From contig NC_057719.1 of NCBI RefSeq assembly GCF_004010195.1, forward strand, positions 5,265,029-5,329,028: a stretch of 64,000 nt of DNA, given 5' to 3'. The notes below the pieces were generated by a model. The model was not told the origin of the DNA, ran no database searches, and saw only the letters and a list, made by a program, of their open reading frames with translations. How positions within the stretch are numbered: position 1 is the stretch's first letter; each line of letters begins with the position of its first letter. Below, piece by piece: positions 1-64,000 of the stretch. Source of the stretch: Chiloscyllium plagiosum. Lineage: Eukaryota. The translations under genes were made by a program, and so were the position numbers.

Positions 1-386
1 TGCTTTTACCATGGAACAATTGCTCCCAGTCCATGCTTCATGTCTAATCGCATCATAGTTTCCACTTCCCCAATTAGATATCCTTCCATTTTGCCTAATC
101 CTCTTCTTCTCCATAGCTATGTAGAATGTGAGGCAGTTTTGGTCACTATCACCAAAATGCTCTCCCACCACCATATCTGATACCTGCCCCGGCTCGTTTC
201 CGAGCAGCCTCTCCCCTCGTCGGCCTGTCAACGTACTGAGTTAGGAAACCCTCCTGAACACACCTTACAAAAACAGCTCCATTCAAATCTTCTGCTCGAA
301 GGAGGTTCCAATCAATATTGGGAAAGTTAAAGTCACCCATTACAACAACCCTACTACGTCCACACTTTTCCAAAATCTGCCGAGCT
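1..386 (-). mobile_element. CR1-type LINE fragment (AP-endonuclease region)
   Basis: Translation VVVMGDFNFPNIDW...FLTQYVDRPTRG is typical of the CR1 ORF2 endonuclease. Confidence 0.9.
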
Positions 387-1210
387 ATTTGAAAATCTTC
401 TCTGGTTCCCAGAAACATTTATTGGAAAACAGGTTTTCAGGAGACAAACATATAGCCTCTATGGGTCTTCTTCACACTGAAACCTGGGTCTGTAAAAAGG
501 ATTCTAAGACTAAAAGTTGTTGCATAAAAGATAGCATCAAGGTTTCCATTTCATTCCAAATTCAGGATGTTTTGGTTACAAAGTTTATAAAGTCTTATCT
601 CCTTCAGAGCTTTACATGGCTGTTTCTCCAAGCCACATGATTCTCAGTCACAACCAGTAAACGAATAAACCATTAGTTTCATTTCCAAAAAATCAGATTT
701 AAAAGACACTAACCAATGCAGGTCCTTATTGGTCAATATCTTGCAGATTGTTCGAGATGATCCTTCAATATTAAAATGTGTTCATCCTTGGGAAATGAAA
801 TGCCATGTCAGACTGTGTTCATGATGCGGTAGTCATGAAAGCATATGGGCAGCACGGTGGCACAGTGGTTAGCACTGCTGTCTCACAGCGCCAGAGACCC
901 GGGTTTAACTCCCGCCTTGGGCAACTGTCTGTGTGGAGTTTGCACATTCTCCCCATGTCTGCGTGGGTTTCCTCCGGGTGCTCCGGTTTCCTCCCACAGT
1001 CCAAAGATGTGCAGGTCAGGTGAATTTGTCATGCTAAATTGCCCATAGTGTTAGGTGAAGGGGTATATGTAGGGGACAGTTGTTCGTTGGAGGGTGGACT
1101 TGTTGGGCCGAAGGGCCTGTTTCCACACTGTAGGGAATCTAATCTAATCTAAAATAAGACACAAAAGACTTAAACAAACATTCTCAATCATTCATTATAT
1201 AAAACCTACT
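387..1210. repeat. Unclassified dispersed repeat, inverted copy of 27410-27925 (interrupted by SINE 847-1151)
   Basis: Shared translations RFSGDKHIASxGLxxTETWVCKKDS on opposite strands; the DNA homology continues past the SINE. Confidence 0.8.
847..1151 (+). mobile_element. HE1-type (V-SINE) tRNA-derived SINE
   Basis: Head GGGCAGCACGGTGGCACAGTGGTTAGCACTGC with A/B-box-like motifs, central GGAGTTTGCACATTCTCCCC, and an (AATCT)n tail. Confidence 0.92.
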
Positions 1211-1233
1211 CATTCCCTCAGCGTCTTCTTTCG

Positions 1234-1531
1234 ATTAGATTACTTACAGTGTGGAAACAGGCCCTTCGGCCCAACAAGTCCACATCGCCCCGCCGAAGCG
1301 CAACCCACCCATACTCCTACATCTACCTCTTACCTAACACTACGAGCAATTTAGCATGGCCAATTCACCTGAGCTGCACATCTTTGGACTGTGGGAGGAA
1401 ACCGGAGCAAACCCACGCAGACACGGGGAGAATGTGCAAACTCCACACAGTCAGTCGCCTGAGGCGGGAATTGAACCCAGGTCTCTGGCGCTGTGAGGCA
1501 GCAGTGCTAACCACTGTGCCACCGTGCTGCC
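1234..1531 (-). mobile_element. HE1-type SINE
   Basis: Reverse complement of the 847-1151 family. Confidence 0.92.
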
Positions 1532-1584
1532 CACTCCAAACATTTCACACCATGGTATTCTTGATAGTACTTCAGCAATCGCAT

Positions 1585-1857
1585 TATTAGATTAGATTCC
1601 ATACAGTGTGGAAACAGGCGCTTCGGCCCAACCAGTCCACACCGACCCACCCAGACCCATTTCCCTCTGACTAATGCACCCAACACTATGGGCAATTTAG
1701 CATGGTCAATTCATCTAATCTACACATCTTTGGACTATGGGAGGAAACCGGAGCACCCGGAGGGAACCCATCCAGACAGTCGCCCGTGGCTGGAATCCAA
1801 CCTGGGACCCTGGTGCTGTGAGGCAACAGTGCTAACCACTGAGCCACCATGCCACCC
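1585..1857 (-). mobile_element. HE1-type SINE
   Basis: Reverse complement of the same family. Confidence 0.9.
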
Positions 1858-2679
1858 TTTTTAAGGCAATACGATAAATCTTTACATGATTGTGATAAAT
1901 GAGCAAACTGCAGAAATACATTCTTCTATGTTAATGTATACATTTTTTGAAGGGATTATGGTTAGTTTAGAATGGCATTTCTTTGTGCTTGTAGCTGGTA
2001 TTCACTTTGAGGTATTTCAGAGTTGGTGACAATTCCAGAGCTTCTTTGGTATTGGAAAGTATTTCTTATGATTCTTATTTATTTTCTTAGAAAAGTACCC
2101 CACTGGCCTCCCTGTGCCAGATTCATCTCCTTGGAATAAGACAGCACTGACACACACACCCACACCCACATTACTGGCATCATCACCATTTTAATGAGTT
2201 TAGTGAAGTCGGGTTGTCCAATACTGTTTCATTTCTTAGGAATGCCTTCAGGTTTCTTTGCACACTATAGATCATTTTACCTTTGCCTGTTTTGCAATAA
2301 ATCTACTGGGGTGACAAGCATCGTTCTGAAACCTGATATAAACATTCGAAACAAACACATTTCTAAAAAATCTATTGATTTCCTCCTGAGCTACAGGATA
2401 TAGAAATTCTATTAAAGCCTTATCTTGCCCTATCATGTGTATCTAATATGTTACCCACAATTTCACAAGCTCACTCTTAGCAGGATTTATGTCTAGATCA
2501 GCTAGCTGTCGCTGTTTAAGTAAGGCTTCCAATTGAATTATATATTGTTCCAATGTATGGCTGTATTAATTCATTTTCCGTACAAACTTCACAGTTAATG
2601 AAATTATGGTTCACAAGTGATCAGAAAGACACCAAATGTGTTTTTGAACTCAAATGGCATAACTCAGTGTCAGAGAAGA

Positions 2680-2940
2680 AAGGTGATGGCTTAACAATTT
2701 TGTCACTAGACTGTTAATTCAGAGATCCAATTAATGTTCTGAGGACCTCGGTTCAAATCCTGCTTAAGCAGATGGCGGAATTTGAAATCAATAATAATCA
2801 GGAATTTGGAGTCTAATGAAGACTATGAAATCATTCTTGATTGTAGGGAGAGACCTATCTGGTTCATTAATGTCCTTCAGGGAAGGAAATTACTACCATT
2901 ACCTGGTCTGGTCTATTTCTAATTCCTCACCCACATTAAT
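2680..2940 (+). mobile_element. Second, older tRNA-like SINE family (decayed)
   Basis: B-box-like ggttcaaatcc, then gcagatggcggaatttgaa...ctggttcattaatgtccttcagggaagg. Related copies at 3055-3335 and 39913-40125. Confidence 0.6.
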
Positions 2941-3054
2941 CCACAGAGCTCCATATAGTTTGACTAGGTTCAATCAAATAATTTTCAAACATTGTTTCTT
3001 CAAGACTTAGAGAACAAGGAAGTTATTTATTGATGCAGATTCCCCCGTTACAGG

Positions 3055-3335
3055 ATGTGGGTTTCAATCCCACCATGGCAGACGATGGAATTTGAAGTTA
3101 TAAAGAACTGGAATAAATAGCTAGTCTTATGGTGACCATGTAACCCTTGTTGATGGCCATGAAACCTTCCTGGTTCACTGATGTCCTTCAGTGAAGGAAA
3201 TCAACCAGCATTTCCCAATCTGCTTCAATACCGACAGCAATGTGCTTGACGATGAACTGTTCTCTCGGCAATTACAGATGGGCAATAAATGGCAGGCTAG
3301 CCAGGGATGCCCACATCCCATGCACAAAGGAATTA
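3055..3335 (+). mobile_element. Older SINE copy with LINE-like 3' tail
   Basis: Similar to 2680-2940; tail ggcaattacagatgggcaataaat...gccag resembles the end of the element at 16785-16850. Confidence 0.6.
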
Positions 3336-3847
3336 AAATCTACATCATTCTTAATAAAATCAAACATCCTGCTTTTTCTTCATGTATTTCCTTGCATTCC
3401 TGAGTCCTTACATCCTACAACATTCTCGCATAGACCTTCCTCTCAGTGGGAAAATACAACTTGTATCTGTTCCATTACTTTGGTATTGGCTAACAGTGAC
3501 AGGTACAAATTCTGAATTGTCCACAATTCTTTCCATCTCTCTCTTACTGTCGCTGTCTTCTTCCTCTATTGTTTAAATAACTGAGATACCTGCTCATTTT
3601 TATCAATTTCATTACAATGCTTTCAGAAAGTAAATGCCACTTGTTTTCCTGTGAATTTGACTGACTACCAATTGAACCACTTCAATAAATTTCTTAACCA
3701 TCTTGCCTGGGCCACTGAATCCTGCATGATCCCCCTGCGTGGTAATTATACCAATGCTTCATCTCCTGTTTGTTGTGTTCTGGTTTTAACATGCATATCT
3801 GCCCAACCTTTCCTTGTTGCCTGGGAACTTTTTAAATACTCACATGT

Positions 3848-4420
3848 ATTATGGACCAGGTCACACCCCCTCAAATATTTTAAGAATGTAGCCTAGACCT
3901 TAACTTTGCTTATTTTAAAGACAGATGTGAAGTAGATATTCCAGGTATGATGCAGCTGGTCAAACCACTCAGCTTTAACCAAAACAGAGTTTATTTAAAT
4001 GCTGCAGCTGAATGAAGAACAAAAGAAAACCAAATATAGAATAACTTACTTATTGGAAGACCTAACTAATGCGACACAGTAATGTAACTAAGGAGCTGTT
4101 CCAATTCCTGTAACATCCCATAAACACACCCCTTGGCAAAAGGTAAATTCAAACAGGTTCTGACAGGTAAGAGAGATTTCAGAGAGAAAGGTCAGTCAAG
4201 AACCTTTCTCTGCACTGCAGCAGCTTCTCTGTTACAGCTGGACCAGCAGCTTCTCACTGTTATGAATAAACCAAACTAGAAAATATCTGAACTGGGAGAA
4301 CTTGCCACTCCCCTACTATAGTTAAGCTGAGGTCTTTCCAAATATTTCGGCACTTCTGCCTTTACAACCTCTTTAAACAAAAAATCAAGGTCAAAGCAAC
4401 CTTGCCAAAGCAATGTCACA
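3848..4420 (-). mobile_element. Solo LTR of the Gmr1-type Gypsy family
   Basis: Reverse complement resembles LTRs 10434-11072 and 15337-15958; absent from the paralogous site at ~40625. Confidence 0.8.
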
Positions 4421-4774
4421 CATGGCATTATCGTCACACATGGTATTATCGTCACACATGGTATTTTGCATCCTGTAGATGCAGAAATGCAGGCACATAA
4501 TCTACTGCAGAGGATGCGTCTTTTAGAGTCATAGAGTCATTGTCCTATAACTTTTTGCTTGATCGATTATTGTGGATCACTTACCTCATGATCATTAATT
4601 ACATGAATACATGAATCATGAATATATTAAACACAACAGATTCACTTCATGAATCTCTGGTAGAAAGTCACAGAAAAACCAGATGTTTGTCCCAATCAGA
4701 GGGATATTGATTAAAGCATGTTTTAATCATTGTCTTTAGAGTCTGATGGGAGCTCACTGTGTTTGTGGATTATA

Positions 4775-5069
4775 TGATTAGATTAGATTACTTACAGTGT
4801 GGAAACAGGCCCTTCGGCCCAACAAGTCCACACCGACCCTCCAAAGAGCAACCCACCCAGACCCATTCTCCTACATTTACCCCTTCACCTAACACTACGG
4901 GTAATTTAGCATGGCCGATTCACCCAACCTGCACATTTTTGGGCTGTGGGAGGAAACCAGAGCACATAGGGAGAATGTGCAAACTCCACACAGACAGTTG
5001 CCTGAGGCAGGAATTGAACCTGGGTATATGGCGCTGTGAGGCAGCAGTGCTAACCACTGTGCCACCCCA
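4775..5069 (-). mobile_element. HE1-type SINE
   Basis: Same family; flanked by ATATG direct repeats; absent from the paralogous site at ~40925. Confidence 0.92.
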
Positions 5070-5162
5070 TATGCTGTGACTACAACTGTTTTATACTCAA
5101 ATTATCCATTTTGGCCTGAGCACTTTGAAATAAATTGAAACAGTTTGTCTGACAGTGTTTCG

Positions 5163-5595
5163 ATTCACACAACAGCTTATAGCCAAAAGGTTTCGTTGGA
5201 AGGACTAGTTTTCGGAGCACTGTTCCTTCATCAGGTCGCTGTGGAACAGGATCATAAGACACAGAATTTATAGCAAAAGATTACAGTGTCATGCAACCGA
5301 TTGTCAGGGGTAAATATAAGGGACAGGTAATGGGTCTGAGTGTGTTACTCTTTAGAGGGTCGGTGTGCACTTGTTGGACCGAAGGCCTTGTTTCCACACT
5401 GTACAGATTTTATGATTCTATGATTCTATGAACTTAAATGATATATTAAAGAAATCTAGATTGCTGTTTTCAATTAACCTAAACCTGCAACCCATTCTAA
5501 AAGATGAAAGAGTTAATAGCAATCTAGGGTATAAGCTGGTGTTGTGTGCTTTTTAACTTTGTCTACTCCAGTCCAATACCAGCTCCTCCACATCA
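5163..5595. mobile_element. Penelope-derived palindromic short element with a nested SINE 3' fragment (~5303-5430)
   Basis: Same family as 52993-53203 and 23975-24157; a hammerhead-like motif is on the minus strand at 5203-5237. Confidence 0.65.
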
Positions 5596-6079
5596 TGTAT
5601 TTCTATTATAATACTTACTAGTAGCTCATAATGAATAAAAAAATGATTTGTCCACCCGAGTTGCAAATGTCCCCAAAGAAATGAATTCTAGAAACAAAGT
5701 AGTCAAACCCATATTAGGCCACTAAGCCTATTGGGGCTGCCCTGTCATTCAATACACTTCAATAACATTTACCAGCCATTGGTAAACAGAAATCCATCAA
5801 TCTCTGCACTAAACATACTCAAGAACTGAGATTGAACAGTTGTCAGTGGCACAAAGTTCCAAATGTTCCTCTGATTCAATAAATTCACCTCATCTCACAC
5901 CTAAGTGGAAATCTGTTGATTCAATTACCAAACTAGCCAACTGCTTTTCTCTTGTACTATTATCTCAAAACTAACAAATGTCTACCATGATCATTCAGTG
6001 ACCTCAAAATACTCTATTATAAATAAAATTACTATTATAGCAAAGTGCAAACTCTGATTAACACTGAAGCGATAGTGAG

Positions 6080-7295
6080 TTTTGAGAAGATTTGTGGCTC
6101 AGGTTGCGGTTCTGGATGTAGGTTTGCTCACTGAGCTGCAAGGTTCATTATCAGGCGTTTTGTCTCCAAAATAGATAACATCTTCAGTGAGCCTCCGGAC
6201 GAAGCATTGCTGATGATTCCTGTTGTCTATTTTTATGTTTGAGTTTCTTTGGGTTGGTGAGGCCATTTCCTTGGTAATGTCATTTCCTATGGTGATGACA
6301 TTTCCTGTTCTTTTTCTCAGGTAGTGGTAAATTGAATCCAAGTCAATGTGTTTGTTGATAGAGTTCCAGTTGGAATGTCATGCTTCTAGGAATTCTCGTG
6401 CATGTCTCTGTTTGGCTTGTCCGAGGATGGATGTGTTGTCCCAGTCGAAGTGGTGTTGTTCCTCATCCTTATGTGAGGATACTAGTGAGAGAGGGTCATG
6501 TCTTTTTGTGGCTAATTGGTGTTCATGTCTCCTGGTGGCTAGTTTTCTGCCTGTTTGTCCAATGTAGTGTTTGTTACAGTCCTTGCATGGTATTTTGTAA
6601 ATGACATTAGTTTTGCTCATTGTCTGTATATGAACACAGTCTGTAGATTTCTCAGCATCAAACCCAAACAAGCAAACAAAACACACCCAGAAACCCTAGG
6701 TCAGACCCCTTGGCACCATGGTAGCCCACAAACCCAACAACACGCTAAAACAGCAGCTAATGAACTTGAAAGACCCTATACGGACAACAAGCAAAACTGA
6801 TGTTATTTACAAAATACCATGTAAGGACTGTAACAAACACTACATTGACAAACAGGCAGAAAACTAGCCACCAGGATACATGAACATCAACCAGCTAAAA
6901 AATGACATGACCCTCTCTCACTAGTATCCTTACATACAGATGAGGAAGGACACCATTTCGACTAGGACAACACATCCATCCTTGGACAAGCCAAACAGAG
7001 ACACGCACAAGAATTCTTAGAAGTATGGCATTCCAACCAGAACTCTATCAACAAACACATTGACTTGGACCTGATTTACCACCTACTGAGAAAAAGAACA
7101 GGAAATGACATCACCAAAGGAAATGATATCACTGCAGTAAATGGCATCATGAGCCCAAAGAAACCCAACATTTAATAGAAAGCAGGAATCATCATCAATG
7201 CTTCATCCGGAGGCTCACTGAAGATGTTACCTAGTATGGTGATGAAACGTCTGAAAATTAAACTTCCAGCTCAGTGACCAAACCTACATCCAGAA
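6080..7295. mobile_element. Penelope-like element (GIY-YIG endonuclease end) in head-to-head inverted arrangement
   Basis: NVIYKIPCKDCNKHYIGQTGRKLATRxHEH on the minus strand (6378-6630), and the same sequence on the plus strand from ~6795. The arms are inverted repeats. Confidence 0.9.
7215..7254 (+). ncRNA. Minimal (Penelope-type) hammerhead ribozyme motif
   Basis: tca-CTGAAGA-t-gttacc(tagtat)ggtgat-GAAA-cg-TC-tga: intact core, stem II, palindromic ACGT stem III, GUC triplet, stem I tca/tga. Confidence 0.65.
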
Positions 7296-8250
7296 CTGAA
7301 GCAATGATCCAAAATTAAAAGCATGTCCCTGGTATCTCATGCACAGACACAATCACTGAACACAAAAAAGTTCATCCCTGCAGAGATAATTTTAAAAAGG
7401 AAGAAGGGACATAACAACCCTGCGGGCTCAGTACACATTAAATTGTTGGCTTCATTTCCAAAAAAGAACACTTTTAAAAGAAATCCTTTCAATACAGATA
7501 ATACCCAAATAGTCCAAAATCTTCCAGCTTTTCCAATTGTTGTTTGTCAAACATAAATTCAGAAATTCCAAACATAAATACATAACCCCAACAGTAATTG
7601 AATGATAACCAACATCTGGAAGTAATTTGCCAGAGCAACCCCAGAACGTCCCTATTTATACTTCAATGACTTGAAAACTAACTCTTGCACAATCTAATAA
7701 CTTTACCATGAGAACTACCCAGCATTGTGAAATCTACCATCCATCCTGAGATATACTCACCATCATGAAATGTTCCCATACACTACTGAATAAAAGCAAG
7801 TGGGAAGGTTCACGAAGTTGAAAATAGAAGTTGCGTATCAGGGACAAGTCACATTTTTTTGAAATGTAGGATGGAGATATGGATCATTGATAAAGAAGGG
7901 GCTGGTGGTTTGTCAGTTTTGACAGGTATAGAGAGACAGGTGTGGAGTATTGAAGGTAGGCTCGAATGGCTCCTGATTATGGTGTCATCTCTGGGCTGAG
8001 ACAGTTCATTTTCACAGTGTTATCGAATGGGGAGGAAGGGGACAGGCCACAATAATGTATCTGCCTGATATTGAAAGGGATTGTTGGAATGATGGAGGAT
8101 GGAACAAGATTGGGAAGGGAGAGGGATGAGAGTTTGAAATGAAAAGAAAGAAACATTTAAAAGATGACAGTAAAGTGTGAAATAAGAAATTGCTTCAATT
8201 TAATCGGAAACTCATTTTCATTGTGAGAAAAAAATATTCCGTACGGCTTG

Positions 8251-9068
8251 TTCCACCAACAATAACATTTCTCATTGTACTGTTCACCGGCACTGATATT
8301 CTTTACTGGGTCAACTGAACAGGTGTAAGATTCTACAGTTTGACAGTCTCCTGAGCTGAAGATGACAAGTTTGGTCTTGGTCAGTCGGGATGTGATGCTG
8401 GGAAAGAAGGGGCGGGAAAGGAATCAAATTTCTCGGAAAACTTGGTCATTTGTTTGTACTTGTCTCGGTTACAGCCTCTAAGTCTCGGAGATTCCTGCAC
8501 TAAAGGGCACGGCGCTGTGATGTAGAGAGCTCTCTCTCTCTCTCTCTGACGGCTACATAAACTCACCTTCAGACCAGAAATGGTGCAGAAACAGCACAGG
8601 GGGTGTGTGTGTGGATGTAGATGGTGCTCAGTCTCTGTGAGAAGGCGGTGATGATATAGATCGGTGTGAGTCCTGGTTTCTCCTTGACCCTTAAGCACTT
8701 GTTGTGAATGCCAGTCCGTGCAAATCGAGGGGGATAGAGGCGACTAACTGTAACGTGGAAAGAGTCGCCAAACTTCACATCGATCAATTCACCCAAGAAG
8801 GAAATTCCGGAACAGGTCCGACTGTCTGTCAGGAATAGACAACAGGGACTGACTCACAGGTAACACTTCCATTGGTTTCTAACCATCCGCAGAACCCAGG
8901 GGAGAGAATGAAGTGTAGTGCACGAAGAGCAAGAGAAGTTGGCGGGAAAATCAGAGCTGAGTGATTTGATGACAGTTTTTGTTTCGAAGTTGTTAAACTG
9001 TGAAAGTGTCTCTGTTACTCTCAGCAATCCGCGGGACATGGACCTGGTGGGATTGGATATTCCTGGTT
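8251..9068 (+). promoter_or_regulatory. Putative promoter / non-coding first exon block, copy A
   Basis: Non-TE-looking and relatively CpG-rich. Contains GC box GGGGCGGG (8409), GAS-like TTCTCGGAA (8430), (CT)n, TACATAAA (8554), donor-like GTGAGT (8666), AP-1 TGACTCA (8850) and CAG|GTAAC (8860). Near-identical copies at 41.7 and 56.3 kb; lies upstream of paralog 1. Confidence 0.55.
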
Positions 9069-9244
9069 TGGATCAAACACAGAAATTGCTGGAGATAGTC
9101 AGCAATTCTCTCTGCTTCCAGTAGCAGCGGTGTGTGTACCATCTACAAGATGCACTGCAGAAATTCACCCAATACCCTCAGACAGCACCGTCCAAACCCA
9201 CAACCACTTCCAGCTGGAAGGGCAAGGGCAGCAGAAATCTGAAA

Positions 9245-10433
9245 ATGCAAAAACCCAAAAGAACTGCGGGGGCTGGAAATCTGAAACAATAATAGAAATT
9301 GCTGGAAAATCTCAGCAGGTCTGGCAGCATGTGCAGACAGAAATTAGAGTTAATGTATAGGGTCCAGTGACCTTTCATCAGAACTGATGGTGGCTAGGGA
9401 AAGGATGGTTTACATACAGAAGATAGGGTACGGGGAAGGGGGGGTTGGGTGATTAAACAGAGATGGACATAGACCCGAGAGAGAGAGAGAAAAACAGTTG
9501 AATTGTCAAAGGAGTGGTTAAAGATCTGTTTCTAGGGAATGGATGCCTACTAGTGGGTAGTGTGTGGTAGCAGCCTATGATACCAGGCCTGGTGTGTGGG
9601 GATTTGGGGTAAGGACTTGGAAGAAAGTACCTCACACCCCAAAATTGTTCAACTTGATATTGAGTCCAGAAAGCTGTAGAGTCTCCAAGTGGAAACTTAG
9701 GTGGTGCTCTTCCAGCTTGCTCTGAGCTTGGTTGGAGCACTGCAGTTACAGATGTTGGGGCCAGGGAACAGAGTGGTGTGTTGAAGTGGCATGCAACTGG
9801 AAGCTCAGGGTAATTTTAGTCGATGGAATGTTGGTGTTCCGCAAAGTGGTTGCCCAGCCTGCATTTTGTCTCCCCATGCGTACAGGAGACCACATTGTGA
9901 GCAGCGAATGCAGTAGACTGGATTGAGTGAAGTGCGCTGCTTCACCAGGATGGTGTGTTTGGGCCCTTGGACAGTGAGGAGGGAGGAAGTAAACAGGCAG
10001 GTGTTACACCTTCTGCAGTTGCAGGGGAAGCTGCTGTAGGTCTGTGGGAGACTGTTGGGAGGAGAGGAAGATAGGATCAAGGTGTCCTGGAGTCAATGTA
10101 CCTATGGAAGGTTGAGAGTGGAGGGGGTATGTGTCTGTTGGGGGCATCCTGCTGGAGATGGCAGAAGTGGGAGCTAATGATCCTCGGGATGGGGATGTTG
10201 GTTGGATGGTGGGTGAGGACAAGGGGGACCCTATTGCTGTTGTGAGAAGGAAGAGAGTGGCTGAGAGTGAAGTGCGTGAGATGGATTGGACCTGGCTGAG
10301 GGCCCTGTCAATTACGGTGCTGGGGAAGCCTCGGTTGAGGAAGAAGGTGGAGATTTCAGAGGCCCCTATGTCAAAGTTAACATCATCAGAACAGCTGCAA
10401 GAGATGGAGGAACTGGGAGAATGGAATAGAGAC
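9245..10433 (-). mobile_element. Penelope-like element, 3' part (GIY-YIG); split by Gypsy insertion
   Basis: VYCIRCSQCGLLY motif; the sequence continues at 15959. Confidence 0.85.
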
Positions 10434-13400
10434 TCTGATGGTGCTCCTCCTTTAACAAGGTTAGGTTGTCCTTGGGTTTTTTTTTCAGAGAGGTCATAAA
10501 GACAGGGTCTCTGTTTTGTCTGTGTTTACCTATTTGAAGAAACATTTTAAATAAAAACAAACACTTGTACAATGAAAGTGGAGTGGTCACTTCTCTCAGC
10601 TCAGCTTTACTCGGATTTGGTATGGTTTGATTTGGGTTTAGTAGTCTGGCAGTTCAGAGCAAGCAGTCAGTTTTGAGGTTGCTGCTCGAGGAAACAGCTC
10701 TATGGAAGAAAGTGTTCCATGCTGAATCTCTCTGCCATCTCTCTCTCCTCTGTAAGACCCTGTGTTTGATTTTACCTTTTTTGCCAAGGGGCGTTTCCGA
10801 GGATTGTTGCAAGTATTTAGAACAGCATCATTAAATTGGGATAATCTGTTGGATTTTTGGATAAATTAAGTTATTCTGTATTCTGTTCTCTTTTGTTTGT
10901 GTTTCATTTGGTACTTTGTGAATAAATTATGTTTTGTTTAAAAGTGAGGGGTTTTGACCAGCTGTGTCACTCCTGGAATATCCATTTTACACCTGCTCAA
11001 AGCAACTCGAAAGGTTAGGGTCTGGGCGACCTTCTTGCACTGTTTTGAAGGAGTCTGCCCTGGTCCACAACAGATTGGGAGTTTGAGATTTGTTTTATAA
11101 TTCTGATTTGGGATTAGGTTTGCTGGACTCAAAAGCAGAGAGTAGTAGGTGTTCATGTCTTTTGTTCTGGATGTTGAATTCTATTGGTTTAAACAATGCT
11201 GGGGATAGCAATGGCTCTTTCAGTTACTAAGAGTCTTCTGGGGGCGGAAGAAGTGACTTTGGGGACCTTAGAAAAGGTAAGTAAGGCCAAGCTGCTGGGA
11301 TTAGCCGACAATCTGGAGTTGGATCTGCCTCCTTCCATCAGAAAAGGAGAGATAATTACAGCAATAGCTCAGTGTTTTAAATTGCTGAAAACACCACCAG
11401 AATCTTTGGAGGTGGGTAAAATTCAATTAAAAATGAAGCAGTTTGAGTTAGCGGCAAAAGACAAGGACAGAGTAAAAGAAATGAAACTGTTTGAATTATG
11501 ATTAAAAGCTGAGGAAAGAGAAAAAGAATGAAAGACCCCAGCAGAATAAATAAAAAGTGGAAGAGAGAGAGAAAAGGAGAGAGAGGAAAGTAAGAAAGAG
11601 AGAGTGTTTGAACTTCAGAAACTGGCACTTAGACAGGAAAGTCAATTTAAATGGATGGGGATGAAGACTGAACATAAGCTCAGTGAGGAAGAGAGTGAGG
11701 ATGAGCAAACCCATGGGAACCAAAGGCCTGGTGAGAAACTGTTTAAATATATTCATGCATTGCCTAAATTTGATGAGAAGAAACCAGAAGCCTTTATCAT
11801 CTCATTTGAGAAGGTGGCTAAATAAATGCAGTGGCCAGTGATTATGTGGGTTTTGTTGATCCAAACAAAACTTGTATGTAGAGCTCGTGAGGTCACATCA
11901 CCATCAGAGGAGGTATCTGGGGTGTGTGAGAAGGTGAAGAAAGCCAGTTGAAGTGCATATGAGCTTGTACCAGAAGCCTACAGACAACGTTTCAAGAATT
12001 TAAGGAGGGACTCTGGTTGAAAGGATCAAAGAAAGTAATTTTGATCTGTGGATAAGGGCATTCAAACCAGAGCAAACCTATAACACTCTTACAGAGACAA
12101 TTATTTTGGAGGAGTTCAAAAATTCACTTCCTGAAATAGTGATAACTCTTCCACAAGAGCAGAGAGTTAAAACAATAAGATTAGCAGCTGAAATGGCTGA
12201 TGATTATGAGTTGGTTCATAAATCACTGTTTGGCTTCAACATCAATTTCAATCCACCAGGGATAGAAACTGGGGGGAAGGTGGATCTCGGTGAAGATCAC
12301 AAGGATAACTTACCACAGGGTAAAAGAGAAACCCTTGAAGGGAAAAGAGAGGTTAAAAAGCTCTGGTGTTTTCACTGCAATAAGATAGGCCGCATGAAAT
12401 CAGTATTGGTGCATGAGAAAAAGCACTGGGAAGAGAGATGTAGGAAAACAGATAAGCCAGTGAATTTTGTTGGAGGGTAACGGAAAGCACAGTGGAGGGT
12501 AAAAAGCTGCACCAGAATGTACAACTGGTTGGAGATTGGTTAAGGAGGAAGTGCCAGATCTTTTCAAACCATATACCTGCAAAGGGTATAGACCAGGAGC
12601 AGCAGGTAAAGAGGTTTCAATATTACGAGATACAGGATTCTTTCAATCTTTGATGTTGAAAGATGAGGCGACATGTACCTCTGAAGGACTATTGCCAGAA
12701 AAAGTGCCAGTAACAGGAATTCACGCTGAGACCATAAGCGCTCAGTTATATAGAGTGAAGTTAGGGTTTCCAGTGAAATGTGGGGAAGTCATGGTTGGAG
12801 GACTGGACAAACTCTCAGCTGTGGGAATACAATTTGTCCTTGCTAATGATATCGCTGGTTCACAGGTAGAAATGTTGTCTGCTGTGTTTGAAAAGCCAGT
12901 GGAAACTCGGGCTATTGCAGGACACACATCCTGGGATTTTTTTGTGACTGTGTGGTAATGAGGTCACCAAGTCACCAGTGGAAACAGGAGAGATCAAAGA
13001 ATACAGATAAGAAGGCTGAAGTGGAATTACCAAAGACCCTGTGTGATCAAATGGTTGTCACAAAACAGGAGCAGATAGGTGACAAAGCAGATGTCCTTAG
13101 TTCAGGAAAACAGCAGAAGCAGGAGAAACTAAACCAACTGTATCAAAAAGCAGACACAGAAGAAGAATCTAAATGTATCCCGGTGTGCTCTTAGCTTAAA
13201 ATGATGTCTTAAAGAAGAAATGGAGACCATCACATATTCAGATAGATGAGAAATGGGCAGATGTTCATCAAGTCATGTTGCCAGTGGGTTATAGAAAGGA
13301 GGTGTTTCAGGTGAGGAATGAACTACCAATAGGGGATCATTTATGTGTAAGGAAAACCCAAGCTAAAATACAACATTTTTACTGGCCTGGAGTGCACAAG

Positions 13401-15958
13401 GGTGTAGTAGAATTTTTGCCAGACATGTCATACATGTCAGATAATTGGAAAACCACAGGAGTTAATAAAACCCACACCTTTAATACTATTCCTGCATTTG
13501 AGGAACCTTTTATAACAGTCTTAATTTGATTGCAAAGGACCCCTCTATGAGAGAAATTGGGAATCAGTATTTGTTAACAATAATGGTTGTGTCTGCTAGA
13601 CTTCCAGAGGCCATTCCATTATGCAAAACGATTGTAGAGGAGTTACTCAAATGTTTCACTACATATGGACTACCCACTGAGGGACAATCAGATCAAGGGT
13701 CAAACATCACATCAAAATTATTCAAGGAAATTATGGACACCTTAGGAATAAAACATTTCAAATCTACTGCATACCATCCAGAATCGCAGGGAGTGCTATA
13801 AAAGTGGCATCAGACATGAGACACCATGTTGAGGACATATAGTTAAGACTATCCCGATGATTGTTTGTACTTTTTGCGATCAGAGATGCATCAAATGAAT
13901 CAACCAAGTTCAGTCCATTTGAATTAGTTTTTGGGCATGAAGTGAGAGGATGCTAAAATTGATTAAGGAGAAATTTCTAAGTCAAAATTCAGAAATAACA
14001 TATTTGGACTAATGTGTAAGAATTTAGGGAATGATTAAATAGAGTGGGGGAGTTGGCTAGACAGCATTTAAAGTATCACAGCGTACAATGAAACAAGAAG
14101 CAGACAAGAAATCAAAACTCATAATTTTGCTATCAGAGATACTTCCAGTGATGGCTCAACCTTTAAAAGCAAGGTTTAGTGGATCTTATCAAGTCAAAAG
14201 AAGATAGAGTGAGGTGAACTATTGTATCAGGACTCCAGACACAAAGACATCTCACAGAGTTGTCACGTGAATATGCTGAATAAGTATTTTGATAGGGAAG
14301 GAAAGTCAAAGAAGATTGTGTCATTGGTTACAACACAGAGTGAAGAATTAAGTTCAGAGCATTCTGAATTTGAAATTCCTCAAATTACATTGGACAATGA
14401 GGAAGTTGTCAAAAATTGTGATAAGTTATTGCCTTACCTTCCAGAGGAAAATCAGAATGAACTGAAATAATTATTACTACTGCATGGGGAGATGTGTGGA
14501 AATAAGTGATTTTGCCAATGCCCAAGTCACTTTCCTGGGCCATATTGTTGGACATAGACAAATGGTCCCACGGGATGCAAAAACAAAGGGAATTGGGGAG
14601 TTTCCCAGATCATCGACAAAGAAAGCTGTACTACAATTCCTGAAATTGAGTGGATTTTATCAAAGATTTGTACCAACCATTAGCAGTGTGGCTGCTCCAC
14701 TCACTGAATTACTAAAGAAATGCAAGACGTTTCAGTGGACAGGAATCTGACAGTCTGAAAGTTGCCCCAGTATTGCCACGTCTAATTAGGCAAAACCATT
14801 CAAGGTGGTTATCGATGTGTGTAGATTGGTGCTGTGCTCTTACAGGAAGACGATGAGAAGATAGAAAGACCTACAGATATTTGTCCAGGAAATTGAACAT
14901 TTATCAGCAGAAATACTCAACAGTTGAGAAGGAGACTTTGAGCTTGGTGTTGGCATTACAACATTTCTATGTTTCTCTTACCAGTAATGTATCTGAGATA
15001 ATCATATACACTGATCATAATGCATTGAAATTTGTGGAGAAATTTAAGGATAAGAATTCCAGACTGTTTAAGTGGAGCTTGTTGTTACAGCCATTCCATT
15101 TGACAATTGCGCATGTGGCTGGACAAGGAAACATGATTGCTGACACATTGTCGAGACTGGGATGAGGTAGGGAGGTGTTTGATGGTGGGAGTAAAACAGA
15201 CTGTAATATATTTTAGTGTGCATGTTTGCATGATTTTATATATATATGTGGTAGTCTACTAACAGTGTAGGTTTAAAGGGTTTTAAAATGAAGTCATCTT
15301 TAAATATTGATGGTTCAATATTTTATGGGGGGAGGGTGTAATGATGCTGCTCCTTTAACAAGGTAGGTTGTCCCTGGGTGTTTTTTCAGAGGGGTTGTAA
15401 ATACAAAGGGTCCGTTTTGACTGCATTTATCTATTTGCAGAAGCTTTTAAATAAAAAAAACTTGCACAAAGAAAGTGGAGTGGTCAGTTCTCCCAGCTCA
15501 GTTATACTCTGGTTTGGTTTGAGCAGTCTGGCTATTCAGAGCAAGCAGTCAGTCAGTTTTGAGGTTGCTGCTGAAAGATACAGCTCCATGGAAGAAAGTG
15601 TTCCATGCTGAATCTCTCTGCCATCTCTCTCTCTGCTGTAAGACTCTGTGGTTGATTTTATCTTTTTTGCCAAGGGGTGTTTACAGCGATTGTTGCAAGT
15701 ATTTGGAACAGCGGTAGTAGATTGAGATAATCTGTTGGGTTTTCAGCTAGGTGATGTTACTCTGTTTTCTGCTCTCTTTTCTTTGTGTTTCATTCAGTAT
15801 TCTGTGAATACATTGTGTTTTGTCTAAAATCGAGGAGTTTTGACCAGCTGCATCCCTCCTGGAATATTCACTTTACACCTGCTCAAAACAACGAGTAAAG
15901 TTAGAGTCTGGGCTACCTTCTTGAAATGTTTTGAGAAGGCCTGGCCTGGTCTATAACA
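10434..15958 (+). mobile_element. Gmr1-type Ty3/Gypsy LTR retrotransposon, decayed (LTRs 10434-11072 and 15337-15958)
   Basis: Direct LTRs, a PPT before 15337 and an imperfect 4-bp TSD AGAC/AGTC. Domain order: gag (LPKFDEK..PEAYRQRF, CFHCNKIG knuckle), protease LRDTG (~12625), integrase (HFYWPG, SDQGSN, TAYHPESQG; 13275-13800), RT remnant FLGHIVG (~14530), RNase H YSTVEKE..YTDHN (14881-15165). Many stops. Confidence 0.92.
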
Positions 15959-16530
15959 AGTCTTTACAGGGAGCAGGGTGTGAGGATGTATGGTCAAGAA
16001 AACAGTGGGAATCAGTGGGTTTGTAATGGATATCTCTGGCCAGCCTATCCCCAGATATGGAATCAGAGACATCAAGAAAGGGAGGAGAGGAGTCAAAGAT
16101 GGACCAGGTATAGGTGAGAGTGGGCTGGAAATTAGAAGCGAAATAAATTTTGCCAAATCCAGACAAGCAAGGGAAGTATCACCGATGACATCATTGATGT
16201 ATCAGAGATTGAGCTTTGGGTGGTGGGGGGACGGTGTTTGTGTGTGTGTGGCTGGAGTAGGACAGAAACAAGGAATGTTCCATGTACTCCTTAATGAAAC
16301 ACTCATACCTGGGTCCCACGTAGATGTCCATGGCCACCTCTTTGATTTACGTAAAGTGAAAGGAGTTAAAGGAGAAGTTGTTCAAAGTGAGGATGAGCTG
16401 GGCAAGGCAGATGAGGGTGTTGGGGAATGGGCACAATTTGGGCCTGGTTTGCAGGAAGAAGAGGAGAGCCCTGAGACCATCCTGATGGGGGAATGGATGT
16501 GTAATGGGATTGCATGTCTCTGGTGAAGAG
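15959..16530 (-). mobile_element. Penelope-like element, RT part (continuation of 9245-10433)
   Basis: LICLAQLILTLNNFSFNS and IHYKPTDSH motifs. Confidence 0.85.
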
Positions 16531-16855
16531 GAGGCAGCTGGAGCCTGTGAACTGGAAATTCTCCAACTGACATGAAATGTCAGAAGAACCGTGAATGTAA
16601 ATGGAAAATGAAAATGCAAGTTCCACTCCAAGCCATTCACCATCCTGACTTGGAAATATATCACCATTCTTTCACTCTCACTGGGTCAAAATCCTGGAAT
16701 TCCCTCGCTCAGGGTATTGTGAGTTTAGCCACAGCTCATGGACTGCCACAGTTCAAGAAAGCAGCTCAACACCATCTTCTCAAGGGCAATTAGAGATGGA
16801 CAATAAACACTGGCCCAGCCAGTAATAGCCATGCCTCATGAGTGAATAAATAAAG
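16530..16855 (+). mobile_element. Old LINE-type 3' end fragment
   Basis: GSKSWNSL..GL.QFKKAAxHHLLKG followed by a gggcaattagagatgg..aataaa tail. Related decayed copies at ~9110-9245, 17750-18145 and 58960-59240. Confidence 0.6.
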
Positions 16856-17298
16856 GGACTGGCAACATTTGTGGAGAGAAAGCAGAGCTAAATTTCGAGT
16901 CCAGTGACCCTTCTTCAAAATTTATTCTCCCAGTTTCTCTGTATCTGTTGCATCTGTTCTGACAATGCCACCTTCCACAGAGGCTCTCACAAATGTCCAC
17001 CTTTTTTCTCAACCAAGGATCCCCAGGGCCATACCTAACCCATTTCCCACACTTTGCAGGGGGCATTTCACATGTGGTCAGGTGGTCACAAGCCACTGAC
17101 CATCTGCAACAGTCCCCATTCCAACAACCATTCCTGCTCTGCTTGTGCAGAGGATCAGAGTGATTTTATTGCAGTAGGGAGTGAATTGCATGTTTGCAGG
17201 GAGACACTGAGAGAGGGAATGGTGAGACTGGGAAGAGGTTTGGAACATGGATTGGAAATTGAAATGGAGCTGTTGGGGAATTGGCTGAGGGTTCTTTT

Positions 17299-17599
17299 TT
17301 AGATTAGATTACTTACAGCAAGGAAACAGGCCCTTCATCCCAACAAGTCCACACCGACCCGCCAAAGAGCAACCCCACCCAGACCCATTCCGCTACATTT
17401 ACCCCTTCACCTAACACTACGGGCAATTAAGCATGGCCAATTCACCTCACCTGCACATTTTTGGACTGTGGGAGGAAACCCACGCAGACACGGGTAGAAT
17501 GTGCAAATTCCATACAGAGAGTCACCTGAGGCAGGAATTGAACCCGGGTCTCTGGCGCTGTGAGGCAGCAGTGCTAACCACTGTGCCACCGTGCTGCCC
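17299..17599 (-). mobile_element. HE1-type SINE
   Basis: Same family; absent from the paralogous sites at ~42840 and ~57420. Confidence 0.92.
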
Positions 17600-18344
17600 T
17601 AATGATGAATGGGATACAGGTAATGGGTGGGTCAGTGCAGTCAGGGAGAGACCATGAGCAGCAGGAACATGCATGCCCACTCTGTCCCTCTGGTACCATC
17701 CAGCCCACTCTTTAAGACATGGCATCAAGTAGCAGTGAGCCCCTGCTTCATCATTCCAGCAATGTGCACTGACCACAGGACACACTGCAGAAACTTAACA
17801 AGTTTAACATCACCTACACATACCCAAACCCTACCACCCAGATGGACAATGGCAGCAGATACTTGGGAACACCACCACATGCAAGGTTGCCCCCACACCA
17901 AACACCATCCTGGCTTGGAAATACACTGCCATGCCTAATCACAACTACCAACAGATCAGCCAGTGGAATGAGCTGGGAATCTATCTCTGTCATGACATTC
18001 CTTCAGTTTTGCTGGGTCAAAATCCTGGATATCTCTCTGCAACAATCCTTTGAGTGTAATTATCTACAGGAGTTCAAGAAGGCAGTTTACTATCACCTTC
18101 TCCAGGGCATTTGGACCAGCCTCAGTACTAATGCTGATGTCTGAACAAAAAATAAGAAAAAAAGTCATGTCACTGAAGAGGCTGAGAAATGATTCAAAAC
18201 ACAGTTTGAAATTTTGAAAAATTGCAATGCTAATGTGGAAAGAACATATGAATGAGGCAGATTCTCTGGAATTTTCACACAGCTGACACTGGCACTGTGA
18301 ACATATGCCCTTTTTGTCTGCTTTACCTTTCATGATGATATTGT

Positions 18345-18372
18345 TTAACATATTCTCTGCTTTTACCCCTAG
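18345..18372 (+). promoter_or_regulatory. Probable splice acceptor of the GPCR paralog 1 coding exon
   Basis: Pyrimidine tract ttctctgcttttacccctAG, ~120 nt upstream of the start position; a homologous site is present in paralog 2. Confidence 0.6.
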
Positions 18373-18492
18373 GGAGACATATTTCAGGGAAGAAGTATTA
18401 AATACAAAATTATACAAAAGCTTGAGGACCGCAAACTCAGGAGCTCCTGAAAAACGTTTATTGGACAGATCATTCCAGGGTTGGATTGAACA

Positions 18493-19440
18493 ATCAGCAA
18501 CTGCAGTATCGACCACAGGATCCACCAGATCCTGTTTCCCGCCGTCTACATTGGGGTCTTCATCATTGGCCTCCCGACCAACCTGCTGTCCCTGTATCAC
18601 AGCTACCTACAGATCAGGCAGAAGAATGAGCTGGGAATCTATCTCTGTAATCTGACCATCTCAGACCTTTTGTACCTCCTTTCCTTACCTTTGTGGATTC
18701 AGTACATGCTGCAGCACGATGACTGGCAACATTCTCGGGAACTTTGCATCTTCAGCGGTCTGCTCCTCTACCAGAATATTTACATCAGTATTGGCTTCCT
18801 CTGCTTCATTGCCATTAATCGCTTCCTTGTTGTGGCTTACCCTCTGAAATTTAAATTCATACACAGCAGGAAGGCAGCTTTGCTCATCAGTATTCTCATC
18901 TGGCTCAAGGAGATAGCCGTCTGCACCATTTACATGGGCTCCAAGGTTCTCAGTAAAGACGAGGGGAATGACACCCTGTGTTTCGAACATTATCCTCTGC
19001 GCCTAAAGGACAAATATTTAAATATTTACAAACTCTCCATTGGCTTCGGTCTCCCTTTGATTTTATTCCTCTACTCTTACTTTAAACTGTTGAGGGTTGT
19101 GCAAAATCTCCGTGGGTCTGAACGACAGCGGAAATTAAGAATAAAAAAGTTAGTATCTGGGATAATCATAATTTTCCTGGTTTGCTTTGCCCCTTATCAC
19201 ATTTTCCTGATGGTCCGAAGCATATTTGAGTACGACTGTCCCTTTGCTGACAGTATTTTTGAGGTTTACCATGTCGGGCTGCTGCTGATGAGCTTCAACT
19301 GTGTGGCTGACCCCATCTTGTACTGTTTTGTCTCTCCAAGTTCAAAGGGTTGGTTAGCAAGGTTTCTCAATCCTGTTAGCAAGCTCCTTTCTTGTGCAAA
19401 AAGGCAAACAATCACAGATGAAAACCTCAGTTTGAATTAA
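18493..19440 (+). CDS. GPR68/OGR1-like GPCR paralog 1; open 315-codon frame but ATG replaced by ATC (non-AUG start, young pseudogene, or base error)
   Basis: The ORF track starts at TTG 18670, but the frame is open upstream to ATC-AGC-AAC-TGC (ISNCSIDHRIHQILFP...) at 18493. This aligns to ATG-AGC-AAC-TGT of paralog 2. An in-frame TGA lies at 18487-18489. There are no frameshifts or internal stops before TAA 19438-19440. Confidence 0.85.
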   Translation: MSNCSIDHRIHQILFPAVYIGVFIIGLPTNLLSLYHSYLQIRQKNELGIYLCNLTISDLLYLLSLPLWIQYMLQHDDWQHSRELCIFSGLLLYQNIYISIGFLCFIAINRFLVVAYPLKFKFIHSRKAALLISILIWLKEIAVCTIYMGSKVLSKDEGNDTLCFEHYPLRLKDKYLNIYKLSIGFGLPLILFLYSYFKLLRVVQNLRGSERQRKLRIKKLVSGIIIIFLVCFAPYHIFLMVRSIFEYDCPFADSIFEVYHVGLLLMSFNCVADPILYCFVSPSSKGWLARFLNPVSKLLSCAKRQTITDENLSLN

Positions 19441-20074
19441 TATTGAACCCATCTCTCAAGCTCATTTCTCTTTGCCATTCCATCTGAATTATTTAGTTGA
19501 ACCGTTTGCATTGTAATAACGCCTTTAACATAGTAAAACATCCTCAGATATTTCACAATGATTGAATTAAACTAAATGTTGCACCAACATGGAGAGAGCT
19601 GTATAAGAAATCACAGTGAGTTTGTTGTACTGTCATTTTCAGCTCTCTGCTACTTTAAATCATTTTCACCTGTCCTTTGCCACCCAATTCCAAATTGTCA
19701 TTCCTCAGGTGTTTGGAGTGAAACACTGCAAACATTTTAAATTGATCCTTTCACTAAATTTGTTTCAACAGCTCATAGCACATGTCTGAGATAGGTGGGA
19801 CTTGAACCTCAAACGTCTGATCCAGAAATAGGTCATTGCTACTGCATAACCAGAACTAGCTCCAGCCCCATTATCACTGAAATGTCTCCAACACTATTGA
19901 GGGAGACAAGGTGAATGGCCATTGATGAGTGGAGCAAGCCTGAGTTTGCAGCTCCCTCTCCTGGCAGTTCTGAAAACTGCAGGCAATGTGAGCAGTGTCA
20001 CAATCACTGATTTGTATTCTCATCTTTATAAACATTGCAGGAGGCCAGTATAAAGTTGGTATCAGCATATATCA

Positions 20075-21820
20075 ACTTATGAGGGGTTCAGGTACATAAT
20101 TCTTTGAAGTTTGCATCACATATATATAGGATGGTTAAGAAGGCATTTTGCACACTTGCCTTCATTGCTCAGATCTTTGAGGATAGGAATTGGGACGTTA
20201 TGTTAAAGTTGTACAGGATGTTGGTGAGGCCTCTTCTAGAGTGATGTGTGCAGTTCTGGATGCTCTGTTACAAGAAGGATTTTATTAAGCTGGAGAGTGG
20301 TCAGAAGAGATTTACCAGGATGTTGCCGGGTATGGAGGGTTTGAGTTTTAAGGAGAGGCTGGATAGGTTGGCACATTTTTAACTGGAGCGTAGGAGGTTC
20401 AGGGGCAACTGTTTAGAGCTTTATAAAATAATGAGAAGTATCGATAAGGTGAATGGGGTGGTGTCTTTTCCCTAGGGTAAGGGATTTCAAATCTAAGGGA
20501 CATAGTCATAGAGTCATAGAGATGTACAGCATGGAAACAGACCCTTTGGTCCAAACTGTCCATGCTAACCACATATCCCATCCCAATCTAGTCCCACATG
20601 CCAGCACCTGGCCTTCAAACCCTTCCTATTCATATACCCATCCAAATGCCTCTTAAATGTTGCCATTGTACCAGCCTCCACCACTTCCTCTGGCAGCTCA
20701 TTCCATACACATACCACCATCTGTGTGAAAAAGTTACCCCTTAGGTCTCTTTAATATTTTTCCCCTCTCACCTTAAACCTATGCCCTCTAGTTTTGGACT
20801 CACCGACTCGAGGGAAAAGACTTTGCCTATTTACCCTATCCATGCCCCTCATAATTTTGTAAACCTCTATAAGGTCACCCCTCAGCCTCCAATACTCTAG
20901 GGATAACAGCCCCAGCCTGTTCAGCCTCTCCCTATCGCTCAAATCCTCCAACCCTGGCAACATCCTTGTAAGTCTTTTCTGAACCCTTTCAAGTTTCACA
21001 ACATTTGTCCGATAGGAAGGAGATCAGAATTGCACGCAATATTCCAACAGTGGCCTAACCAATGTCCTGTACAGCCGCAACATGACCTCCCAACTCCTGT
21101 ACTCAATACTCTAACCAATAAAAAAAATATACCAAATGCCTTCTTCACTACCCTAGCTACCTGCGACTCCACTTTCAAGGAGCTATGAACCTGCACTCCA
21201 AGGTCTCTTTGTTCAGCAACACTCCCTCGGACCTTACCATTAAGTGTATGAGTCCTGCTAAGATTTGCTTTCCCAAAATGCAGCACCTTGCATTTATCTG
21301 AATTAAACTCCATCTGCCAATTCTCAGCCCATTGGCCCATCTGGTCCAGATTCTGTTGTAATCTGAGGTAACCCTCTTCGCTGTCCACTACACCTCCAAT
21401 TTTGGTGTCATCTGCAAACTTACTAACTGTACCTCTTATGCTTGCATCCAAATCATTTATATAAATGATGAAAAGTAGAGGACCCAGCACCAATCCTTGT
21501 GGCACTCCACTGGTCACAGGCCTCCAGTCTGAAAAACAACCCTACACCCATATTATTAACGTGAGAGGTGAAAGATTTTAAAAAGACATGGGGACAATTG
21601 TTTACACAGAGAGTGGTTTGTGTGGAATGAACTACTAGAGGAAGTAGTGGATGCAGTTACAACATTTAAAGGACATTTAGATAAGTACATGAATAAGAAA
21701 TGTTTGGAGGGATATGGGCCAAGCACAGGCAGATGAGACTACTTTAGTTTGGGAAAGTGGTTGTCAATGACTATTTGGACTGAAGGGTCTATTTCCACAC
21801 TGTATAACTATGACTCTATG
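20075..21820 (+). mobile_element. CR1-type LINE 3' part, interrupted by an opposite-strand CR1 (20503-21548)
   Basis: CR1 ORF2 C-terminal sequence at 20075-20502 resumes at ~21550 and ends in a ctatgactctatga tail. Confidence 0.85.
20503..21548 (-). mobile_element. CR1/HER1-type LINE, 5'-truncated
   Basis: SGVPQGxVLGPLLFxIYINDL, KFADDTK, LERVQKR; (ctctatga)n tail. Confidence 0.93.
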
Positions 21821-22489
21821 AGTACTTATTTTGTTGTGCATGTTTATATTATTATTATTATTCATTCATGGGATGTAAGCACCTCTGATGTTTTGTTTCA
21901 ACTGGATGTGACCACAGGAAAGGCTATCTCTATCAGCTGCCAGAGGGTGTTTGTTGGGGTATGGTTCCTTCATTGTGAGAGAAAATACCAAGTGGGAACC
22001 CTCAACTGTTAAATGAGCTGCAGCAACCACACAATGTACACTTCCACCTCCCAAAATTATTTTTTTGGCAGTAATCAGCATTTACCAGCAAAATTTGCCA
22101 ACTGAGGTTCTCAACATTAACAAATACTTGTCCCAATTTTGTGTCTTTTCTATTCAATGTTTACTTTTCCTGCTCCCATATTTCAGTCAGTGTGAGCACT
22201 CCCAATGCCTCTGAACAGTCTCCAGTGGATTCAGAATCCTCTGAACCAAGGTGAGGTGACCAGGAGTATTGATCAGGATCTGCTCACTCTATTCTGGACA
22301 TAACTGAACAAGATTACAAGTAGTTGCACCATTAACCAATCAGACACCACCACACCTTCAGCTTCTAAGTGTCTGGACTCTGAAATTTCTTCTCTAGATC
22401 TTCCTCATCTTCTTCTGTACCCCGCTAAGGTCAGGTCTGACCCACAGCTCCACCTGAGCCAGGAGGAGGGCAAGCAGGAAGGTTGTATA

Positions 22490-22805
22490 CCCACTCTGAG
22501 CCAGAACTAGAGGTCATAGTCTCAGAATATGGAGTTAGCCTTCCAGAATTGAGATGAGGAAGAATTTCTTCACTCAGAGATTGTGAACCTGTGAAATTCT
22601 CTTCCACTGAAATTGGGGACCAGCTCTTTAGATATAGTCAAGAGGGAGATGGACGTAGACCTCGCGGCTAAAGGGATTTAGGGAATAGCGAGAAAGTGGG
22701 AGTGAGAAACTGAAATTACATGCTCAGCCATGATCATATTGAATGGTAGTGCAGGCTCGAAGGGCCAAATGGCCTACTCTTGCACTTTTTAAATGTTTTT
22801 ATGAC
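22490..22805 (+). mobile_element. CR1-type LINE 3' fragment
   Basis: agaactagaggtcatagtctcag..gagatgaggaagaatttcttcactcagag..ggctcgaagggccaaatggcctactc. Confidence 0.75.
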
Positions 22806-23569
22806 TCCTGTTGCTATTCTATCTGCACTGACTGTCCATTTCTGAACATGGGACATTTCTGAAGGACAGTTCAAGAAAGGCATACAGTTTTGAGATCAGG
22901 TCAAATGCTGTCGTTTAGATACAGAGATCGTCAAATGATTTGACATGGGTTTCAGCAGGACCTGCAAAGGGAAATAAGGCTCTGTCGGTGTGACAACCCT
23001 ATGTCAACATATCAAGAAGGGAAGTTTGTCTTTAGATTTAACACAAAACATTACAGCAGCCAACAGGAAGGATGCTGACAAAGCGTCAGAGGAGATCTAA
23101 GATCAACAGGAGATGGACACTTCAGGGTGACTGTGGAACTAATTACTAGAGACTTATTGATCATTTGTGCTAAATAATTGGGATTATTTGCTGGGAGTAA
23201 ACGAACAATGCAACACTTTTTTTCATCATCTTTTTGCATCTTTATCAGCCTGTTAAACCTGCCATCATTCACAGGACTCAATGTAATTCAATTTCAAATT
23301 GTAATCATGAATAAATACAGCAGATTCATTCAATAAAGTTAACAAATAATCATTGTAATTCATGGGTCAAAACAAGCTATAACTCTCGTGGGTAATGTGG
23401 AATAGGATGCTTATATTTCACATACTTTGCTCGCATAAATTATGATACAAACACCTATTATTGATTTGTTTTGTTTATCATACATTTCACTCAAACACTG
23501 AGAAAGGCCATGAGGATGAGGACACAACATCATCAGACCAGAGCAATGCTTCATGAATCAAATGTCTCA

Positions 23570-24605
23570 AAAAAGCAATAAAGGTGAAGTAGATGAAATA
23601 TGAGGGCAAGCTAGATAGTAATATTAAAGAAGATTGCAAGAGTTTCTTTTTAGATATATGAAAGGTAAGAGAGAGGCAAGAATGGACATTGGACTACTGG
23701 AAAATGAGGCTGGAGAAGCGAAAGGGAACAAAGAAATAGTGGATGAACCAAACAGGTAGTTAATTTGCTTCAGTCGTCATGTCGGAAGATACCAGTCGAA
23801 CACCAGACCTGGGGGCAGAGGTGTGTGCAGTGGCCATCACTAAGGAAAAGGTACTGGAGAAACTGAAAGGTCTGCAAGGTAGATAAATCACCCGGAGCAG
23901 TGGTCTTCAGCCCAGAATTCTGAAGGAGGTAGTTGAGGAGATTGTGGAAGAATTGGAGGGGACCTTTCAAGAATCATTTGTCCATTTGAAATCACTAACT
24001 TTCGTGCACTGCTCCTTCATCAGGTGAAGTGATCTCATCTGATGAAGGAACAGCTCTCTGAAAGTTTGTGATTTCAAATAAACCCATTGGATTATAACCT
24101 GGTGTCATGTGACTTCTGACTCGGTCCATCACAGTTCAACACCCGCACCTTCACATCAGGAATCTTTGGATGCGGGGAGAGTCCCAGTCGATTGGAAAAT
24201 GGCTAATGTAACACCTGTGTTTAAGAGGAAGGGTGGCACAACACTGGAAATTATCAGCCGGTAGCCTGACCTTAGTCATTGGTGAGATTTTAGAGTCCAT
24301 TATTAAGGATAAGAATGTGGCATATTTGGAAGTGCACGGTAAAATAGGATGTAGTCAGCATGGATTAATGGAGCAGAGGTCAGGCCTGACAAATCTTAGA
24401 ATTCTTTGAGGAGGTAATGAGTAAATTAGACGAAGGAGAGTCATTGGACATGACCAATTTAGATTTCCAGAAAGCAGTTGACAAAGGTGCTGCACAGGCG
24501 GCCACTAAATAAGACAAGATTGTATTGGGGGCAAGGTACTGGCATGGATACAGGATTGTCTGACTGGCAGAAAGCAGCCAGTAGGGATAATGGGGTCTCT
24601 TTCCG
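23570..24605 (+). mobile_element. Decayed CR1-type LINE ORF2 fragment (resumes ~26520-26872)
   Basis: DWKMANVTPVFKR, QHG, NLRILxEV and LDFQKAxDKV-like remnants; FADNTK-like remnant at ~26650. Confidence 0.75.
23975..24157. mobile_element. Penelope-derived palindromic short element
   Basis: Inverted arms ccttcatcag / ctgatgaagg; same family as 52993-53203. Confidence 0.7.
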
Positions 24606-24609
24606 GATA

Positions 24610-26520
24610 GGCAAAAGTGAGCACTGCAGATGCTGGAGTTTAGAGTCAAGATCAGAGTGGTGCTGGAAAAACACAGCAGGTCAGGCAGCATCCGAGGAGC
24701 AGGAAAATCGATGTTTTGGGCAGAAGCTCTTCATCAGGAATGAGGCTGGGAGCCTCGTGGATGGAGAGATAAATGGGAGGGGGTGGGCCTGGGAAGAAGG
24801 TAGCTGAGAGTGCAATAGGTGGATGGAGGTGGGGGTAAAGGTGACAGGTCGGAGAGGAGGGTAGAGTGGATAGATGGGAAGGAAAATTGGAAGGTGGGAC
24901 AGGTCATGAGGGCAGTGCTGAGCCGGAAGGTTGGAGGAGACGTGGGAGAGGGGAAATGAGGAAACTGGTGAAGACCACATTGATGCCATGGGGTTGAAGA
25001 GTCCCAAGGCAAAGATGAGGCATTCTTCCTCCAGGTGTCGGGTGGTAATGGAATGGCAATGGAGGAGGCCCAAGACCTGCATGTCCTCAGCGGAGTGGGA
25101 GGGGGAGTTGAAATGGTCGGCCATGGCGTGGTGAGGTGGTTGGTGCGGGTGTCCCGGAGATGTTCCCTAAGGCGCTCTGCGAGTAAGCGTCCAGTCTCCC
25201 CAATATACAGGAGGCTGCATTGGGAGCAACGGATACAATAAATGATATGTGGAAGTGCAGGTGAAACTTTGATGGATCTGGAAGACTCCTTTGGGGACTT
25301 GGGCAGAGGTGAGGGAGGTGGTGTGGGCACAGGTTTTGCAATTCCTGTGATGGCAGGAGAAGGTGCCAGGAGGGGAGGGTGGGTTGTTAGGGGGTGTGGA
25401 TCTGACCAGGTAGTCAAGGAGGGAATAATCTTTACGGAAAGCCAATAGGGATGGGGAGGGAAATATATCTCTGGTGGTGTGGTCCTTTTGTAGATGGTGG
25501 AAGTGGCGGAGGATGATGGGATTTGTACGGAGGTTGGTGGGATGGAAGGTGAGGTCCTGGGGAGATCTGGGACATGGATGAGATGTGCTGGAGGGCATCT
25601 TCAACCACGTGGGAGAGGAAATTGTGGCCTTTAAAGGAGGAGGCCATCTGGTGTGTTCTATGGTGGAACTGGTCCTCCTGGGAGCAGATGCGGCGAAGGC
25701 GGAGGAATTGGGAATACGGGATGGCATTTTTGCAGGAGGCAGAGTGGGAAGAGGTGTAATCCAGGTAGCTGTGGGAGTAGGTGGGTTTGTGGAAAATATC
25801 AGTGTTGAGTTGGTCACCGTTGATGTAGATGGAGAGGGCCAGGAAGGGGAGGGAGGTGTCAGAGATGGTTCAGGTGATATTAAGATCAGGGTGAGATGTG
25901 TTGGTGTGTCTGGAGGAAGTAGGAGGATTCAAAGGAGAAATTGTTGAGGGTGAGGACCAATTCAGCCAAACAAATAAGAGTGTCAATGGAAGGGTACTGG
26001 TGGGGACGTCGGGAGAGGGAGAAATGGAGGGCTTGGAAGCCCTGGACATGACAGATAGAGGTGTAAAGGGACTGGATGTCCATGGAGAAGGTGAGGTATT
26101 GGGGGCCAGGGAAACAGAAGTCTTGGAGGAGGTGGAGGGTGTGGGTAGTGTCCTGAATGTATGTGGGGAGTTCCTGGACCGGGGGGATAGCACATTATCG
26201 AGGTGGGTGGAGATGAGTTCAGTGGGGCAGGAGCAGGCTGAAACGATGGGTCGGCTGGAGTAGTCAGGCGTGTGGATCTTGGGAAGGAGGTAGAACCGGA
26301 CAGTGTGGGATTTCCGGACTATGAGGTCGAAAGCTATGGGTGGGAGATCCCCTGAGGTGATGAGGTTGTGCGTGGTGTGAGAGATGATGGTTTGGTGATG
26401 GGGGGTGTGTGGTCATGGTCAAGGGGGCAGGAGGAGGAGGAGGTGTCTTCAAGTTGGCACCTGGCTTTAGTGATGTAGAGGTCAGTGCGCCATGTCCACC
26501 CCCGCTGTGTCCATTAGTTT
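24610..26520 (-). mobile_element. Penelope-like retroelement (RT plus GIY-YIG), decayed
   Basis: MDIQSLYTSI, LAELVLTLNNFSF and IIYCIRCSQCSLLYIGETGRLLAERLREHLRD. Confidence 0.92.
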
Positions 26521-26872
26521 AATGGTTGGGGTTGGCAACCAACTTTCTGGATGGCAACCAGTGACAGTGCAGGGGTGATTGCTGGGACCACAATTACTCA
26601 TGTTACACATTAATAATCCTGACACAGGAATTGAGGACATTGTTGCTATGTTTGCAGATAACACAAGATAGATGGAGGGACAGGCAGTGCTGAGGAAGCA
26701 GAGAGGCTGCAGAAGGACTTAGATAGGCTAGCAGAGTGGGCAGATGGAATACAATATAGAAACATTTGAGGTGTAGACTACTTTCTAAATGGGGAAAGGC
26801 TTCAGAAATCTGAAGCGCAAATGTCCAAATTCAGAATTCTCTTCAGGTTAACATGTAGGTTCAGTTGGCAGC
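26520..26872 (+). mobile_element. CR1-type LINE RT fragment
   Basis: Decayed QGxxLGPQL / FADNT remnants. Confidence 0.65.
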
Positions 26873-27405
26873 TCATATGTCCTGGTGGCTAGTTTCCTGC
26901 TGGTTTGTCCAATGCAATGTTTGTTGCAGTCCTTGCAGGGTATTTTACATATTATGTACCCTGCAAGGACTGCAAACATTACATTGGACAGATGGGCAGG
27001 AAACTAGCCATCAGGAAACATGAGCACCAACTAGTCACCAAAAGACATGACCAACTATCGCTGGTATCCATGCACACAGGCAAAGAGGGACACTAGTTTG
27101 ACTAGGAAATTGCATTCATCCTGGAACAAGCTAAACAAAGTCACGCGCAGGAATTCCTAGAGGCCTGGCATTCAAACTGGAACTCCATTAACAAATATAT
27201 CGATTTGGACCCCATTTGCCAACCTCTCAGAAACAGAACTGGAAATGATATCACTCACCACAACAGACCAAGACACATAGCAAGCAGTACAGAACACCAA
27301 CGTGTCACCAGAGGCTCACTGATGATGTTACTCCCTGATGCTGCTAACCAGTGTGGTGTTGAAACATCTGAAAACAAACCCACCAACCAAGTGAGCAACC
27401 CAATA
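26873..27405 (+). mobile_element. Penelope-like GIY-YIG end with a short inverted 5' segment
   Basis: PCKDCKHYIGQMGRKLAIRKHEH; 26873-26950 is an inverted copy of 26955-27030. Confidence 0.85.
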
Positions 27406-27409
27406 ACCA

Positions 27410-27925
27410 GAATGTATAGATTTATATAACGAGTGAATGACTGAAAATGTTTGTTTAATTTTTTTTGTGTCTTATTTTGTATATGATTTCATGACTACCT
27501 CTTAACGAAACACAGTTTGGAATGGTATTTCATTTCCCAAGGATGAACACATTTTAATATTGAAGGACCACCTAGGAAAAATTGCAAGACATTGACCGAT
27601 GAGGACCTGAATTGGTAAGTGTTTTTTCTATCTGATTTCTTGGAAATGAAACTAACAGTTTAATGGTTTATGGGTTGTGACTGAGAGTCATGTGACATTG
27701 GAGAAACAGCCATGTAAAGTTCTTTATAACCTTTATTACCAAAACATCCTGATTTTGGAAGGAAAAGGAAACCTTGATGCTATCCTTTGTGCAACAACTT
27801 TTGGTCTCAGAATCCTTTTTACAGACCCAGGTTTCAGTGTAAAAAAGACCCAAAGAGGCTATATGTTTGTCTCCTGAAAACCTGCTTCTAATGAAAGGTT
27901 TTGGGAACCAGAGAAGATTTTCAAG
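27410..27925. repeat. Unclassified dispersed repeat, inverted copy of 387-1210
   Basis: Reverse complement aligns with 387-845 and 1152-1210. Confidence 0.8.
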
Positions 27926-30900
27926 TAACATTTCTGCCTGTCTGGTACATTCTGAAGGGTTGGGTGGTATCAAATGCTGAGTCTCAAACTTAGTTGAGAA
28001 TTGATGTCAAACATTGATCTATATCTGTCAGTTATTCATTCTCATTGACACAAACACTTTCTGGGGGATGTGAGAAGTCATCGCATTTTATCCTTTGTTT
28101 CTTTTTTTACCCATCCCTTTTCATTAAATCATTACTTCTACAGAGATTTTTTAACATAAATATTATTATACAATTCTATAGATATAGTGTGAATTCAGGA
28201 TTATAGCTCAGGTGTTAACCAGTATTTGCCAATTGTTTTAAGAATAAGTTTTATTCATAATAAACAGATTGTTTTGAGTTTACTAAAGAAGCAAAGGGAT
28301 TATTTCTTTATTTTGGATAATGATACAACAGAGAAGCAATTGGCAATTTTGATATTTGAATTGATACATGGACGGAGTGCGGAGGTTTGATTAACAACGT
28401 CACAGATGCAGAATTCCCTTCAGGTTTTATTCCACGAATCATTGAGATAATAATTTCCTGTATGCAAATGTCATTGACATTGGCTGTGTATCCATTCATA
28501 CAGTTGACTAAAAATTGAAACTTTATTTGTGAAGAAATGTCTGTGAACTTCTGTCCTGAATGATTTTGCTGTGATTCTGTGAGTATATGCTAAGTAATGG
28601 TCTGCAGGGCCATGGGGTAAAGGAAGGAGATTGGTACGAGATAACAGGGCAAATACAGGCAAGATTAGCCAAATGCCCTTCTGCTGCCCTGTAGTAATGC
28701 TCTGATGCTGTGATTAGTTTCTCCACACATTGGAAATCTCTCGCTTTAACCTATCAATTTCTCTCAAAACCCTAAAATCCATTATCAAATCTCACCGTAG
28801 TTGTTAATCTTTCAGGAAGTGCAATTTAGTTCATGTAACTGTCCAGATTATGCATATATAAAATCTCTGAACATCTTTTCATTCATTCATGTGATGGTTT
28901 TCCAGCATTTGTGGCTTACCTTTAATTACCCTGGTCTCGGTGGTATGTTGCCTTCTCGATTATTATAGTCAATGGATTATAGTGTTTTGATGCCAGCAGA
29001 TGTTATTATTAGATAAGTCTTATGATGCTAACCTATTTCTTTAAATTTAGGGTCTTGAGGGTTTGATAGCCTCTTTCCTTTGATTTTTTTACAGTTGAGA
29101 TTAGATTTCCTCAGCTTTGAGTAATCCATTCAGGTTCTAACCAAAATCCAAACTTAAAAATAAATTATACTAATATATAAATAAATCACATTGCTGCAAC
29201 AAAGATTGTTCCGTAGTTTGATGTCGTGGCATTGCTGCGACTGTGATCTTGTTCCAAGTCACAGATCTGTGACTGGAGGGGAGCCTTGAGATGGTGGTCC
29301 TCCCAAATATCTGCTATGTTTGCGTTTCTTGGTGGTAGTGTGTTCAGATTCTGAAATTGCTGTCTGAGGAAACTTGATGAATTATTAGCTGCATTTAGTA
29401 TACAGCAATTGCTACCACGTGCTGGTGTTGAAAGGAATGAATGCTGATGGTGGTGGATTAGGTATCCCAGGAGGAGTTAAACCCTTGAGCATTGGTAGTG
29501 CTGCAGCCATTCGGCAAGTGGAGATTATTCCTTCATCCTTCTAAATTGTATCTTGAGGAAAGGAGTCTTAGCCTTTAATGTTATCAATGTGTGCTCAGTG
29601 TCTGTGTATCGATGGACTCTTCTAGATGTTGAATTGTAACCTATGAGTTTTCTTGTAATGAGATCAGACTTTCTACTGGGAACCCTGTAAGTGTGAGGGA
29701 TATGCTCTGAGATGACGCTCTGCACTAAGTGCCAAGTGCCGAGGAATGTTCATCAGACCACAAGGTTCATGCAAAACAACCAGGCATCCACCAAAGCATC
29801 CAGCACCCCTCACCATCCCCTGACTCCAACACATCAGAGCCTAATGAGCTTCATTAGAGTCTGGGCATTGGCATTGTCCAGCCTCTAGCAGGTCTTTGAA
29901 TTCACAACAACTCCAGGCAGGAACAGGGTGCGAGTATTGCTGCACTGGGTGTTAACATATCAATCTTAGCAGTTTATGCAGCCCAGCTATGCGAGAACAG
30001 TCAGTGAGAAGCTTGCAACAATTTTGTTCCTTCTTTGTGGGAGATAACAGAGCAGAGGAAGTGATCTGTTTGATGAAGAAACACATTTTGTTTGAAGATA
30101 AGAGATAGTGGTACATCTCACATTTCCTTCCCAACCCAGAAGGGGTGACAATATATGTGACTATGTTTAACTGAAAGAGGGAAGACTCTGAACATGATCA
30201 GGTGGTAGATTAATGGGAAGCCTTTTAAGTAATTTCCTGTTCTATCTGGACTTGCTGAGTGAGTGCACCATTCACTCCTTGCAGTTTGCATTGGGAGCAG
30301 CACCAACACCCTCTGGCCCATGTGTTAATCTCATTGCCCATCGAAGTAATCAAGATAATTCTTATCATCCAGTCATATGTTCCATGTTTTTATATATATT
30401 CAGCTTACCTAGTCAAGCTGTATTTTTAAGTGATTTAAATCAGCGTGACTTTTCCCTGGCAGAGCCTCACTGATTAATATAAATGGGCCTAATTCACCAT
30501 CCTCTGACTGTAGATGTTCCTCCTCATCTCAGTTCTAAAGAGTTGATGCTTCACTCTGAGTCTGTGCCCTTGATCCTAATCTGTTCTCCACCTTCATTCT
30601 CTCCAGGCTTATCATTATTCTGTAAGCTTCAAACAGATTCCTCCTCAACCTTTGAAATCAGATCAAGTACAGACTCAGAGTCCTCAACTGCTCCTCATAT
30701 GACAAGCTTTTCATCCCTGGGATCATTCTTTGGAACCTCCTCTGGGCCCTCTCTAATGCAAGGATATGTTTCCTTAGATACAGGGCCTAAAACTGCTCAC
30801 AACATTCCAAATATGGTCTGACCAGAGTGTTATATAGTCTTAGCAGTACAGTATTGTTTTTGTTGTCTAGCCCTCTTGAAATGAATGCTAATGTTGTATT

Positions 30901-31034
30901 TGCCTTTTTATACCAGCTATCACTGGTATCCATGCACACAGATGAAGAGGGACCCTAGTTCAACTGGGACAATGCATCCATCCTGGGACAGGCAAACAAA
31001 GACACATGCGGGAATTCCGAGAGGTCTGTTTTTG

Positions 31035-32540
31035 GAGGACCAATTCAGATAATCGAATGAGTATGTCAGTGGTCCTCAACCTCAACAACTTCTCCCTTGA
31101 GTCCTCCCACTTTCTCCAGACCAAAGAGGTAGCCATGGGCATTCGCATAGGCCCCAGTCATGCCTACTTCTTTATTGATATGTGGAACAGTCCATCTTCC
31201 GCAGCTACACCAGCACCACTCCCCACCTTTTTGTCCGCTACATCAGTGACTGTACTGATGCCACCATGTGCTCCCACGAGGTGTTTGAACAGTTCATCAA
31301 TGTCACAAACACCTTCCACTCTGATCTCAAATTCACCTAGACAACTCGGACACCTCCCTCCCCTTCCTGGACTCTCCGTCTCCATTTCCAGCGACCGACT
31401 CAACACGGACGTACACTTCAAACCCACCGACTTCCACAGCTATATGGACTACATCTCCTCCCACCCTGCCTTCTGCAAAAATGCTTTCCCCTATTCCTAA
31501 TTCCTCTGCCTCTGCTCCCAGGAGGACCAATTCCACCATAGACGGCCTTCTTCTTCAGGGACTGCAATTTCCCCTCCCAGATTGACAACGATATCCTCCA
31601 AGGACAGAATCCCACTGGTCTTCACCTTCTACCCCACCAACCTCTGGATACAATGCATCATCCTCCTCCATTTCTGCTACCTACAAACAGACCCCACCCT
31701 CCACATGCCTATCTATATTCCACAGAGACCATTCCCTCCGCGACTTCTTTGTTAGGTCCACGCACCCCACTGACCCACCGTCCACTCCTGGCACCTTCCC
31801 TTGCCACTGCAACATGTAAAACCTGTGCCCACATCTCCCCCCTAGAGTCCGTCCAAGGCTCCAAAGGATCCTTCCACATCTGACAGAGATTTACTTGTAC
31901 TTCCACACATGTCATCTACTGTGTCCATTGTTGTTGATATGCTCTGATATGCACATTGGGGAGACAGGACACCAACCTGTGGAACATTTCAGAGAACATC
32001 TCTGGGACACACACATCAATCAACCCCACCGCCCTGTGGCTGAACATCTTAACTCCCTCTCCCAGTCGGCCAAGGACATGCAAGTCCTTGACCTCCTCCA
32101 CCACCAAATTCTTACAACGCCTTGTCTTCCACTTTGGGACCCTCCAACCATATGAAGTCACTGTCGATTTCACCAGTTTCCTCATCTCCCCTCCCCCCAC
32201 CATATCCCAGATCAAACCTTCCAACTCAGCACCACCTTCTTGAACTGTCCTACTGTCCATCTCCCTTCCCATGTATGTTCTCCACCCTCCCATCCAACCT
32301 ATCACCATCACCTCTCACCATCATCTACCTATTGCATTCCTGGCTACCTTTCCCCGGGCCCCCTCCCATTTATCTCTCAGCCCCCTGCTCCCCACCTCCC
32401 CCCCCCACCCCATTCCTGATGAAGAGCTCAAGCTCGAAACATTGACTCTCCTGCTTCTTGGATGCTGCCTGACGCGCTGTCCTTTTCCAGCACCTTTTCA
32501 TCTCTGATCTCCAGCATCTGCAGTCCTCACTTTTTCCTAG
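31035..32540 (+). mobile_element. Penelope-like retroelement, decayed
   Basis: VLNLNNFSLESSHFLQTKEVAMG, KPTDFHSY and HIGETGHQ..FREHL; a terminal CTGATGA..GAAAC motif at 32412-32447. Confidence 0.9.
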
Positions 32541-32559
32541 CTTACATTATGCCCCAGAA

Positions 32560-33093
32560 TGCTAAAACCTAATCAAGTTTGAATTTATTGTTTTTGCCAA
32601 CCTCAAATCAATCAGATAATCCAATGTTAGGGATATAAAGAAGCCGACATTTTGAAAGTTAGACAGAGACACCAACTGCCATCGACAGAGTAACTGCCAT
32701 CAAAACACTCTTTATCAAAGGTATCTTTTTCATATGAAACATCTTTGCAGCAAAAAAACCAAAGGTGACCCAGGGAAATCTTCAGCCAGAGGGAGTCAGA
32801 TACAGATGACAGCCTCTGTGTGGTTTTGAAATTCAGTTATTGTAATTTTAATAACTGCCTTATTTTTATAGAGTTGGAGGCAGATAACAGGCATTTAAGA
32901 GAAATGAGGCTGAGAATTGTAAATAGTTGTTGTTTAATGTTCACTTTTAGAGTTAAAGAATAAGTTGATATTTTTTCTTTAAGTCGTGAAATTTGGGAGT
33001 TCTCTGTCACTTATACTTTAAGAGGTGAGGTGAGGTGAACTTCTCTGGATGTTTAATTTAATTAGCAGAAGCACTCACCGCCGTGTCATGACA
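32560..33093 (+). mobile_element. Probable solo LTR fragment of another family
   Basis: LTR-like composition ending ..gtgtcatgaCA; no second copy in the window. Confidence 0.4.
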
Positions 33094-33429
33094 ATAGGCC
33101 AGTGGTGTTCTAAGAAAATAAATATGAATCATCATAAATACTTGACGGTACGAAGGGAAACTGTGGAATTGTTACCAACTCTGAAATAGCTAGATACCTG
33201 TCACAGCCACAAAGAAAAACCATTGTAAAATTATTATAATCCATTCAGAAAGAAATTCATACGTTAAAATAGAAGGTTGTTTTGCTGCAGCTTGTTAATT
33301 TATCACAATAATATAAAGATTTTTATATTGCGAGAAAGATTATACAATTGCTGTAGTACTATCAAGAATGCCATGTCGTGCAATATTCGGAGATAAAGAG
33401 GGCAGTATGAGAATGTATAGATTTGGGAT

Positions 33430-33810
33430 CTTGGAGAAGATTTGTAACTCAGGTTGGGGATCAGGTTGTTGTTTTCCTCCCTGAGCTATGAGTTTGTTTC
33501 CAGACATTTTGTTACCATGCTAGCTAACTTCATTAGTGAGCCCCAGGTAAAGTGTTGGTGTTCTGACCTGCTTGCTATTTATGCACCTTGGCTTGTCGTG
33601 GTGGGTGATATTATTTCTGGTTCTGTTTCTGAGAGGTTAGTAAATGGGGTCCAAATCTATATTTTTGTTAATGGAGTTCTGTTTGAATGCCAGACCTCTA
33701 GGAATTCCCATGCACGTCATTGTTTGGCCTGTCCCAGTCACCTGATGAAGGAGCTAATGCTTCCATATAAACCTGTTGGACTACAAACTGATGTTGTGTG
33801 ATTTCTAACT
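33430..33810 (-). mobile_element. Penelope 3' fragment plus a palindromic-element fragment
   Basis: Similar to 6080-6430; 33738-33810 is similar to 53119-53203. Confidence 0.75.
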
Positions 33811-36800
33811 TGCTGCAATAGTATAGCTCCAACTTTTATGTCGCTAGTGATGATTGCAACTTTGAAGAATTTCAAAAAGTTTGATGTCGCTAAAACTGGT
33901 GTGGTGGTTAATACTGCTTTTAAATTGTCAAATGCTTCCTGGCATTGTATTGTCCACCAAAGTTTTGTCTTTTTCTTCAGTAAATCTGTTAGTGGTGTCA
34001 CTACGCTGCTGAAGTTTGGAAAAAATTTCAAGGAGAATTGCTTTGTCCCAAAAATCAAAGCACCTCTTTCTTCGAGGTTGGTCTTGGAAATTTCTTGATA
34101 GCCTTCGTCTTTGCATTCCTTGGGGTCAACTTTCCATGACCACTTCTGCCTTTGCAAATTCAGTTTTCTTTAAGTTTATTACCAGTTTTGCCTCTCTTAA
34201 TCATTCCAAGAGCTCTGCCAACTGTACCATGTAATCTTTCCATGACTTATTAAATATCACTGCATTATCCAGATGGATGGCACAGTTTTTTAACCCAGCC
34301 ACAACTCTGTTATTGAATTTTTGAAATGTAACTGGTGCGCTCTTCATGCCAAAGGACATCACTTTGGATTGATATAGTCCATTTTGGGTTACAACGCAGA
34401 AATTTCTTTCGCTTTCTCTGATAAAGGAACCTGTCAATAACCACGCAGTAGTTTCAACTTGGTGATGTAACTGGCTTGTCCAACATTCTCGCTACAGTCC
34501 TCCAATTTCGGAATTGGATATGAGTCTGATTCTTTTTTTGTGGCGTTGACCTTCCAATAGTCCACACAAATTGTTGAATCCCGTCAGGTTTGGGAACTAA
34601 CATGATCAGTGAACTCCCACTCGCTCTGACTTGGTTCAATTATATCTTCGTTGAGCATTGCACCCACTTCCTTATGGACCTATGTGGTTTTGAAAGGATT
34701 AAGCCTTTAGGGGTGTTGTTTTATCAGAATGGCATTCCCTACTTCTATCTCATGCACAATAGCATTGGTCCTTCCCATTTTATTCCTGCATATGTTCTCA
34801 TACTGCTGCAACAAACCTTTCCACTGCATTCGTTGCTCCTGAGACAAATAATTCACTCACCTATCCCACTGTTCAAGGACTTCCTCATTGTTTAACGTAT
34901 TTTGAGGCACACCAAATTCCATGACGTCTGGATTTCATTCCCACTCTGCGGGGCAGTAACTAACACCTGTTTCTCCAGTTCCCTCTCGCTATTATAATAA
35001 GGTTTCAACATATTCACATGACATACCTGAAACAGTTTTTTCTTATTTGGCATCTTTACCAGATAGTTTACCTGACTCAACTTTTTCTCAATTTAATAGG
35101 GACCACTAAACCTGCCTTTGGAGGGATCTCCTACCACTGGTAACAATACAGGTCATCCCCAAAGGTAAACGTCTGAATTTTAGATTTTGTATCTGCCACC
35201 TGCTTCATCCTATTCTGTGCCCTCTTGAGGTGCTGTTTAGCTAACTCACCTACCCGATTTAATCTCTCCCTCACCTCCGATACATAATCCAAGTATGAGA
35301 TCTCTGACTTCGGGCTTGTCAATTTCTCTTTCAAAGGCCCTCTCACTTCATCTCCTAATACTAACTCAAAACTGAGTAGATTTGTTTGGGGCATTTCAAA
35401 AGGCAAACAATACAAATGGGATACCTTTATCCCAATCAGTTAGGTAATCCTGACAGTACACTTTTAACCTGGTCTTCAGGGTCTGATGCCACCTTTCTAA
35501 AGCTCTCTGGGATTCAGGATGACACGCACTGGATTTAAAGAAGTGAATGCCTAAGATATCCATGACTTCCTTAAACAGCCAGCAGCAAAATTAGACTCTT
35601 GGTCTGACTGAATCTCTCTGGGTAGCCCATATCATGTGAAGAGAGCAATTAACTCCTCTAGCACCCTTTTGCCTTAATACTCTTTAATGGAATTGCCTCT
35701 GGAAATCTGGTAGATGAACCCATTATAGTTAGCAAATACTGGTTCCCACTTCTAGTTTTCAGGAGATAGCTTCACAATCAATCATAACCTGCATGAAAGG
35801 TTCTTCGAATGTGAGAATTGGCAACAAAGGTGCTGGTTTTATTACTGCCTGTGGCTTACCTACCATTTGGTATGTACGACATGTATGGCAAAAGTTAACC
35901 ACATTCTTGTGCATTCCAGACCAATAGAAATGCTTTTGTACCTTAGCCTGAATCTTCCTCACACCTAGGTGAACTCCTACTGGTAAGTCATGTGCTACCC
36001 ATAACACTTCCTGTCTGTATGCTACTGGCAACACAATCTGGTGCACTTTGGCCCATTTCTCCTCTGCACTAACCTACCATAGTTTCCATTTTTATCTTAG
36101 GATTCTATCTTTATGATAATAACCTTCAGGAATATTCTCTGACTCCTTTTCTGACATGTATCAACATATACTCTATATCTTCTATTGTCTCATCCTTCTG
36201 TTGTAAGTACATTAGCCTTTCAGGACTAAACACTTCTGTCTGACTCTCTGCCTGTTCAGGTTTTTCCTGCACCATTACATCAAACAGGGTGTCCACTATC
36301 TGAACCTCAAATCCTTCACCTTTCTCTTTAGTTTTTGCTTCATGCTGTGACTTTTGATAGTGGGATTTTGTTATGACACAGGCTGGAAAAATTCCAGCGC
36401 ATTTTTCTTTTAACTCCTCAATTCCCTGGTCTTCCTTTGGCTTCTCCACAACAAAGGGGTGTCACTCCCATCTTGGATCCTGCCAAATCATTCCCAGAAC
36501 AAAGGATATTCCTGGATCTGACACTCTGTCAATCACTCCCACTGTTACTTCCCCAGTCTTGATTTGGCACTCCAATCTGACCTTATAAAGTGGAATGCTA
36601 AATTTCTGTCCATCTATCCCACAAATAGATCAGAAAGAGTACAAACACATTCAGCACTTTCTATTAGAGACTGGTTAGATCATGTATTTCGCAAAATTAT
36701 AATTTCTTTCCCTTCTCCCTCTGTTCTTTCTGAGTAAACTTTATCCACAAAGACAAAGTCTTTATAGAGATCAGGCACTAACTCCATACCCAGCCCCTGC

Positions 36801-39800
36801 CTAGGCTGTGGACTTTCTTGCACCTTCTCAACTTTTCTTGGGGTTTCTTTTACTACTTCCACTAATGCCACTGGCTTAGCTTCTTTTACCACATCTTTTC
36901 CCACAGTGCCTTTCTTTAACAACCAGCACTGGGACTTTACATGTCCTACTTTACCACAGTGGAAACACCTGAAGCCTTTCACTTCCCTTTCACCCTCTTG
37001 GGTTTTTTTAAAACTATGGTAAACTATTTCCTGTGTGCTCTACTCTTTGTTTTGTAGTGAAGGATCTCCCCTTCTCCCAATTTCTATCCCTCACAGGATG
37101 AATTTCTTGGCAGAAGCCATCTCTGCCACTCTTGTCAGTTCCTGAACTTTCTGTTCATCCACATGAATTCTTATCATCTCTGGAAGTGAGTTTTTAAACT
37201 GCTCCAGTAGAATAATCTCTCTTACAGCCTCATACGTCTTATCTATTTTTAAGGCCTATGTTCAATTCTTTCGGCCGAGTTCCTTCTTTATGTTTCTGAA
37301 CCGCTGTCTATATGCTTCTGGTACTGATTTACAAGCACTCAAAATAGCCTGTTTGACATCTGCATAATCTCTTGACCCCTCATCTGACAGTGTGGCAAAA
37401 ACCTCACTAGCTCTGCCTACCAGTTTATTCTTAACTAGCATTACCCACAAGATCTCTGACCACCCCATCTGCCTAGCCAATCTTTCACATGAAATAAAGA
37501 AGGCTTCGACATCTGTCTCATCAAAATGTGGCAGTGTTTTAACATATTTGTGTATATCACTACCTTCTTAAGGATGTGGTATCCTTAAACACAGGTGAGG
37601 TTCTGGAGGACTGAAGGGTTGCTCATGTTGTCCCCCTGTACAAGAAGGGTAGGAGGGATATTCCAGGTAACTACAGGCCAGTGAGTCTGGCATCAGTGGT
37701 GGGAAAGTTGCTGGAGAAGGTACTGAGGGATAAAATATATTTATATTTGGGAAAGAATGGGCTTATCAATGATAGAGTTCCTTGAGGAAGTGACCAAGTT
37801 GATAGATGAAGGAAGGGCTGTAGATGTCACATACATGGACTTTAGTAAGGCATTTGATGAAGTTCCCCATTGTAGACTAATGGAGAAAGTAAAGTCACAT
37901 GGTGTGCAGGGTGTTCTCGCTAGGTGGATAAAGAACTGGTTGAGCAATAGGAGACAGAGAGTAGTAGTTGAAGGGAATTTCTCAAAATGGAGAAAGGTGA
38001 CCAGTGGTGTTCCACAGGGATCACTGCTGGGGCCGCTGTTGTTCGTGATATACATAAATGATCTGGAAGGAGGCATTATTCATCTAATCAGTAAGTTTGC
38101 AGATGACACGAAGATTGGTGGAGTAGCAGAAAGCATAGGGGACTGTCAAAGAATACAGAAGAATATAGGTAGACTGGAGAGTTGGGCAGAGAAGTGGCAG
38201 ATGGCTTTCAATCCAGGCAAGAGTGAGGTGATGCATTTAGGCAAGTCTAATTCTAGTGCGAAACATATAGGAAACGAAAGAGCCTTGGAAAAAGTTGATG
38301 GGGCAAAGAGATCTGGGAGTGCAGCTCCATTGTACCCTGAAGGTGGCTGCACAGATGGATAGAGTGGTCAAGAAGACATATGGTATGCTTGCCTTCATCG
38401 GACGGGTTATTGAGTATAAGAGCTGGCAGGTCATGTTAAAATTGTACAAGACATTGGTTCGGCTACATTTCGAATACTGTATACAGTTCGGGTCGTCACA
38501 TTACTAAAAGGATGTTGACGCTTTGGAGAGGGTGCAGAGAAGGTTTACGGGGATGTTGCCTGGTATGGAAGGTGCTAGCTATGAAGAGAGGTTGAGTAGG
38601 TTAGGATTATTTTCATTAGGAAAAAAGGAGATTGAGGGGAGGACCTGATTGAGGTCTACAAAATCATGAAGGCTATAGACATGGTAGACAGAGATAAGCT
38701 TTCTCCCAGGGTGAGGGATTCAATAACGAGACATCACACACTCAAGGTGAGAGGTGAAAAGTTTAAGGGGGATATACGTGGCAAGTACTTTACACAGAGG
38801 GTGATAGATGCCTGGAATGCATTGCCAGCAGAGGTGGTAGAGGCAGTCACGGTAGATTCCCTTAAGATGCATCTGGACAGATGCATGAGTAGGTGGGGAG
38901 CAGAAGGATACAGATGCTTAGGAATTGGGCGATAGATTTAGACAGTGGATTTGGATCGGCTCAGGCTTGGAGGGCCGAAGGGCCTGTTCCTGTGCTGTAA
39001 TTTTTCTTTGTTCTTTGTTCAAAGATTCTGATGGCATTTCCAGCAAATTTAAATGTTAGCTTTTGCTATAATTATCTCTCCTTTTCCCCAGATGAAACCA
39101 ATTCCAACTCCAGCTTGTCTGCCAATTCCAGCAGTTTTGCACCTTACATAAAAATCCTTAAGTCATTTCATAGTGACTGAAAGAGCCATTACTATAGCAA
39201 GCAATGTTAAAATCAACTGAACTCAACACCAGGAACAAAAGACACTAGCACCTATTACTCGCCACCTTTGAGTCCAACAACCCTGGTCCCAAATTGGAAT
39301 TATCAAATCAATCCTGACAAGAGCCCCCAGTCTGTTATGGACCAGACCAGACCCCCTCAAGATATTTTAAGAAGGTAGCCTAGAGCGCAACTAATTATTA
39401 TTTTTAATGCAGATTGTGGTGGATATTCCAGGTGTGATGCAGCTGGTCAAACCATTCAGCTTTAAGCAAAACAGAATTTATTTGAACACGACAGTTGAAA
39501 CACAAACAAAAGAAAATGGTCTTTAGAATAACTTAACTATTGGAAAACTTAACTGACCTAACTAAGGAACTGTTCCAAATCTGATAACATCCCATAAACA
39601 CACCCCCTGGCAAAAGTTAAATTCGAACACAAATTCTGACAGCAGGAGAGATCTCAGAAAGAAACATCAGTCAGGAACCATCTGCTGGTGTCTGGAACCT
39701 TTTTTTACATTGCAGCTGCTTCTCTGCTACAGCTAAATCAGCAGCTTCGCACTGTCACAACTAAACCAAACTAGAAAAAAACCTGAACTGGGATAACTAT

Positions 39801-39912
39801 CCATTTCCTTGTCATTGTTAAAACAGACATTTCGTCACCTCTGCCTTTATGACTTCTCTTGGAATAAAAACCAAAGACAAAGTAACCTTGTTAAAGTGAC
39901 AACATCAATACA
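33811..39912 (-). mobile_element. Gmr1-type Gypsy element, 3'-truncated; 5' LTR 39333-39912; interrupted by CR1 37570-39020
   Basis: LTR followed by a tRNA-Pro-like PBS (TGGGGGCTCTTGTCAGGAT, 39311-39329). Then gag PEAYRQRFRN and CFHCGKVGHVKSQC, integrase HFYWSG..CHTC, and RT (LVPKPDG, MSFGMKSAPVTFQ, HLDN). Confidence 0.9.
37570..39020 (+). mobile_element. CR1-type LINE, 5'-truncated, inserted in Gypsy gag
   Basis: YMDFSKAFD, SGVPQGSxLGPLLF and KFADDTK; (ttctttg)n tail. Confidence 0.93.
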
Positions 39913-41740
39913 TGACCATGTAACCACCGTTGATTGCCATAAAAGTCAACCTGGTTCACTGATGTCCTTTAGTGAAGTAAATGAGCCATGATTTGCCAAT
40001 CTGATCTATATATGGTCAATACCCACAGCAATTTGGTTGACTGTGAACTGTTCTCTAGGCAATTACAGATGGGCAATAAATGGCAGGCTAGCCAGTGATG
40101 CCCACAACCCATGCACAAAGAAATTGAAATCTACATCATTCTTAATAAAATCGTACATCCTGCTTTTTCTTCATATATTTCCTTAAATTCCTGAGTCCTA
40201 GCATCCTACAAGATTCTTCCATTGACCTTCCTCTCAGTGAGAAAAGACTATTTGTATCAGTCCCATTACTTCAGTATTGGCTAACAGTTGCAGGTACAAA
40301 TTTTGAATTGTCCATAACTCTTTCCATCTCAGCCTTACTGTCGCTATCTTCTTGCCCTATTCTTTAAATAGCTGATATATTTGCTCATTTTTATCTATTC
40401 CACTGCAATGGTTTCAACACGTGAATGTGACTTTTCTTCCTGTGAATTTGACTGACTACCAGTTAAAGCATTCAACAAACTTCTTAATCATCTTGTATGG
40501 ACTACTGAATCCTGCAGGATCCCTTGTAATGGCAACAATATCAACACTCCATCGCCTGTTCTGGTTTCAGCATACAATATCTGTCCAATCTTTCATTTTC
40601 GCCCGTGAAGTCTTTAAATAGTCATATGTTATTTTGCATCCTATATGAGTCTCTCCAGAAACACAGACCCATGAATCTACAGCAGAGGATTCATCTTCTG
40701 TCCTACAACCATTTGTTTGACCAATTATTGTGGATTATTTACCTCACAGTCATCAATAAATCTGATTGCATTAAACAGAACAGATTCATTGCTGAATCTC
40801 TGGTAGAAAATCAAAGACAATTGAGACATTTGTCCCAACCAGAGGGATATTGATTGCAGTGTTTTAAGCATTGTCTTCAGGGTCTGATGGGAGCTCTCTA
40901 CAGCTCACTGTGTTTGTGGACGGTATGTCCTGTGGGCTCAGTACACATTAAGTTGTTGGCTTCATATCCCAAAAAACGTCACTTTTAAAAGAAATCCTTT
41001 CAATGTAGATAATGCCCAAATAGCTCAAAATCTTCCAGCTTTTCCCAATCATTGTAGTTAAATGATGACCAACATCTGAAAGTAATTTGCCAGAACAACC
41101 CCAGAACGTCCCTATTTATACTTCAATGACTTGAAAACTAGCTCTTGTACAGTCTTATAATTTTAGCATGGGAACTACCCAGCATTGTGAAATCTGCCAC
41201 CCACCCTGAGATATACTCACCATCGTGAAATGTTCCCATACACCACCGAACGGATGGGAAATCAATAAAAGCAAGTGGGAAGGTACAGGAGGATGGAAAA
41301 AGAACCTGTGTATCAGGGGCAAATTATATTTCTTTGACAAGCAGCTGAGGAGGTATGGATAAAGAAGGGTCTGATGGTTTGTCGGTTCTGACAGGTGTGG
41401 AGATTCAGTGTTGAATGTAGGCTGGAAAGGCTCTTAATTATGTGGGCTGTGAGCTGAAGCAGTTCATTTTCACAGTGTTATTGAAAGGGGAGTAAGGGGG
41501 CAGACAATAAGAAGGTACCTGCCTGATGTGGAATGGGGGGGGGGGGGGTGTTGGAACGTTGGAGGATTGAACAAGATTGGGAAGGGAGAGGGGTAAGAGT
41601 TTGAAATTAAAAGAAAGAAGCATTTAAAAGATCACATTATGAATTAAGAAATTGCTTCAATTAAATCAAAACTCTATTTGCATTGCCAGAAAGTAACATT
41701 ATCTGGGAGTTGGCGGGAGCCAGAAGTCCTTCTCCAAATC

Positions 41741-42845
41741 TGTTCCACCAACATTAACATTTCTCATTGTACTGTTCACCGGCACTGATATTCTTTACTC
41801 GGGTCAACTGAACAGGTGTAAGATTCTACAGTTTGACAATCTCCTGAGCTGAAGATGACAAGTCTGGTCTTGATCAGTCGGGATGTGATGCTGGGAAAGA
41901 GGGGGCGGGAAAGGAATCAAATTTCTCAGAAAACTTGGTCATTTGTTTGTACTTGTCTCGGTTACAGCCTCTAAGTCTCGGAGATTCCTGCACTAAAGGG
42001 CACGGCGCTGTGATGTAGAGAGCTCTCTCTCTCTCTCTGACGGCTACATAAACTCATCTTCAGACCAGAAATGGTGCAGAAACAGCACAGGGTGTGTGTG
42101 TGGATGTAGATGGTGCTCAGTCTCTGTGAGAAGACGGTGATGATATAGATCGGTGTGAGTCCTGGTTTCTCCTTGACCCTTAAGCACTTGTTGTGAATGC
42201 CAGTCCGTGCAAATCGAGGGGGATAGAGGCGACTAACTGTAACGTGGAAAGAGTCGCCAAACTTCACATCGATCAATTCACCCAAGAAGGAAATTCCGGA
42301 ACAGGTCCGACTGTCTGTCAGGAATAGACAACAGGGACTGACTCACAGGTAACACTTCCATTGGTTTCTAACTATCCGCAGAACCCAGGGGAGAGAATGA
42401 AGTGTAGTGCACGAAGAGGAAGAGAAGTTGGCGGAAAAATCAGAGCTGAGTGATTTGATGACGGTTTTTGTTTCGAAGTTGTTAAACTGTGAAAGTGTCT
42501 CTGTTACTCTCAGCAATCCGCGGGACATGGACCTGGTGGGATTGGATATTCCTGGTTTGCATGATGTCGGCTTTCACTCTCCATTTCTGACAATGGAGCC
42601 AGACATAAAGGTTTGAGAAGGAACTCAGAGATTGTGGGGTTTGCCAGGTGAAAGCAGGGCTCGCAATGCTGGTGTGAGTGCGCCTGAGGATCAGAGGCAG
42701 AGGTTCAGAGTGTTTCTATTGGGTCAGGGAGTGAGTTGCAGGTTTGCAGGGAGAGCCTGAGAGAGGGTATAGAGAGACCGGGAAGAGATTTGGGACATGG
42801 ATTGGAAGTTGAAATGGAGCCGTTGGGGAATTGGCTGAAGGAGGT
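41741..42845 (+). promoter_or_regulatory. Putative promoter / non-coding first exon block, copy B (no coding exon of its own)
   Basis: Near-identical to copies A and C; donor-like sites at 42155, 42349 and ~42674. Confidence 0.55.
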
Positions 42846-44331
42846 AACCAGCATACAGGTAAAGGGTGGGTCAGTGTAGTGAGGGAGAGACCATGGGCAG
42901 CAGGGACATGAATGTCCAACTCCAGACCTCGAGCACCATCCAGGCTCATGCAGCCAATTATATAAGGCATGGTATCACTGTGCTATGGACCAGACCAAAA
43001 CCCCTCAACACATTAAGAAAATAGTGTCGACCCTCACTTTGTCTTATTTTATAGGCGAGCGTGAGACATTGCATTCCGGATGCAATTCATTTGATCAAAC
43101 TACCAGTCTTGAAACAAAACGCACAGTATTCGTATACTATCGTTAAAACACAACAAAAGAAAGAAGACATTGAATGGGAATTGGGGAAAGTAACAGAACA
43201 ATAGATTATTTAACTGCTAATCAGTAACTGGTCCATCATAGCAACATCCCATTAAAAACACACACACTTGACATAGGCAAATTTCTGAAATAGATTGTCT
43301 CACATGTGATTCTGGCAGCAGGATGAAACCCCAGCTTTTAGGTGTAACAGAGAGAAGAATAACAGCTTCCACATCCAGCTTCAACACCCCAACAATTACC
43401 TTTACTGAATTACTAAAACTAAAAATCTTGGGTCCGTGTGAGCTCAATCTCACCCATTCATGCTGTTTCTGTTGTTTCAACGTTTTAAAAAAAAGGCCTC
43501 ACAAGTTGTTAACTTTATTGCCTTTGGAGCAGACTGTGTCTCAACCTTCCTTTATTAAAGCAACAGGACAAAGTACAGCTCATGAAGTAATCGTGTTCCC
43601 CTTAAAGAAAACAAACTATCAATACATAAAGATGGCTTCAGTTTTAAAAAACATTTAGCTTTACGTTACTAGTATACTACAACACATATACATTACACTG
43701 GCTCTAAGGATTAAAACAATCACTACCATAATCAAGTTCAGTCTTTTTTTTCACACCACTGAAGGCCTCCATCCTCCTTCATCAAAGTCACAAATATGTA
43801 TTGGCAATTACATTCTCTCATCTCTCATGTGTATCATTTTCAAATTGAATGGCTGCAATAATAAACTCCATCAAAAATGTCTGGTAATTTTATCTGTAAA
43901 TGTTTCCAAAAATTTTAAGGAGTTATATTCAGTGTATATAATTGTCACAGACACATGACTAGCATTATAAATGTTGCAATGTTGTAATGCCAACACCAAG
44001 CTCAAGGTTTCCTTCTCAATTAGAATATTTTCATTGATGATCATTCAATTTTCTGTAAAAATATCCATGAGGGCTTTTTATCTTCTCATCATCTTCCTGT
44101 CAGAAAACAGCACCTACACCCACATCACTCACATTGATAGCCACTTTGAATGACTTTGCATAATTAGATGTGATTAACATTGGGACAATGGTTAACAGAG
44201 CTTTCAGGCTGTCAGATGTTTTCTGAGATTCCTCCATCCACTAAAATGTTTTGCACTTTTTCAACAAATCAGTCAATGGAGTAATCACACTGCTAAAAGT
44301 TGGTACATACTTCCAATAAAAACCACTCATA

Positions 44332-47287
44332 TGACCTTCCCTCCATAGCAGGCAGCATACTGGTCAATCTCCTCTGCAACCATTCCAACGCTTCCACATC
44401 CTTCATGTAATGTGATCAGAACTGTATGCAATATTCCAAATGTGTCCGCACCAGAGTTTTGTACAGCTGCAGCATGACCTCATGGCTCCGAAACTCAATG
44501 TCTCTACCAATAAAAGCTAACACACCATACACCTTCTTAACAATCCTATCAACCGAGGTGGCAACTTTCAGGGATCTATGTAAATGGACATCGAGATCTC
44601 TCTGCTCATCTACACTACCAAGGATCTTATCATGAGCCTTGTACTTGGTATTCCTGTTACTATTTCCAAAGTGAATCACCTCACACTTTTCTGCATTAAA
44701 CTTCGTTTGCCACCATTCAGCCCAGCTCTGCGGCTAACATATGTCCCTCTGTAACCTGCAACATCCTTTGGCACTGTGCACAACTCCACCAACCTTTGTG
44801 TCATCCATAAATTTACTAACACATCCTTCAATGCCCTTATCTAGGTAATTTATAAAAATGAAAAACAGCAGTGGCCCCAAAACAGATCCTTGTGGTATAC
44901 CACTAGTAACTGAATTCCAGGATGGACATTTCCCATCAACCACCACCCTCTGTCTTCTTTCAGCTAGCTAATTTCTGATCCAAACCATTAAATCACCCTC
45001 AATCCCATACCTCCGTATTTTGTGCAATAGCCTACCGTGGGGAACCTTATCAAATGCTTTACTCAAATCCATACACATCACATCAACTGCTTTACCCTCA
45101 TCCACCTGTTTGGTCACCTTCTCAAAGAACACAATAAGGTTTGTGAGGCACGACCTATCCTTCACAAAACCATGTCGACTATCCCTAATCAAATTATTCC
45201 ATTCTAGATGATTATAAATCCTATTTCATATAATCCTTTCCAGTACTTTAATCACAACCAAAGTAAGGCTCACTGATTTATAGTTACCAGGGTTTTTTCT
45301 ATACCCTTTCTTGAACATTTGCTATCATCCAATCTTCTGGCACGATTCCTGTTGACAATGACAACATAAAGATCAAAGCCAAAGGCTCTGCAATTTCCTC
45401 CCTAGCTTCTCAGAGAATCGTAGGATAAATCCCATCAGGCCTTGAAGACTTATCTATTTTCACACTTTGCAGAATTGCTAACACCTCCTCCTTATGAACG
45501 TCAATCCTATCTAGTGTAGTAGCTTCTATCTCCTCAACAACATTATCTTTTTCCAGTGTGAAAACTGACAAAAAATATTCATTTAGCACCTCTCTTATTT
45601 CCTCAGACTCCATGGACAACCTCCCACTACTGTCATTGACTGGCCCTAATCTTAGTCTAGTCATTTTTTTATTCCTGACATACCTATAGAAAGCTTTAGG
45701 GTTTTCCTTGATCCTACCTGCCAATGACTTCTCATGTCCCCTCCTGGCTCTTCTTAGCTCTCGCTTTAGGTCCTTCCTGGCTAACGTAACTCTCAAGCAC
45801 CCTAACTGAGTCTTTATGTTTCATCTTTACATAGGCTTCCTTCTTCCTCTTGACAAGAGATTCAACGTCTTTAGTAAAGCACGGCTCCCTGGCTTGACTA
45901 TCTCCTCCCTGCCTGACAGGTACATACCTATCTAGGACACGCAGTAGCTGTTCCTTGAAAAAGCTCCACATTTCAATTGTGCCCATTCCCTGCAGTTTCC
46001 TTCCCCATTCTATGCATTCTAAATCTTGTGTAATTGCATCATAATTACCTTTCCCCCAGCTATACTACTTGGCCTGCGGTATATATCTCTCCCTTTCCAT
46101 TGCTAAACATAACTGAATTGTGGTCACTATCACCAAAGTGCTCACCTACCTCCATATCTAACACCTGGCCTGGTTCATTACTGAGTACAAATCTAATGTG
46201 GCCTCGCCTTTCATTGGCCTATCTACATACTGTGTCAGGAAACCCTCTTGCACACATTGGACAAAAACTGACCCATCTAAAGTACTCCAACTATGGTGTT
46301 TTCAGTTAATATTTGGAAAGTTAAAGTCCCCCATAACAACTACCCTGTTACTTTTGCTCCTATCCAGAATCATCTTTGCTATCCTTTCCTCTACATCTTT
46401 GGAACTATTTGGAGGCCTATAGAAAACTCCCAACAGGGTGACCTCTCCTTTCCTGTTTCTAACCTCAGCCCATACTACCTCAGTGGACAAGTCTTCATGA
46501 AACATCCTTTCTGCCACCATAATACTGTCCTTCAATACCTCCCACCCCTCTTTTGCCACCTTCCCTGTTGTCACCGAAACATCTAAACCCTGGAACCTGC
46601 AGCAACCATTCCTGTCCCTGCTCTATCCATGTCTCCAAAATGGCCACAACATCGAAGTACCAGGTACCAACCCATGCTGCAAGATCACCCACCTTATCCT
46701 GGATGCTCCTTCAAACCACCTGCCTGCCTGCCAGTACACTCTTGCTACTTTGAAATCTTATTTATGACCTCACTGTTCTCAATCTCCTGTACACTGGAGC
46801 TACAATTCAGGTTCCCATCCCCCTGCTGAATTAGTTTAAACCGTCCGGAAGAGCATTAGCAAATTTCCCCCCAAGGATATTGGTACCTCTCTGTTTCAGG
46901 TGTAGACCATCCTGTCTGTAGAGGTCCAACCTACCCCCGAATGAGGCCCAATTATCTGGGTGTCTGAATTCTTCCCACCTGCACCATCCTTGTTGCAACA
47001 TGTTCAACTGCTCTCTCTCTCTCCCTAGTCCTCGCCTCGCTAGCACATGGCACGGGTAACAAACCAGAGTTTACAACTCTGTTCTAGTTCTAAGCATCCA
47101 CCTAGCTCTCTGAATTTCTGCCTTACATTCCCATCCTACCTATGTTGTTGGTATCTAAGTGGATCACGTCTTGGGGCTGCTCCCCCTCCCCCTTAAGGAT
47201 TCCGAAAGCACGATCTGAGACTTCACCAACCCTGGCACCTGGGAGGCAACACACCAACTGTGACTCTCTCTCGTTCCCACAGAATCA
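44332..47287 (-). mobile_element. CR1-type LINE (ORF1 esterase C-terminus, endonuclease, RT)
   Basis: DLYRQDGLHL (SGNH-esterase ORF1), FYRPPNS..MGDFNFPNI, HGFVKDRSCLTNL and [14 protein letters not shown]. Confidence 0.93.
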
Positions 47288-50200
47288 CCACACAACTGAA
47301 TAATCCTGAAATGGCTTTATTGATTTGTCTTTGAAATGTAGCTGGCATTTTTCATGCCAAATGGCATGACTTTAAACTGGTACAGTTTGTTCAGTGTCAT
47401 GAACCCTAAAATTTCAGATAAAGTTATCTGCGAGTATAATCTGAATAAGTCCAACTTAGAAATATAAGTTCCTTGTCCCACCTTTTCAATACAGTCTTCC
47501 AGATATGAATAGGACATGAATCTGATTTTGTAACTGCACTAACTTTGCGATAGTCCTCCCATAATTGTTGGGTACCATCTGGTTTTGGCACCATTATTTT
47601 GGGTGAGCTCCATTTGCTGCAACTCACTTCAATTATATTGTCTTTGAGCATGTGTTCAATGTCTTTTTGAAATTGTGCCAACTTTAGATGATTATGTCTA
47701 TAAAGATGTTGCTTAATTGGAATAGCATTTCCTATATCTACATCATGCATAATTAGATTAATTCTTCTCAGCTTATACCCATATATCTTCCCATGTGATT
47801 CTAATAATTTTTTCAGGTCATTTCAATTTTCCTCTGGAAGGTAAGTCAATAATTTTTGACAACTTCCTCACTGTCCAATTTAATTTGAAGAATGTCTAAT
47901 TCAGAATCATCTGAACTTGGTTCTTCACTCTGTGCTGTAAGTAATATTATATTCTCCTTTTGCATTCCTTCAAAGTACCTTTTGAACATATTCACATGTC
48001 ACACTCTGTGAGATTTCTTTCTATTTGACATTTTTATCAAACAATTCACCTCACTCAATTTCTTTTCGATTTGATAAGACCCACTAAACCTTGCCTTGAA
48101 AGGTTCACCTACCACTGGTAGTAATACTAACACTTTACCTCCTCTGGTGAAATTACACATTTTTGATTTCTTGTCTGCTTCTTGCTTCATCACATGCTAT
48201 GCTACTTTTAAGTGCTGTCTAGCTAACTCACTTGCTTTGTTTAAAATTTCCCTAAAATCTGACACATTGTCAAATTGAACTCTGACTTATCAATTGTTCC
48301 TTAATTAATTTCAGTGGATCGCTCCATGCCCAAAAACAAATTCAAATAGACTGATTTTGGTAGAATCATTAGGTGCATCATTAATTGCAAAAAGTACAAA
48401 TGGAATTCCTTTAACCCAATCATCTGGATAGTTTTGAATACAAGCCCTCATCATAGTCTTTAAAGTTTGATGCCATTAATCTAATTCTCCCTGCGATTCT
48501 GGTGCTATGCAGTGGATTTAAATTAATTTATTCCTAAGATATCCATAACTTTGTTGAATACTTTTGATGTAAAAGTTGGTCTTTGATATGATTGTGTCTC
48601 CGTGGGTAGATTATATCAAGCAAAAAAATTGAGTAATTCTTCTATAATCCTTTTAGCTGTGACACTGCCTAATGGAATAGCATCTGGAAATCTAGAAGAC
48701 ACATCCATTATGGTCAAGAAATACTGATTCCTACTTTTTGTTTTAGATAGGGTTCCTACACAATCAGTTAAGACTCTTGCAAAAGGTTCCTCAAATGGAT
48801 AATAGGGGTGCTGGTTTTATCATTATCTGAGGTCCTCCAATTACCTGATGTATGACATGTCCAGCAAAATTCAACCACATCTTTATGCAGTCCAGGCTAA
48901 TAAAAACAGCTTTGTATTTTGGCTTGAGTATTCCTTACTCCTAACGGACCTCTTACTGGAAACTCATGTGCTACCTACAACATTTCCTTTCTATAATTCA
49001 CCTGGCAAAGCTGACAACCTGACAAACTGTTGCCCATTTCTCCTCCATTTAAATATATGATGGTCACCATTTTGTCATCAAGACTTTATTCTTAAGATGG
49101 TGACATTCTGGGCAATGCTCAGATTCTTTTCCCGTGTATGCTTTTGTCATACAACTGCTTTAGTTTTTCATCTTTCCATTCAGTTAATTTCTCTGAACTA
49201 AAAATATCCAATTTCTCCTCCACCTGTTCTTTTTTCTCAATATTTTTATCAAATAAAGTTTCTGACAACTGAAATTCAATTTTCTTATCTTTACTCCTTT
49301 ACTTCTCCTCCTGTTTCACCCTGTGGTTTTATGACCTTGTTTCCACATATTCAGGAAAAATCTCAGGATATGCTCCCTGTAACACCTCAGTTGCCTGATT
49401 TTCCACTGGTTTTTCAAACACAGTAGGCCTCACTCCCATCTGTGATCCAGCTATATCATTACAAAGCATTTCTGGAATCAAGATTTTCTCTGTTACTCCA
49501 CTTCATTTTCACCAGATCTCCAACCTCACTTTACATAATGGAATATTTTTGGATGTATTGAAACAAATCACCACCAGGCCTTTGGCTATGATGGGGTTGC
49601 TCTCCATCACTACTCCTACTTTTCACTGCTACCTCTAACCATTTTCAGTCAACTTTGAGTTTTCAGTTTCAGCCTCTGAAGTTCAAAAGATCTCTCTTTC
49701 TCCCTTTCTTCTTCTAGAAACTTCCTTTCCTTTTCTTTTTGTTCGGCTTTTAATTGTAATTCAAACTGTTTCATTTCCTTTCCCTTTCTTTTTCTTCTAA
49801 CTCAAGCTGCTTCATTTTCAATTCAATTTTAGCCATTTCTAATGATTCTGATTATATTCCTGGCAATTGTAAATGCTGCACGATTGCCAGAAATATTTCC
49901 ACTTTTCTTCAGAGACACAGGCAACTCCAACTCCATCTTGTTTGCCAATTCCAAAAGCTTTGCCTTCCTCATTATTTGTAAAAGTCCCGCAATTACTTCT
50001 TCCACCCCCAGGAAACTCACAGTGACTTAAAGGGCCGTTACTATACAAGGCACATGCTGTTTGAACCAAACAAATTCAACACCCGAAAAGAGAACACCAA
50101 AACTCACCACTTACTGCCTTTGAACCCAATGATCCTAAATCCAACATGGAATTAGAGATTTTGATCCTGACAGGAGCACCCAATTTGTTTTGGACAAGAC

Positions 50201-50572
50201 TAAACCCCCTTAGAATATTAAGAAGCCTAAATACTTTTTTATTTAAAAGGCAAATGCCAGGCATTGCATTCCAGATGCAATTTGATTTGCCAAACTACCA
50301 GTTGTGAAGCAAAATACATAATATATACATTATAGTTAAAAAACAACAGAAGAAAGAAGAAATTGGAATAAATGAACTCTATTGGAAAACTTAATAGAAT
50401 AACACATTATTTAACTACTAAACAGTAACTGTTCCATTATAGTAACATTGCATAAACACACCCTTAACAATGGCAAATTCTTAAAATAGATCGTCTCACA
50501 TGTAATTCTAGTAGCAGGAGGAGAAACACAGTTTTCAGCTGGTTGAGGAAAAACAGCTTCTATATCAGCTTC

Positions 50573-52604
50573 ATAGAGTCAGAGATGTACAGTACGGAAA
50601 TAGACCCTTCAGTCCAACTCATTCTTGCTGAACAGATATTCCAATCAAATCTAGACCCACCTGCCAGCACCCGGCCCATATCCTTCCAAACCCTTCCTAT
50701 TCATAAACTTATCCAAATGCCTTTTAAATGTTGCAATTGTACCAGCCTCCACCACTTCCTCTGGCAGCTCATTCCGTACACGTACCATCCTCTGAGTGAA
50801 AACATTGCCCCTTAGCTCTCTTTAATGTCTTTCCCATCTCACCCTAAACCTATTCCCTCTAGTTCGAGACTCCCCCACCCCAGGGAAAATACTTTGTCTA
50901 TTTATCCTAACCATGCCCTTCATGATTTTATAAACCTTTAAAGGTCCCCCCCTCAGCCTCCGATGCCCCAGGGAAAACAGCCCCAGCCTGTTCAGCCTCT
51001 CCCTGTAGCTCAAATCCTCCAACCCTGAATCTTTTCTGAACCCTTTCAAGTTTCACAACATCTTTCCGACAGGAAGGAGACCAGAATTGCACGCAATTTT
51101 CCAATAGTAGCCTAACCAATGTTCTGTACAGCCGCAACATGACCTCCGAACTCCTGTACTCAATACTCTGACCAATAAAGTAAAGCATACCAAATGCCTT
51201 CTTCACTATCCTATCTACCTGCGGCTACAGTTTCAAGGAGCTACAAACCTGCACTCCTAGATCTCTTTGTTCAGCAACACTCCCTAGGACCTTACCATTA
51301 AGTGTATAAGTCCTGCTAAGATTTGCTCTCCCAAAATGCAACACCTCACATTTATCTAAATTAAACTCCATCTGCCACTTCTCACCCCATTGGCCCATCT
51401 GATCAAGATCCCATTGTAATCTGAGGTCACCGTCTTCACTGAGCACTACACCTCAATTTTCGTGTCATCTGCAAACTTACTAACTATACCTTGTATGCTT
51501 ACATCCAAATCATTTATGTAAATGATGAAAAGTAGAGGACCCAGCACTGATTCTTGTGGCACTCCATTGGTCACAGGCCTCCAGTCTGAAAAACAACCCT
51601 CCACCACCACCCTCTGTCTTCTACCTTTGAGCCAGTTCTGTGTCCAAATGGCTAGTTTTCCCAGTATTCCATGAGGTCTAACCTTGCTAACCAGTCCCCC
51701 ATGGGGAATCTTGTCGAACGCCTTACCAAAGTCCATATAGATCACACCTACCGCTCTGCCCTCATCAATCCTCTTTGTTACTTCTTCAAAAAACTCAATC
51801 AAGTTTGTGAGATATGATTTCCCACACACAAAGCCATGTGACTATCCCTAATCGGTCCTTGCCTTTCCAAATACATGTACATCCTATCCCTCAGGATTCC
51901 CTCCAACAACTTGGCCACCACCAACATCAGGCTCACTTGTCTATAGTTCTCCAGCTTGTTCTTACCACCCTTCTTCAACAGTGGCACCATGTTAGCCAAC
52001 CTCTAGTCTTTCTGCACCTTACCTGTGACTATCGATGATACAAATATCTGATTAAGAGGCCCAGCAATCACTTTCCTAGCTTCCCACAGAGTTCTAGGGT
52101 ACACCTGATCAGGTCCTGGGGATTTATCCACTTTTATGTGTTTCAAGACATCCAGCACTTTCTCCCTTGTAATATGGACATTTTTCAAGATGTCACCATC
52201 TATTTCCCTACATTCTATATCTTCCATGCCTTTTTCCACAGTAAATACTAATGCAAAATACTTGTTTACTATCTGCCCCATCTCATGCGGCTCCACACAA
52301 AGGCCGCCTTGCTGATCTTTGAGGGGCCCTATTCTCTCCCTCGTTACCCTTTTGTCCTTAATATATTTGTAAAAACTCTTTGGATTCACCTTAACTCTAT
52401 TTGCCAAAGCTATCTCATGTCCCCGTTTTCCTCTCCTGATTTCACTCTTAAGTATACTCCTACTGTCTTTATACTCTTCTAAGGATTCACTTGATTTATT
52501 CTTTCTATAGCTGATATATGCTTCCTTCTTTTTCTTAACCAAACCCTCAATTTCTTTAGACATCCAGCATTCCCTATATCTACCAGCCTTTCCTTTCACC
52601 CTAA
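50573..52604 (-). mobile_element. CR1/HER1-type LINE, 5'-truncated, inside an LTR
   Basis: [24 protein letters not shown] and KFADDTK. Confidence 0.93.
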
Positions 52605-52992
52605 TATGATCTCAGCAACAACTGCTACTGAAAAATTAAAATGTAAAAATCCTGGCTCTATGGGAGCTTGACCCCCACCCAGTCAGGCTGCTTATAATTT
52701 TCCAACATTAAAAAAAAAACAAAGCCTCACAAGCTGTTTACTCTGTTGGCTTTGTGCAGACTTCTTAGCACCTCTATTTCAATGTTTCTTCAAGAAAAAA
52801 AAGGTCAAAATGCAGCTCTTAAAGCCATAGTATCATCAACCCTGGAGTCAGGGAGAATCTGAGAGGACAGGAAAATGGCTAATGTAACACCCTGTTTAAG
52901 GGAGGAAGGCAGAAAATGGAAAACTATAGGTTGATCAGCCTGACCTCAGATGTTAGTAAGATTTCAGAGTCCATGATTAAAGATGATTTGGA

Positions 52993-53203
52993 GACACCAG
53001 TGTTGGACTGGGGTGTACAAAGTTAAAATCATACAACACCAGGTTATAGTCCAATAGGTTTATTTGGAAGCACTAGCTTTCGGAGCACTTACAATCTTAT
53101 AATCTTATTCTCCACAACCATCTGATGAAGGAGCAGCACTCCGAAAGCTAGTGCTTCCAAATAAACCTGTTGGACTATAACCTGGTGTTGTGTGATTTTT
53201 AAC
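52993..53203. mobile_element. Penelope-derived palindromic (MITE-like) element
   Basis: ~75-bp inverted arms 53022-53098 / 53133-53203 (aaaatcatacaacaccaggttatagtccaa.. / ..ttggactataacctggtgttgtgtgatttt). Confidence 0.8.
53119..53153 (+). ncRNA. Minimal hammerhead ribozyme motif
   Basis: cat-CTGATGA-a-ggag(cagca)ctcc-GAAA-gc-TA-gtg: core intact, palindromic AGCT stem III, stem I cat/gtg. Confidence 0.55.
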
Positions 53204-53262
53204 ATTACTAAGGATGAGATTGTGGAGTACTTGGAAGTGCCTGGTTAAACAGTGCTGAGACA

Positions 53263-53820
53263 TCAAAGGGAATGTTTAGAGCCATAGGTACTCAGCTGTC
53301 CCTTCCAAGCCAATAAACAGCCTGTGAGGCCTTGGTTTTTTTTAAAAGTGGGAATAATAGAAGCATCCTGAAATGGCGGGGTCAAGCTCCCACAGAACCT
53401 GGGTTTTAGTTTAGTTTTCAATAGTTGATTGTGTTTGAAGTTGGTTGTGGATGTTGCCATAGCTCCCTCTCTCTCTACCAGAGATTTCTCTTGGGGTTAT
53501 TTTTTTCCTGGTTTGCAGAAACATTACATGTAAGACAAATTATTCTACTAAATTTGCCTTTGTTAAGGGTGTGTTTACAGGATGGTATTACACAGGTTGT
53601 TGTTTAACAGTTAAATAATCTGTTATTCTGTCAAGTTTTCCACTAGAGTTAAAATTACACTAATTCTTCTTTCTTTTGCATTTTAACTGTAGGTAAGAGC
53701 AAAGTGTCTTTTGCTTAAAGCCAAGTAGTGTGACCAATCAAATTACATCTACGACACAGCACTTTACATTTACCTCTAAATAAAATAAAAGGTAGGGCTG
53801 AGGCTATCTCCTTAATAGCA
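53263..53820 (+). mobile_element. Solo or partial LTR related to the LTRs of the 42981-52840 element, at the unit B/C junction
   Basis: taaacagcctgtgaggcc..ggggtcaagctcccacaga matches the reverse complement of 52640-52750. Confidence 0.75.
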
Positions 53821-54313
53821 AAAGAGACAAAATAAGTCCTGTGGGCTCAGAACACATTAAATTCTGGCTTCATTTTAAAATAAAATCACTTTCAAAAGAA
53901 ATCTTTTCAATGCAGATAATGCCCAAATAGTTCAAAATCTTACAGCTTTTACAAATCATTGTTAAACTTAAATATATATTCCCAACAGTATTCAAATGTT
54001 TTGAATGTAACATGTTAAAGCAACCCAGAAAGTTCCTATTTATACTTCAACGACTTGAAAACTAGCTCATGCACAGTCTTATAATTTTAGCATGAGACCT
54101 ACCCAGCATTGTGAAATCTACCACCCATTCTGAGATATAATCACCATTGTGAGATGATCCCATTCACGACAGAATGGATGAGAAATCAATAAAGGTAAAT
54201 GGGAATACACAGGAAGATGGGAACATCACTTATGTATAAGGAAGAAGGAGTAAGTCGAATTTTTTTGAAAAGTAACATGGAGGTATAGACCATTGGTCAT
54301 AGAAAACAGAGAA

Positions 54314-54681
54314 TAGTTGTTGTGGTTCTGTTCGCTGAGCTGGAAATTTGTGTTGCAGACCTTTCGTCCCCTGTCTAGGTGACATCCTCAGTGCTTGGGA
54401 GCCTCCTGTGAAGTGCTTCTGTGATGTTTCCTCCGGCATTTATTGTGGTTTGTCTCTGCTGCTTCCGGTTGTCAGTTCCAGCTGTCCGCAGCAGTGGCCG
54501 GTATATTGGGTCCAGGTCGATGTGTTTGTTGATAGAATCTGTGGATGAGTGCCATGTCTCTAGGAATTCCCTGGCTGTTCTCTGTTTGGCTTGTCCTATA
54601 ATAGTCTGCAACATAAATTTCCAGCTTGGCGAACAGAACAACAACGAGCACCCGAGCTACAAATCTTCTCACAAATTTTGA
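54314..54681. mobile_element. Penelope 3' fragment with inverted terminal segment
   Basis: IIGQAKQRTAREFLETWHS on the minus strand; 54318-54359 is inverted at 54604-54645. Confidence 0.85.
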
Positions 54682-55672
54682 ACAGAGAGTAGTGGTTGAA
54701 AGGTGCTTTCAGAACAGAAATCAGTAACCAGGGGTGTTCCACAGGGATCATTGCTGGGGTCTTTGCTGTTTGTAATACATACATAAATAATCTGCTTGAA
54801 AATGTGGGTGGTCTGATGGGTAATTTTGCATGACACCAAAATCGGAGAGTTGTAGGTAGTGAGAAGGATTGTGAAATATACAGTGGGATACAGATAGATT
54901 GCAGATTTAGAGAATGAAATTGCAGATGGAGTTTAATTCAGACAAATTCAGGTACAAATTATACATTAGACACCATTAGAAGCAATGATATACAGAGAGA
55001 TCTGGGCATACAGGTCTACCGATCATGAAAGTGGCAACACAGGATAATAAGGTGGTCAAGGAGGCGTATCGCACGCTTGCCTTCATCGGTCGGGGCACTT
55101 GTTATAAAAGTTGGCAAATTATGTTCCAGCTGTACAAATTTTAGTTAGGTCACGTTTAGAATATTGCCAGCAGTCTGGTTGTCACACTACCAGAAGGACA
55201 TGGATGCTCTGGGGAGGGTACAGAGGTTAACCAGGATGTTGTCTGGCCTGGAGGGTTTTAGTTATGAGGAGAGGTTGGCTAAACTCAGCTTGTTTCACTG
55301 GAAAGATGGAGGCTGAGGGGTGACCTGATAGAGGTCTATAAAATAATGAGAGGCATAGATAGGGAAGATAGAGGCCCTATCCCAGGCTAGAAATGTCAAC
55401 TGCAAGAGAGTGCAGATTCAAGGTGAGGAGGAAAGTTTAGGGGAGACATGCGGGGAAAATGTTTCACACAGATGGTAGTGGGTGCCTGGAGCTCACTGCC
55501 AGTGGAGGTGAGCAGGCATATTAGCAACGTTTAAAGTATATCTTGATAGACATATAAACAGGAGGTGAACAGAGGGATAGAAATTGTGTATTGGCAATAA
55601 GTAACAGGCATAAATAGGGATTAGGAATTGGCAGGCTTGATGGGCTGAACAGACTGTTCCTGTGCTGTAATC
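54682..55672 (+). mobile_element. Decayed CR1-type LINE 3' part
   Basis: ggggtgttccacagggatcattgctggg (GVPQGSLL) through a CR1 3' UTR. Confidence 0.85.
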
Positions 55673-55780
55673 AGTTGAAAAAATTGAAAAGGTCGGGCCA
55701 GGAGATACTGGTGTGGAGTTTTGCTAGTATTGACAGGTGTGGAGAGACAGTATTGAAGGTAAGTTGGAATGGCTTTTAAT

Positions 55781-56060
55781 GGGCGGCACGGTGGCTCAGT
55801 GGTTAGCATTGCTGCCTCCCAGCACCAGGGTGACAGGTTCAATTCCAGCCTTGGGTGACTGTGTGGAGTTTGCACATTCTTCCCCCTGTCTGCGTGGGTT
55901 TCCTCCCACAGTCCAAAGACGTGCAGGTCAGGTGAATTGGCCATGCTCAATTGCCCATAGTGTTAGGTGCATTTGTCAGAGGGAACTGAGTCTGGTGGGT
56001 TAGTCTTTGGAGGGTCGCTGTGGACTGGTTGGGCCTGTTTCCACACTGTAGGGAATCTAA
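55781..56060 (+). mobile_element. HE1-type SINE
   Basis: GGGCGGCACGGTGGCTCAGTGGTTAGC head and gggaatctaa tail; absent from the paralogous positions in units A and B. Confidence 0.92.
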
Positions 56061-56322
56061 TTATAGAGTTACCACTGGGCTGAAACAGTACTAACAAATG
56101 GGGAGTGAGGGGGGCAGGCAATAAGGCCCTGATATGGAATGGGAGGGATTGTTGGAATGATCGAGGATTGAACAAGATTGGGAAGGGAGAGGGGTGAGAA
56201 TTTCAAATGAAGAGAAAGAAGCATTTAAAAGATGACGGTAAATTGTGAAATAAGAAATTGCTTCAATTAAACGGAAGTTCGTCATTTTTATTGTCAGAAA
56301 ATAATATTCCCTGGGGTTTGGC

Positions 56323-57420
56323 TGTTCCACCAACATTAACATTTCTCATTGTACTGTTCACCGGCACTGATATTCTTTACTTGGGTCAACTGAACAGGTG
56401 TAAGATTCTACAGTTTGACAGTCTCCTGAGCTGAAGATGACAAGTTTGGTCTTGATCAGTCGGGATGTGATATTAGCAAAGGGGCGGGAAAGGAATCAAA
56501 TCTCTCAGAAAACTTGGTCATTTGTTTGTGCTTATCTCGGTTGCAGCTTCTAAGTCTCGGAGATTCCTGCACTAAAGGGCACGGCGCTGTGATGTAGAGA
56601 GCTCTCTCTCTCTCTGACGGCTACATAAACTCTCCTTCAGACCAGAAATGGTACAGAAACAGCACAGGGTGTGTGTGTGGATGTAGATGGTGCTCAGTCT
56701 CTGTGAGAAGACGGTGATGATATAGATCGGTGTGAGTCCTGGTTTCTCCTTGACCCTTAAGCACTTGTTGTGAATGCCAGTCCGTGCAAATCGAGGGGGA
56801 TAGAGGCGACTAACTGTAACGTGGAAAGAGTCGCCAAACTTCACATCGATCAATTCACCCAAGAAGGAAATTCCGGAACAGGTCCGACTGTCTGTCAGGA
56901 ATAGACAACAGGGACTGACTCACAGGTAACACTTCCATTGGTTTCTAACTATCCGCAGAACCCAGGGGAGAGAATGAAGTGTAGTGCACGAAGAGGAAGA
57001 GAAGTTGGCGGAAAAATCAGAGCTGAGTGATTTGATGACGGTTTTTGTTTCGAAGTTGTTAAACTGTGAAAGTGTCTCTGTTACTCTCAGCAATCCGCGG
57101 GACATGGACCTGGTGGGATTGGATATTCCTGGTTTGCATGATGTCGGCTTTCACTCTCCATTTCTGACAATGGAGCCAGACATAAAGGTTTGAGAAGGAA
57201 CTCAGAGATTGTGGGGTTTGCCAGGTGAAAGCAGGGCTCGCAATGCTGGTGTGAGTGCGCCTGAGGATCAGAGGCAGAGGTTCAGAGTGTTTCTATTGGG
57301 TCAGGGAGTGAGTTGCAGGTTTGCAGGGAGAGCCTGAGAGAGGGTATAGAGAGACCGGGAAGAGATTTGGGACATGGATTGGAAGTTGAAATGGAGCTGT
57401 TGGGGAATTGGCTGAAGGAG
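56323..57420 (+). promoter_or_regulatory. Putative promoter / non-coding first exon block, copy C
   Basis: Near-identical to copy B; lies ~2.2-3.3 kb upstream of the paralog 2 ATG; donor-like sites at 56732, 56926 and 57251. Confidence 0.6.
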
Positions 57421-57549
57421 GTGAACAGTATACAGATAAAGAGTGGGTCAGTGCAGTCAGGGAGGTCAAGGGCAGCAAGGACATGGATGTTCGACTCCAG
57501 GCTTCGGGCACCAGTCAGGCCAATGTAGCCTATTCTGTAAGACATGGTA

Positions 57550-58905
57550 TCACTGGGGTCAGGGAGGATCCCTGAAGTCTGAAAAATGGTGAGTGTAACA
57601 CCACTGCATAAGAAGGGAGGGAGGCAGAAGATGGATAACAGTAGGCCTGTTTGCCTGACCCCAGTTGTTGGTAAGATTTTAAGAGTCCGTTATTAAGGAT
57701 GAGATTGTGGAGGACTTGAAGTGCATAGTAAAATGGGACCATCAGCACCACTTCGTCAAAGGTGAGTCAGTGATCTATTTGGATTTCAAGAAGGATTTTT
57801 CCAAGATGCTGCACAGGAAGGAGGCTGCAAAGTAAGATGAGCCCATGTTTTTTGGGGCAAGGTACTGTCATGGATAGAGGATTGGCTAACTGGCAGAAAG
57901 CAGAGAGTGGGGAAAAAGAGGATGGCATCTGGTGATCAATGGAGTTCTGTTGGGGTCAGTTTTGGGACCACAGCTATATGTCATATATTCACAATCTGGA
58001 CAAAGGAATTAAGGATGTTGTTGCTAAGTTTTCAGCTGACACAAAGATAGGTAGAGGGACTGGTACTGTTGAGGAAGCAGAGGGTTACAGAAGGACTTGG
58101 AAAATGGACAAAGAAGTGGCAGATGAAATACACTGAGATTATGCATTTTGATAGGAAGAATGGAGGCATAAACTATTTTCCAAATGGGGAAATGCTTTGG
58201 AAATCTGAAACACAAAAGTGTCTTAGAAATCCTAGTTCAGGATTCTCTTCAGGTTAAAATGCAAGTTCAGTTGGCAGTTAGGAAAGCAAATGCAATGTTA
58301 GCATTCATTTTAAGAGGGCTAGAGTAGTAGAGCAGAGATGTACAGGGCTGTATAAGGTTCTGGTTGGACCACTTTTGGAACATTGTGAGCAGTTTTGGGC
58401 CTCGCAGCTCAGGAAGAATGTGCTAGCTTTGGACGGCTTCCAGAAGAGGTTTACAAGAATGATCCTGGGAATGAAGGACTTGGCTTATAAGAAGTGGTTG
58501 AGGACTTTAGGTATGTACATGATGGGATTTTTAAGGATGAGGGAGGGTCTCACTGAAACTTATAGAATACTGAGAGACCTGACTGAAGAGGACATGGAAA
58601 TGATGGTTCCCATTAGTAGGAGAGATTAGAACCTGAGGGCACAGCCTCACCGTAAAGGGACAACCCTTTAGAACTGAGATGAGGAGGAATTATTCAGCTA
58701 GAGGGTGGTGAATCTGTGGAACTCATTGCCACAGAAGGCAGTGGAAGCCAAGTTACTGAGTGTATTTAAGACGCAGATAAATTATTAAATCATAAGAGGA
58801 TCGAGGATTAGAGGAAAAAGGCAAGAGAATGGGGTTGTAAAACTAATCAGCCATGATCAAATGGTAGAACAGATCTGATGCTCCTATATCTTATGGCCTT
58901 ATGAG
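57550..58905 (+). mobile_element. Old CR1-type LINE in the presumed intron of paralog 2
   Basis: KFSADTKIG and EHCEQFW..QKRFTRMI remnants. Confidence 0.85.
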
Positions 58906-59484
58906 GTTAAGTAGCAGCGATCCCTGAGCCCATCAATATATCAGTGTGTGCCACTCACAGGGTGCACTGCAGAAACTTGACAAGTTTCCTGTCGTAGAAT
59001 CTCCCAAATCCACAAATCCTACAACATCTAGAGAAACAAGGTCAGCAGTTGCATGAGAACAATACCACCTGTGGGCTCCTTCCAAGTCACTCACCATCTT
59101 AAATATATTATCATTCTTTCATAATTCTAGCTAAATTCCCAGAACTCTTTCCTCACCAAATAGTGGGTGTACCTACAATGAGTTAATTGCAATACGTCAA
59201 TAAGATGGTTGGGCAATATACTGAGTAATAAATGCCATATACAAAAATGGATATTGAAAATAATCATTTAACTGAGGAGTTTCTGAGAATGTTTAGCACA
59301 AAGCCTATGAAGTCATGCAGATATTTGAGAACAAAAATAAAAGAAATCACATTATTATTTTTAAAAACTGTGAACCATTGGGAAAAGTGCAAGCGATTGA
59401 GATAAACTGCAAAGAGAACTACACTGGTGAATGGGGTTAAATAGCCTCCTTTTCTGCTTCAGATTGTATTACTATATTACTTCA

Positions 59485-59509
59485 TAAATGCTCTGTTTTT
59501 GCTCCAAAG
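59485..59509 (+). promoter_or_regulatory. Probable splice acceptor of the GPCR paralog 2 coding exon
   Basis: gctctgtttttgctccaaAG, ~110 nt upstream of the ATG; positionally equivalent to 18371-18372. Confidence 0.6.
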
Positions 59510-59618
59510 GTGACTATTTTCGGTGAAGAGGAATTAAAAATAAAAGTAGCATTGAGGTTTGAAATCACAAACTCAGGACCTCGCAAAAAACATTTATTGG
59601 ACAGCATTGTGTTGAACG

Positions 59619-60599
59619 ATGAGCAACTGTACTGTTGAGCACAGTATCCACCAGATCCTGTTTCCCGCCGTCTACATTGGGGTCTTCATTATTGGCCTCC
59701 CGATTAACCTCCTGTCCCTGTATCACAGCTACCTACAGATCAAGAAGAAGAATGAGCTGGGAATCTATCTCTGTAATCTGACCATCTCAGACCTTTTGTA
59801 CCTCCTTTCCTTACCTTTGTGGATTCAGTACATGCTGCAGCACGATGACTGGCAATATTCTCGGGAACTTTGCATCTTCAGCGGTCTGCTCCTCTACCAG
59901 AATATTTACATCAGTATTGGCTTCCTCTGCTTCATTGCCATTAACCGCTACCTTGTTGTGGCTTACCCTCTGAAATTTAAATTCATACACAGCAGGAAGG
60001 CAGCTTTGCTCATCAGTATTCTCAGCTGGCTCAAGGAGATAGCCATCTGCACCATTTACATGGGCTCCAAGGTTCTCAGTAAAGACGAGGGGAATGATAC
60101 CCTGTGCTTTGAACATTATCCTCTGCGCCTAAAGGACAAATATTTAAATATTTACAAACTCTCCATTGGCTTTGGTCTCCCTTTGATTTTATTAATCTAC
60201 TCTTACTATAAACTGTTGAGGGTTGTCCACAAAGTGCGTGGTGTTCAAGAAGAGCAAAAATTACGAATAAAAAAATTGGTATCTGGGACAATCATCATTT
60301 TCCTGGTTTGCTTTGCCCCTTATCACATTTTCCTGATGGTTCGAACCATATTTGAGTATGACTGTCCCTTTGCTGACAGCGTTTTTGAGGTTTACCATAT
60401 CGGCCTCCTGCTGATGAGCTTTAATTGTGTGGCAGATCCCATCTTGTACTGTTTCGTATCTCCAAGTTCACAGGGCTGGTTAGCAAGGTTCCTCGATCCT
60501 GTTATCAAGCTACTTCCTTGCAGAACGAATGAAGTAATTGTGACTCCAGCAGCTCCGATCAAATCAACAGTTATGAATAAAACTGAATTAACACAATAA
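59619..60599 (+). CDS. Proton-sensing class A GPCR, GPR68/OGR1-like (paralog 2, intact, single coding exon, 326 aa)
   Basis: ATG-to-TAA ORF with seven hydrophobic segments. Motifs CxxxHxIHQ, NELGIYLCNL, LQHDxW, YxNIYISxGFL, WxKE, CFEHYP, CFxPYH and FNCVADPxLYCF are colinear with human GPR68 as I recall it (constant +9 residue offset). Orthology versus paralogy to GPR68 needs a tree, so no symbol is given. Confidence 0.93.
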   Translation: MSNCTVEHSIHQILFPAVYIGVFIIGLPINLLSLYHSYLQIKKKNELGIYLCNLTISDLLYLLSLPLWIQYMLQHDDWQYSRELCIFSGLLLYQNIYISIGFLCFIAINRYLVVAYPLKFKFIHSRKAALLISILSWLKEIAICTIYMGSKVLSKDEGNDTLCFEHYPLRLKDKYLNIYKLSIGFGLPLILLIYSYYKLLRVVHKVRGVQEEQKLRIKKLVSGTIIIFLVCFAPYHIFLMVRTIFEYDCPFADSVFEVYHIGLLLMSFNCVADPILYCFVSPSSQGWLARFLDPVIKLLPCRTNEVIVTPAAPIKSTVMNKTELTQ

Positions 60600-61636
60600 A
60601 GATGTGGAAAGCGGGCTGTATTTAATGGGTAATGGGTTTTGGGAGTTCAGTTATGAGTACAACTCACATAAACTGATTTATATTCATTCTATCATTGTAC
60701 ATTATGGTTAATGTGATTGAGGTGTTTGTAACACTTCATCTATTCTGCTGGACACGTGGAGAGAAAATATCTTCCCTGTTGCGGTAGCCCAATACAAGGA
60801 GCTGTCTTTAAACATGTTCAGAGTCCATTTTCACCCAAATGACAAAGCACTGCCATGCTGGCAATTTGAAATACAATAAACAAAAATGAAATGTAAACAG
60901 AAAATGCTGGAGCAAGCCAGCAGGTCTTGCCTAATCCATGGAGAGAGTGGTAGTGTTTGGAGAACCCCAAATAAGTCATATCAGACTCAAAATATTAATT
61001 ATGTTTCTCTCTCTCCACAGATGCTGTCAGTCCTGCTGTGTTTCTCCCGCGCTTTGTGTTTTTATTTCATCCAAATTGCAACAAAAATCTGAAATTCTTA
61101 TTTGTGATGTTACACGTGAATGGGCGTTTTCATGGGTCTTACCAATGGGTTTTGAGAAGATTTGTAGCTCAGCTTGAGGATTTGGATGTAGGTTTGCTCG
61201 CTGAGCTGAAAGGTTCATTTCCAGACATTTTGTTACCTTACTAGGTAACAACTTCAGTGGACCTCATGCGAAGCAATGCTGAAAATTCCTGCTTTCTATT
61301 TATATATTTGGTTTCTTTGGGTTGGTGATGTCATTTCTGGTGGTGATGTTATTTCCTGTGGTGAAGTTACTTCCTGTTCCTTTTCTCAGGGGGTGGTAGA
61401 TGGGGTCTAACTCGATGTAATTGTTGACAAAGTTCCGGTTGGAATGCTATGCTTCTAGGAATTCTCATACGAGTCTTTGTTTGGCTTGTCCTAGGATGGA
61501 TGTGCTGCCCTAGTTGAAGTGGTGTCCTTCCTCATCCGTATGTGAGGATACTAGTGAGAAAGGGTCATGTATTTTTGTGGCTATTTGGTGTTCGTGTATC
61601 CTGATGGCTAGTTTTCTGCTTGTTTGTCCAATGTAG

Positions 61637-63044
61637 GACCTGATCAGGTGTACCTGAGAACTCTGTGGGAAGCTAGAGAAGTGATTGCTAGGCCTCTTGC
61701 TGAAATATTTGTACATCGATAGTCACAGGTGAGGTGCCAGAAGACTGGAGGTTGGCAAATGTGGTGCCACTGTTTAAGAAGGGTGGTAAAGACAAGCCAG
61801 GGAACTATAGACCAGTGAACCTGACCTCGGTGGTGGGACAAGTTGTTGGAGGGAATCCTGCGGGACAGGACGTACATGTATTTGGAAAGGCAAAGACTGA
61901 TTCGGGATAGTCAACATGGCTTTGTGCGTGGGAAATCATGTTTCACAAACTTGATTGAGTTNNNNNNNNNNNNNNNNNNNNNNNNNNNNNNNNNNNNNNN
62001 NNNNNNNNNNNNNNNNNNNNNNNNNNNNNNNNNNNNNNNNNNNNNNNNNNNNNNNNNNNNNNNNNNNNNNNNNNNNNNNNNNNNNNNNNNNNNNNNNNNN
62101 NNNNNNNNNNNNNNNNNNNNNNNNNNNNNNNNNNNNNNNNNNNNNNNNNNNNNNNNNNNNNNNNNNNNNNNNNNNNNNNNNNNNNNNNNNNNNNNNNNNN
62201 NNNNNNNNNNNNNNNNNNNNNNNNNNNNNNNNNNNNNNNNNNNNNNNNNNNNNNNNNNNNNNNNNNNNNNNNNNNNNNNNNNNNNNNNNNNNNNNNNNNN
62301 NNNNNNNNNNNNNNNNNNNNNNNNNNNNNNNNNNNNNNNNNNNNNNNNNNNNNNNNNNNNNNNNNNNNNNNNNNNNNNNNNNNNNNNNNNNNNNNNNNNN
62401 NNNNNNNNNNNNNNNNNNNNNNNNNNNNNNNNNNNNNNNNNNNNNNNNNNNNNNNNNNNNNNNNNNNNNNNNNNNNNNNNNNNNNNNNNNNNNNNNNNNN
62501 NNNNNNNNNNNNNNNNNNNNNNNNNNNNNNNNNNNNNNNNNNNNNNNNNNNNNNNNNNNNNNNNNNNNNNNNNNNNNNNNNNNNNNNNNNNNNNNNNNNN
62601 NNNNNNNNNNNNNNNNNNNNNNNNNNNNNNNNNNNNNNNNNNNNNNNNNNNNNNNNNNNNNNNNNNNNNNNNNNNNNNNNNNNNNNNNNNNNNNNNNNNN
62701 NNNNNNNNNNNNNNNNNNNNNNNNNNNNNNNNNNNNNNNNNNNNNNNNNNNNNNNNNNNNNNNNNNNNNNNNNNNNNNNNNNNNNNNNNNNNNNNNNNNN
62801 NNNNNNNNNNNNNNNNNNNNNNNNNNNNNNNNNNNNNNNNNNNNNNNNNNNNNNNNNNNNNNNNNNNNNNNNNNNNNNNNNNNNNNNNNNNNNNNNNNNG
62901 CAACATTTAAGAGGCATTTGGATGGGTATATGAATAGGAAGGGTTTGGGTGCTGGCAGGTGGGACTAGATTGGGTTTGGATATCTGGTCAGCATGGACGG
63001 GTTGATCCGAAGGGTCTGTTTCCATGCTGTATATCTCTATGACT
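61637..63044 (+). mobile_element. CR1/HER1-type LINE spanning the assembly gap
   Basis: DWRLANVVPLFKKG..QHGFVRGKSC before the gap and a CR1 3' UTR after it; TGTAG direct repeats at both ends. Confidence 0.88.
61962..62899. other. Assembly gap (N run)
   Basis: 938 consecutive N. Confidence 1.
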
Positions 63045-63609
63045 GTAGTGTTTGTTACAGTCCTTGCACGGTATTTTGTAAATGACGTTAGTTTTGCTCA
63101 TTGTCTGTATAGGGTCTTTCAAGTTCATTAGCTGCTGTTTTAGTGTGTTGGTTGGTTTGTGGGCTATAACATATAACCCAAACATATATATAGAATTTTC
63201 AGCATTGCTTCGCATGAGGTCCACTGAAAATGTTACCCAGTAAGGTAACGAAATGTCTGGAAATGAACCTTTCAGCTCAGCGAGCAAACCTACATCTTAC
63301 CAATAGATTGTCCAATTGATTAATGGATATGACTCTGTTTGCATGGTGGAGCAGGCTTGACAAGTTGAATAGATTACTGTTTTTATTTTTGATTACTGAA
63401 CAAGAGGGAATGGTGAATGAGATCATAATGCTTGTCACCTTCTTTGTGAACTCTTGAACTTGTAAATTAAGTCATCTTGCATTCAGTATTTTCCATTTCT
63501 TTCCTGAAAGGACACATTTGTATTTTTGTAGTACCTTTAAGATTTCAAGATATTCCCAGTTACAGCCAAAGATATAAAGATGAAAATGCACAGATTGCAA
63601 TGTCCATAA

Positions 63610-64000
63610 GATGTAGGAATAGAAATAGACCATTCAGCCATCAAGTCTGCTCCGCCAATCAATGAGATTGTGGCTGATCTGATAATCCTCACCTCCACTT
63701 TCCTGTCTTAACCCCATAATACTCATTTCCTTACTGATTAAAAACTTGCCCCTCAAGCGTTCTTAACAATCCAGTCTTGACAGGCTTCTGAGGTAAATAA
63801 TTCCACAGATTCACTATCCACTGATTGAAGAAGTTTCTCCTCAGCCCTGTCTTAAATGTTTGATCCTTTACTCTAAGCTTATGCCCACTGGTCTTAGACA
63901 TTCCCACAAGGGGAAACAACCTTTCCACGTCTACTCTGTCAAGTCCCCGAAGAACCTGGTATGTTTGATAAGATCACCCCTCACTCTTCTAAATTCCAAC
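63610..64000 (-). mobile_element. CR1-type LINE 3' fragment
   Basis: RRNFFNQWIVNLWNYLP C-terminal motif. Confidence 0.8.

Follow-up and report, generated by a model that had tools for sequence, protein, structure and literature searches.

Three nearly identical blocks of non-coding DNA are found within the window, the whole stretch of 64,000 nucleotides of the genome of the bamboo shark Chiloscyllium plagiosum that was analysed here, and the paralogous DNA around them is strongly diverged. The question raised by this locus is how the blocks have stayed alike in such surroundings, and whether gene conversion between the copies, selection on a regulatory sequence, or both, are responsible.

Receptor genes and first exons

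GPR68/OGR1-like receptor genes of the bamboo shark are arranged here as a tandem cluster. By tblastn the window contains three blocks (U1-U3) but only two coding exons (W1 and W2, Table 1), and no coding exon was found between U2 and U3. Four C. plagiosum cluster proteins are present in the databases (346, 315, W1 and W2), and genes of the 315 and 326 types were both found in four carpet sharks. The W1 frame (18493-19440) opens with ATC in place of ATG and has an in-frame TGA two codons upstream; for the three acceptors tried no in-frame start from exon 1 was obtained, the longest frame beginning at the internal Met72.

The best match of structure and sequence was to GPR68/OGR1 (PDB 9bhm and 8z3o, E 2e-101, ungapped). 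A quick tree of 33 proteins placed the cluster on the GPR68 rather than the GPR4 side (SH-aLRT 100); among these proteins the cluster lineage is found only in cartilaginous fish, with a second shark GPR68 as its sister. The extracellular histidines compared with those of GPR68 are mostly kept among 53 cluster proteins (H17 in 52, H20 in 53, H84 in 53, H245 in 51 and H269 in 53), and human H169 is Asp in W2. The buried acidic triad, with the residues given in the available text of Rowe et al. (PMC7948426), is kept as D67 and E149 in 53 of 53 and as D282 in 52 of 53 proteins. By placement, triad and histidines the cluster is classed as GPR68/OGR1-like, and a response to acid is predicted. Two loci matched in metagenomes (50% and 36% identity) are not cluster members.

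Four of the 24 sequencing runs listed were aligned on positions 56070-60750, all of them as contigs. No listed run is recorded as RNA; two of those aligned, X13 (organism B) and X17 (organism D), are RNA according to a software prediction. An X13 contig with a depth of 46 stops exactly at 56925, and the depth in the intron is about 3. The X17 exon contig ends at 56927 and the intron contig begins at 56898 (depth 27.4 versus 7.5), while a third contig (depth 24.1) starts aligning at 59508 after 26 unaligned letters; these offsets are those expected from a splice of 56925 to 59510 with contig overlaps of 30 bases. A CAG/GTAACA donor is present at the end of exon 1 in U1, U2 and U3. In U3 the donor lies between 56925 and 56926, and the extent of exon 1 in U1 was taken from homology to U3. 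Splicing of exon 1 to the coding exon (56925 to 59510) is strongly indicated by the contig ends. Also strongly indicated is a block in which a promoter of about 200 bp is followed by an untranslated exon (about 410-490 nt) and then by the beginning of intron 1. Exon 1 contains six short upstream ATGs. The initial annotation had called the block promoter-like; a promoter is indeed part of it, but not the whole, as the contigs of probable RNA place an untranslated first exon within it.

Table 1. Positions in the window of the blocks, flanks, insertions and coding exons of the cluster
Feature	Position	Strand	Basis or remark
U1 upstream paralogous flank, unconverted	7404..8250	+	14.6% from U2, 12-19% from U3
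U1 block: promoter, exon 1 (~8445-8859), first ~215 bp of intron 1	8251..9073	+	alignment
U1-specific mobile-element insertions	9074..17146		including LTR element 10438-15958
U1 copy of the intron-1 segment converted in U2 and U3, escaped	17147..17291	+	alignment
W1 coding exon, 315/316-aa GPR68-like type, protein P0127	18373..19440	+	candidate acceptor between 18372 and 18373
W1 converted coding tract, codons 12-185	18526..19047	+	2.9% from W2
U2 upstream paralogous flank	40924..41740	+	15-16% different
U2 block: promoter, exon-1 copy (~41940-42348), ~495 bp of intron 1	41741..42845	+	alignment
U2-specific LTR element with nested CR1-type pieces	43044..50573	-	internal homology to the U1 element
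U3 upstream flank	53822..56322	+	pieces 53822-54295 and 56085-56322, repeats between; 12-19% from U1/U2
U3 block: promoter, exon 1 (~56517-56925), ~495 bp of intron 1	56323..57422	+	probable-RNA contigs (X13 record 9, X17 records 26-28) and DNA contigs (X1 record 3, X14 record 18)
W2 exon 2, protein P0129	59510..60599	+	acceptor between 59509 and 59510; intact 326-aa GPR68-like frame 59619-60599
W2 converted coding tract, codons 12-185	59652..60173	+	alignment, trees

Identity and divergence along the units

Alignment and self-comparison confirm the near-identical triplicate block that had been described from the letters. No difference is found between U2 and U3 in 744 consecutive columns (42077-42820 and 56654-57397), a run previously noticed by eye at about 42085-42820 and 56662-57397, and there is 1 difference in 769 up to the end of the tract. 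U1 differs from U2 or U3 by 5 substitutions in 481 core sites and one 2-bp indel (about 1%). The 5' part of the blocks, about 330 bp, has pairwise differences of 2.1-4.5%. The longest identical runs (744, 238 and 238) are above the shuffle maxima (210, 156 and 190; 5000 shuffles each, p = 2e-4, which is the floor). The copy that is the odd one out changes along the block, being U3 at 9 of 10 sites in 56471-56560 and U1 at 6 of 6 in 56661-57139. The blocks have a GC content of about 49% compared with 40-42% around them, although a promoter would be GC-richer anyway. Rfam gave no match in the window, and a tandem-repeat search of the window gave five rows, none in the blocks.

The flanks are diverged as proposed: eight comparisons of non-coding paralogous flanks gave 12.3-25.0% difference with many indels. 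The upstream flank of U3, earlier given as one stretch (53836-56320), is homologous to the others but consists of two pieces with repeats between them. An older LTR-like homology of the U2 upstream flank with U1 reaches 39335. The converted tract of U1 ends at 9073, the left edge of its specific insertions. The LTR element among these, which has a SCAN-like gag match below the Pfam cut-off, sits between anchors that are only 135 bp apart in U3. Its LTRs (10438-11072 and 15341-15958) are 15.6% different, those of the U2-specific element (43044-43383 and 50239-50573) are 18.5% different, and the nested CR1s that had been reported were found as CR1-type RT pieces inside the U2 element. Because these unit-specific LTR pairs have diverged so far, the earlier view that the unit duplication is old is supported. 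The intron-1 segment that is shared by U2 and U3 (0.7% difference) is 13.1% different from U3 and 13.8% from U2 in U1, whose copy is parted from the block by some 8 kb of insertions that begin at 9074. The GC direction in this segment is 9-10 against 4, on few sites. The possibility that 57274-57418 is a CR1 fragment was ruled out by its low depth and the lack of other copies in the window; repeats begin near 57540.

Within the coding exon lies the second region of near-identity. The difference between W1 and W2 is 2.9% for codons 12-185 (dS 0.07) versus 10-21% elsewhere, with a dS of 0.35 in codons 186-296. GC3 is 63-65% in the converted coding part versus 47-50% (p = 0.007-0.013), the values for W1 being 65% and 50%. 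In the tree of residues 12-185 from 35 proteins all carpet-shark paralogs group together (100/96), and a paralog clade, which was named after the other tree had been seen, is rejected (AU p = 3e-5). Residues 186-326 cluster the short-type genes of three orders by paralog (100/98); grouping by shark order is not rejected for this part (AU p = 0.34) because TM6-7 are partly converted too. The sites that distinguish the paralogs are most frequent in the third intracellular loop and the tail; the quartet contrast gives p < 0.05 for 20 of the 21 species pairs, the pairs not being independent and the loop-and-tail partition being post hoc. The dimorphism of the third intracellular loop, VRG/LRG or SHG, occurs in all sampled shark orders, and only the SHG-like loop is seen in the chimaera and the three rays that were included. 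The C. punctatum model matching W1 has W2-type residues at 29, 42, 43, 80 and 111, which suggests conversion after the split of the two bamboo sharks if that model is right. The coding exons are mosaic, the transmembrane core following the shark lineage and the third intracellular loop and tail following the paralog.

Gene conversion and its alternatives

Copy number was estimated from contig depth. The contigs of X1 (organism A) have 0-5 differences per unique contig and thus come from the same or a very close species, and the run may not be independent of the assembly of the window. Its single-copy depth is about 5.1; the contig covering 56544-57691 has a depth of 9.8, or 1.9x, where three window copies predict 1.98x, and the coding core has a depth of 19.4, or about four copies. 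Judged by depth, the cluster seems to have about three blocks and about four coding exons. The block contig of X14 (organism C) has a depth of 24.6 versus about 8.4 for single-copy DNA, corresponding to about three merged copies. True repeats in the same contig alignments reach depths up to thousands of times higher than the block.

X14 is DNA of another species, and about 61% of the run was read. Its contig over 56746-57135 differs from the window at 11 of 390 positions (2.8%) and its unique DNA at 40 of 1487 (2.7%, four records; Fisher p = 0.86 for core versus unique). Among the eight X14 records listed, four were taken as unique orthologous DNA; those left out are two paralog-like records, a record overlapping the U2/U3 tract (18/396), and the core. 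Within 56746-57135 the window copies have 0 and 4 differing sites, and the contrast of 10 with 3 in 390 (U1 comparison, one shared site) is not significant alone (p = 0.09). Paralogs in the tract thus differ by 0-1% in the window versus 2.8% to organism C, while paralog flanks differ by 12-25% versus 2.7% for orthologous unique DNA, so that the duplication predates the species split. In organism D the exon contig has 29 differences in 491 and the intron contig 39 in 865; the exon is therefore not better conserved, and 9-11 of its 29 differences may be sites private to U3. The between-species test covers two further species, the first sampled as DNA and the second as probable RNA. Contig graphs lose minor variants, and the near-identity of the organism C copies rests on depth.

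Concerted evolution of the block by repeated gene conversion is supported by these data, and gene conversion explains the identity of the block better than selection does. The initial annotation had invoked conversion and/or strong selection. The first part holds; strong selection is not needed, because the core diverges between species as fast as unique DNA, and moderate selection on the promoter may act alongside conversion. Identity is clustered and has sharp edges at insertions, as seen in the run-length permutation, the U1 edge at 9073 and the escaped segment, and G+C is raised in the converted tracts, both as GC3 and in the block. That insertions stop conversion is a textbook expectation (PMC3924837, from the available part).

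The reading we consider highly probable is one of old tandem units in which two islands are kept alike by recurrent ectopic gene conversion. An old tandem duplication would have given units that each comprised a promoter, an untranslated exon 1, an intron and one coding exon, and the bulk of each unit would then have diverged and taken in mobile elements. Two islands, the promoter with exon 1 and the intron start and the transmembrane coding core, would have remained alike enough to pair. Ectopic conversion would spread new mutations across the islands, giving an ordinary rate between species and near-identity within them, and its tracts would end at homology breaks such as the insertion edge in U1. 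Early purifying selection may have held the islands above the pairing threshold, breaks may begin in the open promoter, and conversion is probably GC-biased. The ongoing homogenisation would largely be a neutral by-product, because the orphan block U2 and the ATG-less gene W1 are included, unless their first exons are spliced to other, intact coding exons. In GPCRs the third intracellular loop and the tail are binding sites for G proteins and arrestins, and selection against conversion may shield these parts. A promoter-hotspot cause through loss of PRDM9 is not established; the available part of the source reports no more than a weak SSXRD domain for whale shark, none for elephant shark, and makes no statement on bamboo sharks (PMC5519329).

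The same mechanism could serve another purpose, the co-expression proposed in the initial annotation, if conversion were favoured by selection for synchronised receptor expression, which we hold as a tentative possibility. The islands do coincide with the promoter and exon 1 and with the receptor core, and loop and tail are paralog-specific across sharks. Yet several observations weaken this proposal. Of the three blocks only one leads to an intact frame within the window; no coding exon follows U2, W1 lacks an ATG, and by depth the coding exons outnumber the blocks. The exon-1 depth in organism D (27.4) is close to that of the W2-type junction (24.1) plus the unspliced contig (7.5), which hints weakly at another expressed paralog with a first exon of its own, although RNA contig depth cannot rank genes. 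In a specific form of the proposal, which we find rather unlikely, the first exons of U1, U2 and U3 would be interchangeable promoters that splice into W2 or into coding exons lying beyond the window; conversion would synchronise the promoter and the proton-sensing core, and selection would have preserved the tails and the two-state third intracellular loop (VRG or SHG) ever since sharks arose. If this were true, one cell would have matched acid sensors with different G-protein or arrestin outputs.

An assembly artefact, with diverged copies collapsed or polished into one consensus, is very unlikely as the source of the identity. U1 has private differences, the 5' third of the blocks is a graded patchwork, and the coding mosaic is seen in many independent assemblies. 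Two DNA runs, one from another species and X1 perhaps not independent, merge the copies at 2-3x, which requires shared 31-mers. The window does contain a 938-N gap, the U2/U3 run is exactly identical, and at 57012 the X1 contig has the U1 letter while U2 and U3 of the window agree on another, which means a polymorphism or a polishing error in the window. An artefact could explain a few sites, turning 0/744 into a few in 744; the exact identity may include polishing or be specific to the individual.

Strong purifying selection alone, freezing a regulatory element in three copies, is highly improbable, despite some features expected of such an element. The block comprises promoter and exon 1, the CpG observed/expected ratio is 0.62 in exon 1 versus 0.25 in the window, and the block contains a candidate GC box and three NF-kB-like matches (motif patterns, with no chance control). 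However, the divergence of the core between species equals that of unique DNA, and the identity extends 495 bp into the intron, where the U1 copy of the segment has diverged by 13-14%; it is moreover common to the orphan block and the start-less gene. A young high-copy transposon inserted three times, raised earlier as a rival, is effectively excluded even in a window rich in repeats, because the depth fits about three copies (about 2-3 in the two DNA runs), and the window copies all lie at homologous positions in homologous flanks rather than at unrelated sites, with no Rfam match.

Comparison with known systems

The shark GPR68-like cluster is a new example of a known process, gene conversion. 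A literature search of titles and abstract starts, with few subscription papers and no supplements, gave no earlier account of conversion in this cluster. The comparisons that follow are drawn from excerpts of the cited papers.

The closest likeness in the first exon is offered by the BGW element of the BEX/WEX/GASP genes (Winter and Ponting 2005, PMC1274310), in which conversion likewise homogenises a 5' untranslated exon apart from the coding region; these genes too form a tandem cluster and show raised G+C. The coding regions there are strongly divergent or unrelated, whereas a second tract converts the coding core in sharks; the shark copies also differ in being 99-100% identical and in having one block without a coding exon. 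In primate SIGLEC11/SIGLEC16 (PMC5701461) the tract likewise takes in upstream sequence together with the sensing part, leaving a distinct signalling end, conversion recurs per lineage and a non-functional copy takes part. That case is a single continuous tract of about 2 kb in a pair of Ig-like lectins, in contrast to two islands, separated by 2-10 kb, in a cluster of GPCR genes whose paralogs are common to all sampled shark orders.

Adjacent class A GPCR genes with lineage-specific partial coding conversion are also known from mammalian CCR2/CCR5 (PMC8877049), where the N-terminus is spared in bats. The conversion described in the excerpts concerns coding sequence, with tracts that vary by lineage, while the shark tracts consistently leave out the third intracellular loop and the tail. 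BMP8A/B, DDX19A/B and TUBG1/2 (Carson and Scherer 2009, PMC2720389) resemble the shark genes in being old, with mosaic trees and raised GC3 and intron GC. Their upstream regions have diverged; in sharks promoter and first exon are the most homogenised. Compared with GPR68/OGR1 itself (PDB 9bhm, 8z3o; PMC7948426), the shark cluster keeps the acidic triad and most histidines and differs as a tandemly expanded second lineage, specific to cartilaginous fish, with Asp for human H169.

The locus provides a natural experiment in non-coding DNA, in which a single segment is homogenised along unbroken homology and has escaped in the copy that an insertion separates. Near-perfect identity of paralogous promoters can wrongly pass for ultraconservation or recent duplication, and trees of whole cluster proteins show lineage-specific duplications that are false. 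Conversion has spared the loop and tail, and it is there that the shark GPR68-like paralogs probably differ in signalling.

The W1 exon and its upstream sequence

The start position of the coding exon W1 reads ATC where ATG is expected, with an in-frame stop two codons 5' of it and an intact frame downstream. The same methionine is also missing from the C. punctatum model matching W1. W1 may be a pseudogene, its intactness being owed partly to gene conversion.

About 100 residues at the N-terminus of the C. punctatum protein model P0128 (414 aa) come from a mobile-element frame. The window contains this frame too, and there it extends into the LTR edge. P0128 shows that a second species carries the same insertion. 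A candidate donor near 10459 joined to an acceptor at 18497/18498 would, as judged by eye, keep the reading frame. The N-terminus of P0128 could be a modelling artefact or, alternatively, an exonised start for W1.

Within the W1 intron, surrounded by repeat-like DNA, lies a fragment of 56 bp with 86-89% identity to receptor coding sequence (codons about 36-53); its likely source is situated approximately 660 bp downstream. The fragment is possibly a templated insertion or the remnant of a deleted copy.

Features in and around the receptor units
Feature	Position	Remark
Mobile-element frame	10116-10499	
P0128-related region	10159-10459 and 18498	
Coding-sequence fragment	17938-17993	
W1 start position	18493-18495	
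Third Gypsy-like element	33096-36065	RNase H-like match PF17919; between W1 and U2
U2 unit, part lacking intron end and coding exon	42846-53821	
Assembly gap	about 61960-62900	938 bases; ~1.4 kb downstream of W2

First exons and their partners

In the unit of the near-identical block U2, the promoter and exon 1 are present and the intron end and coding exon are absent. It is an orphan unit, or it serves the coding exon W2 as an alternative promoter, or else the assembly lost a gene at this place. The exon-1 contig of X13 (record 9), a sequencing run of organism B that is probably RNA, ends at 56925, before a G that is the first base of the intron and of both acceptor exons in the window. This end is a weak hint that exon 1 is spliced to another exon outside 56070-60750.

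Cluster size in mackerel sharks

The cluster expansion is greater in mackerel sharks. White shark and basking shark each have at least 7-8 listed cluster proteins, a short 305-aa type included (proteins P0004-P0005, P0011, P0016, P0136-P0144 and P0151-P0153).

Follow-up and report, generated by a model that had tools for sequence, protein, structure and literature searches.

One of the GPR68-like genes in the Chiloscyllium plagiosum window (the whole stretch of 64,000 nucleotides that was analysed, to whose + strand the coordinates below refer unless a contig is named) reads ATC where its start ATG should stand. It is probably a transcribed start-loss pseudogene that is kept open by gene conversion, and likely gives little or no full-length receptor.

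The GPR68-like frame L004 (18493-19440) is open from the ATC at 18493-18495 to a stop ending at 19440, and has 315 codons. The sequence at 18487-18498 is TGA ACA ATC AGC, with an in-frame TGA (18487-18489) two codons 5' of the ATC, whereas paralog 2 (L001; 59619-60599, ATG, 326 aa), a likely conversion partner, reads TGA ACG ATG AGC, with ACG ATG at 59616-59621. An earlier note on this DNA, made from the sequence alone, had inferred an acceptor at 18372, and the TAG at 18370-18372 (80% pyrimidine upstream) is indeed the acceptor used in RNA. The 5' leader in exon 2 (18373-18492) contains no ATG, and in the model mRNA of the ATC copy ATG is absent from exon-1 position -272 to +133. The first AUG 3' of the ATC, at 18626 (+133, A at -3), is out of frame and opens an ORF of 9 codons (18626-18655, MSWESISVI). 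The first in-frame ATG, at 18706, is codon 72 and lies 3' of the D67/D2.50 equivalent (codon 58); it would give a 244-aa product (18706-19440) without the N-terminus, TM1 and TM2. The frame is otherwise intact, with His at the position of human H89. The factual statements of the earlier note hold throughout. The context of the ATC occurs once in the assembly, and L003 provides its sole match with two mismatches.

The GPR68 cluster

A search with paralog 2 found L001, L002, L003 and L004 (the ATC copy), at 87-100% identity and within 120 kb, together with one broken copy. This cluster of four open-frame GPR68-like copies in C. plagiosum, the whitespotted bamboo shark, had been missed by the earlier note. 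L001, L002 and L003 all start with ATG. L003, located 25 kb upstream of the ATC copy and outside the window, is its sister and encodes a near-identical protein; the two are of equal length and have a matching C-terminus, and their flanks can be aligned for ~11 kb at 81-90%.

The ATC-copy frame matches the rhodopsin-family 7TM domain PF00001 (E=1e-46), and its best match in the PDB is human GPR68 (E=4e-101, gapless over 301 residues, 342 bits vs 283 for GPR4). In the tree, the shark sequences group with bony-vertebrate GPR68 at 98/98 (L006 was excluded by the program). A D-glutamate cyclase gene lies tail-to-tail ~43 kb beyond paralog 2, and human GPR68 adjoins the D-glutamate cyclase gene also. 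As judged by the PDB match, the tree and synteny with the human gene order, the encoded protein is a GPR68 co-ortholog.

GPR68/OGR1 is characterised by a buried acidic triad of D67, E149 and D282 (PMC7948426), and its extracellular proton network consists of H269, E174, Y102, R251 and E103 (bioRxiv 2024.04.17.590000). Like human GPR68/OGR1, a proton-sensing class A GPCR, the ATC copy retains the equivalents of the whole triad, of four network members (H269, E174, Y102 and R251), and of C13, C258, H17, H20, H84, H89, H175 and H245. It differs from the human receptor in being one of a four-copy shark cluster, in having no ATG, in having Q for E103 (as in 4/4 cluster copies), S for H159 and D for H169, and in reading NRF for DRY; the likeness is one of sequence.

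Across the cluster, E103 is Gln, DRY is NRF or NRY, H159 is Ser and H169 is Asp relative to human GPR68 (e.g. window 18772-18774 and 18817-18825), and these changes may alter pH tuning. At the H89 position, His occurs only in the two 315-codon copies, and the other cluster copies have Tyr. The last few residues of the genomic frame of L002 (G000:C10:5208487) differ from those of the 346-aa database protein, which suggests that L002 has a short spliced last coding exon. L019 (G000:C10:5211750-5212700), 3 kb 3' of L002, is a decayed pseudogene of a second cartilaginous-fish GPR68 lineage. Several stops and frameshifts interrupt it, and over a short stretch its sequence equals that of the cluster genes; this lineage is intact in Carcharodon, Mustelus, Heterodontus, Heptranchias and Pristis. 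Among titles and abstract openings of the literature on GPR68 in sharks outside subscription journals, nothing on this cluster was found.

Origin and age of the ATC

Six of the 24 listed runs were examined, five being contig sets from five studies (X1, X2, X7, X12 and X13). The sixth, X24, consists of raw single-cell reads, of which ~2% were read, and with a depth of ~1 at the start codon it is uninformative on the ATC. Inspection of position 18495, as proposed in the earlier note, showed that ATC stands on the ATC copy's own leader in 5/5 contig runs. Compared with the window, X1 and X13 have 0 differences over 18385-18549, X2 has 2 over 18371-18590, X12 has 2 over 18434-18538, and X7 has 3 together with a 10-letter insertion in the leader. 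Each instance of G at 18495 (in X2, X7, X12 and X13) is explained by contigs of other paralogs. An ATG restored on the leader of the ATC copy was found in none of the runs and, since contigs drop rare variants, such an allele may be segregating.

In non-coding sequence, X12 differs from the window at 14/458, 13/304 and 13/245 letters (3-5%), and X1 at 3/560, 1/333 and 2/244. As ATC is present on the diverged X12 lineage, it is older than the split of that lineage, which by shark substitution rates is presumably millions of years old. In the comparison with X1 and X24 reads, coding variants are those among the listed matches, and collapsed contigs are not tied to one paralog. X13 carries organism label B, as does X12, yet matches the window at all 165 letters of 18385-18549, within which the ATC-type pieces of X12 differ from it at four places.

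The occurrence of ATC in all five contig runs, including that of the diverged lineage, shows that the codon is no assembly error and did not arise recently. Two of the options in the earlier note, a single-base error and a very recent null allele, are thereby removed. That the only change is one base would suit an error or a private recent allele, but with ATC in five studies, two runs without a single difference around it, and a diverged lineage carrying it, such an origin is extremely improbable.

In the C. punctatum ortholog, model P0126 lacks a Met at the start site, its upstream exon being spliced into the AG just after it, which implies that ATG is absent in this species also, as judged by a protein model and not by DNA. 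The proteins of Hemiscyllium, Stegostoma and Rhincodon in the collection begin with Met. More widely, among the proteins of this lineage listed from sharks and rays, each of the 44 besides the ATC type does so (one is an 80-aa fragment). The ATC, the conservation of which among relatives the earlier note had proposed to examine, is shared by X12 and by implication by C. punctatum.

Transcription and splicing

The promoter and non-coding first exon of the ATC gene are placed at 8300-8859 (5' limit not fixed), followed by a donor GT at 8860-8861. X2, X7 and X13 have in common 27-28 loose letters before 18371, which correspond to the end of this exon (8832-8859), where GT comes next. The run records of these three do not list RNA, and the spliced state was read from the contigs. 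There are four near-identical, CpG-richer copies of the promoter and first exon in the genome, all in the cluster and all followed by GT, and the ATC copy is therefore not a processed copy. The exon spliced to it would be the one ending at 8859, chosen by proximity among the four, across an intron of 9.5 kb. A single X2 contig of 247 letters joins exon 1 to 18373 and also carries the ATC, with 29 letters on the exon-1 side (the bridging threshold being 31 letters); the junction contigs of X7 and X13 are common to the ATC copy and its sister. The ATC copy is transcribed and spliced. Its contig depth relative to the ATG sister, a poor measure, is 23.5 vs 22.9 in X7 and 7.5 vs 8.3 in X13.

Over window positions 18415-18472, X2 has leaders of the ATC, L001 and L002 types, and no L003-type leader contig was seen; this may reflect loss of the contig, or a difference between tissues or in copy number. 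Upstream of paralog 2, the promoter and first exon are present as two near-identical copies (41800-42600 and 56400-57200) that enclose no coding exon. All four copies in the cluster agree completely over ~240 nt, and the 204 kb read showed none 5' of L002.

The G>C change, together with the following AG, makes a CAG (18495-18497) that the earlier note had suggested as a new acceptor. This acceptor (ATCAG/C) is used by the C. punctatum database model, where an upstream exon supplies a new start and a receptor with a 100-residue retroelement-derived N-terminus. The first coding exon of that model corresponds to an open stretch of 100 codons in intron 1 (10158-10459), antisense to a Penelope-like (GIY-YIG) retroelement and ending in AAG before GT. 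It matches P0126 residues 1-100 at 94% in tblastn, and its frame and donor are open in the window also. However, no loose end or joint at 18498 is present in any of the three spliced-RNA runs (X2, X7 and X13, with contigs dropping rare forms), and the X2 contig is continuous across this position. The region upstream of the candidate CAG is only 40% pyrimidine. The exon frame, which tblastx links to the GIY-YIG element at 24.5-26.6 kb, recurs in the intron of the ATG sister at 96% identity, and database model P0125, which belongs to this window, begins with Thr-Ile and has no upstream exon. Rescue through this acceptor is very unlikely. Intron 1 also contains decayed retrotransposon-like frames at 12004-12958, with a SCAN match under the Pfam cut-off.

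Gene conversion and the open frame

L003 and L004 differ at 7/921 nt after codon 9 (0.8%, codons 10-315) vs 82/742 nt in the 3' flank (11%), with 7/120 differences in the leader and 6/27 in codons 1-9 (22%). Only 5 synonymous differences are seen vs 16-24 expected from flank divergence of 8-12%. The contrast between coding region and 3' flank points to gene conversion. L001 and L002, the flanks of which are barely alignable, share coding blocks of 60 nt in which 0-2 letters differ even when synonymous sites are counted. The X7 allele has L001/L002-type letters at 18504, 18506 and 18508 (codons 4-6) and retains the ATC.

Given gene conversion, the open frame is no evidence of function, and it likely stays open because conversion from the neighbouring copies overwrites lesions. 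No stop or frameshift was found in any ATC allele or in the C. punctatum model, and the second GPR68 lineage, too diverged for overwriting except locally, is full of both. A pseudogene kept intact by conversion was among the four options of the earlier note, and is the one best supported by the L003/L004 identity pattern and the relaxed-constraint counts given below. From 6 indel events in 1007 non-coding nt, 3.3 would be expected in 558 coding nt, where 0 were seen. This test was dropped, since the coding contigs of X12 merge several paralogs and conversion would lead to the same outcome.

In the proposed course of events, a tandem duplication gave rise to the ATC copy and its ATG sister 25 kb upstream, the 3' flanks of which are 11% diverged, and ATG>ATC arose before the split from the 3-5% diverged lineage. 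An intact promoter/first-exon copy lies upstream, and spliced ATC-type RNA exists. Most scanning ribosomes would bypass the AUC, initiate at the out-of-frame AUG of 18626 and terminate 9 codons later. As suggested by the identity pattern, conversion would homogenise codons 10-315 and seldom cross the start, homology to 2/3 donors ending ~8 nt upstream of it. Between conversion events, relaxed constraint would allow radical substitutions. The ATC and its spread, the splicing, the sister and the identity pattern are observed, and from them we infer the scanning, the lack of protein, conversion as the cause and the relaxed constraint.

Constraint on the ATC copy

Over the first 300 residues, the C. 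plagiosum and C. punctatum proteins differ at 13 positions in the ATC copy (position 1 omitted) vs 1, 3 and 2 in the other copies, the C. punctatum counts being small and taken from a protein model and not from DNA. Of residues absent from all 15 other cluster proteins, the ATC copy has 5 and the other copies have 1, 1 and 0 (binomial p=0.013). P28L in the C. punctatum model and P168S on an X2 contig (and in 2/15 X24 reads) replace prolines kept in 120/120 homologs, while F23S, on the same contig as the ATC, affects a site occupied solely by L or F in 120/120. The X2 contig with P168S is of L003/L004 type and comes from a run without a sister-type leader, so that, by this assignment and not by physical linkage to the ATC, alleles of the ATC lineage probably include P168S. 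The available text of the GPR68 mutational scan makes no mention of P37 or P177, the positions relevant to P28L and P168S.

Among the raw L003/L004 differences, 5 are synonymous and 2 non-synonymous (p=0.007 under neutrality), and this excess was set aside because only 1 + 1 are unique to the ATC copy after polarisation. A test on all differences (13/19, p=8e-5) was not relied on, as conversion tracts are not independent events. From the residue counts, constraint on the ATC copy may be relaxed.

For the pseudogene count the ATC in 5/5 contig runs, the ATG of L003 combined with the coding vs flank contrast, the paralog-type letters beside a retained ATC in X7, the 13 changes vs 1, 3 and 2, the substitutions at near-invariant sites, and the Met starts of the listed shark and ray proteins. 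The low context score of the AUC and the non-functional macaque TAS2R38 allele, both described below, also count for it. The copy has the hallmarks of an intact parent (L003), its own first-exon copy and 9.5-kb intron, and transcription. Against it count the lack of stops and frameshifts in the ATC alleles, the lack of an ATG-restored leader despite conversion, an RNA contig depth like that of the sister, the X2 run with the ATC leader and no sister-type leader, the raw 5:2 synonymous excess, and the score of only 0.96 for MRVI1 in the mouse library described below.

Initiation at AUC and alternative products

In the FACS-seq library of the PMC5778536 supplement, the values of which are for mouse and not shark cells, the sequence AACAAUCA (AACA-AUC-A context) reaches 0.6, with consensus AUG set at 100, and AAG and AGG in the same context score 0.3 and 0.2. 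In the same data, the downstream near-cognate codons 6, 10 and 14 score 1.5, 1.5 and 3.8, the TEAD1 context scores 6.1, and the known non-AUG site MRVI1 only 0.96. With a context this close to background, ATG>ATC and the in-frame TGA upstream would together amount to a disabling lesion. Near-cognate initiation, a further option in the earlier note, fares poorly with 0.6 for the exact context.

A functional low-dose receptor started at the AUC, or at near-cognate codon 6, 10 or 14, is unlikely, but several features would fit it. ATC is found in 5/5 runs and two lineages, the RNA is spliced, no frame break is seen, and the acidic triad and most histidines are retained. The context has A at -3 and -4, and an 8-bp hairpin is predicted at 18515-18535, starting 19 nt 3' of the ATC, with ~-11 kcal/mol compared with -1 to -7 in the paralogs (windows starting +3 to +17). 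Codons 1-9 form an island in which 22% of the letters differ from the sister, and AUC can start a full-length protein with Met in vitro (PMC5666671). However, there is no G at +4, and codons 6, 10 and 14 all score below TEAD1. The hairpin is broken in X12, where G18519 is T on the ATC contig, and depends on the Arg9 codon, Arg9 being present also in the ATG-bearing Stegostoma and Rhincodon proteins. Half of the letters in the codon 1-9 island are changes in the sister, radical substitutions are in surplus, and the sister supplies the same protein. A receptor of this kind would be a GPCR dosage-tuned by a start-codon downgrade after duplication and kept for millions of years against conversion able to restore ATG in one step, an outcome we regard as improbable.

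Alternatively, the locus could matter through a 244-aa protein of five helices that leaky scanning or reinitiation would start at Met72, or through its RNA as a decoy or conversion donor. RNA is made, and the 9-codon ORF ends 50 nt before Met72, a spacing that would allow reinitiation. However, the Met72 codon is flanked by U (-3) and C (+4), its product lacks the D67 equivalent, P168S and Y194S fall inside it, and positive evidence for either the protein or an RNA role was not found. The M97-type truncation of TAS2R38 gave no ligand response (PMC4511751). It is quite unlikely that either product accounts for the locus. In the literature outside subscription journals, no GPCR with an AUC start was found.

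Comparison with known systems and significance

The start-loss pseudogene has counterparts elsewhere. CYP21A1P, a transcribed pseudogene under gene conversion, and CYP21A2 are near-identical tandem copies tens of kb apart. The ATC copy resembles this pair in having a near-identical tandem copy tens of kb away, in being transcribed and in exchanging sequence; unlike CYP21A1P, the start codon is the only fixed lesion seen in it.

In TAS2R38 (PMC4511751), the start is ATG>ACG in macaque and ATG>AGG in chimpanzee, and the macaque allele is non-functional. There, too, the start of a GPCR has become a near-cognate codon and the next in-frame Met removes N-terminal helices, but those alleles are polymorphic at the population level with loss of function tested, whereas the ATC is found in every informative run and in two lineages, beside an ATG sister. 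EIF4G2 (GUG) and TEAD1 (AUU) are genes started solely at non-AUG codons with protein evidence (PMC5666671). As in these genes, the full frame of the ATC copy opens at a near-cognate codon, but its context is weak (0.6 vs 6.1 for TEAD1) and its hairpin is not conserved. GPR42/FFAR3 (PMC4531286) is likewise a tandem GPCR duplicate that is transcribed, polymorphic and was a suspected pseudogene; it differs in being functional when expressed, and the abstract mentions no start loss. The case of GPR42 counsels caution in declaring copies of this kind dead before they have been assayed.

Annotation goes wrong at this locus, with one database model starting at Thr and another taking 100 residues from an antisense repeat. 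If initiation at AUC were true, the receptor would be an unusual GPCR. As a pseudogene, the ATC copy is a clear case of gene conversion making a start-less copy look intact, and, being one conversion event from reactivation, it would suit a population study of reversible gene loss.
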